Part shown: one piece after another, positions 1-64,000 of the stretch
How the letters are laid out: each line of letters begins with the position of its first letter
Position numbering within the stretch: the first letter of the stretch is position 1
Notes under the pieces: model-generated
Databases searched by the model: none
Told to the model about the DNA's origin: nothing
Seen by the model: only the letters and a program-made list of their open reading frames with translations
Origin: a virus
Virus record (IMG/VR): IMGVR_UViG_3300032770_000003
Span: 32,001-96,000 of that record
DNA length: 64,000 nt
Direction: 5' to 3' (one strand)
Made by a program: the position numbers and the translations under genes

Positions 1-5
1 CGTCG

Positions 6-78
6 TGCCCTAGTCCTGAATCGAACAGGAATCTTTGCAGTTTCAGTGCAACGCCTTCACCAGATAGGCTTCCAGGGC
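6..78 (-). tRNA. tRNA-Phe(GAA)
   Basis: Minus-strand cloverleaf: acceptor GCCCTGG/CTAGGGC, D stem GCCT/AGGC, anticodon arm TTGCA-CTGAAAC-TGCAA, T arm TCCTG-TTCGATT-CAGGA; CCA not encoded. Confidence 0.92.
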
Positions 79-165
79 ATGATTGGCGGGCTTGGCAGGC
101 CCGCCGCAGTCGCAACTATGAAGTTGTCAGTGATCAGATTTCAGGGGGAGCTACCCCACTGTCTG

Positions 166-236
166 TTGGGGCGGAAGGAATTGCACCCTCATTCACGGAG
201 TCAGAGTCCGCTGTCCTCCTGTTGGACGACATCCCA
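166..236 (-). tRNA. tRNA-Gln(CTG)
   Basis: TGGGATG/CGCCCCA acceptor (one mismatch), D stem GTCC/GGAC, anticodon arm GCGGA-CTCTGAC-TCCGT, T arm GAGGG-TGCAATT-CCTTC. Confidence 0.85.
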
Positions 237-252
237 TCAATTTGTTCTGTCG

Positions 253-324
253 TGAGCTGCCGGCGACTTGCACGCCGCTAGTCGGTTTAAGAGACCGATC
301 CGTCGCTATCTACGGTTGCAGCCC
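253..324 (-). tRNA. tRNA-Lys(CTT)
   Basis: GGGCTGC/GCAGCTC acceptor, D stem CCGT/ACGG, anticodon arm TCGGT-CTCTTAA-ACCGA, T arm CGGCG-TGCAAGT-CGCCG. Confidence 0.85.
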
Positions 325-473
325 GTTTCTTGTAAGCCGGCTCGTGTTTCGTCCAGCGAGTATCCTTCAATCAACGCGAGGTAGATTCCCTGATCTCCCA
401 GTCCAGACAACTCCTTTGCTCGGGCAGTAGCCCATTCAACCTGTTCGTCCAGTGTAAGCAACCTTCTGCGCAT
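306..473 (-). CDS. small hypothetical protein (55 aa, MRRRLLTLDEQVEWATARAKELSG...) between the two tRNA-Lys genes
   Basis: ATG at 473 to TAG at 306, read by hand (below ORF-track cutoff); fills the inter-tRNA gap; last codons overlap tRNA-Lys(CTT). Confidence 0.4.
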   Translation of the reverse strand: MRRRLLTLDEQVEWATARAKELSGLGDQGIYLALIEGYSLDETRAGLQETGCNRR

Positions 474-476
474 CTG

Positions 477-550
477 TGCAGCCGACAGGACTTGAACCTG
501 CTCAGTCCGTCTTAAAAGGACGGTGCCCAGACCAGTCGGGCGCCAGCTGC
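477..550 (-). tRNA. tRNA-Lys(TTT)
   Basis: GCAGCTG/CGGCTGC acceptor, D stem GCCC/GGGC, anticodon arm CCGTC-CTTTTAA-GACGG, T arm GCAGG-TTCAAGT-CCTGT. Confidence 0.92.
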
Positions 551-555
551 ATCGG

Positions 556-642
556 TCGGCGGGGTGGGAATCGAACCCACCGGCGACCCGAAGGTCAACG
601 CGTTTACGGCGCGCCCGGACTCCATTGTCCTGTTTCCCGCCG
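556..642 (-). tRNA. tRNA-Tyr(GTA), long variable arm
   Basis: CGGCGGG/CCCGCCG acceptor, GGAC/GTCC D stem, anticodon arm GCGCG-CCGTAAA-CGCGT, variable arm GACC-TTCG-GGTC, T arm GTGGG-TTCGATT-CCCAC. Confidence 0.85.
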
Positions 643-678
643 AAAAGGTCAGCGGGCGTTTATACGCAGGATCGGCCA

Positions 679-936
679 TCAGTTCTCCCCTCCTCTCCGG
701 ATGCGAGTCTTGCGCACCAGATCTTGCCAGCGATGCAAGCCGGGCTTCAGCTTGCCGTTTTTGTCACGAAGTTCCAATTCACCTTTTTCGTTGATGTACC
801 GAGCTATGACTTGCTCGGCAGCTCGAACCAGCTTGGGCTTCCTCAAGGCTGCCTCCAAAACGAAAAAAGCCGCCTCGAAGAAGTTCTCCGGGCGGCTGAT
901 GCAGGGGTCAATGACTTGACTCGTTACATCAGCCAC
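679..936 (-). CDS. hypothetical protein
   Basis: 85-aa ORF with phage-like codon usage, co-oriented with the tRNA cluster. Confidence 0.55.
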   Translation of the reverse strand: MADVTSQVIDPCISRPENFFEAAFFVLEAALRKPKLVRAAEQVIARYINEKGELELRDKNGKLKPGLHRWQDLVRKTRIRRGGEN

Positions 937-1088
937 CCTTTATCTTCGGTCGTCCCAAACTCCGGATGGCAGACTGTTGAGCTTGGGACACTCGGATTCG
1001 CGGCAGCGTACACCCAACCGCGTCGGGGCTTGAGGCCCTCGCGGAGAATCTGGGTGGACAGCTGCTGCGACAACATGATGACCAATTC

Positions 1089-1117
1089 ACGGTAGGCACA
1101 GGGCGATCGAGATGCAA
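1089..1117 (-). promoter_or_regulatory. sigma70-type promoter upstream of small ORFs and tRNA cluster
   Basis: TTGCAT-N17-TACCGT preceded by an A-tract (AAAAAA), in an intergenic gap. Confidence 0.55.
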
Positions 1118-1174
1118 GGACTTTTTTCTGGGTTCCTCCTTGACTCGCGATTTCCCTACGCTTTACCTGTCTAG

Positions 1175-1930
1175 TCAGACACTGATCGGGCCGCCGTAGT
1201 CAATGAATCCTACGTTGATCTCGCTGATCAAGCGGACACGCTCGTAGACCCCGTCTCCGTCACGGGAGCCCGCCACGTTGGTATTCCCCTCCACGGTCAG
1301 GATCTCGCCCGCGCGGACTCCGGTCACGAGACCGGTATGACCGTGGTCGTTCCCGTGATCGATGATGAAAACCGACCCCACCGCGATCTTGGTCGGATCG
1401 TCGAACGCCATCCCGGCCAGGAGCTTCGTCGCCGGAGGCGACGCCGCCCACAGCTCAGCCACTGAGCCCGTCTTCACGCAAGGATTGGGAACGTTCAATT
1501 TAAGCGCCGCGTTATCGAAGCACCAGTAGACAAAACACGCACACCAGGCGTAGCCCTTGGTCGGATCGAGCCCGACTGACTGGACGTAGAGATCAACCAT
1601 GGGGCCCCGGTTCGGAACCCCCTTGGTCTCGCGCACCCCGACCTGGGATGTGGCCTGTTCGAGCAACGCCCGCAGCAGCTTCGACTTGGGCGTGATCTGG
1701 ATCGGATTCGGTTGATAGAAGAGCGCTGTCCACGTGCGCGGACCGACGACTCCATCAGCCGGCAGACCACGCCGAGTCTGGAAGAGCTTGACGGCACTCT
1801 CCGTCGCGGGACCATAGTAGCCATCGATCGCGGAAGGATCGCAGCCCACCAGCGCCAGCTGGCGCTGAACCTCCAGCACAGACGACGCCGGGCCACTGTT
1901 GAGGCGAAGGGCTCGACCAGGATAAGTCAT
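1175..1930 (-). CDS. modular endolysin: N-terminal peptidoglycan-binding domain + CHAP amidase
   Basis: PG_binding_1 motif DGYYGPATESAVKLFQ..GL.ADGVVGP.TW; CHAP motifs WCACFV, HGHTGLV, EGNT; ATG at 1930 with GAGGA RBS. Confidence 0.9.
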   Translation of the reverse strand: MTYPGRALRLNSGPASSVLEVQRQLALVGCDPSAIDGYYGPATESAVKLFQTRRGLPADGVVGPRTWTALFYQPNPIQITPKSKLLRALLEQATSQVGVRETKGVPNRGPMVDLYVQSVGLDPTKGYAWCACFVYWCFDNAALKLNVPNPCVKTGSVAELWAASPPATKLLAGMAFDDPTKIAVGSVFIIDHGNDHGHTGLVTGVRAGEILTVEGNTNVAGSRDGDGVYERVRLISEINVGFIDYGGPISV

Positions 1931-1941
1931 CGTCGCAATCC

Positions 1942-2172
1942 TCAGAAGCAAAGCAGGCAGAGATACTTCGAACCTGGTGGGCGAGGATCGAGCTGGACAA
2001 CGAAGGCGCGATGACCACAGCTCAGATGAATCACAGTGACGCCGTTAGGATTCCTGTGCTGACCGATGATCGTTCGCGTGACGCCTATTTTCGGCGGCTG
2101 CGAGGTGGCGGCGGTGCCGTTGGAACTCTCGTCTTCGTTTCCTCGGTGGGCGGAGTCCATGCCTTCTCCCAC
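1942..2172 (-). CDS. small Zn-binding hypothetical protein
   Basis: HLSCGH...CLLC motif; start uncertain (overlaps upstream gene). Confidence 0.35.
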   Translation of the reverse strand: MGEGMDSAHRGNEDESSNGTAATSQPPKIGVTRTIIGQHRNPNGVTVIHLSCGHRAFVVQLDPRPPGSKYLCLLCF

Positions 2173-2450
2173 TGCTTGCGCTCACTCGGTGGCTGATTGA
2201 GAACTTTCTCGTTCCACTGTCGATCGATCTCTGCTTCGTTGTGTTCGGCGACAGCTGCTTCGCGCTCGCGGCGCGCCGCCTGGCGACAGCGCCAGCACTT
2301 CTTCGGTAGCGGGAATCCCTCCCGCGCCAGGAAAGCCTGATCCTTCTCGGAGACGTAGAACTCCGATTGGCAATCAGGATTGGCACACCTACGGTAGATG
2401 CGTTCAAACTTCGGCATAGAATTTTGCGCCTGGCTCATCACAAAGCCCAT
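2085..2450 (-). CDS. zinc-ribbon protein (zf-trcl-like CxxxxC...CxxC)
   Basis: CANPDCQSEFYVSEKDQAFLAREGFPLPKKCWRCR pattern. Confidence 0.7.
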   Translation of the reverse strand: MGFVMSQAQNSMPKFERIYRRCANPDCQSEFYVSEKDQAFLAREGFPLPKKCWRCRQAARREREAAVAEHNEAEIDRQWNEKVLNQPPSERKQWEKAWTPPTEETKTRVPTAPPPPRSRRK

Positions 2451-2779
2451 GGAGCGTCAGGGTTGAGCATGTTGACTGATACGTTATCCTCGCTCTGGGG
2501 TGCCTCGTCTTCTGTGGCATGTTCGACCAAAGCACGCTGGTCACCAGACAGTTCCTTCAAGACGACCTGTAGTCGATGAATGGGAAGGTGTTGAAGCTGA
2601 GAAACACCGTCGTCGAACTCCACCAAAGCCCACGTCAGACCTGCCTCCTTGACGGTGCCATGAGCACCGGCGAAGCGTGCGTTCGATGTGGTCAGCCGGA
2701 CGCGCATCCCTGGCACGGCGGTGACATGCGTTAACGTGGGCCCGACGTCTGAGCCACGTGGGTGGCGGCGTGCGATCAT
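2438..2779 (-). CDS. hypothetical protein, SH3/KOW-like
   Basis: PGMRVRL...GAHGTVKE...ALVEFDDG beta-barrel pattern; overlaps neighbours at start and stop. Confidence 0.55.
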   Translation of the reverse strand: MIARRHPRGSDVGPTLTHVTAVPGMRVRLTTSNARFAGAHGTVKEAGLTWALVEFDDGVSQLQHLPIHRLQVVLKELSGDQRALVEHATEDEAPQSEDNVSVNMLNPDAPWAL

Positions 2780-3552
2780 TCCTTCGTCTCGCTTTCAGGG
2801 CCATTCTCAGTCTTAGTGTCAGTACCAGCGTCCGCGTCTACTGTCTCGACAACGACAGCATCCACCACGCCCGCCTCCAGGGTCGGTTCAGCTAGCGTAG
2901 TCCGAAGCGACTCCTGAAGCAAAGCTTGCGCAACGCGTTCACGCATCTCAGGGGACCAGTCAAGATGCAGCGTGTGCTTGTGCTCATGTTCGACTTGCTG
3001 CGGCTTTTCGGGGTCCTTGACTATGACCCCGGTATCGATCAGAGCGCTGAACTCGTCGCGTTGCACAGCCCGAAGGACGTCAAGTGCCTTCAACTTGTAG
3101 CGCACCTCATCCGTCGAATAGTACTCAGACCAGGTCCGTTGACGGATCTCTTCGAAGCGCGCGAGCCCCTCACCAAGATACTTCTGCTTGTCGAAGTCGG
3201 TGATGACTTTTTTGTTCTCAGACTGCACAGCATCCAGATCTCTGCTTACGGTATGAATGTTGAGGTTCATTACCTTGGCAATCTGTGCCATCTGCAGCCC
3301 CTGCATGCGCAGCTTGGCCACCTGTTGCCGGCGCTCGAACTGCTCCCACTTCGAGAGCCGCGCCATGGCTCCATCTGAGCGTCTCGGTAGCTTGGGCTTC
3401 TCCGGTACCTTGCGCGGTCGTCCCGGTCGCCGCTTGACTTGCTCTTCGACGCTGGGTAGCGGGTAGCGCTCCTTCGGCGGATCCTGCGCAGCGACGGGAC
3501 GTCGCCGCAGACGTGGTACAGAAGGGGGCTTAGGTGCTTCGTCGTCGGGCAT
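2776..3552 (-). CDS. HTH protein, candidate terminase small subunit
   Basis: HTH (RRQQVAKLRMQGLQMAQIAKVMNLNIHTVSRDL), helical middle, VEHEHKHT tail, adjacent to TerL; AT-hook-like RRPGRPRK. Confidence 0.6.
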   Translation of the reverse strand: MPDDEAPKPPSVPRLRRRPVAAQDPPKERYPLPSVEEQVKRRPGRPRKVPEKPKLPRRSDGAMARLSKWEQFERRQQVAKLRMQGLQMAQIAKVMNLNIHTVSRDLDAVQSENKKVITDFDKQKYLGEGLARFEEIRQRTWSEYYSTDEVRYKLKALDVLRAVQRDEFSALIDTGVIVKDPEKPQQVEHEHKHTLHLDWSPEMRERVAQALLQESLRTTLAEPTLEAGVVDAVVVETVDADAGTDTKTENGPESETKE

Positions 3553-3581
3553 ACTATACCAGCATGAAATGAGGATGACAG
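3553..3581 (-). promoter_or_regulatory. possible extended -10 promoter
   Basis: CTGTCA-N17-TATAGT with TG at the extended -10 position, between terL and the HTH gene; the -10 abuts the ATG, so it would serve downstream starts. Confidence 0.35.
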
Positions 3582-3583
3582 AG

Positions 3584-5407
3584 CTACATCACGATAATGC
3601 TTTGTCTTTTCATCCGTTCGAAGGCAATGGTCGCGTAGTTAGTTGCGTGGGTGAAATGCGGGTCTTGCCCCAGGTACACCCAAACCATCTTGAACTTCCC
3701 GGTCTCCTCATCGAGGATCTCTTTCTGACGGACGATGCCCTTGAGGTGGGTCCAGTAGACTTGGCGACAGATCGCTTCAGCAGCGAAGCGACCATCCTTG
3801 TTCCGCATCACCTGCACCAGCCCATCCGGGTGGGGCATCTCGATCTCGCGCTTCACGAACTGAGACAGCGTGAAGTCGATGGACGAGTAGCGGTTGAGCA
3901 CGACTTGCCACTTCATCTTGATCTGGCGGGAGCCACGCTTGATCGTCTCCTTGTACTTGAGACGGTCCGCCCACATCGCCATGTCCTTCTGGATCTCGGT
4001 GCCATACCAGGCGACGAAGACGCGACCAGGGAAGGTGCGCGCCAGCTCTGTCGCCTCGTTGTAGTTGGGCATGGCATCGACCACTGTCATGCTGATGTTG
4101 TACTCGCGGATCAGCTGATAGACCCGCTTGAAGGGAGTGACAGGATTGCCGGCTTCCCAGTAGCCAGGGTTGTCTCGATCCACGATCTCCAGGTGGACAA
4201 CCTGTTTTTTGCCGTCCGGCGCTCGCCGCAGAATCACGACGTAGACGTTGCCGCCGTGCTGATCGACGCCCATCGCAAACGAGCCCTTGTGGCGGCCCTC
4301 ATCCTTCGTCCACCGCAGCTCGGGATTCACGCAGTTCTGTAGCACCGCATCCGTGACCGGAACGTTCTCCTCATCAACGAATGGCTTACCCAGCTTGGCG
4401 TTGAAAAACTCTTTCTTGTGCGTGGTGCGGTTGTAGAAGTCCCAGATCTCCTTGGGCGTGATGAACTTCGAGATGAACTGGCTGATGTGATAACTCGGAT
4501 ACGCACCCCCAGGGTTGTGGGCAATGTATCGACCATTCTGCGCATCATGAATCCGAACCTTGCATCGCGGGCAACGAAGGTAGACCTCCTTACCGGTGTC
4601 CACAATACACTCCGGGAACACCTCGGATGGAATCAGCCCGTCAGGACAAGCACACTTGATGTGCCAGTACATCTGCGTCCCATAGAGGAACCGGCGATGG
4701 ATGTCCAAGTACGGATAGCCAGCCGTCGAGACGTACATCTTGTACTTGAAGGTGGAGTGAGACACGCGCTCGATCGCCTGATCGATGTCCTGTTGATTGC
4801 AGAGTCGGACCTCATCGAAGGCGAGGATATCTAGAGGAACGGAGTCCTTCGACGCCTTCCCCCCCAGGTAGAGCATGTAGAGCGACGACAGCTTGCCGTT
4901 GGTGTTGGTGATGTGCTTGAGCTGGAGAGCGTCCTTGGTCTCAGCTTCCTCGACAGCTCCCCGCAGCTCGGGAATCGAAGTGATCAGCGGACCGATGCGG
5001 TCCTTGGACAGGTTCATCACCCCTTCCTGGGTGGGGAAGTACAGACCTGCCTTGATCGTGTTGTAGCGGCAGAACCACAGAAGGCGCAAGACCTCATAGA
5101 TGGTCGCGCCCATCTGGGCCGACTTCATCCACACGATCTCTTTCTCCTGCTCCATGTAGAGCGGCAGGAGGTAGCGGTGGTTGTCGAAGTCGAACGGACG
5201 ACCATCGACCTCGACACCGCTGTACTGTGCCCAGAGGGGAAAGTTGCTGAAGGTCAGCATGCGAAGCTGCTCAGGAGTCGCGTTCCGGAGCATCTCATGC
5301 GTATCCAGCGGCTTGATGCCCTGGTGAAAGGCAGGGGCCTGCCCGTTCGCGGGTGGCACCACAGCGGCCTTGCGCGGGGGGTGCTTCTTGACCTCGGTGT
5401 CAGGCAT
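3584..5407 (-). CDS. terL: terminase large subunit (GpA-like)
   Basis: Walker A-like KSAQMGAT, Walker B AFDEV, VSTAG motif, Zn-binding CxC/CxxC insert, nuclease GVDQ and DPHFTHA. Confidence 0.92.
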   Translation of the reverse strand: MPDTEVKKHPPRKAAVVPPANGQAPAFHQGIKPLDTHEMLRNATPEQLRMLTFSNFPLWAQYSGVEVDGRPFDFDNHRYLLPLYMEQEKEIVWMKSAQMGATIYEVLRLLWFCRYNTIKAGLYFPTQEGVMNLSKDRIGPLITSIPELRGAVEEAETKDALQLKHITNTNGKLSSLYMLYLGGKASKDSVPLDILAFDEVRLCNQQDIDQAIERVSHSTFKYKMYVSTAGYPYLDIHRRFLYGTQMYWHIKCACPDGLIPSEVFPECIVDTGKEVYLRCPRCKVRIHDAQNGRYIAHNPGGAYPSYHISQFISKFITPKEIWDFYNRTTHKKEFFNAKLGKPFVDEENVPVTDAVLQNCVNPELRWTKDEGRHKGSFAMGVDQHGGNVYVVILRRAPDGKKQVVHLEIVDRDNPGYWEAGNPVTPFKRVYQLIREYNISMTVVDAMPNYNEATELARTFPGRVFVAWYGTEIQKDMAMWADRLKYKETIKRGSRQIKMKWQVVLNRYSSIDFTLSQFVKREIEMPHPDGLVQVMRNKDGRFAAEAICRQVYWTHLKGIVRQKEILDEETGKFKMVWVYLGQDPHFTHATNYATIAFERMKRQSIIVM

Positions 5408-6257
5408 CGTCCTCAGCCTCAGAAGCCGATCGACCAACCACCGGCTTCATCTCCTCTTCCAGCTCAGCGTCTTGCGCACCAGCGAGGACCACGTCCTTGA
5501 CACTCGTGTCGAGCGCAGCCAGCCCCAAGACGAGCGCGCCCGTGAGCACCACATTCATGTCCAGGTGCTCGGCAAGACACTTCTTGGCGATCCGCCCGAT
5601 CACCCGGCGTAGCTGGGTATTGGTCTGGACCGTGAGGTGGATCTTCCCTCCGTTGAGGAAGTACATGAACGAGTGCGGAACCGTGTCGCCGTACTCGGCA
5701 AAGAGCTTGTTGAGGATGACGGTCATCCCCTCGACCAACCTCGTCGGATCGCCCTGAGTCACCTCTCGGATTCCGCGTTGCTCCTTCTCGTGCTGCTTCT
5801 TGTAGTTCTTGGCGAACGACTCGACGCTGGTGAAGCCCAGCACGTCAGCGATCTGATCAGGAGTGTACGGAGTGCGAATGCTGTCCACCAACCGCGTGAA
5901 CCGCTCAGTGTTGATCTGGCCAGCGATCAGGTTGCGACGGACCACCTTGATCTTGGCCTTCTCAGCATTCCAGTCCTTGACCACGCAATCAGCGTGCGTG
6001 TAGCCGTGCAGCTTGAGCGCGCGAAAGCGGTGGTTACCAGAGACCACCGTCCAGCCCGGCTTGTTCTCGATCTGCATCCGGTCTACTACGATGAGAGGCT
6101 GATCGAATCCATCCTCCTGAATCTCCATCAGGAGGTTGTTGAAGACGAGTGACGCCTCCTCATTGGGATTGTCAACGAACTCGTAGAGGTCTGCCAAAGG
6201 TAAGAGAACAGTCGCTACCTTGGCGTCTTTCCGTCGCTGCCCTACGGCCTTTGCCAT
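5400..6257 (-). CDS. ParB/Srx N-terminal domain protein
   Basis: NPNE...I.EDGF.QPLIV...VVSGNHRFRAL ParB-like motif. Confidence 0.85.
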   Translation of the reverse strand: MAKAVGQRRKDAKVATVLLPLADLYEFVDNPNEEASLVFNNLLMEIQEDGFDQPLIVVDRMQIENKPGWTVVSGNHRFRALKLHGYTHADCVVKDWNAEKAKIKVVRRNLIAGQINTERFTRLVDSIRTPYTPDQIADVLGFTSVESFAKNYKKQHEKEQRGIREVTQGDPTRLVEGMTVILNKLFAEYGDTVPHSFMYFLNGGKIHLTVQTNTQLRRVIGRIAKKCLAEHLDMNVVLTGALVLGLAALDTSVKDVVLAGAQDAELEEEMKPVVGRSASEAEDDA

Positions 6258-6817
6258 GTCAATCCTATATCGACAATTCGCGTTATGAACCGGTGCTCCG
6301 GCACGAACCTCAGATCGGGGGGTACCGTTGACTTTCGGACATCAGAGGCAAACTCGCGAAACCGCATGGCGTCATTAGATCCAGTGGGCGCAAAAGTAAC
6401 TACAGATGTCAAGAATACACCAGCCTGAGGTTGCAACCCGACGATTTCTCGATTTGAGAGGTTCGATAGACCCAGTGCAGCAGGTGGAACCCCGCTCGCC
6501 ACCATGCGCATCGCCAGCTCTTGACCGCAGTCACAAGCGCGTGACACTGCCGCGACGACGCCTCCCGGTCGCACCAACTTGAGTGCTCGGTCTCGCAGTT
6601 TTCGCCGCGCCTCCAGGTCAGGCAAAAAGTTAAAGCAGTACATGAGCCCCACAGCATCCCAAGCGGAACCTCCGTCGGAGACCAAGAGGTGCTCGTGAGG
6701 CTCATCGACGATGATGACACCTTCGCGCCCGGCGAAGACCCGTGACATCCACCCGGTGCCTGACGTGGCCTGCTTAGCCAACCTCAGTGCCGGTCCTTCG
6801 ATACCAAGGATTCTCAT
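6242..6817 (-). CDS. class I SAM-methyltransferase-like protein (degenerate motif I)
   Basis: WDAVGLMYCFNFLPD...R...ALKLVRPGGVV matches the methyltransferase C-terminal core; glycine-rich motif I reads ILGIEGP. Confidence 0.55.
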   Translation of the reverse strand: MRILGIEGPALRLAKQATSGTGWMSRVFAGREGVIIVDEPHEHLLVSDGGSAWDAVGLMYCFNFLPDLEARRKLRDRALKLVRPGGVVAAVSRACDCGQELAMRMVASGVPPAALGLSNLSNREIVGLQPQAGVFLTSVVTFAPTGSNDAMRFREFASDVRKSTVPPDLRFVPEHRFITRIVDIGLTWQRP

Positions 6818-7221
6818 CGCTGAAGGCTCTTGGACATCTCATCCGCTTCCGTGTTCTGTTCGCGCGGAATCCAGATGTAGCCCACGCGTGGAAACACTGT
6901 CGCCACCTCCCAAACCATGTCGCGAAGGCGGACCAGGTGTTGGGTGTAGCAGCCATACACCGCCAGAAGCTGGCGGACGATCAACTGACTATCGGTGTAG
7001 ATCTGAACCTGCTCTCCAACATAGCCGTTTGCTGACAGCCAGAGCAGAGCTGAGAGAACCGCTCCGTACTCAGCCACGTTGTTGGTCATCTTGGGATGCA
7101 CACCCAGATCGTCTGAGTGCTTGGCTACCAGCTGGCCTTCGTCATTCCGGATCACCCAACCTGTGTAGCCACGTCCCCCGGGGTTGGGCCCGGTGATCGA
7201 GCCGTCACAGAAGACGATCAC
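6814..7221 (-). CDS. rnhA: ribonuclease HI family protein
   Basis: FCDGS, NPG, TNNVAEY, YTDSQL, WIPREQN.EAD..SK. Confidence 0.93.
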   Translation of the reverse strand: MIVFCDGSITGPNPGGRGYTGWVIRNDEGQLVAKHSDDLGVHPKMTNNVAEYGAVLSALLWLSANGYVGEQVQIYTDSQLIVRQLLAVYGCYTQHLVRLRDMVWEVATVFPRVGYIWIPREQNTEADEMSKSLQR

Positions 7222-7754
7222 ACACGCTCCTTGTACGTCACCACGGCTTGCGTGAGCTGAACCACCTTGTCAGCAGCGCGATGGAGCGTTCGCGACAGTG
7301 AGTTGTCAAAGCTGAAAACCATGGTTTCCTTGCCGTACCGTCGCAGGTAGTCGAGCAGCATAGCGAAGTCACCGTCACCACTCATGAGCACGAACAGGTC
7401 GTACTCAGGCATGTGATGAATCGCATCGATCGTGATGCCCACGTCCCAATCGGTGTTCGTTGGCTGCTTGACCTCGGTCTTCAAGACCTTGGCATAGACC
7501 ATGTCGCGAGCGCGCACGCGAAACCCGTAGTGCCCGAGTGCCTTCCGAAAGACCTCGTTCGCCGGCTTCGTCCTCTCATGCATGACGACATACGCGATCA
7601 GCGTCTGCTGAACCAGACGCGGATGCATGAGCGCAGGCACTACCGTACTGAGAAGTCCAAAGTCGATACGAGCGTTGTCTCCGAACTGCCGGCGGCAGCT
7701 CCTCACCAGGTTAGCGACGTCGCACGCGACGAAGACGCGCGTGGGCGGCTCCAT
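7218..7754 (-). CDS. NYN domain (LabA/DUF88, PIN-like) protein
   Basis: CDVAN, DWDVGITIDA, MSGDGDF..L, S..L..AAD motifs. Confidence 0.88.
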   Translation of the reverse strand: MEPPTRVFVACDVANLVRSCRRQFGDNARIDFGLLSTVVPALMHPRLVQQTLIAYVVMHERTKPANEVFRKALGHYGFRVRARDMVYAKVLKTEVKQPTNTDWDVGITIDAIHHMPEYDLFVLMSGDGDFAMLLDYLRRYGKETMVFSFDNSLSRTLHRAADKVVQLTQAVVTYKERV

Positions 7755-7871
7755 TCATCGCTTGCCCTTCTCCAGCTTGTTATCCTTACACTTGCAGCGG
7801 GTCATAGGTTGACCACAAGCAGGACAAGTCGGAACAGTGACTGGTGGTCTTGTCTTCGGAGATCTCGACAT
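7755..7871 (-). CDS. tiny Zn-ribbon peptide (38 aa)
   Basis: MSRSPKTRPPVTVPTCPACGQPMTRCKC...; exactly fills the gap between ruvC and the NYN gene. Confidence 0.5.
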   Translation of the reverse strand: MSRSPKTRPPVTVPTCPACGQPMTRCKCKDNKLEKGKR

Positions 7872-7876
7872 GGGAA

Positions 7877-8434
7877 TCACCTCGCAGACATTTGACGGAT
7901 GGTCTGCACCTCAGTGCTGGTCAGGCAGGTGATCCCCACCGCAACCGAGTCATAGATGTGCTCATGCAAGGAGGGAGGGCGGGTGGTCGCAGCCAAGCCG
8001 AGCACGTCGGGGTAGCGTGCCAGCACTGCTGCCTGGATCGCCTCTTTCGAGGCGTCGAGGCGACCACACAGAGCCTTCTTCACCGACTGAGGTGTCGCTT
8101 GCAGCACCGGGATCTGCCTGAGCGCAGCCACCGCCGAGAGCACCCCCCACGCCATGCCCTGCAGCTGCATGGCGTGGGCGTTCTTTGAGCCCTGCTGAGA
8201 CTCTGCACAGATCAGCGTTGGCTCGAAGGTGTTGATCAAGGTCTCGATCCCCTTGGCCAGCTCCATAGCACAGCGATGATTGTCGTCGGACTGCAGAACC
8301 TTTCGCTTCTTGTCGATCTTGGTCGTGTTGAAGACCCCGCCGGCCACAATCTGCTCACCCTTCGGCTCGAACCGCAGCACCGCCCAGCCAAAGTGGCGAA
8401 AGGCAGGGTCCAAAAGCAGGAGTTGCGCCTTCAC
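7877..8434 (-). CDS. ruvC: RuvC-like Holliday junction resolvase
   Basis: LLDPA..HFGWA, ICAES, P.SVKK...G...ASK, HIYDSVAV acidic catalytic motifs. Confidence 0.88.
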   Translation of the reverse strand: MKAQLLLLDPAFRHFGWAVLRFEPKGEQIVAGGVFNTTKIDKKRKVLQSDDNHRCAMELAKGIETLINTFEPTLICAESQQGSKNAHAMQLQGMAWGVLSAVAALRQIPVLQATPQSVKKALCGRLDASKEAIQAAVLARYPDVLGLAATTRPPSLHEHIYDSVAVGITCLTSTEVQTIRQMSAR

Positions 8435-9156
8435 GGCTGCTGCGGGTCACTCGATGTGATCGGTACCGGTACACCAACTTTGGTGTGCGTGGCCACGGGT
8501 GGATCTTCCTCTCCCAGGGTCGGCGCGATGTTGTATGCCATCGGAGCGCCCACATTCTTGTTGTCCAGGGCCATGAAATCCATGGTGGCCGTTGCGTTCG
8601 CCATAAACATGTGCTGAATGCCGCTCGAACTCGGTGTGTAGTGAGAGGCGACCTGGATACCGATCTTGGACGCCTCGATCGCAGCGTTGACATCAGCACC
8701 CAGATAGACGAACTGCCAAGCGTATTTTTCGCGCTGGTGCTTGATCATCTCTGAGATTCGAGCTGCACCGTTGAGATGGATGCTGAATTCCTTCGAGGCG
8801 TTCTCCATACCATCGGTGATGATCAGGAAGAGCACCTTCTCGGGGCGATCCCACTCAGCCATCCGGGCGAGTCGTTCGCCCACGCTGTTTATCGTTCTCG
8901 CCACAGCATCGTAGAGTGCAGTCATGTCACGAGGGACCAGGCGCAGCGGAGGCACGTGATGGACGTCGAGCCCTTCGTAGACCGGATTGTACTCACTGTC
9001 GAACTGATAGAGGGACACACGACAGATGACCCCCTTCACCTCCCGCTGCTTGGCCATGAAGGCGTTGAATCCCCCCTCCATGTCTCGCGCAATTGGCTCC
9101 ATGGAGCCGGAGCGATCGAGTAGCACTACGATTTCCGTGTAGCCTGGTCTGGTCAT
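8431..9156 (-). CDS. von Willebrand factor A domain protein
   Basis: MIDAS motif LLDRSGSM, TALYDAV, IITDGMENAS, WQFVYLGA. Confidence 0.9.
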   Translation of the reverse strand: MTRPGYTEIVVLLDRSGSMEPIARDMEGGFNAFMAKQREVKGVICRVSLYQFDSEYNPVYEGLDVHHVPPLRLVPRDMTALYDAVARTINSVGERLARMAEWDRPEKVLFLIITDGMENASKEFSIHLNGAARISEMIKHQREKYAWQFVYLGADVNAAIEASKIGIQVASHYTPSSSGIQHMFMANATATMDFMALDNKNVGAPMAYNIAPTLGEEDPPVATHTKVGVPVPITSSDPQQP

Positions 9157-9168
9157 GGTTCCTCCTTT

Positions 9169-9672
9169 TCAGTCGAGCTTGCCCTTGAGATCAATCTGCT
9201 CCGCGACCTGTTCGGCGGCTTCCTGAACATCCTTTTGCGTCGCCGACGTGATGATGGCTGGCGCATCGTCTGGCTGGCCCATCGTCACCAGCAGCCGCTT
9301 CAGCGCCTCATCAGGCTTGCGACAGTTGTACATCTTGAGGACGCTGAGCATCTTGCCAACCTGAGCCCGCGAGAGAGGAGGACCGATAGCTCGCGGGTTC
9401 TCATAGACGGCAGTTTCGATGGACTGGGTTTTCTCGTCGATCCGATCCTGGATCACGTAGTTCATCTCGACGAACTTCAGAAAGCGCTCACACCGACAGA
9501 GCTGGATGAAGATAGCGAGCCAGCGGTTCTTCTTGGCGGCATTCGCTGCAGCCAAGATCTCCTCCGGAGTCATCGGAGTGGCCATCTCACCACCCGGTGA
9601 CAAGCGTTGCTTGAACTCTTCCGAAGCGCGCTCAGGAGCAGGAGCCTCTTCGGCGGCTTTCTCGTCAGACAT
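9169..9672 (-). CDS. hypothetical protein
   Basis: 167-aa ORF, GAGGA RBS, GC3-rich codons. Confidence 0.75.
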   Translation of the reverse strand: MSDEKAAEEAPAPERASEEFKQRLSPGGEMATPMTPEEILAAANAAKKNRWLAIFIQLCRCERFLKFVEMNYVIQDRIDEKTQSIETAVYENPRAIGPPLSRAQVGKMLSVLKMYNCRKPDEALKRLLVTMGQPDDAPAIITSATQKDVQEAAEQVAEQIDLKGKLD

Positions 9673-9699
9673 GCATTCCTCTCAGTGTGAAGTGAAAAG

Positions 9700-9849
9700 G
9701 TAGGCGCCTCGCTGACTGTCCAGGGGTTTGGAAACCCTCGCCGGAGTTCGCAACGCGAACCCACTGCCTACCACGAAGGCGCTGGTCCAAAACTGAGCGA
9801 ACCATCATCGGCCCACTCACCAGCGCAGCCTGATCAACGAAGCGCCTAC
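9700..9849 (-). ncRNA. putative structured RNA (multibranch, 16-bp closing stem, followed by U-rich run)
   Basis: GTAGGCGCTTCGTTGA pairs with TCAGCGAGGCGCCTAC; internal stems GCGCTGGT/ACCAGCGC, GAGTGGGCC/GGTTCGCTC, GGGTTCGC/GCGAACTC, GGGTTT/AAACCC; wobbles are G-U only on the minus strand. Confidence 0.65.
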
Positions 9850-11774
9850 ACCACAACAGATACACCATTTTGCTTTCGGATCGTGAGTTGATTTTGGAAC
9901 TGACTCTGCAGGTGCCCACTGTGTGTGATACACAGGATGGTCTCGTAGCGATCGATCTCCTTGTGAAGAAGTCGCACGACCGCGTCCTCACCAGTTTCGT
10001 CGAGGTTGACGAACGGCTCATCGAGCCCCTTGAACCGAATCGGCTTGCGCGCCCGCTGGGCGGCCAGGTCACCCAGTGCCCAGCCGACCGCTAGATCCAC
10101 CCGGCGTTTCTCACCATCAGAGTTTCCCTGGTAGACATCGGCGCCGAAGCGGTTGTAGGCCGAGACCTGAAACTGCTCTCTGGTGGCTCCGGTCTTGAGC
10201 TGTGTCTGCGTGTTGAACTGTATCTTGATATCTCCTCCTGAGAGGATGTCAGCATAGTACTGAGCCCGGCTCGTCAGGAAGGGCAACACGCCGTCGAGCA
10301 CGTAGCTCTTGAGCCCCTGGTTCGAGAACGCCTGGGTCCAGTAGTTGAGGTGCTTGAGGTGGGTCTCGACGATGTGGATGCGGAACTCCAAGTTCCTCAG
10401 CGTGCGGTGATGCTTCTCCAGCTGGAGGGCCGCCTCGTCAATCAAGGGCTGGAAGGGGTTGACGGCGCCGCTGAGCGCAGCGATCTCCTCGTCGAACGAC
10501 AAGATTTGCTGCTCTAGGTCACAAACCGTTTTCAGTTCTGTGTCACGCTTCTGGATCGCCTCTGATGTCCCCTGCAGGACACCCCTCAGCTCCGTCAGTC
10601 GCTGGACGACCGCAGCGCGCTCATTCGCGAAGGCGGCCAGCTGCTTCGTCTCCGCGGCGCGCACCCGCCCACGGATGCGAGCGAAGTCCTTGACCTTGTC
10701 TTCGAGAACCTGGGCCTCCTCAGCCCACTGTTTCATGCCCGCCTCAGCCGCATCAGGCAGCAAGGTCTGCTTGCAGGTGGGGCACGGCTTGCCGACGAAC
10801 TGATCGATCGTCTGCAGGTCGGTCGAAATCTGACGCAGTCTGCCTATGACGATGCCCTCTTCGCGGGCCAGCTCGGTCAGCTTGGCTCCTGACTGCTGGG
10901 TGATCGCCACAACGCGCTCCTGGAGCGTCGCCAACGTCTGTTCGAGCTGCGCCACGCTCTCCGCCTGGTCCTCTCGCTGCGTCAGCAAGACATGTAGACC
11001 AGTGTGCGCGTAGACCTCTTCCAGCCTGACTTCTTGCTCCAACCGCCGCCGTACGAGTTCTTTTCGGCGCTCCTCCACCAGGGCGCTGTGCTGGTCACGC
11101 TGTTCGGTGAGCTTGCTGATCTGGATCGCGAGGTCACGACTCTGTTGGGTGACCTGTTGTTGGTTGCTCCGGAGCCCCACCATCTCTTGCTGCAGCCGGA
11201 TAATTCGCTCCTTGGTCTTGGCCTGAGCCGCGGAGAGCATCTCAGTCTGCAGGATGTTCTCCAACACCTGCTTTTGCTCCTTGTCCGTCATGGCGGAAAA
11301 CGAAACTGCCCCCGCGTGCAACATCACGCTCTGTGTGAAGGTGCTGAAGTCCATTCCCACAATGGTCTGAATCTGCTCCTGGGTATCGGCGTTTGTGCCG
11401 CCCGAGATCTCCAGCTCCCCGCGGTCGCAGACACTGAAGAGACGGACGTCGTTTGGCTTCTTCGCTCCCAGCGTCTTGCGCGTACGAACGATCAGATACT
11501 CACGCTCATCGTCCTGGAGACGCAGAGCCACCGCGCAGTCCTTTCCCACGACACGATTGACGACCTCATCACCTCGGTAGCCGCGCATGGTCTCACCGTA
11601 GAGCGCCCAAACGATCGCCTCCAAGACCGCTGACTTCCCAGCGCCGTTGGCATCGGCTCCTTGGCTATCGAAGTTCTCGCCGAAGACGGCAACCAATCCT
11701 CGCTGATCAAGACTGATCTCTTGCGCCGCCCCGAAGCTGATGAAGTTGGTGATTCGTACGTTGAGGAACTTCAC
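9846..11774 (-). CDS. sbcC: SbcC/Rad50/gp46-like recombination nuclease ATPase subunit
   Basis: Walker A NGAGKS, coiled coil, zinc hook CPTC, signature NSDGEKRR, Walker B LDEPF.NLD, ITH. Confidence 0.93.
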   Translation of the reverse strand: MKFLNVRITNFISFGAAQEISLDQRGLVAVFGENFDSQGADANGAGKSAVLEAIVWALYGETMRGYRGDEVVNRVVGKDCAVALRLQDDEREYLIVRTRKTLGAKKPNDVRLFSVCDRGELEISGGTNADTQEQIQTIVGMDFSTFTQSVMLHAGAVSFSAMTDKEQKQVLENILQTEMLSAAQAKTKERIIRLQQEMVGLRSNQQQVTQQSRDLAIQISKLTEQRDQHSALVEERRKELVRRRLEQEVRLEEVYAHTGLHVLLTQREDQAESVAQLEQTLATLQERVVAITQQSGAKLTELAREEGIVIGRLRQISTDLQTIDQFVGKPCPTCKQTLLPDAAEAGMKQWAEEAQVLEDKVKDFARIRGRVRAAETKQLAAFANERAAVVQRLTELRGVLQGTSEAIQKRDTELKTVCDLEQQILSFDEEIAALSGAVNPFQPLIDEAALQLEKHHRTLRNLEFRIHIVETHLKHLNYWTQAFSNQGLKSYVLDGVLPFLTSRAQYYADILSGGDIKIQFNTQTQLKTGATREQFQVSAYNRFGADVYQGNSDGEKRRVDLAVGWALGDLAAQRARKPIRFKGLDEPFVNLDETGEDAVVRLLHKEIDRYETILCITHSGHLQSQFQNQLTIRKQNGVSVVV

Positions 11775-12835
11775 GTGTCCTCCACTTCCTGGAGAATCTC
11801 CAGAGCCAGCTGAACCAGATAGTCACTGTCCAGCCCCTCCACCGGCTGCACCCCCGAACCAACCCAGCGCTGAATCATGTCTCGATAGGACATCCCATGC
11901 TCGATCGCTACGCGCACGCCATTCGTGTGCGGGACATCAGCGACGACAACCTCCAGCGAACGAGCGCCATAGGCCCGCCGTGCCAGCTCTGCCTCATCCT
12001 CGGAATAGGCCCGCGACGCGGTCATGCGAACATAGCAATCCTCGACGTCGACTTGCTCGTTCTCCACGATGTGCACGAAGCGCGGGGCCCGTAACAGAAC
12101 GCGCTCGTGCGCCTTGGTCTCGGTGTCGTAGATCAGAAACCCCCGCGGATCACCACTGTCGCCCCAGGTATGCTGCAGCGGAGCCCCGATATAGTGGAAG
12201 TTGTGACCCACCGGTTGGTACGTGTGGAAGTGCCCCAAGAAACCCGCGTCGAAGCCAGCCGGATTGAGATCTGCGACCACAGCATCATGCGGGTTGGCGT
12301 AGACGAAATCGGCACCGACCTTCGCCCCCTGCAGACCAAGGTGGCCTAGGAAGATCCTGGGACCGGGAGCAGGCGCTGGCTCCTTCACCAGGTCCCGCAG
12401 ATGGGCGAGGTTCTCGGTATAGGGCACAGCCATGAGGTTGATCAGCTGCTGAGAGTGCCCCGCGACCATCACCCATCCCGGCTGATCGACGACCGTACAG
12501 ATGGTGCGAAGGGTGTGGATGCTGTAGACCGATCCTTCACGATCCGCCTGGTCATGGTTGCCGTGGATCAGCACCGTCGGGACTTTCCGTAGCGAGAATC
12601 CAGAGAGCACCTCATAGATCGCGTTGAACGCTTGCACGGCCAAGCGCCCACGCGTGTGAAACAGATCACCGCCAAAGAGGACAAGGTCAATCTCAGGGTG
12701 AATGGCCACGTAGTCGATGATCTGTTTCACACAGTTCACGGCATCCACCAGCCGACTGTTCATCCCATTCGGCAGAATGGTGGCGTAGGGACGAAACAGG
12801 TGCGCGTGAAGATCCGAGAAGATCAGGATTCTCAC
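11771..12835 (-). CDS. sbcD: SbcD/Mre11/gp47-like metallophosphoesterase nuclease
   Basis: SDLH, GGDLFH, GNHD, GHFH, YIGAP motifs. Confidence 0.93.
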   Translation of the reverse strand: MRILIFSDLHAHLFRPYATILPNGMNSRLVDAVNCVKQIIDYVAIHPEIDLVLFGGDLFHTRGRLAVQAFNAIYEVLSGFSLRKVPTVLIHGNHDQADREGSVYSIHTLRTICTVVDQPGWVMVAGHSQQLINLMAVPYTENLAHLRDLVKEPAPAPGPRIFLGHLGLQGAKVGADFVYANPHDAVVADLNPAGFDAGFLGHFHTYQPVGHNFHYIGAPLQHTWGDSGDPRGFLIYDTETKAHERVLLRAPRFVHIVENEQVDVEDCYVRMTASRAYSEDEAELARRAYGARSLEVVVADVPHTNGVRVAIEHGMSYRDMIQRWVGSGVQPVEGLDSDYLVQLALEILQEVEDT

Positions 12836-13950
12836 AGCACCTCTTGGACCGTCGTGACGAGATCACTGTACTCAGGATGGTCCACCACTTTGTCGATGAA
12901 GCCAGCGTAGCCCTGGAACTTCACCTCCTTGCCCCCAGACGGAGGTATCCACTCCGACCACGACCCGCTTTTCTTGATGAAGCCGAGGCGGGCGGCCACC
13001 TCCCAGACGGTGTAGTCGTTGACGAACCCTCGATGGGCCATGACCACCCCCTCACACTCCTTGAGGATCCCAGCCATCGAGTTTTTCAGAGCCTTGACCC
13101 GGATACGTTGGCCAACGATTGATTCCTGGCCAGTAGCCGCATCAGCCTCCTTGATGGCTCCGCAGCTCGTCAGTTGCAAGCGGACGGTCGCGAAGTACTT
13201 TGGCTTGTTCCCGCCGGTGGTCTCGCGCGCCGGACCCCACACCGATCCAATCGCGGTGTACTCGTGGTTGGTGTAGATATAGCAAGCACGCGTCTTACTG
13301 ATCACGCCGTTGATCAGGCGCATGCCGTCCGAGATCACCTTCGCCTGTTGCATCCCGAACTTCTGCGCCTGAGTCATCGGGTCCTCTTTGGCGTCTGGGT
13401 CGACCATGTCGATACCAGACGTTGCCCCCAAGGAGTCCCAAATCAGCAGGATGTAGCGGTCCGGTGCTTGGTCGCGAGCGAACTGCAAAGCTCGGTACTG
13501 CTTGTTGAAGACGTCACGCAAGCCGTTCGACTTGATCCGAATGATCCGCTTAACGTCGACGCCCAACTTCACCCAATAGGCGTGGTCGATCCGCTCCTCA
13601 GTATCGGTCACAACGACCACGCCACCCTTGCTCTGCACCTCTGCCGCGATCTGCGCACAGAGCGTGGTCTTCCCCGAAGACGGGGGACCGGAGATCTCCA
13701 CCTGGCGACCAAACGGAACCAGTGATGATCCTAGCGGCCGTCCGCCCCGCAAGACCGCATCCACCACCAGGCTCCGACTCGATACCCAGTGATCCACCCT
13801 GGATAGGGTGTCCTGGGAGTCGAGGCGCATGGACGCATCATCGCCATACGCCTCGTTCAAATCGCCCTGCAGCTTACTCAGTACATCATCAACATCGTCC
13901 TTCGGCTTTGGGTCCTCTTGCGTTTTGGCAGCTGCTGGTCTGGCACTCAC
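12832..13950 (-). CDS. recA: RecA/UvsX-like recombinase
   Basis: EISGPPSSGKTT, DTEE, IWDSLGA, TTGG..PKYFATVRL, KKSGSW. Confidence 0.92.
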   Translation of the reverse strand: MSARPAAAKTQEDPKPKDDVDDVLSKLQGDLNEAYGDDASMRLDSQDTLSRVDHWVSSRSLVVDAVLRGGRPLGSSLVPFGRQVEISGPPSSGKTTLCAQIAAEVQSKGGVVVVTDTEERIDHAYWVKLGVDVKRIIRIKSNGLRDVFNKQYRALQFARDQAPDRYILLIWDSLGATSGIDMVDPDAKEDPMTQAQKFGMQQAKVISDGMRLINGVISKTRACYIYTNHEYTAIGSVWGPARETTGGNKPKYFATVRLQLTSCGAIKEADAATGQESIVGQRIRVKALKNSMAGILKECEGVVMAHRGFVNDYTVWEVAARLGFIKKSGSWSEWIPPSGGKEVKFQGYAGFIDKVVDHPEYSDLVTTVQEVL

Positions 13951-15131
13951 GTGTTAAGCGCCGAGCGCATTTGCGCTTCCAAGAGGTCCGCTTCTGCGTT
14001 GTCTGGCGTGCTGGCCGCTGCGGGGGCCGGAGGTGCCGCTGACGCTGGTGGTCTTCCCCGTCGACGGGCAGGCGTTGGTGCAACCAACTTGCCGGCGAAC
14101 TCGCCGCACTCCTGGAAGAAGGGGCACTTCTCGAACTTCTCGATGGTATCGGTTTCTGGATCTTTCTGCTCTCCTCCCGCGCACTGAGCATCCGCCTGAT
14201 CGAACGTCGTCTTGTCCTTGAAGCAAGGGGGAGGTGGCTCCGCTGGCGCAGGAGCAGGGGCCGCAGCCTTCGGCGCAGCCTTGGGCGCATAGTTCAAGCC
14301 GGCGGCGGCTGGTGCAGGTGCGGGGGGCGGCAACGATACGGGCGCAGGGGACGCCGCTGGGGGAGGCAGTGCAGGCGGCCTAGCAGCAGCCGGCATTGCG
14401 GGAGCCGGAGCGGCTTGGGGACTCAGAGCTGCCAGCATGTCCTCGATCGGCTTCGGGGGCAGGATCTTGTCGAGGTCGATGAGGATCTCCGACAGCGACT
14501 TGCGCCCTGTGATGTGCATCGGCCGCGCAGGTGGCGCAGGGATGATCGTGTACTTGGTATTCATCTTCTGCCCCACCTTGGTGAGCAGCAGATCGTAACC
14601 ATGCTCGATATCCGTGATGTCCTGTTGGAGCTGCGCGAAGATGTTCATCAGCTGGGTGTAGATCATGGCGCCGTAGCCGAAGACTTGGACCTTGGTCTGA
14701 CCCACTTCGAAGGGGCACGCATCAGTACCACCTGACTGTTGCTTGGCGGCTTGCCATTCCTCGACGTCCTTGCCTGTGTAGACAGGGTCGTTCAGGTCGA
14801 CGATGTTCGACAGGTACCGTTTCTTGGCGGCCATCTCGTTGGCCTTCTCAGCATCAGCCGGATCACCTGTGGCACGGAGCTTTTGCACGTACTCACAGAT
14901 TGGGCACCCAGCTCCCGGACAGGTGAACATGAGACCGTCAGGGCCCACGCTCCAGTGGGTCATCGTCGCGCGCTCGAAGGAGCGCACACCCTCAGCCCAC
15001 GGAGGCATGAGGCGCAACTTCGACTTGCCAGCTTCGGGGTTCCAGAATCTGAAGCCCCCTACACCACGCGCAGCAGCCGCTGCTTCCAGCTCTTGCTGCT
15101 TCTGATTGATGTAATTGAGATCAACACCCAT
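13947..15131 (-). CDS. gp32-like single-stranded DNA-binding protein with Pro/Ala linker and C-terminal Cys cluster
   Basis: FW.P..GK..LRLMPP, TCP...CPICE, GYDL.LTK.G...NTKY; located between the UvsY-like and RecA genes. Confidence 0.8.
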   Translation of the reverse strand: MGVDLNYINQKQQELEAAAAARGVGGFRFWNPEAGKSKLRLMPPWAEGVRSFERATMTHWSVGPDGLMFTCPGAGCPICEYVQKLRATGDPADAEKANEMAAKKRYLSNIVDLNDPVYTGKDVEEWQAAKQQSGGTDACPFEVGQTKVQVFGYGAMIYTQLMNIFAQLQQDITDIEHGYDLLLTKVGQKMNTKYTIIPAPPARPMHITGRKSLSEILIDLDKILPPKPIEDMLAALSPQAAPAPAMPAAARPPALPPPAASPAPVSLPPPAPAPAAAGLNYAPKAAPKAAAPAPAPAEPPPPCFKDKTTFDQADAQCAGGEQKDPETDTIEKFEKCPFFQECGEFAGKLVAPTPARRRGRPPASAAPPAPAAASTPDNAEADLLEAQMRSALNT

Positions 15132-15149
15132 GGATAATCTTCTCCTTTG

Positions 15150-15683
15150 TCATCGGACGGGTTTACGACGAAGAGCCTTGTTGTTGTCTGTAATCAGTCC
15201 TTCCACCACAGGCGCCTGCTGCTCCACCACTCTGGTGGGCGCCTGGCTCTGCCGGAACATGCCTCCGAGCTGGACCAGCATGTCGCGACGCTGGGCCATG
15301 GCTCGTGCGGCCTCGCTGAGCTGACCAGCAAGGAGGTTGGCCTCAATCTCCTCCTTCTGAGCCTCTACGTAGCGAGGATCGGTGATGACCTCAGACTCAT
15401 ACATCTTCTCTGTGTACTTGACGGTTGCTTTCACATCGGCCGGGAGCTTCATAACAGCGCCGCGCTTCTCTGCATCAATGCGCGCATACACCTGCTTGAC
15501 CTCGTTCTTCTTGAATGCCGCTTTGGCTTCCGCAACCTGAGCGAGGAACGCGTAGTAGTAATACTTCTCTGCGTGCGTCGCGAACTCTTCCTCCAGGTTC
15601 GTCCGATCGATGGAGATGTCCTGGGCAAAGGTGTTCTCGTAAACGATCCCGTCGATCTTGATCTCGATGTTGGGTAGCTGCAC
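15150..15683 (-). CDS. UvsY-like recombination mediator
   Basis: Helical protein with K.TEK..ESEV..DPRY...A...RRDMLVQL pattern; context next to SSB and RecA. Confidence 0.65.
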   Translation of the reverse strand: MQLPNIEIKIDGIVYENTFAQDISIDRTNLEEEFATHAEKYYYYAFLAQVAEAKAAFKKNEVKQVYARIDAEKRGAVMKLPADVKATVKYTEKMYESEVITDPRYVEAQKEEIEANLLAGQLSEAARAMAQRRDMLVQLGGMFRQSQAPTRVVEQQAPVVEGLITDNNKALRRKPVR

Positions 15684-15696
15684 TGACTCCCTCCTC

Positions 15697-18600
15697 TCAA
15701 AGTTTCAGTTCCTGTTTGGCAGCCCAGTCACGTCGTGAGAAACCGAAATCCACAACGATGGGCACCCGGAATTGGAAATCCTCCATAGCCTTCTTCACCT
15801 CACCGAGCAACGGCAATTCCTTCTTGTGCCAATAGAACTGGATCTCGTCGTGAACGAAGTTGACGATTCGGGTGCGGGCGTTGTGCGCCTTCAGGATTCG
15901 GTTGACACGTACGATGGCCGTCTTGAAGGTGTCAGCAGCGTCACCCTGAATCAGGAAGTTCCCGCCCTGGCGAGCCGCACGAGCGCGCTCCCACTTCTTG
16001 TTGGAGTGGATGTTGGGCAGTCGGCGAAACCGCCCAAAGCTGTTCTGAATGTAGCCCTGCCGACGAAGCATCAACTCGGTGTGATCAACCCAAGCCTTCA
16101 CGCCGCGGTAGCGCTGGAAGTACCCCTTGATGTACTCGGCGCACGCCTCACGGCTCACGCGACGCTTGGGCGTGGACACCTGACGCTGGATAGCTCCCGG
16201 TCCCGCTCCGTAGATGATGCCGAAGTTGACCCGCTTGGCGATGTTCCTGAACCACTTGATGTCATGGTTCTCGGGGTGGTTCTTGTCCTTCAGGATGGCC
16301 AAGACCTCAGGCAACGGTCGCTGCAACACCACGTCCGCACAAGTGAGGCTGTGGATGTCCAGCTCATGCCCAGCCCACCCGGGTGCTGTCGGTGAATAGG
16401 CAGCTAGCAGTGTGGGGTCTTGAGACCAATGCGCTGTCAGGCGCAACTCAACTTGACTATAATCAGCAAAGACGAAGACGTAATCGTCGTCAGGAACAAT
16501 AAATGACCGTCGAATTTCGAGGTTTTTACCAGGAATGTTTTGACACTGACCAGTGACACAGACACGACCATTGTGTCTGGTCAGAATAACTTTTGACGGG
16601 ACACTGAGACAATAAACGAATCCATCATGAGCTATCCGTGTAATGACAGCATTGTCTGTGTAACTGTAGTTCCGTGCAGTTGAATCAACAACGTAGCAAA
16701 CAGTGTCTCGCGGTGTTTTGTATTCACGGATCTTGGCGCGATAACCAGACAAACAAAGCACGATCTGCGCCCAATCCACGTTTCGACGATGCATAGACGC
16801 GTACTGTGATCTCGTCCGCCAACAACCATCCCAGAAAAACAGCTCTTGACACCACAAGTCTAACGTCGGTCTATCACAACTCAGAAGCCACGATCCAAGC
16901 TGTTTAGCGTCCCCCAAGTACGAACGAACCCACTCCACACACTCACCTGCAGGGACCCTAATCCGAACGCGGCCAGAGAGGGATATGCGCTTGCTGTATG
17001 AGAAACCTAAGCCCTGTAAAGCCCACTCCAACCGATCAATCTTACGATGCTTTTTGAAACTAAAATCAAGAGTTCGATCGGCATAAGAACCGTCCGCCTG
17101 TGTCGCTGCCAATAGAACAACTTCTTGCTCTGACATTCGCAGCGAACCACCTGCGTATATGCCAGCATGCAGTTGCTTATGGTGTGTCCCATTAGATGGG
17201 TATTCACTAGCAGAACAAAAACCACCAAGTCCATCACGGTTTACCAAGAAGCAACGATGATCTGGTGTCATAAGCAAATCTATTTGCTGATTCTGTACGT
17301 GTACCAGCTCCTCCTTGCGGTAATGCTTGATGTATTCAGTAGGCATGACGAACTCGACAGCGTTGTCACGCCACTGAGCCACAGGTACTCCTCTAGGCAA
17401 ATCATCGAGTCGTCGCCAACCATCTGGTGTAAGCACCTCAGTGTCCCCTGTGAAGCAGTTGGGGTCCCTCGAACTCATGCGGCCGGTGTCGACGTTGGCG
17501 TTGAACGTACTGTGGAGGTAGTGGTGCTCATCGACCAACAAGCGGATCTTGCGTACGTAGGTGTTGAGGAGTTTCTGCTTCTCACGGAAGCTCAAAACCT
17601 TGTTGGCGAACTCGTAGGTCGCGGCCAGCTCCTCCAAGACCTCCTTGTCAACCGAGAACTGAGCCGCCGTCGGCTCACCCCCCTCGCGTGCCACCTCTTG
17701 ACCCTTCTTGGTCAGCTTGTTCAGGGGGCAGCCAGCCTTGCGCAAGGCTGCTAGCAACTCCTCATTCGACTCGATATTGAACCTGTAGCCAATGTCTCGA
17801 TAGACGTCAGCCTCAGCCTCCTCCATCGCCTTGATGAACTCGGGCTCGATCCTGTCGAGGTGAGCAATGTCGATCTTGACTCCGTGCTGCTCGACCTCAT
17901 ACAGCACCTGTGACAGGTGCATCTCGTTGATGTACAGAGACCGGAGCGCGTCGTGTTTCGCTACGTCAGGGAAGAGTTGCTTCCAGATCATCCAGGTGTA
18001 GTGCACGTCCGCGCACGCGTAGGGAGCGAGGATCGACAGCGGCACCTTGTCGTAGGTGATGTCCCCTTTTTTCGCGTTGGCGTAAGGGTGGGTTTCGAGC
18101 CCCGCCTTGACCCTCTTCTTCAGGAAGTTGGTGACCTGCGCCTTGGTCATCCCTGAGTAGCGCCATAGCGGATTCTGCGCGGTGACCTCGTTCTCCAGAT
18201 CCACACGTCGCGCAGTCAAAGTGTCAGTGATCAGTTTCGAGAACTCACGCCGTCGCCGCTTGGACTCGTCCACACGCCAGCTATCGACGCTCTTTTCCCA
18301 CACATCAGCAGTCTTCCCAATCAGGAGACGTGCAACCTCCTTGAGCCCCTTGTCCGAATTCTCATCCAGGAGGTGAACAAGAATGACCCCGTCGTGGCTG
18401 GGTCCCTTCAGGGTCATCCCGCAGCGATCGAGAAAGTGCTGATCGAAGACCTTGTTCCAGAAGAGCTTGGTGACGTCTGGATTCTCGATCACCTTCCGCA
18501 GCGGTTCGCGGATGTCATCCAGATTCAACTGCGGGTCAGTTGTCTCATGACCGATCGGCAAGTAGTAGTTGTTCTCAAGCCCCCAACCAAAAACGAGCCC

Positions 18601-18822
18601 ACACGCACGGTCCCTAACCCAATCGAGACCACTGGTCTCGGTATCGACCGCGATCATCCTCTGCCGAGTCAGTCGCGTGTAGAAGGACCAGAATTGGTCC
18701 ATCGTCTGAACCAACCGGTACTGTGCTCCTTGCAAACCCGTCCACTGCGCCATCGCTGGCGCCGCGACCGGTATGTGTACCGGTGGTGGGGCTGGTAGAA
18801 GGGTGCTGAGTACCTGATCCAC
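15697..18822 (-). CDS. polA: family A DNA polymerase (3'-5' exonuclease + polymerase, no 5'-3' exonuclease), intein-containing
   Basis: DTETSGL, YACADV, TGRMSS.DPN, DYSQVELR, R..AK.VNFGIIYG, VHDEI. Confidence 0.95.
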   Translation of the reverse strand: MDQVLSTLLPAPPPVHIPVAAPAMAQWTGLQGAQYRLVQTMDQFWSFYTRLTRQRMIAVDTETSGLDWVRDRACGLVFGWGLENNYYLPIGHETTDPQLNLDDIREPLRKVIENPDVTKLFWNKVFDQHFLDRCGMTLKGPSHDGVILVHLLDENSDKGLKEVARLLIGKTADVWEKSVDSWRVDESKRRRREFSKLITDTLTARRVDLENEVTAQNPLWRYSGMTKAQVTNFLKKRVKAGLETHPYANAKKGDITYDKVPLSILAPYACADVHYTWMIWKQLFPDVAKHDALRSLYINEMHLSQVLYEVEQHGVKIDIAHLDRIEPEFIKAMEEAEADVYRDIGYRFNIESNEELLAALRKAGCPLNKLTKKGQEVAREGGEPTAAQFSVDKEVLEELAATYEFANKVLSFREKQKLLNTYVRKIRLLVDEHHYLHSTFNANVDTGRMSSRDPNCFTGDTEVLTPDGWRRLDDLPRGVPVAQWRDNAVEFVMPTEYIKHYRKEELVHVQNQQIDLLMTPDHRCFLVNRDGLGGFCSASEYPSNGTHHKQLHAGIYAGGSLRMSEQEVVLLAATQADGSYADRTLDFSFKKHRKIDRLEWALQGLGFSYSKRISLSGRVRIRVPAGECVEWVRSYLGDAKQLGSWLLSCDRPTLDLWCQELFFWDGCWRTRSQYASMHRRNVDWAQIVLCLSGYRAKIREYKTPRDTVCYVVDSTARNYSYTDNAVITRIAHDGFVYCLSVPSKVILTRHNGRVCVTGQCQNIPGKNLEIRRSFIVPDDDYVFVFADYSQVELRLTAHWSQDPTLLAAYSPTAPGWAGHELDIHSLTCADVVLQRPLPEVLAILKDKNHPENHDIKWFRNIAKRVNFGIIYGAGPGAIQRQVSTPKRRVSREACAEYIKGYFQRYRGVKAWVDHTELMLRRQGYIQNSFGRFRRLPNIHSNKKWERARAARQGGNFLIQGDAADTFKTAIVRVNRILKAHNARTRIVNFVHDEIQFYWHKKELPLLGEVKKAMEDFQFRVPIVVDFGFSRRDWAAKQELKL
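16546..17457 (-). mobile_element. intein in DNA polymerase (304 aa, degenerate LAGLIDADG, ends Gly-Gln)
   Basis: PN|CFTGDTEVLT...TPDH...QADGS...FWDGC...VCVTGQ|CQNIP; AT-richer than flanks. Confidence 0.9.
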
Positions 18823-18831
18823 AGAGCCTCC

Positions 18832-19128
18832 TTAGGAGGACTTCTGTGACCTCACGTTCCACGGAGCTTGAGCCCTCGGAGTCGCGCCGTACTGGCGAGC
18901 TAGGCGTTCAGGGTTCCGTCGAGCCTCACGAACGCTGTGCTCAAAAGACCGTCGCTGCAGACTCTCTGCATGACGAACTGGGTCATTGAGTTGCCCAATA
19001 TGGGCGGCACTGAGGGTGCGCTCAGCCGGTTGCCCACAGCTGGGGCAGGCTTCGCGCTCCACGCCCGAGGCTACCAGGGCCTCGAACGGATGGTCACAAA
19101 CCGAGCAGTGAAAATCGTAGAGGATCAC
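18832..19128 (-). CDS. FmdB-family zinc-ribbon protein
   Basis: LYDFHCSVCDHPFEAL...CPSCG...RTLSA. Confidence 0.75.
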   Translation of the reverse strand: MILYDFHCSVCDHPFEALVASGVEREACPSCGQPAERTLSAAHIGQLNDPVRHAESLQRRSFEHSVREARRNPERLARQYGATPRAQAPWNVRSQKSS

Positions 19129-19180
19129 CGAAGACTAGGGAACACTACCATGCTGAGACGAAAGGGAAACAGGGAAATTC

Positions 19181-20614
19181 TCAGACCCGCGTGACGGCTT
19201 TGGGTCGCCGTACCACTGGCCTGGGCTTAGGTTGAGCCGGAGTTAGTGGCGATGGTGGAGGTGCACCGGCGCTACCACTAGCTGTAGTGTTGGGCGGTGG
19301 CTCTCTTAGCAGATCTTGCAGAATCATCTTGTCGTAGGAGCTGCAAATATCGACTGTGAACTTGTCAGGGCCATTGCGATTCTTGACCCCAAAGAGACGC
19401 AAAACTCCTTTCTCGATCTCGTCCTTCGTCGCACAGAGCGCGATGATGACGTCCCCAATGAACGCTTTCTGGATCGAGTCAGCGATGTGCTCGACGTCGA
19501 TGACATCAGCCACGAGCCCCACCCGGTTCGACTGCGTCGCACTCCAGATCGGCAATTGCATCTCGCCTGCGAGCCCGCGTAGGTCCTTGAAGATCGCTCC
19601 CAGGTCGGCGTACACGTCCTGATAGTTGGTCAGCGGCTTGAGCAGGTCACCGTAGTCGACGATGATCAGGTCGGGACGCCAGCCGGTCGCATCCAGCTGC
19701 CGCAGATGCTGCTTGATCGTCATGATCGACGCAGTACCGGTGGGGTAGTGCTTAATCCGAAGCTGGTGCCCCCAGCGCTCCTGCATGAAGGCGGCCTTGC
19801 GCCTCACCTGTGCGGTGTGGTTGCCCAGCTCGTTGATCGGGACCCCGGTGAGAGCTGCATCGTAGCGTTCAGCGATGTCCCCTTCGTCCAGCTCCAACGT
19901 ATAGTGCGCTACGTTATAACCGTGGGTGACGGCAATCTTCCCGCAGTGAGAGAGCGCGATCGACTTGCCACGGCCCGTGCCGCCAAGCCAGAGACCGAGC
20001 TGGCCGTCTTTGAGCCCTCCCCCGATCTTGAGGTCCAGCTCGGTGATTCCTACCGGGATGGCACGCTTGTTCGTTCCCCCATTCTCGCGTCCCCTGATCC
20101 GCTCCTGCAGCGTCTGGAAGTAGTTCGTTCCTATGTCAAGGTGATTCATCCCGATCGCGGGGATCTGCGAAATTCGATTGACGATGTCGTCCCAGACCTC
20201 GTCATCGGCCGTCTCCATCAGCGGCGCAGTCTCCAGCCACACCTTCCGCCCCGCCTGGCGACGGCAAAAGCGGATGACCTCTTCGATCGTGTAGGGTGTG
20301 TTGGAGACCGGTTGCTGGAGCTTCTTGAGGACAAACTCGTAGTCCGCGAGATCGGTGTCTCGGACTGTCTTGGAGCGTACCGCCTTCCGCAGCTCGTTCG
20401 AGAGCACCGGATCGATCGTCGGGTGCGACTGGAATTGCTCGTAGAAGTTCTTGATCGTGCTGAAGAACCAAATCAAGATCTTGTCTTCGAAGTACTCCGG
20501 CTGGAACAGCTCGACGCCGGTCAGAAGAAAATCATGCCTGGCCAGCATGAGCGCCAGGATTCCGATCTGAAAGTCACGGTCGAAAGGAAACGAGACAACC
20601 GGCGCCGTGCTCAT
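19181..20614 (-). CDS. dnaB: DnaB/gp41-like replicative helicase
   Basis: GGTGRGKS, TLEL, IIVDYGDL, WSATQSNR, KNRNG. Confidence 0.92.
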   Translation of the reverse strand: MSTAPVVSFPFDRDFQIGILALMLARHDFLLTGVELFQPEYFEDKILIWFFSTIKNFYEQFQSHPTIDPVLSNELRKAVRSKTVRDTDLADYEFVLKKLQQPVSNTPYTIEEVIRFCRRQAGRKVWLETAPLMETADDEVWDDIVNRISQIPAIGMNHLDIGTNYFQTLQERIRGRENGGTNKRAIPVGITELDLKIGGGLKDGQLGLWLGGTGRGKSIALSHCGKIAVTHGYNVAHYTLELDEGDIAERYDAALTGVPINELGNHTAQVRRKAAFMQERWGHQLRIKHYPTGTASIMTIKQHLRQLDATGWRPDLIIVDYGDLLKPLTNYQDVYADLGAIFKDLRGLAGEMQLPIWSATQSNRVGLVADVIDVEHIADSIQKAFIGDVIIALCATKDEIEKGVLRLFGVKNRNGPDKFTVDICSSYDKMILQDLLREPPPNTTASGSAGAPPPSPLTPAQPKPRPVVRRPKAVTRV

Positions 20615-20844
20615 CTCGCCTTGGCAGCAACCAGCTTGTGGCCCTCTTCGACCGCTCGCCGGAGACCAGGGCTAAGCATTTTCAGGAACTCGATCGTCTC
20701 GATCGCTGCCATCAGCGAGTAGCGTTGCTCAGCCGTCAAATCCATCGTCTGGTGCATGTGGCGCAGGTGCCCCTGCACCTCGGACACCGACGGGCGAAAC
20801 TTTCCCATTGATGCTGTCACTCCGAGAGGAAGAGCAGCCAACAC
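20611..20844 (-). CDS. hypothetical protein
   Basis: 77-aa ORF coupled to helicase start (ATGA overlap). Confidence 0.55.
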   Translation of the reverse strand: MLAALPLGVTASMGKFRPSVSEVQGHLRHMHQTMDLTAEQRYSLMAAIETIEFLKMLSPGLRRAVEEGHKLVAAKAR

Positions 20845-20879
20845 TGCTCTCCCAAAATCATGAGGTCAAGAAGTGACGA

Positions 20880-21386
20880 TCAGCCGCAACCCTGATCTGT
20901 TGCGGTGACTTCATTCCATGTAAGGTAATTTACAATCTTGGAGATCGCCGTTTGCCCTACTCCAAACTCTGCAGCAAGCACAGACTGTAGAGCACCTTCC
21001 GTGAATCGACGACGGATCTCCTCAACAGCCTTTCTAGTCAGCTTGCTTTGTGGGTGTGCGTCCCCTCGATTGTAGTGACTGGCGTGGCGGTGCTTTCGCC
21101 ACATGTCGTACATGTTCAGACTGTAGTCTCCAAGAAAGAGATGCTCAGGACGAACACACGGAGGAGTATCGCAAGTATGTAACACCAACATCCCATCCGG
21201 AATCGCCCCAAAAAAGTACTCCCAAGAAACACGATGCGCTTGAAGATGCCGGGTCCTCCCAGCTTGCGTTATCGTGTAGTGGCCATAGCCTTTGCGAAGC
21301 TTCGCAGCAGACCACAACCAGCAGCCATCCGTAAACTTAACCTTGTCCCAAAACCGGGCAGATCCCACAGGTAATGAGCGCAACAT
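20880..21386 (-). CDS. free-standing HNH homing endonuclease with C-terminal HTH
   Basis: RFWDKV...CWLW...GYG...AHRVSW...VLHTCD.P.CV.PEHL.LG...N; SKLT...V.EIR...LA.EFGV; ATG overlaps RNR stop (TGATG). Confidence 0.9.
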   Translation of the reverse strand: MLRSLPVGSARFWDKVKFTDGCWLWSAAKLRKGYGHYTITQAGRTRHLQAHRVSWEYFFGAIPDGMLVLHTCDTPPCVRPEHLFLGDYSLNMYDMWRKHRHASHYNRGDAHPQSKLTRKAVEEIRRRFTEGALQSVLAAEFGVGQTAISKIVNYLTWNEVTATDQGCG

Positions 21387-24300
21387 CAACCACACCCTTG
21401 TGACCAACCACAGGTTCGGCAGGTAAGACAAGCACCGGCTCTCTGCGCAGGATTCCCACATTGACCACACACAAATCCGCTGGTCGGCTTGACCACCGCT
21501 TGCTCCTGTGTGTTGGCGATGATCTTCACCGCCGCTGCCAGCTCATCCACCTGCTCTTGGTTCAGCTGTGCTTCGCTGAACTCCGAACCCAGCCAGCGGA
21601 AGAGGTAGTCAAGCGGTGATTTGGCGAATCGTACGGCAGCGTACTCAGTCATGCCTGCTGGCTCGAAAGACGTGTACGAGAACTTGTCCACCAGCACCTC
21701 AAGCGGTACCCCGTACTGCAGGCACAGCGATGTCAGCACCCCGACGGCGTCCATCAGGCCCGAGACTGTCGAGCCCTCCTTGGACATCTTGATGAAGATC
21801 TCGCCTGGCTTGCCGTCGCTATAGAGCCCAACGTGGATGTACCCTTCGTGACCGCCGATACTGAACTTGTGCCGGTGAGACATCACATCGGCCGGCAGCT
21901 TCTTCCGCGTCTGCAGCGGTACCGGAGAGGTCTCGGAAGGCGCTGAAGCTGTCTTGCTCTGCAACGGCTGCGTGCGCTTGGAACCGTCACGGTACAGCGC
22001 CACCGCTTTGAGACCCTTGCGCCACGCCAGCTGGTACAGATCGCTGATCTGCTGCTCCGTCGCATCGTTCGGGATGTTGCACGTCTTCGAGATCGCACCC
22101 GACACGAACGGTTGCACGGCGCTCATCATGAGAATGTGCGCCTGAGGTCGCAAGAAGCGACCTCCGACTGGATCAGGAAAGCTGCTATCGAACACCGGCT
22201 GGTGCCGCACGTCCAGCCCCGGCGCACCTACGGTCGATCCGTGTTCGAGCACGTACTGCGAGATGCCCCCGACCGTTGTCTCATCGTACCCCAGACACCC
22301 AAGCGCACGGATGACCTGCTGGTTCGTCATCGTGAGAGTGCCACCCCCCACCAGTTTCTTGACTTTGATCAGCGACAGCTCCGGCTCGATGCCCGTGGTA
22401 TCGCAATCCATGAGAAAGGAAATCGTTCCCGCTGGCGCAAGAACACTGATCTGACCGTTCCGGTAGCCGTGCCTCGATCCCAGCGCCAAACAGCGAGCCC
22501 ACGCATCTGTGGCTGCATCCGCCAGGGACGCGATCGTGTCGTTGGGCCCGGTGATCGTGTCCTCGGCAAATGAGACCTTTGCTACAGCGTTCTGATGCAT
22601 GCGCATGACGCGCAGCATGTCAGATTCGTTGTAGGCATCGAAGGCGCCCTTGACTTCTGCGATCTCGGCGGAGCGTGCGTACCCACGTCCCGAGAGGATG
22701 GCGGTCACGTACGCGGCTTGGGCGCGAGCTTCGTTCGAGTCGTAGGCCAAGCCCTGGGCCATCAAGAAGGCGCCCAGGTTGCTGTAGCCGATGCCTAGCG
22801 TGCGGTGCCTGCTGCTGTTCGCCTGCATGAGCGGCGTGGGGTAACTGGCGCCGTCGACCAAGATCTCCTGCGCCGTGATCATCACGTCGATCACGTGCTC
22901 GAAGCTCTTGACGTCGACACTCCCATTGTCACGCAGGAACTTGAGCAGATTGATCGACGCCAGATTGCACGCCGTATCGTTCAGGTACATGTACTCGCTG
23001 TTCGAAACAATAGGAGCGTGTTCAAAACCAGGACAAGCAATCCCAAAATTATGAGTGGCCACAACCTCGATGTCATAGACAGACACCGGCATATCCAGTG
23101 ACAAAAACTCAACAGATGCGACCTTATCGTTTACATCAGCACGATGCGCTTCGATGAAGTCGGAGAACTCTGTCCAGCTCATCCCATGAATACGCCCCCC
23201 ATCACGTGAATGCGCGATTGGAATCGAACCAAGCAATCCATGATCCCTAACATGACTGTTCCAGCGCCACACAGTAACTGGTCCAGTGGACTCCAACGCC
23301 TCCCACGCCTCTACCAACACACAAGGTTCTACGCTAATGAAGCGTGGATTTCGGGCACCAGTTGAATGCTCTGATTGGTGGCTTCCGATGGTTGTTAATT
23401 CATAGTTCGAGAGACGATCATCTGTTGCGTCATTGTTTCGATGATGAACCTGCATCCCTTTTGGAATAGACCCATTCACTTGTTCCCACAGCCAACGGTT
23501 GAACCACTCAGTTCCGTTTGCTGAAGTCTCAGTTACGCGATGATTGATTGTCCTGCGATTGTTTCGCTGAACATTACGAGTAAAACTCAGCTTCATGAGC
23601 CGCATACCTGGCTTCAATCGCTGCGCTTCAACAGATGAACCATTGCGCAAATACCAATGATGCTCAGGTGTACACGTAAACTGTAAACCCCGCTCAGTCG
23701 TAACCTTAACTAGTGATGTAGTTTCACCAGCTTTCCAAGCTTTTTTGATTTGTTTCGCCACGGGTAGGCGTGTCTCGAAATCATAGGAGAGCGCCAAAGG
23801 CAACTTCTCCATGTCTGCAAGTTGACCAATCGGTATACGCCCTTCACTAGTCTCCACCAACGTCTCCCCTACAAAACAGCAAGGATTCGACGCCTCGATC
23901 CTGCCGTCAGTGGGGCAGGTGTGCCAGCGGTTGATGGTTGTGTCGAACTGCAGTCCTGGGTCACCGCAAACGTGAGCGGCTTTGCAGATCTCTTCCCAAA
24001 GCATGCGTGCTTTGACGGTTTCGAGCACCGCCGTCTTCCCATCACGAGCCATGAGGTTCCAGTCGGCGTCGCTTTCCACCCGTCGCATGAACTCGTCAGT
24101 AACGCGCACACTGTGATTCGCGTTTTGGAACGGCACTAGCTGATAAGCACCCCACCGCGCTCGGAAGTCGCCCTCGAAGCCAGCGTCGATGAGCGCATGA
24201 GCCGCTTTCTCACTCTGCGCCTTGCTGCGGATGAACTCCAGAATATCGCCGTGGTCGATATTCAGAATCGCCATCTTGGCCGCTCTTCGTGTCGTGCCAC

Positions 24301-25015
24301 CGCTCTTGATCGCGCCCGCGTTGAAATCGTCCTTGGCAATGAAGGGCACTGGACCCGATGCCATCCCACCACCAGAGAGACCTTCACGCGAGCTACGCAG
24401 CTTGGAGTAGTTGACCCCGGAGCCACTGCCACCTTTGTAGAGACGTCCTTCGATCTCCGCCAATTCCAAGATCGAGGTCATTGTGTCTTCGAGCCCAACT
24501 ATGAAGCACGCTGAACATTGCTCAGCACGAAGTGCACCACCCGATGTGCCTACGTTGAACCAGACCGGTGAGTTGAAGGCGGCTATCTGGTGCAGAAGGA
24601 TGTAGCTCAGCTCGTCTCGAAAAACTTCATGAGCCGCTTTCGCACCATTCGACTTGACGTCGGGGAAGTATCCCAGCTCCACCCCCCAGCGTGCGATCGT
24701 CCCAGCGACACGACTGATCATTTGCCGGACGCTGGTCTCACGAACCTTCGTGTCGAGAGACGGCACGTACCGGAAGTACTTCTCCGCGGTGACCATGGCG
24801 CAGTTCTGAGACCAGGTCGCGGGGAACTCCAGATTGTGGCCACGGAAGACCACCTCACCATTCGGCTTCGTGATCTCCACCGTTCGGTGTTCCCACTTCA
24901 CTGTGCTGTAGACATCAGCCTCCGGCGAAACGAACTGCGACAACACAGTCAGCATCAGCTGCTTTTGATCGACCGGAACACCAGCACTCGAAGTACCAAA
25001 GCCACGCAGCTCCAT
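21386..25015 (-). CDS. nrdJ: class II (adenosylcobalamin-dependent) ribonucleotide reductase with C-terminal TSCPD/Zn domain, intein-containing
   Basis: FNSPVWFN, QCSACFI, SGG.TRRAAKM, SNPC|SEY, ACNLASINL, APAGTISF, SGAISKT, YRDGSKRTQPL; start at MELRG. Confidence 0.95.
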   Translation of the reverse strand: MELRGFGTSSAGVPVDQKQLMLTVLSQFVSPEADVYSTVKWEHRTVEITKPNGEVVFRGHNLEFPATWSQNCAMVTAEKYFRYVPSLDTKVRETSVRQMISRVAGTIARWGVELGYFPDVKSNGAKAAHEVFRDELSYILLHQIAAFNSPVWFNVGTSGGALRAEQCSACFIVGLEDTMTSILELAEIEGRLYKGGSGSGVNYSKLRSSREGLSGGGMASGPVPFIAKDDFNAGAIKSGGTTRRAAKMAILNIDHGDILEFIRSKAQSEKAAHALIDAGFEGDFRARWGAYQLVPFQNANHSVRVTDEFMRRVESDADWNLMARDGKTAVLETVKARMLWEEICKAAHVCGDPGLQFDTTINRWHTCPTDGRIEASNPCCFVGETLVETSEGRIPIGQLADMEKLPLALSYDFETRLPVAKQIKKAWKAGETTSLVKVTTERGLQFTCTPEHHWYLRNGSSVEAQRLKPGMRLMKLSFTRNVQRNNRRTINHRVTETSANGTEWFNRWLWEQVNGSIPKGMQVHHRNNDATDDRLSNYELTTIGSHQSEHSTGARNPRFISVEPCVLVEAWEALESTGPVTVWRWNSHVRDHGLLGSIPIAHSRDGGRIHGMSWTEFSDFIEAHRADVNDKVASVEFLSLDMPVSVYDIEVVATHNFGIACPGFEHAPIVSNSEYMYLNDTACNLASINLLKFLRDNGSVDVKSFEHVIDVMITAQEILVDGASYPTPLMQANSSRHRTLGIGYSNLGAFLMAQGLAYDSNEARAQAAYVTAILSGRGYARSAEIAEVKGAFDAYNESDMLRVMRMHQNAVAKVSFAEDTITGPNDTIASLADAATDAWARCLALGSRHGYRNGQISVLAPAGTISFLMDCDTTGIEPELSLIKVKKLVGGGTLTMTNQQVIRALGCLGYDETTVGGISQYVLEHGSTVGAPGLDVRHQPVFDSSFPDPVGGRFLRPQAHILMMSAVQPFVSGAISKTCNIPNDATEQQISDLYQLAWRKGLKAVALYRDGSKRTQPLQSKTASAPSETSPVPLQTRKKLPADVMSHRHKFSIGGHEGYIHVGLYSDGKPGEIFIKMSKEGSTVSGLMDAVGVLTSLCLQYGVPLEVLVDKFSYTSFEPAGMTEYAAVRFAKSPLDYLFRWLGSEFSEAQLNQEQVDELAAAVKIIANTQEQAVVKPTSGFVCGQCGNPAQRAGACLTCRTCGWSQGCG
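23000..23878 (-). mobile_element. intein in RNR active-site loop (293 aa) carrying an HNH endonuclease
   Basis: NPC|CFVGETLV...CTPEH...VHHRNN...DDRLSN...VYDIEV..THNF...IVSN|SEY; AT-richer than flanks. Confidence 0.92.
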
Positions 25016-25028
25016 CAGAGTTCCCCTT

Positions 25029-26303
25029 TCAAAGCTCGTTCGCGTTCTTGAGGCGTTGATAAGTCTTGTTCTGGCGCAGCCACTTCGTATCGAAGTAGGC
25101 TTGTGCCTGATCACCCTTGGCGAAGATTCGGAGAATCTCCTCCTCCGACTTCTGGTGAACAGTCATCAGACGCTTGAGTGTGCGCTCGCTGAACGCGTAG
25201 CGAACAGCAAGAGACACCTCCGGCGCAGCACGGGTCTGCCCCACGATCGGTGCCTCAGGATCAACCGCCCCCGCTGCGATCTCAGCTTGGTAAGCGCGCA
25301 CGCGCTCGATCGCATTGAACCGACTTGGTGTCACGCCGATCAGCTCCCAGATGCGGGGCTCACGCAGAAACCAGCGATCGAACCAGAAAAACTGGGCGCG
25401 CACGAAGGTCTCACACGAGACCCCTAGCTCATCAGCCAGCTCTGCCGCTCTGAGAAAGCACGTGTACTGCTGATTCCCGGGTGAAAGGAGCACCGTCGAA
25501 TTCGGCACCTTCCAGCTGTTCCGGTACCAGCGCAGGTGTACGTTGTACGTCTGGGACATCGCATAGACCCGTGCACGGTCCGCGCTGTCAGCAAGCCGAA
25601 CGTTGCGCTGTACGGGCGCACGGGACGCACGTATCAGGTCTTCGATGGAAGCGCGCTGAAAGCTGGCACCATTTTCGCTACGCGCGCGTGCACGCGCGCG
25701 CGAGAGATCACGGTCAAGAAGACGTTGGGTCTCAGGGTCCGGGATGTTGGGGACCCTAGTCGCCAATCTCGCCGAGTGACCTTCGGCTCCGTTCGCTCTG
25801 CTGCCCTGCGGGCAGCTCCGCTCCGGATCCGAAGATGCGGTACCACGCATCATTTTAATTCCCGACGAAGGAGCGGCTAAAGTAGCATTTTCACTAGGAG
25901 CATTTTCACTTGACAGATCCTCGGTGACCCCCCCTATGGCTAACGTAGCACTATTATTGGGGTTATCACTGACCGTATGTGTTAAGGTAGCATTATCATT
26001 CGGGTTTTGTTCATTCACAGTTTTAGGATTCATAGCGTCATAGTACTGGTTGTTGACGCACTTTGTGCCGCTAGCAGTCAACTGAACCAGGGGACGTCCT
26101 TCGGGATCCTTCTCGCGCTCACGGAAGTACCCCAGGTAGAGTCCCCACTCCATCACCTGCACCACCTGTCGTGGGTGGCACTTGATGAGCCGGGCGATGT
26201 CGCTACAACCGAAGACCACCGCCGGGCCCCAACGTCTCAGGCCGAGAGTTTTGAAGAGTGACTCCAGGCGTACTTTCACAGGCGCAGGACATAGCTCAAG
26301 CAC
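25029..26303 (-). CDS. putative replication initiator (N-terminal winged HTH, low-complexity linker, RARAR motif, helical C-terminal domain)
   Basis: AGGAGG RBS before GTG at 26303; HTH-like SDIARLIKCHPRQV...; linker encoded by AT-rich direct repeats; lies between SF2 and DnaB helicases. Confidence 0.6.
   Translation of the reverse strand: MLELCPAPVKVRLESLFKTLGLRRWGPAVVFGCSDIARLIKCHPRQVVQVMEWGLYLGYFREREKDPEGRPLVQLTASGTKCVNNQYYDAMNPKTVNEQNPNDNATLTHTVSDNPNNSATLAIGGVTEDLSSENAPSENATLAAPSSGIKMMRGTASSDPERSCPQGSRANGAEGHSARLATRVPNIPDPETQRLLDRDLSRARARARSENGASFQRASIEDLIRASRAPVQRNVRLADSADRARVYAMSQTYNVHLRWYRNSWKVPNSTVLLSPGNQQYTCFLRAAELADELGVSCETFVRAQFFWFDRWFLREPRIWELIGVTPSRFNAIERVRAYQAEIAAGAVDPEAPIVGQTRAAPEVSLAVRYAFSERTLKRLMTVHQKSEEEILRIFAKGDQAQAYFDTKWLRQNKTYQRLKNANEL
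25882..26000. repeat. four 14-bp iteron-like direct repeats inside the initiator gene
   Basis: GTAGCATTTTCACT (25882), GGAGCATTTTCACT (25897), GTAGCACTATTATT (25945), GTAGCATTATCATT (25987). Confidence 0.7.
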
Positions 26304-26437
26304 AAGGTGCCTCCTAGCTAAGCACATGAAACTACAGGGTTATCCACCGCTGAGTAGCTTCCCGAGAGATCCACCATACAGACCCCTCGTGACAAGAGTC
26401 AACGCTGTGAAACATCTCCGTGACTCTTCAGGGTTTT

Positions 26438-26908
26438 TTAGGCTGAGAGGGACCGCAGTTTCAGAATCGCCTGGTAGGCGTCGCTCACTTCGCGGAAGCG
26501 CTCCGCGGAGCCGCCAGCGTCGGGATGATGGATCTGGGCCAAGGCTTTGTAGGCTGCCCGAACCACCTCGATGGGCGCGTCTTCGAGCACGTGGAGCTTG
26601 AGATACGGGCTCTCTGCGAGCACCGAGGTACCGTTCTCCCCCGACAGCTGCGCTCCCGCTGCGCGGAGCTGCCACGTCGTCGGCAGACTGGCGTAATCGA
26701 TGCTGTAGCCGTACGAGCGCGCGAGGTGGACCAGCCAGCCCAGCCAGGTGTAGTGAACCAGCCAGATTTGTGTGGTGTTGTCGTACTGGCGGTAGCCGAG
26801 CTTCACGCCGTAGCGGACGGCGGCCATGAGACGCCCGCCAAGCCCCCAGATCTCCACCCAGCATGGTTCACGCTGCTTCAACGTGAGCCGCAGCGATTCT
26901 TCGCTCAA
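26438..26908 (-). CDS. J-domain (DnaJ-like) co-chaperone
   Basis: C-terminal PY..L.V...A...VVRAAYKALAQIHHPDAGGSAERFREVSDAY with intact HPD. Confidence 0.9.
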   Translation of the reverse strand: MSEESLRLTLKQREPCWVEIWGLGGRLMAAVRYGVKLGYRQYDNTTQIWLVHYTWLGWLVHLARSYGYSIDYASLPTTWQLRAAGAQLSGENGTSVLAESPYLKLHVLEDAPIEVVRAAYKALAQIHHPDAGGSAERFREVSDAYQAILKLRSLSA

Positions 26909-27366
26909 AAACGCACCCTGATGAGCCTGGCGAAGCCTGGCGCCGCTCCACCAGGAACGCCCACACCAGGCAGCCCGAACGCCTGAGCCCCGGGCCGGCG
27001 GATGGCATCTGGACCGCCGCTGATCGGGACGGGGCGGGGTTCTTTCGCGGGCGTGATGTACTTCTGGACTACACCTATGTCTTTGTAGTACACCGTCGCT
27101 GCGTAGAGCGTTCGGTTCGCCCGCGTGGGGTGCCCGACCTGCAAGCTGAGCGTTCCTGTCGAGGGATCGTTCGCGGTCACGAACGCGTGGAAGGTGACCC
27201 GACCGAACGGCGGCGTCGCACGGGCCACGGAGGTTCGCTGAAGCCGTGGCTGTTGGCCCTTGGGTGAAGGTACCGGCATGAGATGATGCCCAGCCTTCAT
27301 CGCCAGCCGGAGGACATCTCCTGGCTGGATCTTCGAGATGTGAACCGGAGCGTCGAGATCGCTCAC
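26905..27366 (-). CDS. hypothetical protein
   Basis: 153-aa ORF coupled to neighbours. Confidence 0.65.
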   Translation of the reverse strand: MSDLDAPVHISKIQPGDVLRLAMKAGHHLMPVPSPKGQQPRLQRTSVARATPPFGRVTFHAFVTANDPSTGTLSLQVGHPTRANRTLYAATVYYKDIGVVQKYITPAKEPRPVPISGGPDAIRRPGAQAFGLPGVGVPGGAAPGFARLIRVRF

Positions 27367-27369
27367 CGG

Positions 27370-27819
27370 CTATGCGTTCGTGCCAGCGGGGATGATTGGG
27401 ATCGTCTGTCCGTTGCTGGGTCCACCGCTGGCGACGCCGCTGATGCCCGCCAATGCCGTAAGGAGAGCACCGAACCGCGTTCCCTCAGATCCGGATACAA
27501 GATACGCCGTCGACACTGTCGTATACGCTGTCGGCGTCGATGCCGGAGTCAGCCGGCACTGCACAATGGTATCCAACAGAGTGGCAGGACTTGGATTGAC
27601 TGCGAGAGCATCACAACCGCCACCGTTGGTGACAGACATGGCGAAAACACGACCAGCTGTTCCCGGACCTCCAAACAGCACACCGCCGCCGCCCTGAAGC
27701 TGTAGCTCGAAGCTCATGATTTGGTTGTCCTCATCGATCAACGTGACTCGAACAACCTTGAACTTGGTCATGTTCGCTTCAGTGATCGGCGTTGTCAGCG
27801 TCCAAGAGTTGCCAGCCAT
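27370..27819 (-). CDS. hypothetical protein, probably virion-associated
   Basis: Gly/Thr/Ala-rich 149-aa ORF directly after the fibre gene. Confidence 0.65.
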   Translation of the reverse strand: MAGNSWTLTTPITEANMTKFKVVRVTLIDEDNQIMSFELQLQGGGGVLFGGPGTAGRVFAMSVTNGGGCDALAVNPSPATLLDTIVQCRLTPASTPTAYTTVSTAYLVSGSEGTRFGALLTALAGISGVASGGPSNGQTIPIIPAGTNA

Positions 27820-27822
27820 TGT

Positions 27823-30213
27823 CTATCTCCACACAGGGACAAATGACGGCGTACCGTCGATGTTGATAAGCGACCAACCAGCTTGCGCTGCTGAGGCAGG
27901 TCCAGACGCTCCGATCGTGCCAAAGGTTGGCGTACTGCCACCACCGTTGGCTACCAAACCGTCATAGCGGAAGACACCATTATCAATCCACAAGGAGTAG
28001 GGTGCAGTAATGGTGCATGGGCCTGCACCAACACCCGAAGGTGGACCGGCGATGTACACAGTCGCCGCAAGGTCTACTGTCAATGCGCTCGCCGCTGAGT
28101 AGCTTGGAGCACGAAACGAAACCATGTTCACGCCGGTCGCGGTCGTGATGTGTGTGCTCCCAGAGAGCGTCAGTGTGGCGGCAATGACGTCGATCCCATT
28201 CCATACGGCGCTGCTGGACGACGCCACAGTCGCGGACGTGTTGAACTGAACGTTACCACCAGAGGCGACGGCCAGCGCGATTCCAGTCGAGGTTAGTTGG
28301 ATGGTGGTTGAGCTGAACGCTAGTCCGATGAGGCTGTCCTGGACCGCGATGGCAGCAACGCCGCCGTAGCCCGATGTCGCCGGACTCCAGAGGTTGATTG
28401 AACCGGAAGACGGCTTGATGTAGATGGCCGTGTTGCTCCACAACGCAGTCCCGCCTGCCAGAGCACCGGCTGCCCAATCGTTAGAACTGACTACGTACCC
28501 AACACCGCCCCTAGCTGTACCGCTTGAGTCACGCAACACCATGCCGGTTCGAGCCGTACCCGAGACCTGCAACTCGATGCCACTTCCCGCCTTAGCGTTA
28601 GTGACGAAAATGGGACTGACGGTGGATGAGACTCCTTGAACCCATAGAGCATAGGGGTTGGTGAGCGATGCAGAACCGGAGACGGTTGGTCCTCCGATTA
28701 TCGCCATGGTTGCTGCATAGTCTACAGTCACGGAACTGGAATCCGTGATTGTCGGTGCTCGCACCGTAACCATATTGAGACCGGTTGCTGTCGTAATGTG
28801 TGTGGTACCGGTCAAAGTCAACGTAGCGCCTAAGATATCGATACCGTCCCATGTAGCGCTCGTGGCACTAGCGACCGTGCGCGAGGCATCCGCACGCAAA
28901 AGCGTCGTCGCCACAGTGGAGACGTTGTTCCCGATCAGGACGTTCGGCGCTGATGTCGAACCTTGTGACTGGACACGAAACACGCTCGTCCCGCCGACCT
29001 GCATATCGAGCAGGTTGTGAACCGCGCCGGCCGTGAGAGCCGTTTCTGTGCCGTTGACGAAGAGGCCCGTGATCGTGCCATTGGCACCACCACTCTGGTT
29101 GATCGTATAGGTCGCGCTGATGTCCCGAAACGCGCCGCTGCCACTCGTGGGAGCAAACGTCGGCGCCAGCGAGATAGCCCGGCCGGTAGTTCCGGTACCG
29201 TTGGACCACGTCCCATAGACGCGAACGCCATCAAGATTCGTGATCGTCGCAGGCCCGGCTCCGCCTCCAGCTGGCGGCCCAGCCACAGCCAGCGTCGACG
29301 ACGTAGTGACCGTTAGTGCCGATCCAGCCGAAAGTGTCGGCGGGTTGACCGTGACGTAGTTATACCCGTTGGCCGTCGAGATCGACGTCGAACCCGTGAT
29401 GACCACGGTCCGCGCCGGCACGGACAGGACGTCGAGCGTGGCCGAGGCGCCCGAGGCATAGGTGAGGTTTTCCGAGACGATCAGCGTCGGCGTGGCACCG
29501 AAATTGAAGACACCCTTCGTCGTGTTCGTCGTCGTATTGAACGTGCCATTGGCACCGCTTGCAATGTCGAAGGTCAGGCCGGCGTTGGACGCGACACCGG
29601 TGACGAGGTCATTCGTGACGTTGTTTATCGCTCGCGTGACTCCGTTCGTGAATGTCAGCACAGGGGAATAGCTCGCTGTCGCGGCCGCAGTCACCCGACC
29701 CTGGGCGTCCAGGGTGATGCTGGCGATGCCAGAGCCGCCGATGAGGCCCGCCCCAGGTCCCACGGCCGGCATGGACACCGTCACGTTGCCGGTCAAGCTG
29801 CCGCCTCCAGATAGCCCGGTTCCGGCGATCACCTGTGTGGTCTGCGGAACGTATGCAGTGGCTAGGGCAACGACAGTATCGGGTGTGCTGTCAGAGACGT
29901 TGAAGTCGGCGCTGAACTTTAGGTTGCTGCGCTGGGCGAGTGTGGTCGTGTTACTCTTGATCGTCGTGTACGCTTGCGTGAGGTAGTCAGTCCCTGGACT
30001 GGCACCGACGAGCGTAGTTCCTGCGCGCTTGACGAGGTTCCCATCAGCGATGGAACCAAAGGTGATCTGTGTTGCGCCAAGGTGGAGCGCAAGAACAGTA
30101 GGATCAGGATAGGTCCCGCCTAAATCACCGCCAGCAGCTCCCGTAGGAGGTCCCCCACCGCCACCTCCGTCGGAGGTGCCATACATTGATTGGCTGTATT
30201 TTTGTGAAGGCAT
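27823..30213 (-). CDS. fibre-like virion protein with three ~75-aa repeats
   Basis: G/T/S/A-rich; GDLGGTYP.PTV and AGTGLSGGG fibre motifs; DAQGRVTAA. Confidence 0.75.
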   Translation of the reverse strand: MPSQKYSQSMYGTSDGGGGGGPPTGAAGGDLGGTYPDPTVLALHLGATQITFGSIADGNLVKRAGTTLVGASPGTDYLTQAYTTIKSNTTTLAQRSNLKFSADFNVSDSTPDTVVALATAYVPQTTQVIAGTGLSGGGSLTGNVTVSMPAVGPGAGLIGGSGIASITLDAQGRVTAAATASYSPVLTFTNGVTRAINNVTNDLVTGVASNAGLTFDIASGANGTFNTTTNTTKGVFNFGATPTLIVSENLTYASGASATLDVLSVPARTVVITGSTSISTANGYNYVTVNPPTLSAGSALTVTTSSTLAVAGPPAGGGAGPATITNLDGVRVYGTWSNGTGTTGRAISLAPTFAPTSGSGAFRDISATYTINQSGGANGTITGLFVNGTETALTAGAVHNLLDMQVGGTSVFRVQSQGSTSAPNVLIGNNVSTVATTLLRADASRTVASATSATWDGIDILGATLTLTGTTHITTATGLNMVTVRAPTITDSSSVTVDYAATMAIIGGPTVSGSASLTNPYALWVQGVSSTVSPIFVTNAKAGSGIELQVSGTARTGMVLRDSSGTARGGVGYVVSSNDWAAGALAGGTALWSNTAIYIKPSSGSINLWSPATSGYGGVAAIAVQDSLIGLAFSSTTIQLTSTGIALAVASGGNVQFNTSATVASSSSAVWNGIDVIAATLTLSGSTHITTATGVNMVSFRAPSYSAASALTVDLAATVYIAGPPSGVGAGPCTITAPYSLWIDNGVFRYDGLVANGGGSTPTFGTIGASGPASAAQAGWSLINIDGTPSFVPVWR

Positions 30214-30221
30214 TGCGTCCT

Positions 30222-30242
30222 AGTCAATAGTCAGTATTGACT
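30222..30242. promoter_or_regulatory. intergenic inverted repeat (operator or hairpin)
   Basis: AGTCAATA-gtcag-TATTGACT between the two fibre genes. Confidence 0.45.
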
Positions 30243-30246
30243 GACT

Positions 30247-32448
30247 TCACGGGTTACCGTCAGCGGTCACGGGTAAGTTGTCGACAGAGCCAACGACCAA
30301 GCCGAGATTGCCTGACGCCTTGGCTGCGAACCCAAGACGACGCTTCTGATTGGTGGCCGCCACCGGCGGCACAGTGGTAGTGGCAGTACCTGCGGTCCCG
30401 ACTGAGACGTAAGCAAGCGCCTCAGTGGTTGGTGCACCGTCAAAGAGCACCCACGCGGCCTGCTGCGAGAGCGGCGCAAAATACCCTGGGGCGTTGTTCG
30501 AGACAGTAGTGAGGCACGCGTACAGAGGTCCGGATGCGTCTGCTTGGGTATCAGCTCGTGCAGTGACTACTTGCGTGGGTGTTGAAAGCCGAACCAACGC
30601 ACCCACAGGCAACGTACTACCGCTGATGTTGGTAAATATGAAACATGGCGTGGTTACAACGTCACTCACCTGATAAACACGGATGTTGTTCTGCCCAACG
30701 TCGACGACGTTACCGAGTGCTCGGTCACCATAAGCCGAAATCACGTTGCCCAACAGCTGCATATCGCCGCTAGGACCTGTCACGGTGCAGCCATTGAGAA
30801 TAACGGTACTGTCCTGCAGACCTATCAGATTCAATCCGACTCCTGAGCTAACAGTGCCGGCGAGTGCAGTCAGATAAAGGACTGATTTGACACCTGCTGC
30901 AGGACTGGTGGCATCGAGACCGCTGGCGCCTTCGAAATGAATATTGCCGAGTTGGATAGCCGGGACACCGAATAGCTTGATCCCGCTGATTGCCCGCGTT
31001 TGTGGACCGCTTCGCGAACCAATAATCAAGGGGGGATTGATGCCCGGTGTACCGATGTTGAAAACCGATAGAATCGATCCGAGATAGGAACCTTGCCCAA
31101 AGATGCCGTTTTGCAGATTGGTGGAGTCAGAATATTGAATGTCACGCAACCGCAACGTGAAAGGGCCACCGACTGCTGTGTTGGGCCACGCGAAGGCATT
31201 AGCGGTGAAAGAGAACAAACGCACAAACTGGAAACCGCCGTGGACTGCTGCACCGAGTCCAACGGTACGCATGACACCAGTTTCGTCAATGTAGTTTGGC
31301 TGGACGTCGATGCTGAATGCGTCTTGTACAGTAAAATGGTAGTCGTCGTTGGTGGCCAGAGTTGCTACGCCGCAGATGGTGAGCGAGCCGCCCGAAAAAA
31401 GCAGCGCACCACCAGTGGTGTCGTTAACGGCTATGCCGACAGTCGCCCGCAGCGGTACGTTGCCAGTGGGGTTCTGAAGTGGAGCCCCAGTACCGGGGCT
31501 GGCATCGGTCCAGCGCGCAACGGTGACACCGGGGCCCTCGATCCAAAAATCGTCACCGAGGACTGGAGCGTTAGTAATTGCCGCACCGAAGGTGACCTGG
31601 GAAGTGGTGTGGGCTTGTATATTGATGACGACGTTGGCAAGCGCACTGGTAACGTTGCCTTTGAAACGAACCCGATAGGGGATAGCAGCAGGTTCAGTAC
31701 CAAAGGTACCTGACGAAATGGACACCGCGTTAACAGTGCCGCTGCTAGCAGTGAATGAACCATCACCATTCGGGCCAGTGACTTTGGTCTGAAATCCGCA
31801 CAACACACGGTCGGTTGCTGAATTTGTCAGATCGGTCGAGCCCCGGCGCACGAACCGCCGATAGCCACGCACGCCCGTGAAATCGAAAACAGATGCTGTT
31901 ATGCCGTCCGCATCGAGATAGACGGCACCAGCTGCGCGTGGCTTAATCAGCAACACACAGTCACGGTCGTTGCCCAGAGCCGGAAGGATCTGCATCAGAC
32001 GGTCGCGTGTCTTTATAGCCAGACCAGTCGGCACCAGTGTCGAACCAGCTGCTGCATCGACGTAACCGGTATTCGAATCATTGCCACCGTCGTAGTCGAG
32101 TAGAAAGTAACGAACTAGCGTCGATGACCAAGTGGCCAACATGTTTGTCGTAATCGGACTGGCTAGTGTACCGGTTCCGCTAATTGGAAATGCAGTGTGT
32201 TGAGAAGTGTCGCAAGCAAGCGGAGAAGCGACACTACCGGCTCCAGACAACGGGCTATTGACAGTGAGAGAAACCCGTAACGGATCACCACTGGTTCCTG
32301 CACCGAAAACAGGATCGTGTTCACTTAGGCCAAGCCCAATCGGTGAAGCGATGCTGCCGTTACCGGTGACAGGATCTGTGGTGTTTACAGTACCACTACC
32401 GCCGCTACCACCCCCGTATGTGCTGGTGCTGTATTTCTGTGATGGCAT
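30247..32448 (-). CDS. fibre/spike-like virion protein
   Basis: N-terminal tandem P(V/L/I)xGxG(T/S)xxxPL repeats, beta-rich body; AT-richer codons. Confidence 0.7.
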   Translation of the reverse strand: MPSQKYSTSTYGGGSGGSGTVNTTDPVTGNGSIASPIGLGLSEHDPVFGAGTSGDPLRVSLTVNSPLSGAGSVASPLACDTSQHTAFPISGTGTLASPITTNMLATWSSTLVRYFLLDYDGGNDSNTGYVDAAAGSTLVPTGLAIKTRDRLMQILPALGNDRDCVLLIKPRAAGAVYLDADGITASVFDFTGVRGYRRFVRRGSTDLTNSATDRVLCGFQTKVTGPNGDGSFTASSGTVNAVSISSGTFGTEPAAIPYRVRFKGNVTSALANVVINIQAHTTSQVTFGAAITNAPVLGDDFWIEGPGVTVARWTDASPGTGAPLQNPTGNVPLRATVGIAVNDTTGGALLFSGGSLTICGVATLATNDDYHFTVQDAFSIDVQPNYIDETGVMRTVGLGAAVHGGFQFVRLFSFTANAFAWPNTAVGGPFTLRLRDIQYSDSTNLQNGIFGQGSYLGSILSVFNIGTPGINPPLIIGSRSGPQTRAISGIKLFGVPAIQLGNIHFEGASGLDATSPAAGVKSVLYLTALAGTVSSGVGLNLIGLQDSTVILNGCTVTGPSGDMQLLGNVISAYGDRALGNVVDVGQNNIRVYQVSDVVTTPCFIFTNISGSTLPVGALVRLSTPTQVVTARADTQADASGPLYACLTTVSNNAPGYFAPLSQQAAWVLFDGAPTTEALAYVSVGTAGTATTTVPPVAATNQKRRLGFAAKASGNLGLVVGSVDNLPVTADGNP

Positions 32449-32451
32449 TTT

Positions 32452-32874
32452 TTAGCCTGAGACTGAGGTCGATTCTTCGACGTACAGCTGAAGAGTGACA
32501 GCGCTACCCAGAGTCCCGCCGATGGCGGTGACTTGAACGAAGAGATCACCTTTGAGCGTCGACTCGAACATGCGGCACACTGCTGCCGAAGTCTCAGGAT
32601 CAATACTCACCCATGCGTCTCGGCCCAGAGCTGCAGAGGCGCCGGTGTCACGGACCCATGAAGTGAAATTCACAGTCACCGTTTGAACATCCGCATTGCT
32701 GCCATCTATTGCACGAAAATAGATACGATGTCCCTCGACCACGCCGCTCCCGAGCGCATCGCCAGCTTGCCCGGTCATGACGTGAACATTTCCAGCCGAT
32801 GGCTGGCTGGCATTTGGATCAAGGTCCGCGGAGAAACCGGAGATTGTGATTGAGCGAGCAAGAACACAACGCAT
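32452..32874 (-). CDS. hypothetical beta-rich protein
   Basis: 140-aa ORF in the fibre module. Confidence 0.6.
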   Translation of the reverse strand: MRCVLARSITISGFSADLDPNASQPSAGNVHVMTGQAGDALGSGVVEGHRIYFRAIDGSNADVQTVTVNFTSWVRDTGASAALGRDAWVSIDPETSAAVCRMFESTLKGDLFVQVTAIGGTLGSAVTLQLYVEESTSVSG

Positions 32875-32877
32875 GGG

Positions 32878-33261
32878 TCACCCCTCAAACAGCAATGCAG
32901 CGTAGGTGGTGGTATCAACGGATGTCTGCACTACGAAGCTGTAGTACAGCGCATAGACGTCGAGCGACTCTCCCACTGGGATTGGGAAATAATGCTGACC
33001 ACCGTCAAAGGAGACTTGTAATTGATTGTCTCCAGAGTTGAACAGGATCAGACGCTGACCAAGTCCTCGGAGTACCGCAACGGTCGAAGGCATCGTCGTG
33101 GCAGTGCCATTGACGTGCCGTGGGCGCATCACTGGTAGCATGTCGGATTCTCCTGTTAGGGTATTAACACCCAGCAGCATACCACCAGCCTGATGGCTCA
33201 GCGGGTATGGTGGCACGTCCCTGTGGAGCCTAACATTCCTCTCGAACTGAGAGGAACACAA
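32878..33261 (-). CDS. hypothetical beta-sandwich protein
   Basis: LILFN.G.NQLQVSFDGG..YFPIP.GESL pattern; start uncertain. Confidence 0.6.
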   Translation of the reverse strand: MCSSQFERNVRLHRDVPPYPLSHQAGGMLLGVNTLTGESDMLPVMRPRHVNGTATTMPSTVAVLRGLGQRLILFNSGDNQLQVSFDGGQHYFPIPVGESLDVYALYYSFVVQTSVDTTTYAALLFEG

Positions 33262-33279
33262 AAAGTCAACGCACTACGG

Positions 33280-35745
33280 CTAGATGCCCACGCTGATCAC
33301 GAAGCAGGCTTCCGCCTTGTAGGTCTTGAGCCGCTCCAGCGAGTGCCTGAGCAGCCACTTGTGGGAGAAGTTGGCGAAGTCGTAGACCAAGAGCCGGTCC
33401 TTGCCTTTGTTCGCGCGTAGCCCGCGGCCGACACGCTGGAGGAGCCGGATCTTGGCCTTGCCTCCCGCACACAGGATCAGGACATCAATGTTCGGGACAT
33501 CGACCCCTTCATCGAGGATGGGGGTGGCGACGAGGATCGAGATCTTGTTCTTGGCGAACTGATCCAACACTTCGAGGCGCGTGCGCCCCCTGTCCGTTCC
33601 CGTCAGGTACGCCCAGGGCTTGTCGCTGTACTTCTTGAGCAGCGCCGCCAGCGCTGCTCCTTGCTTCGTCTTGTCCACCAGCATCAAAACCTGGTCACCC
33701 TTGCGGGCATGCTGGATCGCTTTGGTCGCTGCCTTGGTGTTCAGATGTGGGTTCTCGACGATCCCTAGCTTCTCCACCTCTCGAAAGGAGAGCCCGGACG
33801 GGATGATCGGGGCATGTACCTTCAACATCTCGACGTACGGGGGGACGGAGATGCCACGGTCCACCAGGAGCTTGTTGGAGACCTCGTAGAGCACGGGACC
33901 CGTCTGAGCCAGGAGCCGGAGGTCGGCGCCGTCTGACCTGTCCAGCGGCGTCCCTGACATGCCGAAGCGGTAGTAGGCAGGGATTTGGGACAAGACGTCG
34001 TAGTGCGTGTCGCTGGCCGCGTGGTGCGCCTCGTCAGACCACACGAGCTGCCAGCGCGGCAGCATGGCCTCCACCTCCGGGAGCTTGAGCCGGTTCGCGA
34101 GCGACGCTGGCGTAGCCACCGTGATCCAAGCACCCAGCCGGTACTCACTGTCCGCGATAAAACCGATGTCTTGCTCACGTATCCCAAGCCGTAAAGCGAA
34201 GCGGGCGACGGTTTGGTAGACCAGGGTCATGCGGTCGACCAAAAAGAGCGTGGGCAGCGCCAGGTGCTTGGTCACTGCGATCGCCACCTCGGTGTTGTGG
34301 GTTACTGTGAAATCACCCAACAAGAAGCGACCATCACCCTCCAGAGTGAAGCCAGCATAGGGCCCGAACCCCACGGGCTCCACACGAAAGCCAACATGCT
34401 GCCACTGCCTCTTCGGTCGCGCGTGCTTCCGTTTTAGGCGCAGAGGCAGCACTTTGGTGTCACCGATGAGAACCAGTTTCCAGTACGTGCGTGGCTTGCT
34501 CCACCATGCAAGACAAACTTTTTTGGCTCTGATCGAGGCACCGAATCCCAGTGATCGAGCTAGAAACGCTAGATCATCTACCCATGCCCGTTGTTTGAGG
34601 ACGAGTTCGATGTTGCACCCGTCGGAGTAACCATCACCATCGATGAAACCGGCGAGGAATGCTTCTCGTTCTTGTCGGGTACCTCGCAAGTACCGATCTG
34701 GCAGCCGCTCACCACTACCGTAGATGGTACGGAGCTTGTTCAATAAGCTGTGAGGATCCCCTGCGGTATTCTCTGTGATGAACGTACTACTGCAACGGTC
34801 CTCTGGACGTCTCACATGTGAGGATTGCCCAGCAGATAAAGCTACTTGTGCGATTGCATCCTGAATTTCTTTGTCAGGCTTTGTGATCTCTATTACTCCG
34901 AGATCTTTGCGCCCATCAGCGTACCAAATACCAAGAAGCCACGGGTCAACCGGAACAGGGTCTTCTGGCGCTTTGAACTCCACTCCCGCACGGACCAACC
35001 GACTCAACCGTCGACGATCCTTGGTCCAGCTCAAAAACTCGTCCAGAGACACGTCTACGACTGCTTCTGCCTTTGGGTCAAAGATGGTCAGGACATGTAC
35101 CGAGTTGCATTCGAAAGGCTCGCCAGCCCGCTTTGGTGTGACGCGATACATTTGTGCCGCACCGTCACAAGTGCTGGTCACGCGTCTCGGCTCGCTGTCC
35201 GGGCCCATCAAAAGGTCACCAACGCGGACCTGCGCGGCGCGAATGACGCGACCGTCGTAGAGGAGCACAGGCGTGTTCGGGTGCAGACACTTTCCACCGT
35301 TTGTCGCTATGCGTAATATGCCCTTGCGGCCCGCGACCAACGCTTTCGCTGCTTCCAGCTGGTAATCGAAAACGCCTTGGCCGAACTTGATGCCCTGCAG
35401 CTCGAAGCCTTTGTTCCCGATGGCTGGACGATGCGTTTCGTTGTCGTCGATGAGCTGGATGTTGCCTTTCGGGTCGTAGAGTCTTAGCTCCTCCAGGACG
35501 AGAGGAGCGAGCCCGGCTGGCATCGAGCTGTGCACCTGATCGAAGAGGTGCTTCTTGCCATCCCAGACCTTGCGCTTGTAGGCCGGGGAAAACATGAACC
35601 CGTCGACGTAGTACGACGTCGCCTTCCGCACAATCTGGAGGGGGAAGTCGCCACTGATGAATGCGCGGTGACCGCGAACCACGATCACACAGTTGGTCTG
35701 TCCGATCGGAACGTGACGCGGTTGTAGCTTGAGCGCGCTACTCAC
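33280..35745 (-). CDS. superfamily 2 (UvsW-like) DNA helicase, intein-containing
   Basis: FDYQ, ATNGGK|T, DEAHH, SGTP, DEGVDVP, QRVGRGLR. Confidence 0.92.
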   Translation of the reverse strand: MSSALKLQPRHVPIGQTNCVIVVRGHRAFISGDFPLQIVRKATSYYVDGFMFSPAYKRKVWDGKKHLFDQVHSSMPAGLAPLVLEELRLYDPKGNIQLIDDNETHRPAIGNKGFELQGIKFGQGVFDYQLEAAKALVAGRKGILRIATNGGKCLHPNTPVLLYDGRVIRAAQVRVGDLLMGPDSEPRRVTSTCDGAAQMYRVTPKRAGEPFECNSVHVLTIFDPKAEAVVDVSLDEFLSWTKDRRRLSRLVRAGVEFKAPEDPVPVDPWLLGIWYADGRKDLGVIEITKPDKEIQDAIAQVALSAGQSSHVRRPEDRCSSTFITENTAGDPHSLLNKLRTIYGSGERLPDRYLRGTRQEREAFLAGFIDGDGYSDGCNIELVLKQRAWVDDLAFLARSLGFGASIRAKKVCLAWWSKPRTYWKLVLIGDTKVLPLRLKRKHARPKRQWQHVGFRVEPVGFGPYAGFTLEGDGRFLLGDFTVTHNTEVAIAVTKHLALPTLFLVDRMTLVYQTVARFALRLGIREQDIGFIADSEYRLGAWITVATPASLANRLKLPEVEAMLPRWQLVWSDEAHHAASDTHYDVLSQIPAYYRFGMSGTPLDRSDGADLRLLAQTGPVLYEVSNKLLVDRGISVPPYVEMLKVHAPIIPSGLSFREVEKLGIVENPHLNTKAATKAIQHARKGDQVLMLVDKTKQGAALAALLKKYSDKPWAYLTGTDRGRTRLEVLDQFAKNKISILVATPILDEGVDVPNIDVLILCAGGKAKIRLLQRVGRGLRANKGKDRLLVYDFANFSHKWLLRHSLERLKTYKAEACFVISVGI
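34294..35289 (-). mobile_element. intein in helicase Walker A (332 aa, LAGLIDADG)
   Basis: GGK|CLHPNTPV...LLGIWYADG...FLAGFIDGDG...FTVTHN|TEV. Confidence 0.95.
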
Positions 35746-35754
35746 ACGCGGAGA

Positions 35755-36252
35755 CTACTGACTTTGCCCTTGACTAGTCAAGGTGAGGTTGTTGCCAATC
35801 GGATTTGCCTGCATGAAGACGCTGTCCGGGATCACCCACGAATAGACAACGCCTAGCTCTTTGAGCTTCTCCCACCCACTGCGGTTGAAGGTGATGAATC
35901 TCGGCTCATCCATGTTTCGTGTGAACACACCAGCTCGGTGGGAATCGGGCCGATCGCGGTAGCGAAAGTACAAAACCAGCACGTCGACGTCAGGGAAGAC
36001 ATCGAAGATGTACTTGGTCCGGAGCGCCAGCTTCTCCATGCAGCCGTTGTTTCGTGGACAGTGATCGTGCTGCAGACAGAAGAGCGGGTACAGTCGCTCG
36101 ACGTCTCCGATCAAGAACGAGCACTCCGGATAGAGCGCTTGCAGTTTCAGAAACAGTACAGCGCGACCGGAAGGTCCGGCGACCTTCAGCAACAAGACCT
36201 GACGTGGGTCCTCAGGGTTGGACTGGATGGCTTTCACAGCCCACCAAAGCAC
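35755..36252 (-). CDS. hypothetical protein
   Basis: 165-aa ORF, GC3-rich. Confidence 0.6.
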   Translation of the reverse strand: MLWWAVKAIQSNPEDPRQVLLLKVAGPSGRAVLFLKLQALYPECSFLIGDVERLYPLFCLQHDHCPRNNGCMEKLALRTKYIFDVFPDVDVLVLYFRYRDRPDSHRAGVFTRNMDEPRFITFNRSGWEKLKELGVVYSWVIPDSVFMQANPIGNNLTLTSQGQSQ

Positions 36253-36682
36253 CGCCGATCAGGTGGTCTTGGTAAAAGATCGCATTGAGGAGGTTGCGAT
36301 AGACCGCGGTCGGACGCAGGTCGTAGAAAGCAGGTCGGGTACTGAGGACACGGTCGACCTTGGTGAAGTGGGCCTTGAACCGAAGGCGGGTGGGCGTGCT
36401 CATGGCTGTGCCGTCGATCGTCGTCAGGGCCCCCACCACTGTCACGTCGTAGCAGGCACCCAGCGTCGGCTTGCTGATGACCAGAAAGCAACTTGTCGTG
36501 CTGATCTCTTGCCCGGAGCGGACTGCCTTGACCGTGACCGCTTGACCGGTGTCATCCGGTGCACTGACGACTGTGTATGAGGCAGGATCCTGCAAGACAG
36601 AGTCGTTGCGCATGAGATCCACGAAGACGACTTCGATCAGGTCCGTCGCCCACTCGTTCACTGCTGAGAGCGCCCCGATCAT
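36212..36682 (-). CDS. hypothetical Ig-like/baseplate-associated protein
   Basis: I.V.F...M......DP.SY.V...Y.VTV beta-sandwich pattern. Confidence 0.6.
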   Translation of the reverse strand: MIGALSAVNEWATDLIEVVFVDLMRNDSVLQDPASYTVVSAPDDTGQAVTVKAVRSGQEISTTSCFLVISKPTLGACYDVTVVGALTTIDGTAMSTPTRLRFKAHFTKVDRVLSTRPAFYDLRPTAVYRNLLNAIFYQDHLIGGALVGCESHPVQP

Positions 36683-36927
36683 TTGGACGAAGCCATCTGC
36701 GCTCTGATGGCCTGCAGCTTGGCGAGCAGCTCATCATGCTGAGCGTTTTGCTGTTCTCTCGACGCCTGGACGCGGGCGATGCGCTTGTCCAGCTCCGCGA
36801 TGGACATGTACTCACGGAGGACCGGTGCCGGTGCCGTCGTGATGATCTCGAACAGCTTCTCGTCTGGCTTGCGCCCCAGCTTGCGCAAGCCAGCTGGTGC
36901 TGGTTGAACCTTGATGTCGTCTGACAT
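36679..36927 (-). CDS. small coiled-coil protein, possible tailspike chaperone
   Basis: Heptad C-terminus, directly downstream of the tailspike. Confidence 0.6.
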   Translation of the reverse strand: MSDDIKVQPAPAGLRKLGRKPDEKLFEIITTAPAPVLREYMSIAELDKRIARVQASREQQNAQHDELLAKLQAIRAQMASSK

Positions 36928-36942
36928 GGCAGCCCCTCTCTT

Positions 36943-39900
36943 TTAGGTCACTCGAATGTTGAGTCCGATCGAACCGAAGACACCTGGAACGCTCGGCGGC
37001 ATGGAACTTGTGTCGACGTTGTCGTAGGCCCGACACAGCTCCACAGCTTCGATGCCAGCGGTTTTGATCGGGTATCCCGTTCCGCCACCAGCGGTCTTCA
37101 GCACGAACATGTTGCCTACGGCGTACGCGAACATCGAGGTTGCACCGAACCAACAGCAGCTTGAGTTCGCAGCACCACCAGTATTCCCTGCCTGCAGGGT
37201 ATTGCCAGTGACAGCGACATAGGTGCTGAGTGTATCCTGGAGATCGAGTGACGCTGAACTGGCGTCGTTGGTGTAGATGTTGGCGATGTTGCCGTTGATT
37301 GCGATATTGTACGAAGTAGCGACTTTGATCCCTGTCGAGGTCCCCGTTGTCGGTGTGATGTCTACGACGTTGCTGCCAATCGTCACGTGCTGGCACGAGA
37401 TGATCGAGATACCGGTCGAGTTGATTCCTGAGGTCAGCACGTTTCCGGTGATCGCTACTCTCTGCACAGGCTCACTGGTTGACGGGCCACTCACTTTGAT
37501 TCCGGTGGTAGCGAATCCTGTCACGACGTTATTGCCGATGACGAGACGACCACCTAACCCTGCTACGCTTCGTGCGTACTGGCACGTAATGCCGTTTGTG
37601 GTACCTGCGAGCGCAACCACGCTGTTACCGACGATCGTCAGGTTGTAGATCTGAGGAGCATCAGTCGTCGTGTCTGTGTCGCTGACAAAGATGCCTGTAC
37701 TGTCTGTCTGCAATTCGATCGTGTTGTTTGCGACAGTCACGATTCCGGGGAGATCGAGGAGACGGATACCAGCGTTCCCCAGTGAGTGTGGATAGATGAA
37801 CCGCAATGTGTTTCCCGTTATGCTGTATCCGTTGTGTTGAGCACCCGGATTTGCCACCGTCTTGAGGATATCGATACCGGCGCCCGATCCAGCGATTGCT
37901 GCGTTGCCGATACCGTCGAGGGTGTTGCCTTGAACAACGACCCCATCACTCTCCGACACGCGGATGCCCGCCCACGTGCTCGCTGAGCCTGATGCGCCAA
38001 CGGAGATGATATGGTTGTTCACGATTCGTGAGTTCGTCAGGTTGGTCACAACGACACCGTATTCTGTCGTCGGTGCCAGAACACTCTGAATGTCGTTCTG
38101 GGCAATCAGAACTCCATACGCACTACCTGGTGTTGTGTCTTGGAGGCTGATCGCAGCCGCGTTCACACGCGAACCACCAGATCCGCTGCCAACGTTGTTG
38201 AACGAGTTACCACGGATCAGCAGGCTGTTGATGCTGACGGTGCCGCCTTCGTTCACTGCCCAGATGGGATAGATGTTGGCTGTGTTTCCGTTGAAGTCGT
38301 TGAAGACGTTTGCTTCGACGGTCACAGAGGTAAGGCTGCACGTGCCACCGAACAGAATACCACCACGTCCGAAGCCGCTGCCACCGGTGGTGTTCAGGAA
38401 GTGGTTGCCACGCACGTTCACATGCACCATCGTGCCGGTCAGATGGATGACGTCGTCGACATCCCAGAAATCGTTGTTGTCGATGTGGAGACGCAGAGGA
38501 GCGATAGCGCTTATCGCTACCGAATCCTGCCCGCCTGCATAGGACCCGACCTGGACGAACATGTTGCCGGTGATCAAGACATCGGTTGAGCCGGTTCCTA
38601 GATCGATCCCGGTATGGTTGTTCGCGTTCCACTGAAGAAAGCAGGTATCGACGGTCACCGTCGCGCAGTTGAGCAAGCTCAAGCAGTTGCCACTGCCCAA
38701 GAACTGACAAGCACGGAACACCTCCAGCCCAGCACCACTGTCACGCAGAGTCCCCTTGTCTGTACCAGATGAGCCGAAACTGCAGTTGTCGTAAATCACC
38801 CCATTCGTACTACCAACGTCGACAAGCCAATCCACCGCCGTCGCGTTTTGCAGGCCAAAGACACAGTTCTGAAACACGGTCTGACCGATGCTTGGCGAGC
38901 TGATGCAGCGGCTTGTGTGGTCGGCTGCCTCCACCTTGAATGAGCAGTTGGTGAAGGTGGTCATGGTCAAGTCAGCCGTGACGAGATTCGGAGTACCGTA
39001 GAAATTGCACGCGGTGATCACCCCACCATCCAGAGTCCCAGCCAACCCCGCGAGGTCGCAGTTCTGTGCCACCAACTTGCCGCCGCTGCTGAATGCCAAC
39101 GCTTGATTGACAGAACCAGTTGTCTTCAGGACAGAGATGGCCTGCAACCGCAGAGTGCCACTGCCGATGGTGACGAACGGCGCCGCTCCGGTCAGCTGAA
39201 TCTTGGTTTGGCTTGGCCCGTCTCCTATGATCGTGCAGTCACCTGCAAGGGTCAGCTGCTGACTGATGTTGTAGGTACCGGCCTTGATGTAGATGGTTCC
39301 CGACTGGCCCGGCAAGAGCTGCATATAGTCGAGAGCCGCCACCATGACGTCGAACAGGTCAGTTCCACCTGCGGCCACGATCTGAGCGAGGTTGAAGTCA
39401 CCCCAGGTCGTGACACCATCCCCGATGCTGACGGTGTTGGTGCGCGCCCCCAGCAGGCCGCCTGCCGAGTCGTAGTAGTTGTTGCGGGTGTCCAGGTTCT
39501 GATACGGCGGTCCGTTGTTCCCCAGCGTGTCCGCGCTCCAGTTCCCGAACTTCATCTCCTGAAGCTGCGCCGCCAAGAAGTCGACGTGCTGCTTTAGCTT
39601 GACGATCTGCTCGTCACTGCGTGCGCGATCCGCATCCGTGGCGGGCCCGTTCGTCGGGTCAAGGTTGACGAGGTGCCCGCGATCGACGCTCGCTTGGAAG
39701 AAGCGAGGTCGCGCATCAGACGTCGCCGTTCCGGCTGTCAGCGGTCCCTCCGGTACGAACTGCGTCGGGGTAGCCCCTGCGACGATGACCCGAGAGCCAG
39801 CGGGATGCGTGTGGACGGGTGTCGAACCCAGCGTCAGGATGTTGTTGGTTCGGTCGTTCCCGTTGATCGTGATGTCTTCCTGCGTACCCAGGCCAGGGTC

Positions 39901-40578
39901 GAAGCGCAGGGTGAAGCTGTCGAGCATCTCACGCGTGTTGAACAGAGCCGCTGTGGTGGACGACGGGCTGACCACCTTCTGCAAGACTCCTGTCAGTGCA
40001 GCGGCTGTGACAGCTACGATCGTACCGCCCCCACCGCCTGCGACGTGAATACGAGCTACTGGAATCTTGGTGGAGTTGGGATTCGTGTCGATCTCGAAGC
40101 CAGTGGTAGAGACTGGCGTGATGATCTGCCAGTCCGGTGTCAGCCGCGTAGCAACGTTCTCGGTGAACTCACGGCCCTTCGGTCGGGGATCGCCTGATGG
40201 ATCGGTGCCGTTGTCGAAGGTCGGATCCCAGAAAGCACGTGCATCAGTGTCCGAAGCTGTCTCCACATACTGAACCTCCAGATAGAAGGTTCCGGTGGTG
40301 GGTAAGGTGATGGATCGCTGAGCGTCAAGGTCATCCTCGTTGCTCACCACCTGTCCGTCGCGATCGAAGGCAACCGCGTTGTGTACCGTCAGGACACGAG
40401 GGAACGACCCCTGATCAGCGATCGCTACCCGGAAGCCGTTGAGCACAGCGGGGTAGTTGTCGAGAATGAATTGCTGGAGTAGCTGTTCCTGATCTCCCTG
40501 CGACAGACCTTGCGTCTGTTGTGTGAAATCTGGAATGTCGATTCGCTCGTTCGGGAGAATGTTTACTGGTTTCGGCAT
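36943..40578 (-). CDS. tailspike / receptor-binding protein with right-handed beta-helix (pectin-lyase-like)
   Basis: N-terminal baseplate anchor, then GTIYIKAGTY.I...IIGDG cap followed by many I..N.F/I.GN beta-helix rungs. Confidence 0.85.
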   Translation of the reverse strand: MPKPVNILPNERIDIPDFTQQTQGLSQGDQEQLLQQFILDNYPAVLNGFRVAIADQGSFPRVLTVHNAVAFDRDGQVVSNEDDLDAQRSITLPTTGTFYLEVQYVETASDTDARAFWDPTFDNGTDPSGDPRPKGREFTENVATRLTPDWQIITPVSTTGFEIDTNPNSTKIPVARIHVAGGGGGTIVAVTAAALTGVLQKVVSPSSTTAALFNTREMLDSFTLRFDPGLGTQEDITINGNDRTNNILTLGSTPVHTHPAGSRVIVAGATPTQFVPEGPLTAGTATSDARPRFFQASVDRGHLVNLDPTNGPATDADRARSDEQIVKLKQHVDFLAAQLQEMKFGNWSADTLGNNGPPYQNLDTRNNYYDSAGGLLGARTNTVSIGDGVTTWGDFNLAQIVAAGGTDLFDVMVAALDYMQLLPGQSGTIYIKAGTYNISQQLTLAGDCTIIGDGPSQTKIQLTGAAPFVTIGSGTLRLQAISVLKTTGSVNQALAFSSGGKLVAQNCDLAGLAGTLDGGVITACNFYGTPNLVTADLTMTTFTNCSFKVEAADHTSRCISSPSIGQTVFQNCVFGLQNATAVDWLVDVGSTNGVIYDNCSFGSSGTDKGTLRDSGAGLEVFRACQFLGSGNCLSLLNCATVTVDTCFLQWNANNHTGIDLGTGSTDVLITGNMFVQVGSYAGGQDSVAISAIAPLRLHIDNNDFWDVDDVIHLTGTMVHVNVRGNHFLNTTGGSGFGRGGILFGGTCSLTSVTVEANVFNDFNGNTANIYPIWAVNEGGTVSINSLLIRGNSFNNVGSGSGGSRVNAAAISLQDTTPGSAYGVLIAQNDIQSVLAPTTEYGVVVTNLTNSRIVNNHIISVGASGSASTWAGIRVSESDGVVVQGNTLDGIGNAAIAGSGAGIDILKTVANPGAQHNGYSITGNTLRFIYPHSLGNAGIRLLDLPGIVTVANNTIELQTDSTGIFVSDTDTTTDAPQIYNLTIVGNSVVALAGTTNGITCQYARSVAGLGGRLVIGNNVVTGFATTGIKVSGPSTSEPVQRVAITGNVLTSGINSTGISIISCQHVTIGSNVVDITPTTGTSTGIKVATSYNIAINGNIANIYTNDASSASLDLQDTLSTYVAVTGNTLQAGNTGGAANSSCCWFGATSMFAYAVGNMFVLKTAGGGTGYPIKTAGIEAVELCRAYDNVDTSSMPPSVPGVFGSIGLNIRVT

Positions 40579-40588
40579 GACTTTCCTC

Positions 40589-41347
40589 TCAGTACAGCAT
40601 CCAAAAGAAATTCGCGACCGAGAACGCGTCGGTGCATGTGTAGAGCAGCTTCAGTCGCGTGAGCCCGGTCAAGGACACGAATCCCGCTTCGACCACAAAC
40701 GGTGTCTGCGGAGATGTGATCGGCGCCAAGGTTGTCACGAGTGTTCCATCCGCTCCGGTCACGGTGCCACCTGTGCGCACCTGAATCGTGACTGATCCTG
40801 GACCTGTGATGACGCCGCCGATGCGCAAGCGTCGAGGCGTACCGATCACGGCTTCGTCTACAATGATTCCAGCTATGTAGGTTGGTGTAAGAGTCGTGGA
40901 CAACGCACTCGGCAGTGTTCCATTGAAACTCAGGAGGAGAGCTGGCTTCCCTGGTCTTACGGTTCCTCCCACTGGATAAATGAACAGACTGGGTCGCTGC
41001 GCGAACGCCGTCTGACCGGTGAGCTTTACGAGCTGTATACCGGTCCAGATGTTGGTGATGGTCTGACTGACGGCGAAAAACTGGAACCCACCACTCGTAC
41101 TGTACGTCTGATCTAGGGTGACGGTGCCATCTACCGTGTTGTAGGTACCACCGATCCTCAATCTGATTCTTCCCGACTGCGCACCATTGCCACAGTTGCC
41201 AGCGAATAGCACAACGAACTGTGCGGGCAACTTGTCGAAGTCAACCCAGTAGCCTTCGTAGGCGTTTCCTAGGTCTTCCGGACCAGCGGTTGCGTTCCAT
41301 TGGTTGTTCGATAGGCGAAACAGTTCAAACGCCATCGTATCCATCAC
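40589..41347 (-). CDS. hypothetical tail/baseplate protein with internal duplication
   Basis: Two copies of (L/V)R(I/T)GGT....DGT.V...TG...(V/L)KL. Confidence 0.65.
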   Translation of the reverse strand: MMDTMAFELFRLSNNQWNATAGPEDLGNAYEGYWVDFDKLPAQFVVLFAGNCGNGAQSGRIRLRIGGTYNTVDGTVTLDQTYSTSGGFQFFAVSQTITNIWTGIQLVKLTGQTAFAQRPSLFIYPVGGTVRPGKPALLLSFNGTLPSALSTTLTPTYIAGIIVDEAVIGTPRRLRIGGVITGPGSVTIQVRTGGTVTGADGTLVTTLAPITSPQTPFVVEAGFVSLTGLTRLKLLYTCTDAFSVANFFWMLY

Positions 41348-44271
41348 TGCACCTCGATCAGCAACACTGCCTCAGTCACTGAGGTAGCTGAGCTGTTGTC
41401 TTGGAAGGTCAAAAGCAGTCCAAGAACCCCGGACGGAGGTGTCAGGGTCACACTCAGTGAGAACAGTCCCGTCGTTGTCAAATTGAAGGTCGCTCCTACG
41501 GGACTGGATGAAAGCGGCAAACTCAAATCAGTCACGTAACGTAACCGCCATACGGTTCCGGCTCCAGCCGTTGCCACGTTGCCGGTCAGGCGAGCTGTGA
41601 AGGTCGTAGCTCCAGCAGCCAAGATCGTATCGAAATCAAAAGCACGGCTCATCCCGATTTCGGTTTCAGTCGTATTACCTCCGAATGAGGCACCAGCCGC
41701 CCACGAACCAAGCAAGTACACCGGAGCTGGTGGAGGAGGTGCGGCTGCGCCAGGCTCAATCTGGAGGCACGAATCCAGGACAGTCACCTGCACGCCTGCC
41801 GCACGAATCAGATCGATCAGCCCCATGAAGCACTGGATCGGTGAGGACGGCATACGGAACGGATAGTCCGTCCCCGTGGAGCCCGGGAGGCTGCTGCCAG
41901 GACTCCAGATGACAGACTCGCCCACGGTGTAGGCGGTATCGAGGATCGTCGGCTCCTCCAGCGTGAACGTCGTGCTGTCGTGTGTGGTATACGAGAGGAC
42001 CGTGGGGGCTCCTGCACGCAGAGCAACGTAGTCACCTGCGGCGAAGGTTCCCACCAGCGGTGCGCTCAACGTCAACTGATTGAGTGTGGTGTTGTTCGCG
42101 CTGACGTGGGCCCACTCTTGAGTGATCAACCCTTCGCCTACCAACACCGGATAGGCAAAATTACCAGTGGGGAAAACGGAGCTGTCATCGAACTGCAGTA
42201 CTGTGGAGGAAACCACGACTGTGATCTTCTTGCGAACGCTGAGGCGGTTGGTACCGAAGTTCAGCCACAGCGATCCCGCACTCGGAAACCCTGTAGTACT
42301 TGCGGTCAGCAGTGACGAAGTCAGCTTCTCGACTGGGTGCCCAAACCGCGACGGGTTGATGGAGTCGCCCGTGTGTGGTTGGGTCAACGGATCGAAGGTC
42401 AATACATCATTCAACAGTTGAACCGTTTCGCCGCTACTGTGGTTCTTGGTCAGGGGTGTCGTTGAGACGAGCGTCAGTGTGCCGGGTGCAGCGTCCGTGT
42501 TGTCCTTGACGAGGACAACCTCTTGATGGGAACCACCTTGATCAATAATGACTTGATAGCCAGCATCGTGGATGCTGTCTGACGAGTCCGGGAACGCAGT
42601 GGAGTCGACCAAGGTGATCGAGAAATCACCGATGCTGGCGCCTGTGTTCAGCGTCGACTGTCCGTTGATACGGAGGTTGACCGCCAAGAGGGTCATGTCC
42701 TCCTGGAATCCAGTGTCACGTCCGATGCGGACAGGGTAGCTCGGTGTTGGCCACTGATAGGCGTCGTCGACTTCCAGGCAGGTTCGCCCAACCGTCTGGG
42801 AGACGACCACGCGTGTGGGAGGAGGAATCGCTACGATCGCTCCCCCCGAACGCGCCAGCGTCGTGCGAACCAAAGACGGCGCATTCTGGAGGACGTCATA
42901 GAGGTAGGGCCCTGACCACTCTGGTGCCGTGTTGATCGTTCCACCAGAGGTGCGTAGGTTGCCCTCTTCGAGATCGGTCCCACTGTATGGCTGCGGGTCC
43001 AATACGACCGTGGCGCCGATCGGGAAACTCGAACCAATGGCTTCCGCCAACGTGACGATCGATGTACTGGAGTCGTAGGTCAGATACTGGATGGTTGTCG
43101 TGCCCCCTACGATGATGGTACCCGTCGGGAACGGAAGACCACTGACGTCGTCGACTGTGATCGTCGTATCCGTGGGTGACGTAGGAACGATCACTGCCGT
43201 CGAGAAAGCGGGGGCTGAAGCTGCGTGGATATAGGACGCGTCTACCAGGCGACGAATGAGCGTCTGGGGCGGCAGACAGATCTTGACGCTGTGGGGTTGA
43301 CTCTCAAGAACCTCCCAAGGCACACCCTTCTGAAGTACAGACACCGTCTGCACCACAGAGCCCGGAGTTACCAGCTCGACGTACTCTGCAGGCGACGACG
43401 CGTGTGTGTGCTTCAGCGGCGTCTTCAGACTGAGCACACCTGTCGATGGATCGTTGGCGATGAACTGAATCACCTCTTCGTTGACAGCACCCGCGTTGAT
43501 CCGAACGAATCCGGTGGCGGGGAAGACACGAGTCTGGCTGGCGCCAAAAAGCAGAAAGACGCCGCCGACCACCGTAGCGAGTGTGATCGGTCGGACGACG
43601 AAGCCAAGTGGCCTAGCTCCGACATGATCTTGAGTGGTGGCCGCGAAAAGCGTCAGTGTGTTGGTGCCGGTGTTGTTTGCTGTCACCCGCACGACTTCCT
43701 CAGTGGGCAGACCCTGATCGATGAGAGCTGCGTACGGGAAGCCGCTCGTCGGAAAGAGCGCCGTGGATCGTAGAACCAGCGAGGTGGCCCCGGCAGCAGT
43801 ATCCGCCGCGAGATAGTTTAGGGCAGTGGCAACAGGGCTGTGAGCAATCGTCAGTGAGTCACTGAGAAACACCTTGTTGCTGGCGAGGTCACGGAAGCAG
43901 AAGTCGACCGTCTCTTCCGTGGGTAGACCCGGATCGAACACGAGCGTACCCACCTGGACCAACGGGCTGGCATCGGTGAGGACCACGACGTCGTCACCGA
44001 TGGCCGAAGCTCCCGCCAGGTAGGCCACGCGGGTCTTTTGCGGTCCCACACAGATCTCAAGGAGCCGGTAGAAGATGTTCCGGACTTCTTTGAAGGACAG
44101 CCCTACCTGCTTTGCCAGCGCCCGCCACTCATCGTCCTCGATGCCCTCGAACGGCCGATCAAGACCGAGGTTGGAGGTGACGACGTTGAGGTGCACGCCG
44201 TCTGCGGTATCCAAGAACAGCTGATCGCGCGTCTCTTGGATCGCGCTCTGGGTCTTGTCGCGACAAGCCAT
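41344..44271 (-). CDS. baseplate wedge-like protein with tandem ~70-aa modules
   Basis: LDTADG..L......GL.R......DDEWR N-terminus and IRAAGV near the end, typical of wedge proteins following baseplate J. Confidence 0.75.
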   Translation of the reverse strand: MACRDKTQSAIQETRDQLFLDTADGVHLNVVTSNLGLDRPFEGIEDDEWRALAKQVGLSFKEVRNIFYRLLEICVGPQKTRVAYLAGASAIGDDVVVLTDASPLVQVGTLVFDPGLPTEETVDFCFRDLASNKVFLSDSLTIAHSPVATALNYLAADTAAGATSLVLRSTALFPTSGFPYAALIDQGLPTEEVVRVTANNTGTNTLTLFAATTQDHVGARPLGFVVRPITLATVVGGVFLLFGASQTRVFPATGFVRINAGAVNEEVIQFIANDPSTGVLSLKTPLKHTHASSPAEYVELVTPGSVVQTVSVLQKGVPWEVLESQPHSVKICLPPQTLIRRLVDASYIHAASAPAFSTAVIVPTSPTDTTITVDDVSGLPFPTGTIIVGGTTTIQYLTYDSSTSIVTLAEAIGSSFPIGATVVLDPQPYSGTDLEEGNLRTSGGTINTAPEWSGPYLYDVLQNAPSLVRTTLARSGGAIVAIPPPTRVVVSQTVGRTCLEVDDAYQWPTPSYPVRIGRDTGFQEDMTLLAVNLRINGQSTLNTGASIGDFSITLVDSTAFPDSSDSIHDAGYQVIIDQGGSHQEVVLVKDNTDAAPGTLTLVSTTPLTKNHSSGETVQLLNDVLTFDPLTQPHTGDSINPSRFGHPVEKLTSSLLTASTTGFPSAGSLWLNFGTNRLSVRKKITVVVSSTVLQFDDSSVFPTGNFAYPVLVGEGLITQEWAHVSANNTTLNQLTLSAPLVGTFAAGDYVALRAGAPTVLSYTTHDSTTFTLEEPTILDTAYTVGESVIWSPGSSLPGSTGTDYPFRMPSSPIQCFMGLIDLIRAAGVQVTVLDSCLQIEPGAAAPPPPAPVYLLGSWAAGASFGGNTTETEIGMSRAFDFDTILAAGATTFTARLTGNVATAGAGTVWRLRYVTDLSLPLSSSPVGATFNLTTTGLFSLSVTLTPPSGVLGLLLTFQDNSSATSVTEAVLLIEVQ

Positions 44272-44274
44272 GAG

Positions 44275-46107
44275 CTAGTTCACCGTCACCAAGCTGGCCC
44301 CGGAGATGTCATTCGGACGGGGCAGCTCGTTCTCCAGGACGATCACGTTGGACGTCGGGATGGTCACAATGGTGTCGGCGACACCGGTTACGGACATGGC
44401 ACGCCGGATGATCTCCGCTCGGATGACATCGCCACCGATCCCCAGCCCATTGATGTAGGCTTCGATCGCTTCTTGGACCGTGGGCGCTAGGTCCACCTCC
44501 TGGAATCCTGGCTTGGCCGTGATGGAGAGTCTGACGGTTATGCGTCTGATGACCGGAACGTCGACAATGACTCTGACGCCTGCCGGTCGTAGCCCAGGGA
44601 AGTCCGTCGGGTCAGACGGATCGCCATTGATGACTTTCTGAGCATCGAACATCAGCGCTGTGTAGTAGGAGTAGTTCGCGAACACGGCAGAGCCCGCGGC
44701 CACTCCGAAGCTGATGAACTCGATCTCTCCCGTTCCCCGATTCAGGAAGTAGTCGATGTTCTCCTGCTTCAGCACCGGTGCCAGGCTGGGCGGCTGTACC
44801 CACAGACGAAACGATGAGCGAATGATGGGGTAGTTGCTCAATGTGAAGAAGCGCTCCCCGCTCTCAGCGTCGAGAGTCATGGCGTCCACCACAGCGACTT
44901 CCACACCCGCCAGATGGCTGTTCACGGTGGGGCTTGAAAGGGTCACCGTGTTCGTTGTGAAGTTCACCGCGCTGAAGGGAAGCACCTCCATGTTGGCCGT
45001 GTTCTCCGGCTCGATGATCAGAATGCCCTGGGTGACGAACTGAGACACGTCTGTGAGAGACAGACTGCTGGTGGGAGTTGTTACCGGCGACGCCAACGTG
45101 GTCCGAGCAAGGTCGACTTGGTCGGGTGTGAAGCCGGTTCCGTCGTCGATATAGACGATCACCTCATCAGCTACGAAGTCCTCCAGGATGTTGGCAGTGG
45201 TGACCCGCTGGCCAGTGACCGTATCCTCAACACCAAGAACGCCCTGCTGCAGGCTCAGAACAGTTCCTCGCGACAGGGACTGAATCTGGGCACGCGCACG
45301 GTCGCGAAGCTCGTCATCGCTTTCGAGGTCGCGGCCACCAGCGAAGTTGGTGATGTTGGTGACCAGCGCACCATTGAAGGGCAGGCTACTGACGAACTGA
45401 GTGATCTTGCTCGTTCCGATGTTTCCATCAGAGCCCGGAATCTCTGCCAGAGCACGGATGGGTGTCGACTGAAAGTTGCCCGCGACGATGGTGCCGGTTT
45501 CAGTGGTGTCGAAGATGATGGAGGCGGTCGTCGACGTCGCGGGTACTTGCACCCGGATGCCCGGCTGAAGCGTGATGTCACTACCGGAGACCAACGAAAC
45601 ACGCTCAGCGATGCCGTGGGCGTTCACCAGCGGACTGGAAAACGTAAGCTGACCTGTGCCGGTGTTGTTGGCACTGACGTCGATGTCCTCAACTGCCGTG
45701 GTACCCTCACCGATCCGAACGACGTAGGGGAAACCGCTCGTGGGGAAGGCGCTGGAGTTCTCGATGAACGCTGAGGTCGCGCTGCTTGGTACGCTGAAGA
45801 CCAGATCGGACGTGACGAGATTGCCATTTTCGATCAGCACCGTTCCGGATGCGGCCTGAGGCTGGAGGCGGATGATGTTGTACTCCGCAACGCGGTCATC
45901 AAGATCCTGCCCCGCAGCCGATGTCAGGCGGAAGGCATCCAGCAACATGACCATCTGGAAGTACTGCTCGTCATCCTCCAGAGCAGCTGCTTCGATGATG
46001 GTCCGGATGACTGAGCCGACTTCGAAGTCGGTCAGCTCAGTCTGCATCCGGACATACGCGATCATGTCGTCTCTCACTTCTTCGAACGTTCGCGGTGTAA
46101 ACGCCAT
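44275..46107 (-). CDS. baseplate J/gp47-family wedge protein
   Basis: TDFEVGSVIRTI.EA, AAGQDLD, GG.D.ESD.ELR.R, RPAGV, YIN.LGIG.DVI; ATG overlaps upstream stop (TAATG). Confidence 0.9.
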   Translation of the reverse strand: MAFTPRTFEEVRDDMIAYVRMQTELTDFEVGSVIRTIIEAAALEDDEQYFQMVMLLDAFRLTSAAGQDLDDRVAEYNIIRLQPQAASGTVLIENGNLVTSDLVFSVPSSATSAFIENSSAFPTSGFPYVVRIGEGTTAVEDIDVSANNTGTGQLTFSSPLVNAHGIAERVSLVSGSDITLQPGIRVQVPATSTTASIIFDTTETGTIVAGNFQSTPIRALAEIPGSDGNIGTSKITQFVSSLPFNGALVTNITNFAGGRDLESDDELRDRARAQIQSLSRGTVLSLQQGVLGVEDTVTGQRVTTANILEDFVADEVIVYIDDGTGFTPDQVDLARTTLASPVTTPTSSLSLTDVSQFVTQGILIIEPENTANMEVLPFSAVNFTTNTVTLSSPTVNSHLAGVEVAVVDAMTLDAESGERFFTLSNYPIIRSSFRLWVQPPSLAPVLKQENIDYFLNRGTGEIEFISFGVAAGSAVFANYSYYTALMFDAQKVINGDPSDPTDFPGLRPAGVRVIVDVPVIRRITVRLSITAKPGFQEVDLAPTVQEAIEAYINGLGIGGDVIRAEIIRRAMSVTGVADTIVTIPTSNVIVLENELPRPNDISGASLVTVN

Positions 46108-46859
46108 TACACAATCTCCTTGAACCATGTTTGTGCGATGGCAGCTTTTCGTTCGAGCGCAACAGAAGCTTTCGCATATAGGAGTCTTGCTACGTGAACA
46201 GCTTCAGTGCTTCGGCTGATCGTTATACGATGACAGTTCACCCTCTTGTACTTAGTAACACTCACATCAGTGTGAATAAAAACCTTGAACTGCTCACACA
46301 GTCGGCGTGACCCACACAGCGTAATATTCGGATATAGGTAACCGCGGATCTTGTCTTTCTTCGTAGTCAAACAACCGTCACCGTCGATGACTCCACGCCA
46401 AAAATGACGATTCTCTTGAAGAATGGGAGACGCCGCTTCCTGACCACTCTTACGAGGAACCACACCATAGCTGGCAAGCTTTGCTGCCATCCAGTCAGAC
46501 GGAAACTTGAGTTGCCAGCTTCGTCCATGCTTGGTAAGGGGGTACGTACCCTTCACGAACACCCGGAATTTACCGACGTGCTCCCGGTCTGCACTGGTCA
46601 CGCTGACAACCACCTGTCCACGGTAGCTATCCAACAAGCAGCCATCAGCTAACAAGAACCCAGCCCAGTAGGCAGATACGTCGGTCACGCAGTCAAAGAC
46701 ATGTTCATCGACGAAATGGTGTCGACGATTACCCTGGGGCCGGGGTTCACTGATTCCTTTCCGGATCCAGTATTGACTGAGCTGATACTTCGCCGCCAGG
46801 CTACGTATGGTAGCCCCGGCTTGATACTCTGAGTCGTAGGTTCTGGGGGTAAAGCTCAT
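46107..46859 (-). CDS. free-standing LAGLIDADG homing endonuclease
   Basis: AYWAGFLLADGC and HFWRGVIDGDGC motifs, GVVPRKS, LERK; AT-richer than neighbours. Confidence 0.92.
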   Translation of the reverse strand: MSFTPRTYDSEYQAGATIRSLAAKYQLSQYWIRKGISEPRPQGNRRHHFVDEHVFDCVTDVSAYWAGFLLADGCLLDSYRGQVVVSVTSADREHVGKFRVFVKGTYPLTKHGRSWQLKFPSDWMAAKLASYGVVPRKSGQEAASPILQENRHFWRGVIDGDGCLTTKKDKIRGYLYPNITLCGSRRLCEQFKVFIHTDVSVTKYKRVNCHRITISRSTEAVHVARLLYAKASVALERKAAIAQTWFKEIV

Positions 46860-46864
46860 GATGA

Positions 46865-48706
46865 TTACCGCCGGGTGTCGAAGGCGACAGTAACGGTCTG
46901 ATCGGAGTCAGCGATGTCAAGCGTCGCTGCCACCGTCAACACGTTCCCTTCAGACTGAAATGACAGCGCCCGCACATCGCTGATCCTAGTATCACCGAGT
47001 AGGGACGCGCGCGTGTTGAGCTGGAAGCCTACTAGGCTGCGAAGAAGAACTTTCCTGCCGATCGGGGCCTGAACACCAAAGTTTGGGTGGGTAGGGAGGG
47101 TGCCCTGCTCCGTCGAGAACTTGATCACGATCGCTTGCGAGAGGTTGTCGAGCCCTTCGATCTGATCGAGATCTCCCTGGGGATTGCCCCCGATGTCATA
47201 GATCGGGAGTCCGCCCGCCCCCTGCTCAGCGCGCAGCCGGAGATCGAGCCCCAGTCGAGTCGTCAGGTCTGACTGCTGCGCCACCTTGGTCGGAGACACC
47301 CCCGAGAGCGTCTCGCCCCCGCTGGTCGGGAACAGAATCGTGTCCCCTGGTCGAAGCACGTTGACACCGTCGCCGGTGGGGTCGATGTACGGCTGCTTGA
47401 GGTTGTTGGTGATGACCAGCTCTTTCCAGCGCGCCTGATCCCCGAGCAGGCGCTGAGAGATGGTGTAGATGTTGTCGCCACCGTTGATGGTGGCCAATGC
47501 AGTGCCGTTGCCGGCGGTCACATTCTGCAGATCGGTGGGACTGCCGCCTGTCAGCGGTGGCCGTCCATCGTTGTCGGTGTTCCGATAGGCCGAAGCTCGG
47601 GTATCGAACTGCTGACCGATGGATGGTGAGAAGAGCTTGTCTTGCGAGGTCACCCGGGTGCTCGCGCGCTGAATGCGCTTGGCGGCTTCCCGCACGAGTG
47701 CCCATTGGGTGCTGATGCCTTGCTGGGTGTACGCGTTTACCTGGTTCTGGAACGATGCCAGTGACTCCATCAGACCGATGGCGGAGTTGGCCAACAAGGC
47801 GACGGAGTTTCTCGGAATCGCCAGCCCCTGAGCTGTCGTCGCCAGCACGCCCGTCAACCCATCGAGCAGCGCCCGCGCGGGTGCTGTCACTTCGTTGATC
47901 GTCGCTTGTGCCACTCCGATCGTGCGGTCGACCAAGCTGTTGACCGTGTTCAGCGCCGCTGAAAGCTCACGTACGATCTGAGCGAGCGTCCCAGTCACCT
48001 GCTGGAGAGCGTTCCGTTGAATCCTGGAGTCAGGTCGGCGCTCCAGCAAGAAGGTCACCTTGCTGATGGTGCGCAGCTGGATCTCGTAAGCGAAGGTGAC
48101 GGGGTTGGAAGCGTCTCGCTTGGTCTTGAACGAGACGGGCTCCACCAGGTAGAATTCCCCCTCCTTCCCGTTCTGCCAGACCATGATGATCGACGACGAG
48201 ATGGCCGGGTCAGCCTTGAAGTCGAAGTACCTGCGAAAGAGGTTGCGGAGATCGATGAAGTCCTGAAAACCGCTGCTCTCTCCGGGTGGGAGCAGCGTCG
48301 TGGGCTCGATCGGGGTCACGGCAAACGGGTTCGGCACCCCCAGGATGGGAATCAGTGAGTTCTGTTGGCTGCGGTTCGGACGTAACCCGGTGGTGCCTGT
48401 GATGGTGATGGTCTTGTAGACCGAACCCTGGTGCTCGACGAACTGACCACCATCCTGGGTGGGGGTGATGGTCATCGACGCTGGCTCATCAAGATCCAGC
48501 GTCTTGGGGTTCATGTTGAACACGAACTCGATAGCGTTCGGACCCTTAGTTGCCGCCTGAGCCAGCGTGCTCCCTGGCGCACCATTCAAGGCTGTGAACT
48601 TCGTATCGAGCAGAGCAAGGGCATAGAGCCCCGCACTGTCACTGCGAGACGAGATCCGCCAGTTGCGTGGATCAGGATTGGAGAGGGTGTTGCTACTAGC
48701 CATCAC
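46865..48706 (-). CDS. tube-initiator-like + LysM + gp25-like baseplate fusion protein
   Basis: F.MNP...(tube initiator-like N-terminus), GDNIYTISQRLLGD..RW......N.L...PG..I (LysM), GDL..IEG.DNL.QAI...T..G.L..HP.FG...D.RI..V (gp25/W). Confidence 0.8.
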   Translation of the reverse strand: MMASSNTLSNPDPRNWRISSRSDSAGLYALALLDTKFTALNGAPGSTLAQAATKGPNAIEFVFNMNPKTLDLDEPASMTITPTQDGGQFVEHQGSVYKTITITGTTGLRPNRSQQNSLIPILGVPNPFAVTPIEPTTLLPPGESSGFQDFIDLRNLFRRYFDFKADPAISSSIIMVWQNGKEGEFYLVEPVSFKTKRDASNPVTFAYEIQLRTISKVTFLLERRPDSRIQRNALQQVTGTLAQIVRELSAALNTVNSLVDRTIGVAQATINEVTAPARALLDGLTGVLATTAQGLAIPRNSVALLANSAIGLMESLASFQNQVNAYTQQGISTQWALVREAAKRIQRASTRVTSQDKLFSPSIGQQFDTRASAYRNTDNDGRPPLTGGSPTDLQNVTAGNGTALATINGGDNIYTISQRLLGDQARWKELVITNNLKQPYIDPTGDGVNVLRPGDTILFPTSGGETLSGVSPTKVAQQSDLTTRLGLDLRLRAEQGAGGLPIYDIGGNPQGDLDQIEGLDNLSQAIVIKFSTEQGTLPTHPNFGVQAPIGRKVLLRSLVGFQLNTRASLLGDTRISDVRALSFQSEGNVLTVAATLDIADSDQTVTVAFDTRR

Positions 48707-49461
48707 TCACCTGTGACTGCTTTGAGCACCTCGCGGGGTTTGGCATTCTCGATCTTGTCGAGGACGCGGACCGCTTTGTGGATGTTGCCCTGGAACAACG
48801 AGCGCGAGTTGACCAACTCCTTGAGTGACTGAAGGACGGCGTCCTCCAGGGTGAACTCGTCACCAACCGGCTCCGTGGTGTTGTTCGTCAGAAGATCGGC
48901 CAGGCGCAGGATACGGAACGCCCGCGACCGATGTTGTAGCTCTGTGAGCGTCGCCGGTCCGTCTTGGATGATCTGGCAACCCAGACACTGATTCGGAGTC
49001 TGGAAGATGGCCAACAAGTACTTGCGCTCATCCTCAGTCAGGATGAGTGTCTTGCTTGGCATCCGCGCGTAGTCTTCAGCAAAGAACGACACGTCCAGCG
49101 TGCGCTTGAGTCCGATCGTGATGGGCTCCAACAGCCACGACAGGTCTGAATAGCGGACCCGCCTCTCCAGCACACCGAGCAGGTAGCGAGCTGCCTCGAA
49201 CTCCAAAGCATGTTCGGTCTTCGGTGCATCCGCATTGAGCCCCTCACGAATCATGCGGGCTATCTCGTCACGAGGCATGTCCTCGAAAAGGTTGAGCCCC
49301 AACCCATCCAACACGTCACAGTGCCGGCGGATGTGCTGCGGTGACTCCGATGAGAGGAGTTGGATTCGACAGTCTTGGCAGCGTCGCACAACGTTCAGGA
49401 CGAAGTTCAAGGCCGCCTTGTCGGCAGTGGTAAGGGACAACGGAATCGACACTTTCTTCAT
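48703..49461 (-). CDS. hypothetical protein with two CxxC repeats, possible fibre assembly chaperone
   Basis: LT..DK.AL...RCQDC and LT.DERKYL...QCLGC repeats; follows tail fibre. Confidence 0.6.
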   Translation of the reverse strand: MKKVSIPLSLTTADKAALNFVLNVVRRCQDCRIQLLSSESPQHIRRHCDVLDGLGLNLFEDMPRDEIARMIREGLNADAPKTEHALEFEAARYLLGVLERRVRYSDLSWLLEPITIGLKRTLDVSFFAEDYARMPSKTLILTEDERKYLLAIFQTPNQCLGCQIIQDGPATLTELQHRSRAFRILRLADLLTNNTTEPVGDEFTLEDAVLQSLKELVNSRSLFQGNIHKAVRVLDKIENAKPREVLKAVTGE

Positions 49462-49473
49462 TACGTCCTTCTC

Positions 49474-52074
49474 CTAACTGAGCAATCCAAGTGCTCTCAG
49501 CGCAACGTCGTGCTGCCGGAGAGCACGCGCCAGTTGATAGATGTCATTGCGAATCGTAGGCGCGTCCGTCGCATAGGTTGTGAGGTCGGTAAAGTCATCG
49601 ACCTGGTCTGTGGTTCCACCAGACGTCACGTTGTTGGTAAGGGTGGCGCCACGTGTCTGCTGCACAACAGGGGTGGCGTTGAAGAACCCAAGTTTCTGGC
49701 TCGTAGCGGTACCGATCTTGGTACCGGTAGAGGTGCCTACGACGATGTTCCACGCATCTCCCAACGTGAACGTAGTAGACCCAGGCGCCTTGTTCCCAAT
49801 TCCAACGCCGGTGGAAGTCGCGACGAAGGGAGGAACACCACCTCCTGCCGCGGTAACACCGTCGCTCGCAGTATCGTCAAGATACCCTCCCAGAGCGACG
49901 CTCCCTCCTTCGGTCACGTGAACAACGGAGCCCACACTCCAGAAGGACACAGACAACCAGTTACCCACGTTGTTGTCTGCGAGGTGGCGATAGATGAGCT
50001 GCGCCGCCTGGCCTGTAGCTCCTGCCTTTCCTAGATTGAAGCACAGGTGGTTCGTGTTGATGAAAGAGGGACTGAACACACTCAGGCCACTCGCGAAGTC
50101 TGACGTATCATTCACCTTCACATCTAGCTGCGCTGCAGGCGTTGTCGGCGCTCCGATTCCAACGAGCCCATTGACACCCGAGATCAATATCCGCGTGGCC
50201 GATGGATCGAAGATCGCGATCTGGTCGTTCGTCTTGTTCCGGAAGATGCCTCCCTTGAAAGTCGTGTTCGTCGAGGCGAACTGATACCCCATGAAACCAC
50301 CCGTGGTATCGGTGGAACACAGAGATACACAAGGAGCTGCTGCTCCTGCTGAGTTGTCTATGATTTCGAGGTCGTTCTGTGGACCAGTTGAGCCGATACC
50401 AATCTTGCCGTCGTACTGAATTCGCATCCTCTCTGAGAGGCCGAAGTTGTACGTCGAGAACGCGAGTCCCACGTGACCAGAAGCATCGTAAACAGATGCC
50501 AGCTTTACTGCATCAACACCTCCAACAACGTAGGCCAGTTCCTGATTGTTACCAACCGCATTCGGTGCGTAGAGATTGAGGAGTCTCTTGGTACCTGCAG
50601 AGGGTGTCTGGATCTCGAAGACTGAGGTTCCAGAGGACGTAGCTGCGCCGACCACCACCCGCCCCGAGACGGGCATCAGCGCCATGTCTCCGTTGGCGAC
50701 TACTTCCATCACGTCCGCCGCACGAACGGCGTCGTACATGAAGAAGTTGTTGTTGGATTGGCGACCGAACTGCCACTTGACGACAGCGTTCTCCGCCAGA
50801 TCCCATGCGCTCTGAAAGCTCACAGAGCCATCGAGTGAGATCCGGGCGCTGTTGCTGCCTGTGCTACGAAATTTGGCAACATAGCCGCCACTGAAGCCGC
50901 CTGTACTGGTGACGACTTCTAGACTAGCAGTAGGGGTCGCTCCCGTTTGAATACCAACGTCTCCTGCCTCCACCCAAATAGTGTTCGCGACAGCGCTCGC
51001 GTTGATCACCCGAATGACATCCGTCGCACCGCTGGCGCGCAGGATCCAATCGTCTGTATTCCGCGTACCATCACGACCGAAGTACCACTTTTCAGTGCTG
51101 GCAGTGCGAACACGGAACCCGTTGTAGACACCAGATCCAGCCGGTCCGTTGATGTCAACATTCGCCTGCTGAGTGGCACCAGATCCCGCCGTGAAGGTGC
51201 GAAACGATCCAGAAAGAAAAACAGTGAAACCAGTGTCACCCGTTAAGGCTGAGGTTCCACTCCAGTACGCCATTTCATTCGCTACACCTGTACCGGTAAC
51301 GGTTCCCGTCGTCGGTGTCACCCACTTGACGCCTGTGGTCTGTGTGCTGTCAGCCGTGAGCACCTGACCGTCTGAACCAACAGCCAGTCGTGCCTCGACA
51401 GTCGAGAACGTGTACAGATCACCTTTGGTCGTAAGAGGCGAGTAGGCCACACTCACGATCGTTGTTCCCGACCGCTTGAGGATCTGGCCATCGGTGATGG
51501 TGGAGATCGTGAGCTGGGTAGCCCCAGTGTGGATCGCTGTTACGGTAGGACTGGGGTACGTGCCACCCAGATCTCCGCTCGCCGAACCGGTGGGCGTGCG
51601 CGCATCCGATAGTCGTGAGTCGTTTCCTTGACAGATGGTACCCGCGGTCGTCCCGAACCCTGTTCCCACCACCGTCGTTCCGGATCGCTGGAAGAAGGTG
51701 GTATCTGGGATCGCGCCGTAGGTGAGCTGTGTCGGACCTCCCGTCTCGTGGAGCGCTACGACAGTCGGACTCGGGTATGTTCCACCGAGATCGCCGCTCG
51801 CTGGTCCAGTCGGCGTACCACCGCCGCCCCCACCACCAGGGGTGCCGATGATTGTTGTCCCGAACCGGGTGAGGACCATACCATCAGGAATCAGACCAAT
51901 GGTGAGGACGATACCGTCAGAGGTTTCGAGCTTCGCCGGTGCGTAGGTATCGACGATGGCGTTGCCCATCCCCTTGAAGATCTTGTTCCGATCCACGCCA
52001 CCAGACGCCCCCGCTACAGCGACGTCAATGGCGGACTTGATCGCCAGTCCGAGTATGTCGCCTGCGACCGACAT
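49474..52074 (-). CDS. tail fibre protein
   Basis: GDLGGTYPSPTV x2, GNDSRLSDARTPT, TTKGDL, G.DGQVLTADS, repeated ERMRI..G.(V/I)GIG...P...L.V beta-spiral repeats. Confidence 0.85.
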   Translation of the reverse strand: MSVAGDILGLAIKSAIDVAVAGASGGVDRNKIFKGMGNAIVDTYAPAKLETSDGIVLTIGLIPDGMVLTRFGTTIIGTPGGGGGGGTPTGPASGDLGGTYPSPTVVALHETGGPTQLTYGAIPDTTFFQRSGTTVVGTGFGTTAGTICQGNDSRLSDARTPTGSASGDLGGTYPSPTVTAIHTGATQLTISTITDGQILKRSGTTIVSVAYSPLTTKGDLYTFSTVEARLAVGSDGQVLTADSTQTTGVKWVTPTTGTVTGTGVANEMAYWSGTSALTGDTGFTVFLSGSFRTFTAGSGATQQANVDINGPAGSGVYNGFRVRTASTEKWYFGRDGTRNTDDWILRASGATDVIRVINASAVANTIWVEAGDVGIQTGATPTASLEVVTSTGGFSGGYVAKFRSTGSNSARISLDGSVSFQSAWDLAENAVVKWQFGRQSNNNFFMYDAVRAADVMEVVANGDMALMPVSGRVVVGAATSSGTSVFEIQTPSAGTKRLLNLYAPNAVGNNQELAYVVGGVDAVKLASVYDASGHVGLAFSTYNFGLSERMRIQYDGKIGIGSTGPQNDLEIIDNSAGAAAPCVSLCSTDTTGGFMGYQFASTNTTFKGGIFRNKTNDQIAIFDPSATRILISGVNGLVGIGAPTTPAAQLDVKVNDTSDFASGLSVFSPSFINTNHLCFNLGKAGATGQAAQLIYRHLADNNVGNWLSVSFWSVGSVVHVTEGGSVALGGYLDDTASDGVTAAGGGVPPFVATSTGVGIGNKAPGSTTFTLGDAWNIVVGTSTGTKIGTATSQKLGFFNATPVVQQTRGATLTNNVTSGGTTDQVDDFTDLTTYATDAPTIRNDIYQLARALRQHDVALRALGLLS

Positions 52075-52077
52075 GGA

Positions 52078-53952
52078 TTACTTGTTGGCCATCACCGTGA
52101 ATGAAGCGTTGCCGAGTGCGAAGTACGGAACGCCGGTAAAGGCATCGATTCCTGAGCCGATCACCACGCCATTCACAGGCGGTGTCAGACCGGTATTGCC
52201 GATCTCGACGGTGAGCGCCTTGAGAAGGATTTCGACTGGGCTGCTGACCGTGACCTCGCCTGAGTTGGCCGTTACGCTGACGTCCGATCCGGAGAGCGTC
52301 GCTGAGCTTCCTGCAGTGGCGGAGAGCTTGCCTGACGGTGCCTGAATGGTGACGTCGCCCGTCTGGGCGATGATCTTCACGACCGCGCCGGCTATCAGGT
52401 CGATCTCGTCCTTGGTGAAGCGGCAGACGGTGTTGGTCGTGCTCCGCTGCTGCTGGACAGGCGGATTCTGATCCCACAGGAAGTCCGGTTCAGCAGGGTC
52501 CCCATAGACTGACGGGTTCCAGTTGAACTCCAGCTGGCGGGTATCCTTGACCGTGACACGGATGTCCCCACCGTCCTGGATAGCCTGACGCTGCCCCTGC
52601 TTGAGCGGCTGGTTCGCTTCGCTGGTGTCGACGAGGACGGTGCCCTTGGAGGTGATCGCAAGCCGAGTTCCCTGGAAGCGCTTGACCGATCGGCGTCCTT
52701 GCTGAAGGGTGCCAGCTACTCCCGCGGTGGCCGGATCCGCTGAGTTCGCAGGGTGGGGCCACCACGCCAGCATGAAGGGTTGGTTGATCCGTCCGCCGAT
52801 GAATGACACAACGCAGTTGTGTGAAAGAAACCCATTAGCTATAAAGGTGTGTGTAGACGTCTGTAGTGCGACTACTTTCTGAATGCCAACGTCTTGAATG
52901 CTAAGAATGGGTACTCGTTCACTCTTCTTGCCGTGAACAACTGCGCCATTCCATAATTCACGTCCACGCAACAATAAACGTTTTGGTCTAATAGACCCAA
53001 GAAGTCTGAGACTCGGGCGTCCAGGCCCAGTCAGTTTGTATCGGAGACATTTTGAGTTAGGCACACGACGACTGACCTGACCACTTCCCCACACGAAGTT
53101 ACGCTCACGCAGCAGCTCAAGTACATGCTCTAGGACTACTCCGGGATTCTGCCCAAATCCCACACCACTACGGAATGGCAAACCACCAACCCAACCTTCA
53201 CCATCAAAAAAGCCAGCCAGATATCCAGCATCGTATGTCGTATCTACTTCCCAAGGCTCGATAGCATAAGATAAGTAATCACCAACCTGCAGTGTCTCAG
53301 CAGTCAACCATTGACGTACGCCAGCCTGGTATTCGATATTGCCGTAAGGACGTCTAGCAACCCACATGTGATCTCGACTACAAATGAGATCACCTTTTTC
53401 GGTTTTAATTCGTAGACACGGCTTTTCAATAATCTTCGTAGCCTGTACGATCGATGATCTGAAAGCTGTTTTTTGTGAGAGGCTTTCATCAAAACCAATC
53501 AATTCCTCACCCACCTTGAGCTGCTCGGCTGACCTCCAAACAAGATCAGCCCCTAATATTTTAGTGCCAAGTGCCACACAGAAGTCTCCGTCGAGCTTTG
53601 TCTTGGAGACGTCTTGCATGCTGTTGGTGATCTGGGCTTCGTCGATCGCTCCGCTGACTCCCTTGGGCAGCTCTTCGCTGTAGTTGTCGTAACCGGTGCT
53701 GCCCCGCGGGAGCACGACCACGTTGCCCAAGATCCACGGGCTGTCACTGCCATCGTTCAAGACCAGCACGCGGGCTTCGATCTGTGAGCCACGCCCATCA
53801 TGGGCAGCGTTCTGAGAGCGATTCGTCGTCTCGTCAGACGCATAGACGGCCAGGACGATCCCGAGCACGGGATAGTGAATGTGCTGGTGGCCGTAGTCTT
53901 CACGCTGGAAGCGGAGAGCCCCTTGCGTGACTGTTCCTGATCGACTGGGCAT
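52078..53952 (-). CDS. baseplate central spike (gpV/gp5-like OB fold + beta-helix), intein-containing
   Basis: LGIV..V...GDF[intein]CVVSFIGG....PF OB-fold motif; C-terminal V.I.A/T repeats; position after hub. Confidence 0.8.
   Translation of the reverse strand: MPSRSGTVTQGALRFQREDYGHQHIHYPVLGIVLAVYASDETTNRSQNAAHDGRGSQIEARVLVLNDGSDSPWILGNVVVLPRGSTGYDNYSEELPKGVSGAIDEAQITNSMQDVSKTKLDGDFCVALGTKILGADLVWRSAEQLKVGEELIGFDESLSQKTAFRSSIVQATKIIEKPCLRIKTEKGDLICSRDHMWVARRPYGNIEYQAGVRQWLTAETLQVGDYLSYAIEPWEVDTTYDAGYLAGFFDGEGWVGGLPFRSGVGFGQNPGVVLEHVLELLRERNFVWGSGQVSRRVPNSKCLRYKLTGPGRPSLRLLGSIRPKRLLLRGRELWNGAVVHGKKSERVPILSIQDVGIQKVVALQTSTHTFIANGFLSHNCVVSFIGGRINQPFMLAWWPHPANSADPATAGVAGTLQQGRRSVKRFQGTRLAITSKGTVLVDTSEANQPLKQGQRQAIQDGGDIRVTVKDTRQLEFNWNPSVYGDPAEPDFLWDQNPPVQQQRSTTNTVCRFTKDEIDLIAGAVVKIIAQTGDVTIQAPSGKLSATAGSSATLSGSDVSVTANSGEVTVSSPVEILLKALTVEIGNTGLTPPVNGVVIGSGIDAFTGVPYFALGNASFTVMANK
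52816..53580 (-). mobile_element. intein in baseplate spike (255 aa, one LAGLIDADG motif)
   Basis: DGDF|CVALGTKIL...CSRDH...YLAGFFDGEG...VVALQTSTHTFIANGFLSHN|CVV; markedly AT-richer. Confidence 0.92.
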
Positions 53953-56132
53953 CAGGTATTCTCCTGATCCACAAAAGCTGGAACGTAGTTGCCTCTTCGG
54001 CGAAGGTAGAAGGGCTGGTCCACACTGTTGTAGCCCAGCTGAATGATGTCATCCTGGTGACGGTCAATGGCTCCGACGGTTGCCCTGGTATCTTTCACGA
54101 CAAAATACTGGGCGAGGCGACCATCCCGGGTTCGGTTTCCAGCCGCCACACTGAGGGTGTTGTCTTGGTTGTTCAAGAAGGTAGGCGGAATGTAGGCTGG
54201 GAACGGATCGTTGCGCTGCCCGCGCGACACTTCGATCGTCGTAATCAGTGGACCCGGATAGGTCCACTGATGGTGAACAGACTCGACGTAGTAGCTCTCA
54301 TTCCGCTCGTACCAGTCGAGGCGGTAGCCCACGCGAATCTCAGGCATACCCCGCACAGTGATCGTTCCGGTCAGATACTCCGGGTTGTGGACGAACCAGT
54401 GGTCCATGAGCATGGTCCACCGGATGAGGTTCTTGCGCGGGAAGTGATTCCCCTTCTGGCCGCCTTGCGGGAAATCACCGTAGTTGGCGAACTCGGTCGA
54501 CTGTTCCTTGAGCCGGAATCCGTGCCGGCTGATGCTGATCTGGTTGACGATCGGGTTGAAGTTCGACAGCAGATCGCGATAGGCATCCGCTGGTATTGGC
54601 GAGCTAGCGTAGAGGTGAAAGGCGTTGATGATGTCATCGTCACTGCGCCCCAGCGCAGACGCCTGCACGTCAGTGTTGTGGATGACTACACAGTCGATGT
54701 GTTTGACCGGAGTGGCATTCGCGTTGTACTGGGATGGTTGGGGTGCGATGGACTCGGGATAGGTGTAGATGTGTCGGCCGGGAACGTTGGGTGAGACTGC
54801 GAAGACAGGACCAAACATGATGACCCCTGCGTTCACAGGAGGACTGTCAGCGTTCGGTGTCGAACCACTGGCGGTGACCACCAGGCTGCTCAGGTCCAGT
54901 GACTCAATCACTGAGTAGGGGTACTCACGGAAGACCACTGCGGGGACGTACTGGACAGCTGCAACTGTCGCCGGAAAGTCAGTCGTCCCATAGACGTTCA
55001 TGCCGATCTCATCAGGCGCCGTCGAGTAGGGACCGTGGTTGAGCCCATCCTTCTGTCCAACCGGTCGGAGATCGAAGATCAGCTCGTTGACCAGCTCGTT
55101 CGAGTGGCCGTACAGGAACTGAGACAGCGTCTGGTTGTTGGCCTGTGGGGTCGCCTCATTGAAGTTGAACCCATCGATGGCCAATGCCTCGATGAAGTCG
55201 AGGCTGAGGAGGTCGTGGATTCCGATCGGCAGCGACGGGTCGCTGACTGACTGGACCAGAGTCTGGAAAGCCAAGAGATCAGCGTTTCCTCTCAGACTGA
55301 GAGCAGCACTGCGCTTGTCGTCGATCGCTAGGAGATCTCCGGACTCTCCCGTCGCCGAGACCTGTTGATTGATCTGGTCGATGAGGTCGTTGATGGTCTT
55401 GTCGAGATCGGTGGGATTGAAGCCGAGCTGGGCAATCTGCTGAACGACCGTCGTAGGCAGGCGTGCCTTGGCCCGCTGAACAGCCCGCACACGCACGTTC
55501 TGGATGTTCGACTGGGTACGGGTATAGGTCTCGGGTAGCACCCACTGCTGTTGGAAGCCCAGCAGGATGCGCAGGAAGTTCTCGACGAAGTCAGCCGGCG
55601 TTCCCGCCATAGTGAGCCCAGCTTGCCGAAGTGCTGTGCCGCTGAAGTTGCCTTGGTTGGGGCGGCCAGGACCAGAGGTCGTGCGCAGGAACCGCTCGTC
55701 GAGCTGGGTGCGCATGTACTCGTTGAAGTAGATGAACGTCTTGTCGATGGCCTTCTGGAAGTCGGAGCCGATCACGACGTAGCGGGTCTGCATGGCTCCG
55801 TTGTCGTCGACGCTCTCTTGGCGCTCGACGCGATCCACGTAGCCCATGAGCACGCGCACGAACCCGCGCTGCCCATCTCCTGGATCGACGTAGATGTTCA
55901 CAACGTCGTCAGGGAAGATCAGGTTCAGGTAGTTGCGACGCGGGACGAGCTGAATCTGAAACTTGCCCAGCGCCTTGGTGTTCTTCGACGTCGAGAGCGA
56001 GATGGTATCAGCGGACAGATCGATAGTCTGAGAATCCAACACACTCGTTCCGCGCGTATGGGAATCGACACGCACCAACACCCGGGTGTGCATCCGGGTG
56101 GTCTTGGCATCCTGCTGAGTCGTGATCGGCAT
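53952..56132 (-). CDS. baseplate hub protein
   Basis: G.F.I.L.P...I..DDVV.I...MGYVD.V; GTITVRG.PEIRVG.RL...YYVESV.H.W...T..V.RG. Confidence 0.82.
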   Translation of the reverse strand: MPITTQQDAKTTRMHTRVLVRVDSHTRGTSVLDSQTIDLSADTISLSTSKNTKALGKFQIQLVPRRNYLNLIFPDDVVNIYVDPGDGQRGFVRVLMGYVDRVERQESVDDNGAMQTRYVVIGSDFQKAIDKTFIYFNEYMRTQLDERFLRTTSGPGRPNQGNFSGTALRQAGLTMAGTPADFVENFLRILLGFQQQWVLPETYTRTQSNIQNVRVRAVQRAKARLPTTVVQQIAQLGFNPTDLDKTINDLIDQINQQVSATGESGDLLAIDDKRSAALSLRGNADLLAFQTLVQSVSDPSLPIGIHDLLSLDFIEALAIDGFNFNEATPQANNQTLSQFLYGHSNELVNELIFDLRPVGQKDGLNHGPYSTAPDEIGMNVYGTTDFPATVAAVQYVPAVVFREYPYSVIESLDLSSLVVTASGSTPNADSPPVNAGVIMFGPVFAVSPNVPGRHIYTYPESIAPQPSQYNANATPVKHIDCVVIHNTDVQASALGRSDDDIINAFHLYASSPIPADAYRDLLSNFNPIVNQISISRHGFRLKEQSTEFANYGDFPQGGQKGNHFPRKNLIRWTMLMDHWFVHNPEYLTGTITVRGMPEIRVGYRLDWYERNESYYVESVHHQWTYPGPLITTIEVSRGQRNDPFPAYIPPTFLNNQDNTLSVAAGNRTRDGRLAQYFVVKDTRATVGAIDRHQDDIIQLGYNSVDQPFYLRRRGNYVPAFVDQENT

Positions 56133-58264
56133 CAGTGATCCGTTGAATCAGCACGCCCTGCCGATCCAGGCGCGGTGGGTGTTCCTGGTCGCGGCGAGGT
56201 TCCAGGATCTGCGGGGACGTGGTGACCATGCTTCTGTTTCTGTTCGATGCGCCGCTGCCGCTCGTTCATCTCTTTCGTGTGACCGGCAGTCTCGACGGCT
56301 GCGCGTGAGGCAGCTTCTTCCAGCGAGGACGGCGGAGCTTTGGCTGCAGCCTTGGCCCGCGCAGCCATCATGTCCTTCAGCTCCTGGGGCAGCTGCTTGG
56401 TGTCCCGGATGGTGTCGACGTCCTTGTCCATCCCCCACTGAAAGAACTTCTCGCCGAAGTCATCGCCATACTGCTTGCCCATGCCGGCGGCCCGGGCCGA
56501 AAGGATATCGCGACGCCGCTCTTGTTCCGGCGTGAGCGCGACGCCCATCTCATAGGGGAGCTGGGTGCCGAACTTGTTCTCGAATCGCTTTTTGAACTGC
56601 TCTTGGGCCTCTGCTTTGGCAGCAGCCGGCATATCGACGTCGAAGATCTTTTTCTTACCCAAACCCGGAATCGCCTGAACCAACAGGTTGATGCCGATCT
56701 TGAAGTCGTTCCACAGGTCCTTGAACGCGCCTGCCAGATACTCGATATCCTTCACCAGCAGAGGAATCTGCTTGAACATGAAGTTGACGAACTCGTCCTG
56801 CCAATCCTCGATCTTCTCCAGGAAGCCAGAGGCTTCGGCACCACGCTTCGCCGACTCGTCGAACTTCGATGCTATGCGACCCAGTTCTGTGCGCGACTCC
56901 TTCATGGCCTCGTAGCCCTGCTGTTCGAGTGGCGCAGTCTTCTTCATCTGTTCTTCGAGCTTCTGCTGGATCTCCTTATCGTCCTTGGTCTCTTCGTAGA
57001 TCTTCTGGAGAGCATCCATGTCCTCCATGGAGCCCGCGAGACCGAGTTGCTTGCCCATGTACGCGCGCTCATCTCTGTTGCCGCCTGCGTACTGGTTGAT
57101 GTAGCCCATCACGTCCTTGAAGGTCTGCACACCTTCGGGACCGCGGAGCCCGCGTTCCTGGCGCCTCTTGGCCTGAAGGAATCCAACACCGGTACCAGGC
57201 CGGCCGAACCCCAGCGCCTGCATGATGACGGCTTCGCCTTCGTCGCCACCTCCCGGATTGATGATTCCCTGCTCGAAGCGAGCCAGCTTTTCCATGCCCC
57301 GCTGACCCTTGAAGCCTTCGCCACCGATCTTCCCGAACAGGGCTGCCAGCTTGGCGTAGCCGGCTGCATCAACAACACCGGCGGCGGTCGATCCAGCGCG
57401 GCGGATCATGGAGGCGATTCCCTGTGCGAACTCAGGAAACCGCGCCTTCTCCAGACCCGAGAACATGGCGCCGGCTTGGATCTTCTCGAACTCCCGGACC
57501 CCGAGATTGAAGACCTCTTTCCGCTTGCCTCGCCCTGCAGTCTGGGGCGCGAACGAGGTGCCTCCCTGGCGGATGGCTGCGAAGATGTCCGCTACCTCGC
57601 CACCTTCCATGCCCGTGGCGCGGGTTCCAGCCATCAGCGCCCGTACCGCTGCTGGAGTGGCTTGGCCCGTAGCCCTGGCGGCTGCGGGGGCCATGCTCGC
57701 CGCTTCGGCGACGTTGTAGCCGTAGCGGGCGCCTCCAGCCGCACCTGCGTTGCGCATGGCGCCGCCACGAAACCCAACACCGATCATCCCGCCTAGGGAC
57801 TTCTGGACGCCCAGATACGTCTCGAAGCCCTTGAACGCAGCTCCCACCAACATACCGACGATGGAGCCGACTCCGAACCCGACGGCGCCGAGCGCGAATC
57901 GCCCTAGCTTCTGACCGAAGCCCTTCTTGGCTTCCTTCTTCTCGTGTTCCTCGTCGTCTCTGCGCTCCTTGTCTTTGGAGCGCGCCATCGTGCTGTGGTG
58001 GCGCTTCTCCAGGGCAGCGAGGCGGTGATGGTGCTTCAGCTGTCTTTCGTGGTGCTTCAGCTCTTTCTTGTTCGCGTCGTCCTTGAACTTCACCAGGTCG
58101 CGGGTGCGCTTCAGCTCTTCCTTGTGAGCGGCTGTCTCCTTCTTCCGAACCGAGTCACGACCCTTGTCGTGCTTCTTGTTCAGCTTGTCGACTTCGGCAA
58201 AGCTCCGCCTCAGCTCCTTGATGTCTGAGGTCCATTTGACGTTGAACTTTGCTTCAGCGGCCAT
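56132..58264 (-). CDS. tape measure protein
   Basis: Long helical Ala/Gly-rich protein after tail chaperones and before the hub. Confidence 0.82.
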   Translation of the reverse strand: MAAEAKFNVKWTSDIKELRRSFAEVDKLNKKHDKGRDSVRKKETAAHKEELKRTRDLVKFKDDANKKELKHHERQLKHHHRLAALEKRHHSTMARSKDKERRDDEEHEKKEAKKGFGQKLGRFALGAVGFGVGSIVGMLVGAAFKGFETYLGVQKSLGGMIGVGFRGGAMRNAGAAGGARYGYNVAEAASMAPAAARATGQATPAAVRALMAGTRATGMEGGEVADIFAAIRQGGTSFAPQTAGRGKRKEVFNLGVREFEKIQAGAMFSGLEKARFPEFAQGIASMIRRAGSTAAGVVDAAGYAKLAALFGKIGGEGFKGQRGMEKLARFEQGIINPGGGDEGEAVIMQALGFGRPGTGVGFLQAKRRQERGLRGPEGVQTFKDVMGYINQYAGGNRDERAYMGKQLGLAGSMEDMDALQKIYEETKDDKEIQQKLEEQMKKTAPLEQQGYEAMKESRTELGRIASKFDESAKRGAEASGFLEKIEDWQDEFVNFMFKQIPLLVKDIEYLAGAFKDLWNDFKIGINLLVQAIPGLGKKKIFDVDMPAAAKAEAQEQFKKRFENKFGTQLPYEMGVALTPEQERRRDILSARAAGMGKQYGDDFGEKFFQWGMDKDVDTIRDTKQLPQELKDMMAARAKAAAKAPPSSLEEAASRAAVETAGHTKEMNERQRRIEQKQKHGHHVPADPGTSPRPGTPTAPGSAGRADSTDH

Positions 58265-58266
58265 GA

Positions 58267-58824
58267 CTACTCACGCCCCAAGATGTCGACCCAATCAGTG
58301 CTAGGAATCCCGCTGCCTAGTAGCTTCTTCCGCAGCAGCTCCTGCTCTTCGCGGCTCCCGTGAGCTGCGTACTTGCTCGCGAGACGAGGATCCGAAGGTG
58401 GCACTGGTGCTTTCGACTGCTGCGGCACTGGTGATTTCTTTCGCTTCTCGCGCTCCTTCTGCAACCGCTCCTTGGCACTCTGGGAGAGCCCCTCTTCCAG
58501 ATCGGGCGTCAAGCCTTGCTCCAGCTCGCGCTCCCACTTGTCCAGCAACTCATCACCCGTTTCCTCGAAGTAGAACTGCCCATCCGCTTTGTTAAAGACC
58601 CGACGCGCCTCATCGGGATGTTCGGAGTAGTAGTCCTCGTAGAACTCCACGAGGAGTTCAGGCATGGTCGCCTGCTGCGCGAGACTATGCGTCCAAGGCA
58701 GACGATACTTTTTGACCCACCACCGGCGTAGGAGCACTTCCAGTGTTGGCTTGCGCAGGTTGAGCGACGCCTTCTTGCGGGCGTACTCCGTCAGATCCTT
58801 GATCGGCTGCTGGTCGTCGGCGAC
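58267..58824 (-). CDS. tail assembly chaperone, frameshift-extended C-terminal part
   Basis: +1 frame open from 58845 with GC3-rich codons from GTC GCC GAC onward; RRWW.KKYRLP motif; no good start of its own. Confidence 0.7.
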   Translation of the reverse strand, partial: VADDQQPIKDLTEYARKKASLNLRKPTLEVLLRRWWVKKYRLPWTHSLAQQATMPELLVEFYEDYYSEHPDEARRVFNKADGQFYFEETGDELLDKWERELEQGLTPDLEEGLSQSAKERLQKEREKRKKSPVPQQSKAPVPPSDPRLASKYAAHGSREEQELLRKKLLGSGIPSTDWVDILGRE

Positions 58825-59176
58825 TTTTGTAGGAGTTCTCGAACTTCATCACCTCCGCGTACACCGCGCGTACGATCTCGATGTTGGTGATGTCTTCGAG
58901 CTTGAACCAGATCGGCTTCTGCATGAGGCAGATTTCGAGATGCGCAATCATCCCGTTCAGCCACTCAGTCTCCTCATCGATGCCTTGTCCAGTAGGGGCA
59001 CCGTTGTCGTCACGGACGCAGTACATCCCGCCGCAGAGCTGCGTCTTCTTCACCCCCACGGCGCCGATGTCTTTGATTGACATGCGCCGTGTGGTGAAGG
59101 TGCCTTGCAACCGTGTACCCGTGTCCTCGTCAACAATGTCGATCTGGAACGTGTGCACGTTGTTAGGCGTCGCCAT
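58685..59176 (-). CDS. tail assembly chaperone
   Basis: GTFT.RR.SI.D...A.LE.....P.WF..FENSY; between tube and tape measure. Confidence 0.8.
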   Translation of the reverse strand: MATPNNVHTFQIDIVDEDTGTRLQGTFTTRRMSIKDIGAVGVKKTQLCGGMYCVRDDNGAPTGQGIDEETEWLNGMIAHLEICLMQKPIWFKLEDITNIEIVRAVYAEVMKFENSYKSRRRPAADQGSDGVRPQEGVAQPAQANTGSAPTPVVGQKVSSALDA

Positions 59177-59229
59177 GGTTACCCCGCTGTCTTTATCCAC
59201 TGACTCTGTGGTCAAAAACCTTAATGAAA

Positions 59230-59661
59230 TCAGCCACCTGCAGGATGTTCAAACTCGTCCCGTAACCTGATCGTAACGAACGTCACGTTCTCTGAGACGA
59301 TGCCCCGGGCGGTGATATCGAAGGTGTGCTCCTGGCACTTGCACGACTCGAACTGAGCCATGGTCTCACCGGTGAGACGGTCCTCCACTGAGCACGTCAG
59401 ATCACCGCTGGTCAGGATGTTCTCTTCCGTGGGGAAGATCCCGAGTGCCTTGAGCGATGACCCGATCACGCGGAAAACCTGCGCGTTCAGGGTGCAGCGG
59501 TAGGCCACCGGCACGAACTCCCGAACTTCGAGCAGGTCGAGCACATCCACAGGTTCGTAGTCGATTGACTCAGAACCTGAGACGCCTCCAGCAAACCCAA
59601 CGACCGTGCCGTCAATTTTTAGACGCGACCTGGCACCGCTGAACACGAATGGAGCTGCCAT
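59230..59661 (-). CDS. tail tube protein
   Basis: SGAR..LKIDG..VG...VSGSES...EPV..L......EFVP..Y; GAGGAG RBS before ATG 59661. Confidence 0.85.
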   Translation of the reverse strand: MAAPFVFSGARSRLKIDGTVVGFAGGVSGSESIDYEPVDVLDLLEVREFVPVAYRCTLNAQVFRVIGSSLKALGIFPTEENILTSGDLTCSVEDRLTGETMAQFESCKCQEHTFDITARGIVSENVTFVTIRLRDEFEHPAGG

Positions 59662-59662
59662 C

Positions 59663-60314
59663 TCAACTTGCTCCTCTTTGTTTGAAAGGGCGCCCACCAA
59701 GGGTAAGCGCCTCCATTACATTCCAACCACGATTGATGCGTGACTTGACTGTGTTGTAGTCAACATCGAATTTTTCAGCCGCATCGGATAAGCAGCAGCA
59801 TTCTGACTCCGTCGACTTCTACGTAGAGATTGCGCTGCTTGTTGCGGTTCTGCTCCCGCATGGTGGCCCAGCGGCAGTTCATCGGGGTGTAGTCACCGTT
59901 CACGTCGATGCGATCGATGGTGTGCTTGGGAGAAGGCTTCTTGCCCATGTCGGCGAAGAAGTTCTCGAAGCTGTCCTTCCATCGGTCGCAGACGCGGATC
60001 CCACGGGCGCCATAGTCCAAGTAGTGCTCATCTGTTGTGCAGTAGCACCGGGCCTTCATCAGACGCCAGGATTTGTACTCCGGACTCCTATGCATCCCGT
60101 GCTTGCGATTGGTGCCGTTAATTCGGTTAAAGTTCGCTACCTGCTTACCCTGACACTTAACACACTGTGTGGAATCACCGCTGCGGAGGCTTCCGATGAA
60201 GACCTCTTTCTCGGTACCGCAAGCACACCGACAGACCCAGTGCGAAGGCTTCACACCGAGTCTGAGCGCGGTCCATTTGCCGAAAGACTGCCCCGTGAGA
60301 TCGAGTCGCTGCAT
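59663..60314 (-). pseudogene. HNH homing endonuclease split by a +1 frameshift near 59790
   Basis: DLTGQ.FG.WT, CRCACG, W..MK.RC, YG.RGI.VC.RW..FE.F..DMG, TIDRID..G.Y.P.NCRWAT..EQ..N; C-terminal HTH (AAEKFDVDYNTVKSRINRGW..MEALT) lies in the +1 frame. Confidence 0.8.
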
Positions 60315-60321
60315 GAGCGAC

Positions 60322-60363
60322 ACAGTATCCAAGAGCACCTCTCGGTTCAAGATATCTTGAACC
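60322..60363 (-). promoter_or_regulatory. promoter and 20-bp perfect palindrome upstream of the HNH gene
   Basis: GGTTCAAGATATCTTGAACC (60344-60363) overlaps the -35 of TTGAAC-N17-TACTGT; ATG follows 7 nt after the -10 (leaderless geometry). Confidence 0.5.
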
Positions 60364-60425
60364 AGAAACACACCACCTCCGTCAACATCAGTCGGAGCCC
60401 AACAATGGGGCTCAGGTATCCCTTC

Positions 60426-60523
60426 AAAAAACGACTCGTGACGGAGGGTCCCGAGTGCGGAGCTGCCAGCACCTATGGGTGCATGACAGTCCGAACTCTA
60501 ACCGACTCCGTCACGAGAGTCAA
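60426..60523 (-). terminator. very long rod-like hairpin followed by U6 (intrinsic terminator / structured RNA)
   Basis: GACTC(TC)GTGACGGAG...GCACC-CATA-GGTGC...CTCCGTCACGAGTC-GTTTTTT with nested stems GAGT/ACTC, CGGA/TCCG, CTGTCA/TGGCAG. Confidence 0.75.
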
Positions 60524-60544
60524 CATGCTGTCCTGAGAGGACGA

Positions 60545-61057
60545 TCAGGCGTTGATCGTGACCCCGTTGCTGCCGATCACCACCCATTTGGTCCCCGTCC
60601 ACTGCAGGGTAAGGGTGTCGCCCACGGCGTCAAAGGCTGACACCGACGAGAACCCCACCGGGTTCGCAGGAGTCACCGTTCCTGCAGGTGTACTTGCTGC
60701 CACGGTGCAGATGAGCGTCTTCACCTGGTTCGCGAAGGTTCCGTCCGCCAGGGTGTAGGCTTGGGTTCCGGTCACCGACAGGAAGGTCGTTCCCTTGCTG
60801 ACGGAAATGGCACCCGAGGTGACGGTCTCGTTGGCGCTCGTATAGGCAGCAGTTGTGAGAGCCGATGCGATGGAGGTCTCTTGACCCACCAGCGTATCGA
60901 CCGTTGACTTCTCAGCCACGAGCGCAGCCAGCGCAGCCTCAGATCCTGACACTGCTGCGATCGCGACGATCTGACTCGAATTGTCTACGAGAGTTTGGAA
61001 CTGAGTCAGGATCTCGGGTGCCAGTAGGCCACCCAACGGATCAAGAGAGCCGCTCAT
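60545..61057 (-). CDS. small virion-type protein, paralogue 2
   Basis: ATG 61057 overlaps upstream TAA; ETVTSGAISV.K....SVTGT.AYTLA.GT..Q.K..ICT..ASTP...VTPA...AVGD..T..WTG..W. Confidence 0.75.
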   Translation of the reverse strand: MSGSLDPLGGLLAPEILTQFQTLVDNSSQIVAIAAVSGSEAALAALVAEKSTVDTLVGQETSIASALTTAAYTSANETVTSGAISVSKGTTFLSVTGTQAYTLADGTFANQVKTLICTVAASTPAGTVTPANPVGFSSVSAFDAVGDTLTLQWTGTKWVVIGSNGVTINA

Positions 61058-61440
61058 TAGGAGACCGTACAGCCGATCTGGCTCTGCACCGCCCAGGCCG
61101 CTCCGGTCCACACGAAGGTGACGATGTCACCTACGGCTCCGATCGCGGACACGCTCGTGTAGCCGAGTGCGCTTGCGGGCGTGACGGTGGCGTTGGGAGT
61201 GCTGGCTCCGGCGGTGCAGATCACGACCTTCGTCTGCCCCACGCTTGTGCCGTTGGCTAGCGTGTAGGCAGTGGTCCCGGTGACCGAGCACAGCGAGAAC
61301 TTCTTGGTGACCGACAGAGCACCAGCGGCGCTGATCGTCTCGGTGCTTTGTCCGTAGGTGTCCTTGTCGATCGTGTCCTGAAGAGCCGAAATGACCTCTG
61401 GGCTCAGTGCCCCACTGAGCGCGTCTGCGAGTCCTGACAT
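61057..61440 (-). CDS. small virion-type protein, paralogue 1
   Basis: AAGGAGG RBS; same domain as downstream gene. Confidence 0.78.
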   Translation of the reverse strand: MSGLADALSGALSPEVISALQDTIDKDTYGQSTETISAAGALSVTKKFSLCSVTGTTAYTLANGTSVGQTKVVICTAGASTPNATVTPASALGYTSVSAIGAVGDIVTFVWTGAAWAVQSQIGCTVS

Positions 61441-61499
61441 GATTCATCCTCCTTGTTGATCAAGCCGCAAGACGCGGCAGCTGCGAAAGCGTGTGATTG

Positions 61500-63839
61500 T
61501 TAAGCGGCCAGAATCGGAATCTGCAAAGTGATGTCATTGAGTTCGAAGACGATCCCCGCCGTTGGGAAGATCTCCACTCGGATGGTGGCGACGTTGCCGT
61601 CGATGAAGACGCGCAGGTGGCGGAACCCAGGTACGATGGTCGTCTGTGTCTCCGGATCGAGAGAATCCGTGATGATGTTGTCTGCGCGGTAGGCTGCCAT
61701 CTTGGCAGCCGTGAAGTCACGAATCGACGCCACACTGGCTGGGGTGGCCTTGATTCCGGTGAACTTGTCTTCGAGCGACTGGCGGAGATCGTAGGCAATG
61801 AAGCGGACCTCTTCCCGCATGTTGCCGTCAGTGAAGAGAATCGAATCGTCCTGGAGGTAGGTCGTGAGATCGCGGACGAAGCGAATCCCGCTGGCGACTT
61901 CTTCGGCAAACATGACACCGCCCTGGATGAGCTGGTTCACGTTGGTGCGATCAGTGGGGCTCCAGGAGGAGTCGTTCGTGATCTCGGTGGTCTTGATGAA
62001 CTTGAAGGTCAGCGGCTCGCCGACTTCGTTCGCTCCCGAACGCATCGACGCAGCGGCAACCGCCATGGCCCACTCAGGGAGCAACGTCAGGTTGTTGTTC
62101 GAGTCGAGGAAGGTCATCTGTTGTGGAAACAGCTGAATGTCTTCGTCATTCAAGGCAGCAGCCTGACTGAGAATGCTTGTCAGGTTGCCCTTGAAACCGA
62201 GGTAGCCACCCAACTCATTCTTGGCGATACCCCGTCCGAGCTGAACGTGGGCCAGCAGCTGCTGAGCCACTGAAGCGATCGTCGCGGTCGAACCGTTGCC
62301 CTCGTTGACCAGATCTTGGGAGATCAGCGGGATGGTGTGGTTCGCGCGCTTCTGAATCAGCGCATCGAAGCCGTTCTGGAAGTCCGTGTTGGACGACGTT
62401 CCGCGTGTGCCACCGATGAAGTAGACAGCGACGTCGCGCACCACTGATGCGACTCCACCAGTGAACGCAGGCAGCTGGGCGCCCTCTGACGTTCCAGACG
62501 TTGCCTTTACCGCCGTCGCCACCGTCGAGAAATCGTTGATCCAGTCAACCAGCACCTGGAGGTCGCGCCGGAAAGTACCGTTGTCGGTCGGGTCAATCTC
62601 GTGGTCGTAAGCCACCGTAACGGTCGTGTTACGTGTTCCGAAATCGAACGAGGACATCAGGATGGTATCGCCGTTGACACCATCGGGGATGCTCGCCTGG
62701 TAGTTGGTATTCCCGTTGATGTAGTCGACCAGCTGCTGCAGTGTCTGGCCCGCTGGGAACGTGATCGAGAGATTGTCTGCCGTTGGCGCAACCGTGCTGG
62801 TCAACGAAGTCGCCACACCATGTGAACCAACGATCGACGCGGTCGCGCTCGTCACATTGATGATCTGGATCGTTGTTCCCACCAGAGCCGCTGCTTCGGC
62901 GGTCGTCAGATCGTGACCAACTGCCAACGTCATTGTGGGAGTGAAGGGACCAGAGGTGTCGGCAGTGTTGCTCAGGATCAGTCTCTGCAACCCTGTGGAG
63001 GTTCTGACCAACATGCCCGCCCAAGCATTCGCTGACGTCGACAGAGTCACGGTGGCGGTGATCGTGCTGCCTGAACCACCTGTCGCCGCGGTGACAGTAC
63101 CGGTATCGAATACCGGACCTCCGACGTACTCCAGATTCAGGAAGCTGGTACCACCGATTTCATCAGAGCGATTGACGGTGCTCTGAAAAGCAGTCGTGAC
63201 GACAAACCCGGAACCGACACCCGGCTCCACTTCCACTGAGACCTGATTGGTCTGAGTACCCCAGTCTCTGGACGACAGGATGATCTCAGACGAGAGGATA
63301 TCGACGGCTGTGGTTGACGCCGGTGCGCTGGGGAACCCAGGAGACACTGTCACTGTGGTCGTGGTGTTGGCCGTGATCCGGCGCTTGAGACCACTGATGA
63401 GCAGCCACCGACCGATGTGCGCACTCGCCGTGAGACCACCCGACACCAACGGGATCACGGTCGTCGTGGCCCCAACATCCACGGTGTCTGCGATCAGGTT
63501 GGCGGAACCAGGGAGCTGAGTACCTGACTGGGTACCGTTGTTGGTCTTGTAGCAGAGGCAGCGGAACGCTCCGCCTGGAATGCGTGAGTCACCGGACGCT
63601 GCGAACGCGATCTTGATCGCATCAGCCAGGGGACCGCTCGTAAACGTCGTCTTGCCGAGGGCAGGATCGTCAATCTGTACGATCTGATTGGATCCGGGGG
63701 GGCCGCCGTCGGCTTCTCCGAGCAACTGGATGATACCGGTCGCGGTGAGCCCGATGGCCGTCAAGCCATCCGTGCTCACACGAGTCAGACCACCAGGATG
63801 AAAAAGTGTCTGACCACCGAACGTCACTGATCGCGCCAT
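61500..63839 (-). CDS. contractile tail sheath protein with inserted accessory domains
   Basis: F.G.TL.HPG, LLGEADGGPP, SRDWG...N, GEPLTFK, LIQGGV, RFVRDLTTY; AAGGAGG RBS. Confidence 0.92.
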   Translation of the reverse strand: MARSVTFGGQTLFHPGGLTRVSTDGLTAIGLTATGIIQLLGEADGGPPGSNQIVQIDDPALGKTTFTSGPLADAIKIAFAASGDSRIPGGAFRCLCYKTNNGTQSGTQLPGSANLIADTVDVGATTTVIPLVSGGLTASAHIGRWLLISGLKRRITANTTTTVTVSPGFPSAPASTTAVDILSSEIILSSRDWGTQTNQVSVEVEPGVGSGFVVTTAFQSTVNRSDEIGGTSFLNLEYVGGPVFDTGTVTAATGGSGSTITATVTLSTSANAWAGMLVRTSTGLQRLILSNTADTSGPFTPTMTLAVGHDLTTAEAAALVGTTIQIINVTSATASIVGSHGVATSLTSTVAPTADNLSITFPAGQTLQQLVDYINGNTNYQASIPDGVNGDTILMSSFDFGTRNTTVTVAYDHEIDPTDNGTFRRDLQVLVDWINDFSTVATAVKATSGTSEGAQLPAFTGGVASVVRDVAVYFIGGTRGTSSNTDFQNGFDALIQKRANHTIPLISQDLVNEGNGSTATIASVAQQLLAHVQLGRGIAKNELGGYLGFKGNLTSILSQAAALNDEDIQLFPQQMTFLDSNNNLTLLPEWAMAVAAASMRSGANEVGEPLTFKFIKTTEITNDSSWSPTDRTNVNQLIQGGVMFAEEVASGIRFVRDLTTYLQDDSILFTDGNMREEVRFIAYDLRQSLEDKFTGIKATPASVASIRDFTAAKMAAYRADNIITDSLDPETQTTIVPGFRHLRVFIDGNVATIRVEIFPTAGIVFELNDITLQIPILAA

Positions 63840-63855
63840 GGGAAAGCCTCCTTAT

Positions 63856-64000
63856 TCAGTAGTTCTTGAACAGTTCGTCCCAGGCGCTCTTTGGCTTCTT
63901 GCCACGTGCCCGCGCCCCTATGAACGCGAGCAGACCGAGACGGTGATGAGCTGGGCGCCCAGTCAGTGCGAACCAGCGGTCGAAACTCAACATCGGCACA
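63856..64000 (-). CDS. hypothetical protein (5' end possibly outside the window)
   Basis: ...PMLSFDRWFALTGRPAHHRLGLLAF...KSAWDELFKNY* ending just before the sheath RBS. Confidence 0.55.
   Translation of the reverse strand, partial: VPMLSFDRWFALTGRPAHHRLGLLAFIGARARGKKPKSAWDELFKNY

Follow-up and report, generated by a model that had tools for sequence, protein, structure and literature searches.

A putative homing endonuclease insertion at the 3' end of a phage nrdJ gene, with a possible relic of the native gene end

In a 64,000-nt stretch of phage DNA (positions 32,001 to 96,000 of IMG/VR record IMGVR_UViG_3300032770_000003; hereafter the window), the class II (B12-dependent) ribonucleotide reductase gene nrdJ and the free-standing HNH homing endonuclease gene directly downstream of it both end with codons for QGCG followed by a stop. 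We consider it probable that a homing endonuclease entered the 3' end of nrdJ, that a donor tail replaced the native one, and that the last four native codons and the stop survive as the disordered C-terminus of the endonuclease, a reading that concerns one locus and a relic of 15 nt.

All genes of the locus lie on the minus strand. nrdJ (21386..25015; P0003, called as 1209 aa, a length that includes a 293-aa HNH_3 intein at 23000-23878) gave Pfam matches to Ribonuc_red_lgC (1.4e-119), Ribonuc_red_2_N, TSCPD, Intein_splicing and HNH_3. Its terminus reads ACC TGT GGT TGG TCA CAA GGG TGT GGT TGA (TCGWSQGCG-stop). The 168-aa HNH ORF (20880..21386; GC3 0.52) starts with an ATG at 21386-21384, which has one base in common with the nrdJ stop (TGATG), and its terminus reads ACC GCA ACA GAT CAG GGT TGC GGC TGA (TATDQGCG-stop). 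Within this ORF, a family-homologous core (residues 10-160; 20907..21359) carries an HNH_3 nuclease in its N-terminal part, followed C-terminally by a helix-turn-helix up to a W-x-x-V motif. Four junction codons for TATD (20895..20906) lie, by alignment, between the HNH family region and the relic, with which they fold into a hairpin as its 5' arm (fold z = -1.98). The last four codons and stop of the ORF, CAG GGT TGC GGC TGA (20880..20894, with the stop at 20882-20880), are the putative displaced native nrdJ end. Reading of the sequence confirmed the preliminary description in that QGCG-stop occurs twice, at 21400-21386 (CAA GGG TGT GGT TGA, the present nrdJ end) and at 20894-20880.

The bases directly 3' of the relic stop on the minus strand are TCGTCACTT..., the beginning of a 71-nt spacer (20809..20879), assigned as native by comparison with kin, which holds a conserved hairpin (20828-20853). 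This spacer leads to a conserved small ORF of 65 aa (20611..20808), with orthologues in the related loci L006, L007, L009 and L012 and no match in Pfam or PHROG, and then to dnaB (19181-20614). An assembly join is ruled out because a separately made assembly of the source run (Logan) shows the same arrangement at uniform depth. The source run contains the endonuclease-bearing form only; a second wetland run gave a few 151-nt traces, none of them over 20540-21477.

The HNH protein appears to be an intact endonuclease. It matches HNH_3 (PF13392) at 42 bits, against a Pfam gathering cutoff of 24.8 (E 7.4e-11), and PHROG HNH endonuclease families down to 1.6e-26, while residues 113-161 match helix-turn-helix PHROGs and form three C-terminal helices in the AF2 model. 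All 16 columns that are invariant in 50 aligned homologues are kept (C22, W23, W25, G35, R52, G60, H70, C72, D73, C77, P80, H82, G86, N91, D94 and R100). The best PDB match of the model is I-HmuI of Bacillus phage SPO1 (1u3e; Foldseek E 5e-4 over 158 aligned columns), at 12% identity and a TM-score of 0.40; a search of solved structures by the HNH sequence gave nothing significant. I-HmuI likewise combines an N-terminal HNH nuclease with a C-terminal helix-turn-helix, but is intron-borne and nicks one strand, whereas the HNH protein here is free-standing and known from its sequence and a model. No promoter- or terminator-like site was found between nrdJ and the HNH gene, and the latter is probably a promoter-less cassette expressed from the nrdJ transcript.

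The end of this protein is unusual for its family. Alignments with tblastn, PHROG and MAFFT end at residues 157-165, with PHROG and Pfam matches reaching residue 161 at most, and the mean pLDDT of the model, 90.9 overall, is 53 for residues 161-168. Most of 119 HNH homologues stop 0-3 residues past a W-x-H-V motif, about 8 residues before the end of this ORF, although approximately one-third have a tail of at least 4 residues past the conserved motif. The ORF runs past the end of the family and of the predicted fold by about 8 residues, into the terminal motif of NrdJ. In NrdJ this motif is general, xGC[GS]-stop being the end of 120 of 120 NrdJ homologues ([SEQTG]GCG in the nearest phage clade) and of none of the 119 HNH homologues. 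According to the preliminary description, unrelated HNH homologues with the same end would refute it; not one of the 119 ends in GCG, or indeed in GC[GSA].

The two QGCG-stop copies are identical at 11 of 15 nt and differ at all four third positions, as would be expected of diverged homologues and not of a fresh duplication. Several comparisons set the match beyond chance. In the 171-kb genome only 2 of 189 ORFs end in GCG, namely nrdJ and the HNH gene. Furthermore, among 734 adjacent same-strand ORF pairs (from this genome and 110 fetched loci) nrdJ/HNH is the only one with at least three terminal residues in common. The site had, however, been chosen for its match, which brings in a selection effect. 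A search of 84 other nrdJ loci for a second relic, that is, a GC[GS]-stop ORF after nrdJ, returned three spurious short ORFs only; in these related loci, three non-nrdJ ORFs of at least 30 aa end in GC[GSA] and none in QGCG. The other HNH_3 copies in the genome (L003, L004 and L005) have ends that do not repeat those of their neighbours. Searches of the HNH region for a longer old nrdJ tail, using blastn-short and all three frames, gave nothing past the 15 nt. The relic is small, 12 coding nt and a stop, and is a single case; its codons had been described as host-like, and three of the four do end in G or C, a count of no statistical weight alone.

Comparison with relatives suggests that this motif may be the original end of nrdJ. 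In L006, L007/L008, L009 and L012 the gene order is nrdJ, small ORF, dnaB, (Zn-ribbon), polA, without the HNH gene, although these syntenic relatives are at most 66% identical in amino-acid sequence. Relative to them the HNH gene is an insertion, present or absent at a fixed site, in agreement with the preliminary description. The 71 nt after the HNH stop fall within the 35-94 nt that separate the nrdJ stop from the small ORF in the endonuclease-free relatives, and the spacer shows local similarity beyond that of shuffled sequences to those of L006 (p 0.01) and L009 (p 0.0065). Over a 21-nt junction, the relic and spacer match the nrdJ-stop junction of L009 at 18 of 21 positions and the present nrdJ end matches it at 14 of 21, the stretch being short and the relative distant. 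From these alignments, the spacer after the HNH stop is most readily taken as the native nrdJ-to-small-ORF spacer, contiguous with the relic, and the C-terminal QGCG of the HNH protein as an NrdJ-type end in its native context. The earlier proposal that the old gene end was kept as the HNH C-terminus is supported by three features: the extension of about 8 residues past the family end, its universal NrdJ terminus and the native spacer that follows it.

An AT-rich nrdJ end in relatives lacking the HNH gene had been named as evidence against the proposal. The GC-rich, endonuclease-free L006 and L009 instead have nrdJ tails richer in GC3 and encode the last cysteine by TGC, as the relic does, so that neither outcome named as refuting the proposal was obtained. 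A near-isogenic endonuclease-free allele was sought in several collections and did not turn up in any. A 2.3-kb blastn query had no counterpart among 50,697 phage records, the top hit of peptide-seeded IMG/VR scans reached 58%, and among 5.8 billion proteins the closest NrdJ relatives were 66% identical over the full length and 60% identical as partial C-terminal fragments. An exact 18-mer of the conserved spacer hairpin had no viral match and 32 metagenome matches, which are attributed to chance because none showed extended similarity. P0242 was considered as an odd NrdJ fragment and rejected; it is an unrelated tandem TSCPD duplication.

The last 30 codons of nrdJ (21389..21478), which encode a Cys-rich zinc-finger tail, form the putative donor-derived replacement. 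GC3 falls from 0.78 over the preceding 300 codons to 0.33 in these 30, with a sharp change point at the start of the Cys-rich tail, bearing out the observation that roughly 30 codons are AT-richer. No other of 85 genes in the genome has a terminal window with so low a GC3. In a set of 80 viral nrdJ genes the difference between tail and body (-0.44) is 3.7 SD off the mean, and only L088 shows an equal drop. The tail is compositionally foreign, and composition is what the evidence for a donor-derived tract consists of. A part of the dip is generic, as NrdJ tails in general show a milder one (mean -0.05; -0.14 in L006 and -0.23 in L009, both endonuclease-free), so that the earlier claim of a foreign tail stands on composition with this deduction. 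A lower-GC donor is plausible because lower-GC members such as L007 (nrdJ GC3 0.38) exist in the same phage group.

The protein sequence of the tail has nevertheless remained of the usual type. Its six cysteines, at the extreme C-terminus and spaced 3/10/3/3/6 (C-x2-C-x9-C-x2-C-x2-C-x5-C), are conserved in 120 homologues and have the spacing of C920/923/933/936/939/945 of the S. nassauensis NrdJd (PMC5704485). In that enzyme, variants missing any one of the six were inactive with the reductant TCEP, indicating that all six are needed for active-site reduction (PMC5704485). Since all are required, a break four codons from the end of nrdJ would need a replacement. The present end also contains AAGGG, 8 nt before the HNH ATG, a possible ribosome-binding site; selection for this function could explain some of the silent differences without any role in resistance to cleavage.

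L088 provides what appears from its sequence to be independent evidence that the end of nrdJ is a homing site with co-converted tails. There, a GIY-YIG/NUMOD homing endonuclease gene (GC3 0.47) begins inside the last nrdJ codons, without a relic.

These observations can be assembled into a model in which a promoter-less, free-standing gene for an I-HmuI-like HNH endonuclease, from a lower-GC donor phage, would have been introduced at the 3' end of nrdJ, an essential gene, through repair of a double-strand break. The resulting hybrid locus would consist of the native nrdJ body; a donor Cys-rich tail of about 30 codons with the six essential cysteines kept and a new QGCG-stop; the endonuclease ORF, presumably coupled translationally to nrdJ via TGATG; and the last four native nrdJ codons with the native stop, still attached to the native spacer. 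Having no stop of its own, the endonuclease ORF would read in frame into the relic and so acquire a disordered C-terminus ending in QGCG. Alleles without the endonuclease would be cleaved by the enzyme within or close to the conserved sequence that encodes the tail, and repair would copy the endonuclease gene and the flanking donor tail together (co-conversion). The silent differences in the tail, together with the splitting of the site by the insert, would leave the carrier genome uncut, and the place of the initial break or join may be given by the relic's left edge. The preliminary description had the insertion take place a few codons before the stop, a picture that is incomplete: because the foreign tract is about 30 codons long and the survivors are four, some 26 native codons would have been replaced by gene conversion or recombination and not displaced. 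The unequal length of tract and relic means that this additional gene-conversion step must be assumed.

The main competitor, which we regard as unlikely, is classical intronless homing, in which an ordinary intergenic endonuclease arrived with a co-converted nrdJ tail and the QGCG-stop is a coincidence of GC-rich spacer. In its favour, L088 has the same kind of foreign tail and abutting endonuclease but no relic. Moreover, the relic is only four codons long, tails of 4 or more residues past the conserved motif occur in about a third of the HNH homologues, and the site was selected by a reader for the match. Against coincidence, a terminal match of four residues is unique among the adjacent ORF pairs, GCG ends are confined to these two genes of the genome, and the related loci yielded so few GC[GSA] ends outside nrdJ and no QGCG. 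In addition, an insertion after the stop predicts spacer immediately behind the HNH gene, where there is instead a full NrdJ-type end, in a junction that agrees with that of L009 at 18 of 21 positions. We judge a 15-bp duplication of the nrdJ end during insertion, by fill-in of a staggered break or by slipped or microhomology joining, to be improbable. The two copies do flank the insert just as a target-site duplication would, and, if they later diverged, selection for the HNH ribosome-binding site could have shaped the upstream one, in which CAA GGG creates the AAGGG. However, a difference at all four silent sites amounts to saturating divergence, yet the HNH ORF is intact, compositionally foreign and absent in all kin; the further 26 low-GC3 codons upstream are also left unexplained. 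HNH homing is not known to leave duplications of this kind (PMC2988022).

Two further explanations appear very improbable. The HNH gene could be the remnant of an element once in frame close to the C-terminus of NrdJ, either a decayed intein or a C-terminal fusion, with QGCG as its C-extein; HNH_3 inteins abound in this nrdJ and in those of its kin, and the relic is in frame with the HNH gene. However, Pfam found no Hint/intein splicing domain in the 168-aa protein, which starts at an ATG of its own behind an entire nrdJ stop and has the fold of a complete I-HmuI-like two-domain nuclease, and the +1 residue (Q after D) is not Cys, Ser or Thr. Equally improbable is a QGCG tail that is functional and selected in the HNH protein, for example by imitating the redox tail of NrdJ or as a zinc ligand, and not left over. 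Its retention in frame would agree with this, as would the redox activity of the GCG cysteine in NrdJ, but the tail is absent from every HNH homologue examined and predicted to be disordered, and a lone cysteine without a partner has no known role.

Replacement of a native gene end by an endonuclease insertion, the reading preferred here, resembles a process described for mobile endonuclease ORFs of fungal mitochondria that carry a replacement gene end, in atp6 of Allomyces macrogynus (Paquin et al., 1994) and in atp6, atp9, cox2 and nad3 of Glomus (Beaudet et al., 2013; PMC3630166). In the fungal genes, as here, the endonuclease ORF lies within an essential gene, in its 3' part, and the native body is joined to a foreign C-terminus with conserved protein and diverged silent sites. 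The native C-terminus, which in the fungi is found downstream of the endonuclease, would here be represented by the 15 nt of QGCG-stop. The differences are that the host is a phage and not an organelle, and that the enzyme is HNH and not LAGLIDADG or GIY-YIG. Furthermore, only four putative native codons survive where the fungal system keeps the displaced end in full, the endonuclease forms its own cistron behind a genuine nrdJ stop where the fungal one is fused to the host gene, and, unlike in the fungal system, the native copy is assigned from distant relatives (at most 66% amino-acid identity).

Phage systems offer partial parallels. In intronless homing by the T4 seg and mob genes (SegF, SegG, MobE), flanking markers are co-converted (PMC2988022). 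These genes are, as here, promoter-less cassettes beside a conserved essential gene (co-transcribed in T4), and flanking host sequence becomes donor sequence; the nrdJ tail here and in L088 fits such a co-conversion tract. They sit between genes, however, and the ends of their neighbours are single-copy, whereas here a piece of the coding end of nrdJ would be present twice, the second time as part of the endonuclease ORF. Aeromonas phage Aeh1 mobE, inserted in nrdA (Friedrich, 2007; Crona et al., 2011; PMC3045599), and T4 mobA in the topoisomerase gene (gene 39/60) likewise put an HNH gene, with neither intron nor intein, into the coding region of phage genes for nucleotide metabolism or replication, and sequence made by the insertion joins the host protein with function kept. 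There, the gene is divided and its product consists of two polypeptides that must reassemble, whereas NrdJ here stays in one piece and would be supplied by the insert with a complete replacement end. The interpretation in the preliminary description is partly supported; the locus would be a phage variant of intronless homing that resembles gene-end replacement in fungal mitochondria.

No phage description of gene-end replacement by an endonuclease was found in the open-access literature. We put forward tentatively, as a possibility somewhat short of even, that an HNH cassette with a full, silently diverged 30-codon NrdJ module has landed, with no need of an intron or intein, among the final codons of a phage ORF that is essential, the relic being where the break or join occurred. 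If so, the strategy of the fungal mitochondria would have its first counterpart in a phage, and the nrdJ tail would be a homing hot spot shared by two or more families of endonuclease (HNH here, GIY-YIG in L088).

In the usual view, essential coding sequence is open to homing endonucleases only via introns or inteins, or by splitting the gene. A third route, one documented in fungal mitochondria, would be a cassette equipped with a gene end of its own. The locus offers a concrete candidate homing site, the conserved tail-coding end of nrdJ, and carries a warning for annotation, in that the C-terminal residues annotated for such ORFs could be host sequence that was captured. If the proposal is true, a functional 30-residue redox module would be swappable between phages by an endonuclease.

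The source of the record is a wetland metagenome. It is a 171,494 bp IMG/VR virus, of which the window covers bases 32001–96000, with a CheckV completeness estimate of 96%, a genome-wide GC of 0.59 and a median GC3 per gene of 0.68. On the minus strand nrdJ (21386–25015) is followed directly by the HNH gene (20880–21386), a conserved 65-aa small ORF (20611–20808), dnaB (19181–20614), a Zn-ribbon ORF and an intein-bearing polA. No promoter- or terminator-like site was found between nrdJ and the HNH gene, whose ATG lies within TGATG, shares one base with the nrdJ stop and is preceded at 8 nt by AAGGG.

Both genes end in QGCG, as the preliminary description had stated, NrdJ in TCGWSQGCG-stop (codons CAA GGG TGT GGT TGA) and the HNH protein in TATDQGCG-stop (CAG GGT TGC GGC TGA, 20880–20894, minus strand), with all four third positions differing between the two 15-nt copies. 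The same arrangement is present, at a uniform depth of 27.9, in a Logan assembly made independently from the source run, and it is therefore not an assembly join. All 120 best NrdJ homologues end in xGC[GS]-stop, the nearest phage clade having [SEQTG]GCG. The suggestion that the HNH gene had taken its ending from nrdJ agrees with the ends of HNH homologues: a GC[GSA] terminus occurs in none of the 119 nearest, most of which stop 0–3 residues past a conserved W-x-H-V motif. Only two of 189 ORFs in the genome, nrdJ and the HNH gene, have a GCG terminus. Of 734 pairs of neighbouring ORFs on one strand, drawn from the genome and 110 fetched loci, this pair alone has at least three terminal residues in common. 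The match is beyond chance; however, a selection effect persists, because the window was picked for this very match, and weight was given to supporting lines independent of it.

The HNH protein scored 42 bits against Pfam HNH_3 (cutoff 24.8), matched phage HNH and HTH PHROGs and kept all 16 residues invariant among 50 homologues. Its predicted fold (pLDDT 90.9) has a nuclease at the N-terminus and a module of three helices at the C-terminus, with the homing endonuclease I-HmuI as the best solved structural match. Since profile and alignment matches all finish by residues 157–165, and mean pLDDT is 53 for residues 161–168, the last eight residues lie outside both family and fold. An origin of the gene as an intein remnant was ruled out by its separate cistron and the lack of splicing domains.

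The closest relatives have a NrdJ identity of only 53–66%. The syntenic loci L006, L007/L008, L009 and L012 have in common the order nrdJ, small ORF, dnaB, (Zn-ribbon), polA, and in all of them nrdJ and the small ORF are direct neighbours; judged from this gene order, the HNH gene is an insertion relative to these relatives. The spacer from the nrdJ stop to the small ORF is 35–94 nt in the relatives, and that from the HNH stop is 71 nt in the window, where it shows homology to its counterparts in L006 (p 0.01) and L009 (p 0.0065). Over the HNH QGCG-stop and the first spacer bases, 18 of 21 nt match the nrdJ-stop junction of L009, against only 14 of 21 for the present nrdJ end and the bases that follow it. 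The QGCG-stop of the HNH gene thus stands at the expected ancestral nrdJ stop site, joined to what reads as native downstream sequence. Searches of phage records and IMG/VR, of 5.8 billion proteins, both full-length and partial, of metagenomes by pattern scan, and of the source reads gave no close endonuclease-free allele.

In this phage group the small ORF, which contains TAEQRYSLMAAIETIEFLKMLSPGL, invariably lies between nrdJ and dnaB (L006, L007, L009 and L012); it has no family in Pfam or PHROG. Just upstream of it, a hairpin at 20828–20853 (minus strand; GGGAGAGCAG-TGTT-GGCTGCTCTTCC), partly conserved in L006 and L009, may have a role in regulation or processing.

The AT-richer final codons of nrdJ described earlier were confirmed: at the point where the cysteine-rich module begins, exactly 30 codons from the stop, GC3 drops sharply from ∼0.8 to 0.33. 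None of 85 genes of the genome has a lower value over its last 30 codons (next lowest 0.43), and among 30-codon windows taken anywhere in GC3-rich genes about 1% are equally low. Milder dips occur in endonuclease-free relatives (L006, −0.14; L009, −0.23), and part of the dip is generic. For 80 distinct viral nrdJ genes, GC3 of the tail minus that of the body has a mean of −0.05 ± 0.11; only one viral locus, L088, equals the −0.44 of the window, and the present tail looks imported. Its Cys spacing is exactly that of the cysteine-rich domain of S. nassauensis NrdJd, the last Cys aligning with C945. In that enzyme, loss of any one of six cysteines leaves no activity with TCEP as reductant, and C933/C945 are the proposed redox pair (PMC5704485). 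A rare AGA Arg codon in the conserved ...NPAQRAG... of the tail is common to the window, L006 and L009 at the DNA level, even though the genome strongly favours CGN (5% of Arg codons are AGA). This is a possible hint of constraint on the nucleotide sequence or of an earlier exchange of the module.

Further upstream, nrdJ carries a 293-aa intein (23000–23878, minus strand; C413 to N705, +1 Ser) at the NPC|SEYMY active-site region, with its own HNH_3 nuclease and a GC3 of 0.37–0.57; extein windows range over 0.63–0.93. GC3 is back at 0.77–0.87 in the extein windows directly next to the intein, which leaves no sign of a long co-conversion tract. Relatives have up to two inteins in nrdJ (P0013, a homologue of 1568 aa).

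We consider it fairly probable that the QGCG-stop of the HNH gene is the displaced native nrdJ end, a 15-nt relic at one locus. A break within the tail-coding end of nrdJ, or close to it, would have been repaired from an endonuclease-bearing, lower-GC relative, a plausible donor since lower-GC members of the phage group exist (L007 nrdJ, GC3 0.38). On the left, repair would have resolved at the 5′ edge of the cysteine-rich module, replacing the native ∼26 codons; on the right, the copied strand would have joined the recipient four codons ahead of its stop, so that the HNH ORF, without a stop of its own, would read in frame into the native QGCG-stop. The join may date from this lineage, as an irregular one-ended event, or from an earlier stage in the donor lineage, in which case the whole unit would home by ordinary recombination. 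Silent differences in the new end, together with the split site, would keep the carrier protected. The main alternative, in which an ordinary endonuclease lies between genes, the nrdJ tail is co-converted and QGCG arises by chance, is unlikely, as a NrdJ-type end before the spacer is not expected from purely intergenic insertion after the stop. A 15-bp target duplication could have made both ends, yet is less likely: the silent sites differ at 4/4 positions although the insert is still intact and compositionally foreign and is missing from relatives, and the other 26 low-GC3 codons would be left unexplained.

An imperfect hairpin (20866–20925, minus strand; core CCGCAAC/GTTGCGG, 8-nt loop, −18.6 kcal/mol, z −1.98, with 7 of 200 shuffles folding equally well) extends from the HNH end across the putative relic and the stop into the first bases of the spacer. 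Its core pairs, and the TATD codons are therefore partly the reverse complement of the relic; the hairpin might stabilise an RNA 3′ end, be a remnant of the join, or have arisen by chance.

The endonuclease load of the genome is heavy. Three other HNH_3 copies, lying at the window's edge or beyond it (whole record G000:C1, 18975–19478, 108329–108856 and 14332–14448), have 43%, 31% and 51% identity, respectively, to the HNH protein next to nrdJ, and no repeat of a neighbour's end was found at their ends. A near-identical phage is present at very low depth in a second wetland study (X2), in which a few 151-nt contigs match 21825–22943 with 0–3 differences; the HNH region lies beyond this sparse cover.

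Gene-end replacement by mobile endonuclease ORFs is described for Allomyces atp6 and Glomus atp6, atp9, cox2 and nad3, where the native C-terminus remains downstream, sometimes in phase (PMC3630166); on the displaced-end reading the present locus would resemble these in having a replacement end with the native one downstream, here in a phage. When free-standing phage endonucleases of the seg and mob kinds home, the flanking sequence is co-converted (PMC2988022). Coding-region insertion of the HNH gene mobE splits Aeh1 nrdA, the insertion-made tails being essential (PMC3045599), and T4 mobA in the topoisomerase gene is another gene-splitting HNH insertion. The open-access text searched held no phage report of an endonuclease supplying a replacement gene end and retaining the displaced one.

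A second, independent endonuclease stands at the same gene end in the unrelated phage locus L088, where a 255-aa GIY-YIG/NUMOD3/I-HmuI-NUMOD homing endonuclease (L088:4964–5731, plus strand; GC3 0.47) has its ATG inside the last nrdJ codons (nrdJ stop at L088:4973). There the last 30 nrdJ codons have a GC3 of 0.37 against 0.81 upstream, and no relic of the old end was found at this locus. Two unrelated endonuclease families thus abut nrdJ, each with a 30-codon low-GC3 tail, which argues for homing at the conserved nrdJ end and for an origin of the low-GC3 tails as co-conversion tracts.

Follow-up and report, generated by a model that had tools for sequence, protein, structure and literature searches.

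The window analysed here, a stretch of 64,000 nucleotides, lies in the 171-kb record of an uncultured tailed phage with sheath, tube, baseplate and terminase genes, and all genes described in it are on the minus strand. It carries three free-standing endonuclease genes, namely an HNH gene at the 3' end of nrdJ, a LAGLIDADG gene at the 5' end of baseplate J and an HNH gene at the 5' end of the tail tube gene, together with four inteins, in nrdJ, a UvsW-like helicase gene, a baseplate hub gene and the PolA gene. A sequence-only reading of this DNA had counted seven homing-type elements in 64 kb, three free-standing and four inteins, and all seven were found, with the PolA intein falling outside the range which that reading addressed. 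The free-standing genes combine a nuclease domain with a DNA-binding module (PF13392, PF14528, PHROG endonuclease families and a C- or N-terminal helix-turn-helix) and are separate ORFs between complete host genes, with no intein motifs at the ORF ends. They adjoin their host genes as had been described: the nrdJ stop overlaps the endonuclease ATG by one base (TGATG), the LAGLIDADG stop overlaps the baseplate-J ATG (TAATG), and a one-base gap separates the third endonuclease from the tube.

The four inteins are likewise recovered, three by HMM matches and PolA from motifs and a split polymerase match, and all are predicted to splice. Each is an in-frame insert at a conserved motif of its host gene, opening with Cys and closing with (H)N or Q before a Cys, Ser or Thr. 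The nrdJ intein (23000..23878; PF14890, TIGR01445, PF13392) contains an HNH domain, begins with Cys and ends in SN followed by Ser; its GC3 (G+C at third codon positions) is 0.45 versus 0.67-0.76 in the exteins. A LAGLIDADG intein (34294..35289; PF05203, PF05204, PF14528) interrupts the P-loop of the UvsW-like helicase (GK|T) and shows a dip in GC3. The baseplate hub/spike-like gene (52078-53952) carries a LAGLIDADG-type intein (52816..53580; weak PF14528 match) which starts with Cys, ends in HN before a Cys and has a GC3 of 0.35-0.43 versus 0.65-0.85 in its flanks. In the family A DNA polymerase, the PolA match is split in two by an intein (16546..17457) with a GC3 dip, which ends in Gly-Gln, followed by Cys, within the DPN-x-QNIP motif.

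The nrdJ gene (21386..25114) encodes a class II ribonucleotide reductase by Pfam and NCBIfam matches (NF005122, 1083 bits), and is followed by HNH1 (20880..21386), a free-standing HNH_3 endonuclease of 168 residues with a C-terminal helix-turn-helix (PF13392, 1.4e-10; phrog_1872, ~1e-26 to 2e-26). Both nrdJ and HNH1 end in QGCG-stop, with the third position differing in all four codons (CAA GGG TGT GGT vs CAG GGT TGC GGC). One copy provides the working last four codons and stop of nrdJ (21386-21400), while the other is stranded in frame at the end of HNH1 (20880..20894), at the position that the nrdJ stop occupies in relatives, and shows no residue change. The C-terminus reads GCG or GCA in 22 of the 22 closest nrdJ relatives, and the small gene 3' of HNH1 is the one directly after nrdJ in L096, L098 and L099, where the nrdJ end is without an endonuclease. 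No homologue of HNH1 above ~50% identity was found, and a GCG end occurs in 0 of the 119 other homologues listed.

At the other end of its host gene, the free-standing LAGLIDADG endonuclease (46107..46859; 250 residues; PF14528; phrog_4645, 2e-29) precedes the baseplate J/wedge gene (44275..46107; PF04865, phrog_6). Its first eight codons (46836-46859), which read MSFTPRTY, are by sequence comparison a stranded baseplate-J start, and the working first eight codons of baseplate J (46084-46107), which read MAFTPRTF, are a second copy differing in 8 of 24 bases. Both residue differences of the stranded copy are found in natural orthologues. Since the helix-turn-helix of the endonuclease's homologues follows 10-17 unrelated residues, the first eight residues of this gene are not endonuclease sequence. 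The gene starts five bases past the stop of the upstream baseplate gene; in the 31 IMG/VR relatives examined, baseplate J begins 0-5 bases after that stop without a preceding endonuclease gene, at the exact position of the LAGLIDADG start here. The net insert is 752 bases relative to L001, the predicted Shine-Dalgarno site of baseplate J (AAGGAG, 46116-46121) lies inside the 3' end of the LAGLIDADG gene, and a second copy of the baseplate-J start motif was seen in 0 of 148 related loci. Thus two of the three free-standing genes in the window are fused in frame to a stranded host-gene terminus, and the host gene relies on another copy with synonymous differences, so that the duplicated terminal peptides reported earlier for two junctions hold.

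Two further instances lie outside the window, giving four in the whole genome. An HNH gene (G000 108329-108856) sits behind the conserved upstream region of the head protease, and its first ~20 residues resemble the protease start; the protease itself restarts 10 bases before the HNH stop. In nine relatives' loci the protease start is without an endonuclease, and the stranded copy is the length variant of the orthologues L110/L111, the working copy that of L108. At the end of a TROVE-like gene, a truncated, frameshifted HNH remnant (about G000 14.1-14.5 kb) matches the end of this upstream gene in its last 14 residues. The insertion points are four codons before the stop in nrdJ, after codon 8 in baseplate J, after ~codon 19 in the protease and ~17-19 codons before the stop in the TROVE-like gene. 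The nucleases behind them belong to unrelated families: three are HNH_3 genes that have diverged from one another, and the fourth is a LAGLIDADG gene.

The tail tube gene (59230..59661; phrog_985) had been credited with the same architecture as the other two ends, a claim that stands for nrdJ and baseplate J and fails here, where no duplicated terminal peptide was found at the junction and Shine-Dalgarno capture alone is seen. The adjoining HNH3 (59663..60371, main frame 59775-60371; phrog_374/3377 type; phrog_374, 1e-59) is broken by a one-base frameshift near 59800: its main frame matches positions 4-107 of phrog_3377 and an out-of-frame tail matches positions 108-140. A TGA (59663-59665), separated by a single base from the tube ATG (59661), closes this helix-turn-helix tail, which also contains a new predicted tube Shine-Dalgarno site (GAGGAG, 59671-59676); the ancestral site, GACGGAGG at about 60375-60382, now precedes HNH3. 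Homology to L069 breaks off near 60393 and picks up again at the tube ATG, and the tube start is without an endonuclease in 27 relatives' loci. HNH3 is thus a plainer variant of the theme, a conventional endonuclease gene lying against the tube gene, whose ribosome-binding site it has captured, and it is already decaying. Its single-base frameshift could instead be a sequencing error, and the contig comes from an uncultured virus, which might raise the suspicion that the whole pattern is an assembly or sequencing artefact of metagenomic data; as the copies are diverged rather than identical repeats, occur at four sites and lie in coherent reading frames within a gene order shared with relatives, we consider this highly improbable.

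We then examined how often such terminal matches arise by chance. When 28,680 pairs of non-adjacent genes from this genome are compared, one pair has the same last four residues and one has at least five of residues 2-8 in common, a random-pair rate of ~3.5e-5 per terminal match. By our own count, duplication is present in 4 of 11 endonuclease-like genes and in 0 of ~225 other adjacent pairs (Fisher p = 2.6e-6). When adjacent genes were scanned without bias, the high scorers, besides full-length paralogues and low-complexity starts, are the baseplate-J and protease pairs only; for C-termini, the nrdJ pair comes fourth (p about 0.005). The expectation that terminal peptides next to endonucleases match above chance is thereby borne out against the gene pairs of this genome. 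However, six endonuclease genes found by HMM in four of five assembled related phage records show no duplication (0/6), and terminal duplication is accordingly common in this genome without being the rule. These figures bear on the view that we are dealing with ordinary intronless homing of the T4 Seg/Mob kind, with genes lodged between genes, distant cutting, and a terminal similarity that is coincidence or a gene-calling artefact. Overlapping stop and start codons with translational coupling are documented in T4, as in mobE/nrdA (PMC2988022), and the tube-side HNH gene fits such a picture; yet four independent matches at a rate near 3.5e-5 each disfavour it statistically, and each match shares the reading frame of the endonuclease and coincides exactly with the point where the host gene ancestrally started or stopped, leaving this view a slim prospect.

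The base composition of the host-gene ends had been taken as a mark of recoding. A GC3 drop is indeed measurable at all three ends: in nrdJ 0.33 in the last 30 codons vs 0.67 in the gene body (1st percentile of 97 genes), in the tube 0.50 in the first 30 codons vs 0.81 (3rd percentile), and in baseplate J in the first 10 codons only, 0.50 vs 0.74 (8th percentile). The C-extein of nrdJ as such has a GC3 of 0.76, and the last ~35 codons of the gene (21389-21493) have a low GC3. The attribution of the drop to the elements does not survive, in that endonuclease-free relatives share it, both where the tube gene starts (e.g. 0.58 vs 0.82 and 0.42 vs 0.71) and where nrdJ ends (0.69 vs 0.90 and 0.66 vs 0.84), and the AT-rich ends are for this reason weak evidence for recoding.

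Across the four cases, 20 of the 26 codons with the same residue in both copies differ synonymously. GC3 of the working and stranded copies is 25/44 vs 30/43, not clearly different with codons counted by eye; it fits a native stranded and a foreign working copy at nrdJ and the TROVE-like gene, not at baseplate J and the protease, and third-position identity to relatives is 0.3-0.5, with synonymous sites saturated. Based on sequence comparison, the two copies look like orthologous termini of two diverged phage lineages, not a fresh local duplication. A competing view is that the endonuclease gene alone moved, and that a few codons of the target were duplicated in place as it inserted by an illegitimate or microhomology-mediated event, after which the copies drifted apart, the diverged repeats perhaps persisting as they resist deletion by recombination. 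The shortness of the repeats (15-60 bases), the protease junction at a short Phe/Arg-Phe motif common to the overlapping host and endonuclease sequences, and the fact that no donor lineage was found all speak for such a scar. Against it, synonymous sites are near saturation (20/26), yet the stranded nrdJ and baseplate-J copies keep orthologue-typical residues without serving the host protein, and the stranded protease copy is a different, naturally occurring length variant. We hence regard this origin as unlikely, though it is the strongest of the competitors.

In light of the above, we propose that free-standing homing endonuclease genes have probably invaded coding sequence unaided by any splicing element, and that each lodged within the 4-20 codons at the beginning or end of a conserved phage gene. 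The displaced terminus remains where it lay in the genome and forms one end of the endonuclease reading frame. The host gene is made whole by another copy of these codons, located on the insert's inner flank, and the two genes meet at TGATG, TAATG or a 10-base overlap of stop and start. As the displaced terminus is read within the endonuclease, a 5' insert inherits the host's upstream signals and start codon, with the predicted host-gene Shine-Dalgarno site inside the 3' end of the endonuclease; at 3' insertions the endonuclease runs into the host gene's old stop codon. We posit that the enzyme would cut endonuclease-free alleles within the conserved terminal codons, and that repair from the occupied genome would transfer a single cassette made up of the endonuclease gene and the replacement terminus. 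The occupied allele is proposed to escape cutting because its site is split and its replacement copy differs at most synonymous positions. As close homologues (above ~50% identity) of these endonucleases were sought and not found at the corresponding sites of other genomes, we infer, rather than observe, that the cassette moves as a unit.

The closest parallel is found in fungal mitochondria, where mobile endonuclease ORFs (mORFs) produce "gene hybrids" in Allomyces macrogynus atp6 and in Glomus atp6, atp9, cox2 and nad3 (PMC3630166). In these, an ORF of the LAGLIDADG or GIY-YIG type has entered the 3' end of a gene, and a C-terminal coding segment, likewise inserted, makes the gene whole again. 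The original C-terminus is left on the downstream side of the endonuclease, often in its reading frame, and the two copies have diverged as DNA and remain similar as protein (PMC3630166). The phage cases likewise have an endonuclease ORF in the terminal coding region and the host terminus twice. They work like an mORF without being members of the set: they occur in a phage, involve HNH_3 and LAGLIDADG nucleases, and duplicate far shorter stretches of the host gene (4-20 codons). The host gene and the endonuclease each have an ORF of their own, with overlapping stop and start codons, and two of the four insertions lie at a 5' end, where the host's start codon and upstream signals pass to the endonuclease. 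The layout is thus not a new class in general, the mORFs embodying the same idea. The recurring class envisaged in the sequence-only reading, an endonuclease with a recoded host-gene terminus, is upheld as an endonuclease with a second terminus copy in four cases with unrelated nucleases, and has to be given up for the tube, for the GC3 attribution and as a generally new class.

Among phages, the T4 enzymes SegF, SegG and MobE home as free-standing, intronless genes located between genes, cut hundreds to thousands of bases away, and flanking sequence is co-converted with the T4 free-standing endonucleases (PMC2988022). The genes described here resemble them (PMC2988022) in being free-standing (HNH or GIY-YIG in T4) beside conserved phage genes, nrd included, in overlapping start and stop codons that suggest translational coupling, and in their sporadic distribution among relatives. 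Duplication of a host-gene terminus is not described for the T4 enzymes (PMC2988022) nor in a survey of ICP1 (PMC10448857), and in the literature searched we found neither a published description of the gene-end-swapping layout in phages nor the 5'-end form capturing the host gene's start. As with inteins and group I introns carrying homing endonucleases, the insertion would split a recognition site in conserved coding sequence and leave host function intact; unlike them, there is no RNA or protein splicing and the host gene is kept whole by the duplicated terminus, on account of which gene ends alone can be colonised.

We lean, by a small margin of confidence, towards a general splicing-free route by which phage homing endonucleases enter coding sequence, with a mobile cassette of endonuclease gene and replacement gene end, whose 5' form takes the host's promoter, ribosome-binding site and first codons and provides the host gene with a new start that is coupled to the stop of the endonuclease. 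If true, a homing endonuclease needs neither intron nor intein to occupy essential coding sequence, as the extra gene end that it brings pays for its insertion. In addition to introns and inteins, homing elements would then have a third niche in the termini of conserved phage genes, which widens the set of invadable sites, and would promote chimeric gene ends between phage lineages. The model predicts that these enzymes cut at conserved terminal codons and that mosaic gene ends occur in phage structural and nucleotide-metabolism genes; for annotation, it would account for the short orphan peptides with which endonuclease genes may begin or end. Finally, intact (HNH1, LAGLIDADG and protease HNH genes), frameshifted (HNH3) and truncated (the TROVE remnant) stages stand side by side in this one genome, which makes the life cycle of the element testable.

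As the sequence-only reading had claimed, each of the three free-standing endonuclease genes of the window abuts a host gene with overlapping or near-overlapping stop and start codons: the stop of nrdJ and the ATG of the HNH endonuclease gene HNH1 have one base in common (TGATG), as do the stop of the LAGLIDADG gene and the ATG of baseplate J (TAATG), and the tail of the third endonuclease gene, HNH3, terminates one base ahead of the tail tube ATG. The observation of duplicated gene ends at two of these genes is confirmed, and it is extended by two more cases elsewhere in the record, beside a protease gene and a TROVE-like gene. The earlier interpretation is right on the architecture and on its recurrence across genes; it is wrong on AT-richness and on including the tube case. 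The source record (171,494 bases, with the window at bases 32001-96000) derives from an uncultured virus, a contractile-tailed phage of about 59% G+C whose replication and tail genes within the window lie on the minus strand. A DNA search of the phage collection returned no DNA-level relative; at the protein level relatives are numerous in IMG/VR and in metagenome contigs, with identities of up to 68% for baseplate J and up to 89% for the tube, and a metagenome scan found none closer than 68%. The longer baseplate-J matches of two relatives' loci (L005 and L027) were considered as an insert and rejected, as they represent an extra domain instead. Promoter and terminator scans yielded nothing firm.

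The LAGLIDADG gene (46107-46859, minus strand; PF14528 and phrog_4645) starts with MSFTPRTY five bases past the stop of the upstream gene, and baseplate J starts with the closely similar MAFTPRTF 752 bases beyond that start, the AAGGAG site for baseplate J lying within the last codons of the endonuclease gene. Baseplate J of 31 relatives starts where the LAGLIDADG gene starts here, and a second copy of the start motif was seen in none of 148 related loci. As homologues of the LAGLIDADG gene have 10-17 unrelated residues ahead of the helix-turn-helix motif, its first eight residues here are host rather than endonuclease sequence. At nrdJ it is the opposite end of the gene that is duplicated: HNH1 (20880-21386, minus strand), whose HNH_3 product has a helix-turn-helix at its C-terminus, ends like nrdJ in QGCG-stop, with third positions differing in all four codons, and the 22 nearest nrdJ proteins have GCG or GCA as their C-terminus. 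A small conserved gene directly follows nrdJ in three relatives and follows HNH1 here, which places the HNH1 stop at the former position of the nrdJ stop. Pattern-based searches of IMG/VR recovered no relatives of either HNH1 or the LAGLIDADG gene, and a search with the nrdJ C-terminus likewise gave none.

Further endonuclease genes were found by HMM searches of the whole record. One of these, an HNH_3 gene at record positions 108329-108856 (locus L100), sits behind the conserved upstream region of a head-maturation protease, and its approximately 20 starting residues resemble the start of that protease, which itself (106650-108338) restarts 10 bases ahead of the HNH stop, giving a 10-base overlap. 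In several relatives (L108, L110 and L113) a conserved motif 5' of the protease start comprises GCATCGCTCCA, then TAAAGGGAGG, then the complementary CCTCCC; in this genome the motif (L100 ~3358-3420) precedes the HNH gene. An intein-like insert, beginning with CFPGD and ending with AHN ahead of a Ser, is also present in the protease. The other case is a truncated and frameshifted HNH remnant (record positions ~14100-14510; L101) directly after a TROVE/vWA-like gene; the last 14 residues of the remnant match the C-terminus of the TROVE-like protein, and the remnant represents a fossil of the same architecture of endonuclease and duplicated terminus.

Terminal duplication is absent from six or seven other HNH genes of this genome, which comprise a cluster in the tRNA region, one gene after the capsid gene, one at 19 kb and one near a portal-like gene. 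An apparent tRNA gene cluster at record positions 25000-26400 contains two HNH genes, and another, of the PF01844 type, is found at ~23.6 kb. None of the six endonuclease genes that HMMs detected in four of the five related records assembled has such a duplication. One of the related phage records (G002) contains one C-terminal duplication, beside a 135-residue ORF of unknown family for which there was no PHROG match; at 104071-105154 of that record (L126:9071-10154), NAIWNF-stop ends both a 231-residue gene and this overlapping downstream ORF. Since homologues from protein searches have at most ~50% identity and none shares the host-derived terminus, the cassette at the same site was not found in a second genome.

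The probability of such duplications arising by chance was assessed with a gene-anchored scan of adjacent same-strand gene pairs, a frame-blind scan for 10-residue self-similarity having proved too noisy. Besides the baseplate-J and protease pairs, the high scorers consisted of full-length paralogues and of a few pairs that were low in complexity or probably spurious; the nrdJ pair came fourth among C-termini (p ~0.005). Among 28,680 random gene pairs only one has the same last four residues and only one has at least five of residues 2-8 alike. By our own count, duplication occurs in 4 of 11 endonuclease-like genes versus none of ~225 other adjacent pairs (p = 2.6e-6). Outside the endonuclease genes, strong terminal similarity is confined to two tandem paralogue pairs, one at 27823-30213 and 30247-32448 (796 and 733 residues, with the common start MPSQKYS), the other at 60545-61111 and 61057-61440, between the sheath and the tube.

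The working copy of each terminus, in use by the host gene, and the stranded copy, fused in frame to the endonuclease, differ synonymously in 20 of the 26 codons at which their residues are identical, a divergence approximating that of orthologues from different phages. Free drift to synonymous saturation should also erase the protein sequence, but at nrdJ and baseplate J the stranded copies keep theirs: the nrdJ copy has zero residue changes, and both changes in the baseplate-J copy occur as variants in natural orthologues. At the protease the stranded copy has the length variant of L110 and L111, the working copy that of L108. The simplest reading of these sequences is that the termini of two lineages would have been brought together by endonuclease movement, the two copies being joined when the endonuclease moved. 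Such an origin has already been argued for the mobile endonuclease ORFs (mORFs) of fungal mitochondria, which carry a gene end and are a close parallel to this layout, and the general idea is accordingly not new (PMC3630166). A review of T4 describes endonuclease ORFs that overlap host ORFs, cleavage at a distance and co-conversion, yet no duplicated termini (PMC2988022); a survey of ICP1 likewise describes none (PMC10448857), and full-text literature searches found no published phage description of the layout. The 5'-end, start-capturing form is its least documented part.

A single-base frameshift within a CTGCTGCT run at 59790-59810 breaks HNH3 (59775-60371, minus strand; phrog_374 at 1e-59), such that phrog_3377 positions 4-107 correspond to its main frame and positions 108-140 to the helix-turn-helix tail in the other frame; this reflects either an assembly error or decay of the gene. 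In relatives a conserved ribosome-binding context, GACGGAGG, is found 5' of the tube ATG; here it is 5' of HNH3, a new GAGGAG site lies inside the HNH3 tail, and homology to the closest relative ends near 60393 and starts again at the tube ATG. HNH3 and the tube have no peptide in common, so the tube drops out as a terminus-swap case, and a relic of the tube start sought at the HNH3 head was not found. HNH3 took over the translation signals of the tube without detectable duplicated codons, and it is probably decaying unless the frameshift is an assembly error. An HNH3-type endonuclease gene lies directly after the sheath gene in G002 (141199-141931; L128), in the same tail module at a different site.

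The AT-richer gene ends, which the sequence-only reading had taken as a sign of recoding, are real at two genes: G+C at third codon positions (GC3) falls to 0.33 at the nrdJ end versus 0.67 in the gene body (0.76 in the C-extein alone), and to 0.50 versus 0.81 at the tube start. The dips at baseplate J and the protease are marginal, being confined to the first ten codons. As evidence of recoding the drop was rejected, for GC-rich relatives without the endonuclease dip at the tube start too, and at the nrdJ end (0.69 versus 0.90; 0.66 versus 0.84), and hence most of the effect is a property of these genes. What could be element-borne is only the additional depth of the dip at nrdJ.

The three free-standing genes together with four inteins make up seven homing-type elements in the 64 kb, as had been counted. 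Insert ends and a local GC3 trough were located for each intein, with HMM support for three of the four; they lie in nrdJ (HNH type), in a helicase P-loop (LAGLIDADG type), in PolA and in a baseplate hub. The PolA intein (16546-17457) ends in Gly-Gln, not His-Asn, and the residue that follows it is Cys, in place of the Leu found in the DPN-L-QNIP motif of family A polymerases. The compact, LAGLIDADG-type hub intein (52816-53580) is inserted in a hub/spike-like protein of the virion baseplate, an unusual intein host.

Follow-up and report, generated by a model that had tools for sequence, protein, structure and literature searches.

A phage homing endonuclease gene that begins with a relic of the baseplate J gene: a putative 5'-end analogue of the WHO elements of yeasts and the gene hybrids of fungal mitochondria

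In the WHO elements of Torulaspora and Lachancea yeasts, a homing nuclease gene lies beside its essential target gene without any intron or intein splicing, and every integration exchanges one end of the target gene for the donor's diverged version, the recipient's old end being left behind as a fragment (Coughlan et al. 2020; PMC7282813). In the mORF gene hybrids of fungal mitochondria, such as Allomyces macrogynus atp6 (Paquin et al. 1994) and Glomus atp6, atp9, cox2, and nad3, the endonuclease ORF carries a foreign copy of the host-gene terminus, often in phase with the host codons, and the native and inserted termini are 64-81% identical in DNA while encoding nearly the same protein (PMC3630166). 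The free-standing homing endonuclease genes (HEGs) of T4-like phages (seg and mob; intronless homing) occupy intergenic positions between conserved essential genes and cut the neighboring gene of HEG-free phages (PMC2988022). Some of them, such as mobE in Aeh1 nrdA and mobA in T4 gene 39/60, lie inside essential coding regions whose function is kept, the gene being split into two polypeptides that reassemble (PMC2988022). Experiments in T4 have shown that, when homology is available on one side only, homing proceeds one-sidedly and repair produces illegitimate junctions at microhomologies (Parker et al. 1999, summarized in PMC2988022).

The window analyzed here, a 64,000-nt stretch of the 171-kb genome of an uncultured phage, contains an arrangement that, judged by analogy, appears to be the 5'-end phage counterpart of the WHO elements and the mORF hybrids. 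A LAGLIDADG-type HEG stands between tti, a tube/sheath-initiator gene, and bpj, the baseplate J gene (Table 1), and its first codons (copy A) resemble the start of bpj (copy B). The two-copy layout of the WHO and mORF systems, with a working and a relic gene end around a nuclease ORF, is thus recognizable here at the sequence level, and likewise in three of the metagenome contigs described below (L091-L093). The differences concern the gene end, the enzyme, and the host. WHO elements replace the 3' end of FBA1 and leave the fragment unexpressed, whereas here the 5' end is affected and the relic, only 3-9 codons long, appears to be reused as the start codon and first codons of the nuclease. The WHO nucleases are intein-like with a zinc finger and reside in yeasts, while the protein described here combines an HTH with a double LAGLIDADG core and is encoded in a phage genome; allele-specific cleavage is a demonstrated property of WHO and a presumed one here. 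The mORF hybrids affect the C-terminal end in mitochondrial genomes, and their native termini matched a close relative (91-98%), compared with 68% for the best relative here. The T4 HEGs encode GIY-YIG or HNH enzymes and have their own starts, whereas the LAGLIDADG gene described here would be read from the start of its target gene, whose cutting is inferred. Unlike the genes split by mobE and mobA, bpj loses nothing, the locus containing two versions of its first codons. Neither PMC2988022 nor the other literature searched describes a HEG that is read from the start of its target gene and accompanied by a duplicated target 5' end.

Table 1. Features of the tti-HEG-bpj region, in window coordinates
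Feature	Position	Strand	Description or basis
tti (tube/sheath-initiator gene)	46865..48706	-	613 aa; C-terminal end ..VAFDTRR*
Spacer TCATC	46860..46864	-	5 nt, tti stop to HEG ATG; counterpart of the 2-10 nt pre-bpj spacer in HEG-free relatives
HEG, putative free-standing LAGLIDADG homing endonuclease gene	46107..46859	-	250 aa; N-terminal three-helix HTH and double-motif nuclease core
Copy A, relic bpj start (codons 1-9)	46833..46859	-	MSFTPRTYD, the first nine HEG codons (ATG AGC TTT ACC CCC AGA ACC TAC GAC, read 46859..46833); bpj profile match; ancestral start position
HTH helices (residues 7-13, 18-25, 29-35)	46755..46841	-	Alignment and AF2 model
LAGLIDADG motif 1, YWAGFLLADGCL	46635..46670	-	D72 and G73 invariant in 30-sequence alignment
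LAGLIDADG motif 2, FWRGVIDGDGCL	46368..46403	-	D159 invariant, D161 nearly invariant in 30-sequence alignment
AAGGAG, Shine-Dalgarno sequence for bpj	46116..46121	-	8 nt 5' of bpj ATG, within the last HEG codons (..FKEIV*)
Copy B, working bpj start	46081..46107	-	MAFTPRTFE (ATG GCG TTT ACA CCG CGA ACG TTC GAA, read 46107..46081); ATG overlaps HEG stop (TAATG)
bpj (baseplate J gene)	44275..46107	-	610 aa; PF04865, E 2.5e-19

The HEG product matched PF14528 with 29.6 bits (cut-off, 22.5) and 2dch in a profile search (E 3.7e-10). In a Foldseek search, its AF2 model (pLDDT 92, pTM 0.83) retrieved I-Tsp061I (E 1e-9), I-AniI, and I-SmaMI, all with a probability of 1.0. The two motifs and the pseudo-symmetric alpha-beta-beta-alpha-beta-beta-alpha double-domain fold of the model place the protein in the monomeric two-motif LAGLIDADG family. 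With the catalytic Asp residues conserved, a LAGLIDADG fold predicted, and a GC3 of 54% versus 74-76% in the flanking genes, the gene looks both intact and foreign. The first HTH helix is chimeric, consisting of the bpj-derived residues T7-D9 and HEG-derived residues. The HEG lacks both a promoter and a strong Shine-Dalgarno sequence of its own, and a scan for promoter and terminator consensus sequences returned nothing exceeding shuffled controls. Predicted tryptic peptides of its N terminus are SFTPR and TYDSEYQAGATIR.

The gene upstream of the HEG, previously labeled "gp25" from the sequence, had to be renamed: its product is a 613-aa protein with the tail-tube-initiator domain PF23980 (E 1.2e-10), and the match to the gp25-like sheath initiator PF10934 is confined to the C terminus and weak (E 0.005, below the cut-off). 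This gene is syntenic with bpj in 83 relatives. The matches listed for bpj include 119 homologs with 44-68% identity and query coverage of 98-100%; the bpj product is the sole member of its protein cluster. A DNA search of a phage collection with positions 44000-49000 gave no match, and the sole match in the protein search was the bpj of Myxococcus phage Mx1 (31%). The nearest relative is identical for tti and bpj, and discordant ancestry of the two is not visible at this resolution. Six bpj homologs seemed to be devoid of the N terminus; in the two that were checked (L003 and L004), the gene had been called from Met14 and an ordinary start was found 42 nt upstream. Similarly, inserts suspected from longer bpj matches (L009, L010, L040, and L042) turned out to be second matches in the next gene.

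In 83 HEG-free relatives (80 viral loci plus L002-L004), bpj comes directly after tti, with its ATG 2-10 nt past the tti stop codon. The ATG of the HEG, 5 nt past the tti stop, occupies that same position, which indicates that the HEG took over the ancestral start. These relatives agree with the sequence-only reading, according to which the endonuclease gene had entered a structural gene near its start and inherited its translation start, albeit at a depth of ~9-10 codons rather than ~8. Comparison of the junction in HEG-free relatives, suggested by the same reading, bore out the position of the bpj start but, with relatives being at most 68% identical, did not tell apart the two spellings as ancestral. 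No near-identical HEG-free genome was found in the collections, nor did exact-pattern scans of viral contigs reveal a HEG-free variant of the same species. In each of the 150 best HMMER hits, homology to the HEG family sets in at residue 6-13, with which the alignment agrees, and a bpj-like starting peptide was detected in none of the ~220 HEG homologs in other contexts. The earlier question of whether homologous endonucleases elsewhere also start with an SFTPRT-like peptide is thereby answered: only those at the tti/bpj junction do. The restriction of bpj-like starts (MAFTPRT.., MAFQ.., and MTFT..) to this junction strengthens the capture reading. By sequence comparison, the first nine HEG residues come from bpj and not from the HEG family. 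The HEG homologs P0002, P0003, P0007, P0009, and P0420, from other contexts, are found at unrelated sites and have their own HEG N termini.

Both start sequences quoted in the sequence-only reading are present on the minus strand, to the base, and bpj does begin within the HEG stop codon, the TAA (46109..46107) and the ATG (46107..46105) having one A in common. The last HEG codons, which contain the Shine-Dalgarno sequence of bpj, are outside the conserved HEG core. As had been noted, the two peptides are nearly the same while the codons differ: 6 of the 9 residues are shared and the 3 differences are conservative, whereas the DNA has 18 of 27 nt in common (pS 0.82, pN 0.24), with 4 of the 5 same-residue codons being synonymously different. 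Scored against a profile of 101 bpj N termini (consensus M[AST]F[VTQ]PR[TSQ][FY][ED]), copy A obtained 20.7 bits without the Met, compared with 29.2 bits for the real bpj start. It ranks second among the 271,636 stop-free six-frame 9-mers of the 171-kb genome, the third scoring 14.0 bits; among the M-starting 9-mers, the next best after the bpj start and copy A scores -0.1. Copies that are far apart in DNA and alike in protein indicate different bpj alleles, and the pattern of divergence would fit such a pair rather than a fresh duplication. The low pN beside the high pS shows that the divergence took place under a constraint of the kind acting on bpj. The copies are not separated by the phage's own codon usage (-14.76 log2 for copy A versus -14.67 for copy B), and a search for a donor tract in the 5' part of bpj found no anomaly in GC3 or in windowed identity to 31 relatives. 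In the relatives, tti often ends with AGG AGA TAA/TAG; the Shine-Dalgarno sequence of copy B (AAGGAGAT) may descend from the end of the donor's tti, the common stretch being too short to tell this from convergence of Shine-Dalgarno sequences.

Related HEGs are found at the tti/bpj junction in four further metagenome contigs from other uncultured phages (L091-L094), all of them short and two at low coverage (2.3-2.8x); this recurrence of related HEGs at one junction is a new observation. In L091, MAFTPRT (bpj codons 1-7) is fused to the HEG, and copies A and B have 14 of 21 nt and 6 of 6 residues in common, with 4 codons synonymously different. The fused peptides are MAFQ in L092 and MTFT in L093 (bpj codons 1-4 in each case), and bpj itself starts with MSFQPRTFE and MPFIPRTYE, respectively. 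In each of the four fused loci, the divergence between copies A and B is strong. The bpj gene of L091 has an apparent ATC start. The HEG of L094 (P0318), the closest relative of the window HEG (44% identity, same shortened HTH), is unfused: its own MPRTSP.. start lies 12 nt past the tti stop, and bpj begins 1 nt past the HEG stop. In the tree, junction HEGs cluster in two groups, with fused ones in both and the unfused form in one. None of 160 other HEG loci adjoins tti or bpj. Sporadic at a fixed site, absent from 83 tti-bpj loci, and present in L091-L094, the gene has the distribution of a free-standing phage HEG. The sequence-only reading had regarded the new bpj start as a rebuilt, recoded N terminus; a differently spelled second start does exist, but the simplest origin for it is the bpj of the donor phage, where it would already have stood behind a free-standing HEG, the unfused layout seen in the closest HEG relative.

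The locus is probably the product of a junction-specific lineage of free-standing HEGs that enters diverged phages by one-sided homing, whereby the recipient's bpj start becomes the HEG start and the donor's bpj start is brought along. The simplest layout is that of the closest relative, in which the HEG has a start codon of its own and separates the tti stop from the start of bpj. The window phage departs from this at the left junction: its HEG has lost ~16 of its own N-terminal codons and is joined in frame to bpj codons 1-9/10, so that it would use the ancestral bpj initiation site, and the working bpj restarts at the HEG stop behind the Shine-Dalgarno sequence in the HEG tail. The enzyme would cut HEG-free phages inside the conserved first ~10 bpj codons, the presumed cut site. 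Between diverged phages, usable homology would exist on the bpj side only, so that the break would be repaired one-sidedly, for which the T4 experiments are a precedent. On the right, homologous repair, the presumed route, would copy the donor's bpj start and the HEG; on the left, the recipient's stub of bpj codons would be joined illegitimately to the 5' region of the HEG. In-frame joins would keep the HEG expressed. Copy A would then represent the recipient's relic and copy B the donor's start. Homology is indeed one-sided among 33 relatives: nucleotide identity averages 67.6% over the first 150 nt of bpj but 53.8% over the last 150 nt of tti, and in 524 of 528 pairs the bpj side has the higher value. 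Resistance of the HEG-occupied locus to its own nuclease is plausible; breaking up the site would suffice for it, with or without recoding.

Alternatively, the fused layout could be a selected heritable unit, as in the WHO elements, which in their published model include the gene fragment (PMC7282813). The relic, the HEG, and a resistant bpj 5' end would move jointly by ordinary two-sided homing, and the fusion would be kept for a coupled late-operon start, not re-created by faulty repair. The absence of a promoter and of a strong Shine-Dalgarno sequence would suit such a unit, as would the fusion of four of the five junction HEGs, all in frame and with intact ORFs; four are many for accidents, and the fusion may be selected or part of a mobile unit. 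However, the fusion points vary (codon 9/10, 7, 4, and 4) and the fused HEGs belong to two tree groups, one of which includes the unfused form, so several separate joining events would be needed anyway. In addition, a relic of 3-9 codons is too short for a recombination arm, and this explanation is considered unlikely.

Even less probable is duplication and recoding in situ, whereby the insertion would have duplicated ~27 nt of the resident bpj start and the copies would have become different on the spot, under selection against either cleavage or loss of the HEG through the repeats. The strong divergence of the copies in all four fused loci could be accommodated in this way, since identical direct repeats flanking the HEG would favor its deletion and diverged survivors would be expected. 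However, nine random, unselected substitutions starting from copy B retained the bpj-like profile score in only 8e-5 of simulated trials, and the second codons, Ser AGC in copy A and Ala GCG in copy B, are unlike at all three bases. In L091, all 6 residues are kept over four synonymous codon changes in a leader for which no function in the HEG is known. The overhangs left by LAGLIDADG enzymes are 4 nt long and do not give a 27-nt duplication, and the unfused sister layout of L094 needs none.

There is very little to recommend splicing as the source of bpj, with the HEG residing in an intein or, as is common for intron ORFs in mitochondria, being read in frame with the upstream exon of a group I intron. 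An Rfam search of positions 45500-47500 had no hit at E values of up to 1, and a ribozyme core could not be accommodated, since homology to HEGs spans all 753 nt. The HEG also ends with a stop codon of its own, and the N terminus of bpj is complete, agrees with the consensus, and is preceded by a Shine-Dalgarno sequence and ATG, making splicing redundant. Chance or convergence, conceivable for only 9 residues, is effectively refuted by the second rank of copy A among the genome's 9-mers, by the presence of such peptides in same-site homologs and in none of the ~220 elsewhere, and by the position of the HEG ATG at the ancestral start.

One-sided homing of a junction-specific HEG, the preferred explanation, has several implications. 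For annotation, such fusions give misleading N termini and apparent duplications; for engineering, the layout is similar to that of engineered home-and-rescue gene drives. The junction cases point to the first ~10 bpj codons as the probable target. The five of them, one unfused and four with fusions at various codons, resemble traces left in nature by one-sided illegitimate homing, a process so far demonstrated only in laboratory crosses of T4. Without an intron or intein, and apparently without harm, a selfish nuclease gene can settle within the coding sequence of an essential virion gene by bringing a spare gene beginning and using the original start signals. More tentatively, the HEG and a diverged bpj 5' end might form a self-propagating "cut and rescue" unit specialized on the tti/bpj junction, each move of which would overwrite the start of an essential gene and leave the old start as the nuclease initiation site. 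Still more speculatively, the borrowed baseplate N-terminal peptide might bring the nuclease into baseplate assembly. If the "cut and rescue" unit is real, HEG traffic would propel the evolution of chimeric bpj 5' ends throughout a whole group of large phages.

The window spans positions 32001 to 96000 of a 171,494-bp IMG/VR virus record. Its minus strand carries the tube/sheath-initiator gene (tti), a homing endonuclease gene (HEG) and the baseplate J gene (bpj) head to tail. The HEG ATG lies 5 nt past the tti stop, and the bpj ATG overlaps the HEG stop (TAATG), with an AAGGAG motif 8 nt 5' of it, inside the final HEG codons. The codons quoted in the sequence-only reading for the two similar starts, MSFTPRTYD in the HEG (copy A) and MAFTPRTFE in bpj (copy B), match the sequence exactly.

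Features of the window (window coordinates)
Feature	Position	Strand	Description
tti	46865-48706	minus	tube-initiator protein, 613 aa; PF23980 and weak gp25-like sheath-initiator C-terminal domain
HEG	46107-46859	minus	LAGLIDADG endonuclease gene, 250 aa
bpj	44275-46107	minus	baseplate J, 610 aa
Copy A	46833-46859	minus	bpj-like start heading the HEG
Copy B	46081-46107	minus	working bpj start
HEG tail	46110-46125	minus	Shine-Dalgarno (SD) stretch, AAGGAGAT
nrdJ	21386-25114	minus	ORF of 1242 aa
HNH gene	20880-21470	minus	behind nrdJ
Later gene	41344-44271	minus	gene concerned in second bpj matches

In 3 contigs and 80 viral loci that share this gene order, the HEG is absent and tti is followed directly by bpj, whose ATG lies 2 to 10 nt past the stop of a tti ending in F(D/E)xRR. 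The HEG ATG in the window has exactly this context and occupies the position of the bpj ATG in the HEG-free loci, which bears out the earlier claim that the HEG took over the bpj translation start. The first nine HEG residues also fit the bpj start consensus, M[AST]F[VTQ]PR[TSQ][FY][ED] in 101 full-length homologues: they rank second of 271,636 9-mers scored against the bpj profile (six frames, whole genome), outscored solely by the real bpj start. Homologous endonucleases starting in the same way elsewhere would have pointed to a HEG origin of this peptide, and none of the 76 word-indexed HEG homologues has a bpj-like start. Among the 150 matches inspected of the 11,776 in an exhaustive HMMER search, family similarity begins at query residue 6 to 13 at the earliest, and the alignment and structural model place the joint between bpj-derived and HEG sequence within helix 1 of a predicted three-helix HTH ahead of the nuclease core. 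In six relatives, gene callers start bpj at Met14 (594 to 600 aa); in the two contigs inspected (L003:3959-4000 and L004:3959-4000), an ordinary start, ATG GCT TTY GTA CCN MGA ACA TTC, is found 42 nt upstream of that call, directly 3' of the tti stop.

The HEG matches Pfam LAGLIDADG_3 above the family cut-off and retains the acidic residues in both LAGLIDADG motifs. Its AlphaFold model (30 homologues as input; pLDDT 92) matches I-Tsp061I, I-AniI and other meganucleases with probability 1.0, and a sequence-profile search agrees with this assignment. As expected of a foreign gene, its GC3 is 54%, versus 74 to 76% in both flanking genes. Within the HEG, GC3 declines from ∼0.60-0.66 over the initial 125 codons to ∼0.44-0.50 over the final 100, a trend that may stem from uneven amelioration or from a composite origin. 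The HEG is not an intron, since no RNA family matched anywhere in the region, nor an intein, since it has its own stop codon.

A new finding is that the same junction is occupied in other phages, with the HEG fused to a bpj-like start in three loci and unfused in a fourth, L094.

Other loci with a HEG between tti and bpj
Locus	HEG protein	HEG start	bpj behind the HEG
L091	P0445	MAFTPRT, then HEG sequence	(ATC)AFTPRTFEQ.. after GGGGGAGG
L092	P0376	MAFQ, then HEG sequence	MSFQPRTFE.., ATG overlapping HEG stop
L093	P0361	MTFT, then HEG sequence	MPFIPRTYE..
L094	P0318	own start MPRTSP.., 12 nt past tti stop	MSFIPRSYE.., 1 nt past HEG stop

In the fused loci, the HEG starts 3 to 5 nt past the tti stop. 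P0318, with the MPRxSP start typical of the family, is the closest relative of the window HEG (44% identity) and has the same shortened HTH. In a weakly supported FastTree phylogeny, the junction HEGs form two groups, the window with L094 and L091 with L092 and L093; the sister of the latter group is located behind a tail-tube gene instead. The 160 other HEG loci, drawn from metagenomes as well as viral contigs, have neither tti nor bpj next to the HEG. In L091 (3316-3383), the bpj frame is open for just 5 codons before the conserved AFTPRTFE and contains no ATG, GTG or TTG; the sole candidate start is the ATC 6 nt past GGGGGAGG, either a rare ATC start or a contig error (coverage, 2.8x).

Copies A and B are identical at 18 of 27 nt, with saturated synonymous sites (pS, 0.82) and few replacements (pN, 0.24), all to residues that occur naturally in bpj. 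The other fused loci show 14/21 (L091), 7/12 (L092) and 9/12 (L093) identical nucleotides; in L091, 6 of 6 residues agree despite four synonymous codon changes. When nine random substitutions were introduced into copy B, an equally good bpj-like peptide was obtained in just 8e-5 of trials. A fresh in situ duplication of the bpj start is unlikely on these grounds; the pattern indicates that each copy was a functional bpj start until recently, in a different genome, and that the two are separate alleles.

The fusion joints fall at bpj codon 9/10 in the window, 7 in L091, and 4 in L092 and L093. These differences indicate several separate joining events, all within bpj codons 1 to 10. Among 33 relatives, mean identity is 53.8% over the 150 nt left of the junction and 67.6% over the 150 nt right of it, the right flank being more similar in 524 of 528 pairs, so that a break in the bpj start of a diverged phage would find homology on one side only. 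In T4, one-sided homing produced junctions that were illegitimate and lay at microhomologies (Parker et al. 1999, as reviewed in PMC2988022). In the proposed route, the break would hit a diverged recipient within its conserved bpj start; copy A would be the stub remaining from the recipient, and copy B the start supplied by the donor. In-frame joins would persist since they allow the nuclease to be translated from the coupled late-operon start. Neither the codons of relatives nor codon usage, GC3 or windowed identity told the resident copy from the imported one (the best relative is 68% identical).

The sequence-only reading had the bpj start rebuilt downstream in recoded form. A second start is indeed present there, but the unfused L094 has a normal bpj start behind its HEG, so copy B need not have been rebuilt. 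The main points of that reading, a HEG start at the former bpj position and a bpj-derived peptide, stand; the rebuilding is dispensable. With its site split, the occupied locus would already be resistant to cutting; recoding may strengthen this resistance but is not needed for it.

In many HEG-free relatives (such as L006, L009, L010, L015 and L020), the last tti codons, AGG AGA TAA/TAG, serve as the SD of bpj. The corresponding SD within the HEG tail resembles this tti end, and the import may thus have carried along the tti end of a donor, although the stretch is too short to separate this from convergence. In many relatives, tblastn with bpj gave second matches 2 to 3 kb downstream (bpj residues ∼53-200; 27 to 44% identity), such as L002:7825-8094, L009:7654-8052 and L015:7825-8481; a bpj domain thus seems to be present again in a tail or baseplate gene farther downstream.

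The same genome contains a 3'-end version of the arrangement. The nrdJ product ends in GWSQGCG, and the HNH gene begins at the nrdJ stop (TGATG) and ends in TWNEVTATDQGCG. None of 119 HNH homologues has the GCG tail; their C-termini lie at the TWKHV position or slightly beyond it. The four codons common to the nrdJ and HNH ends each have a different third base (CAA GGG TGT GGT vs CAG GGT TGC GGC). An intein-like insert seems present in nrdJ (from NPC/CFVGETLVE to VATHNFGIA..VSN/S) and includes an HNH-like stretch, HHRNNDATDD.

Literature searches returned no paper describing such a layout in phage HEGs. The same logic, a replaced terminus with the old one left behind, is seen in the yeast WHO elements, which replace the FBA1 3' end at each integration (PMC7282813), and in the mORF gene hybrids of fungal mitochondria (PMC3630166). 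In contrast to both, the HEG/bpj locus involves the 5' end of a phage gene, whose relic now provides the start of the nuclease.
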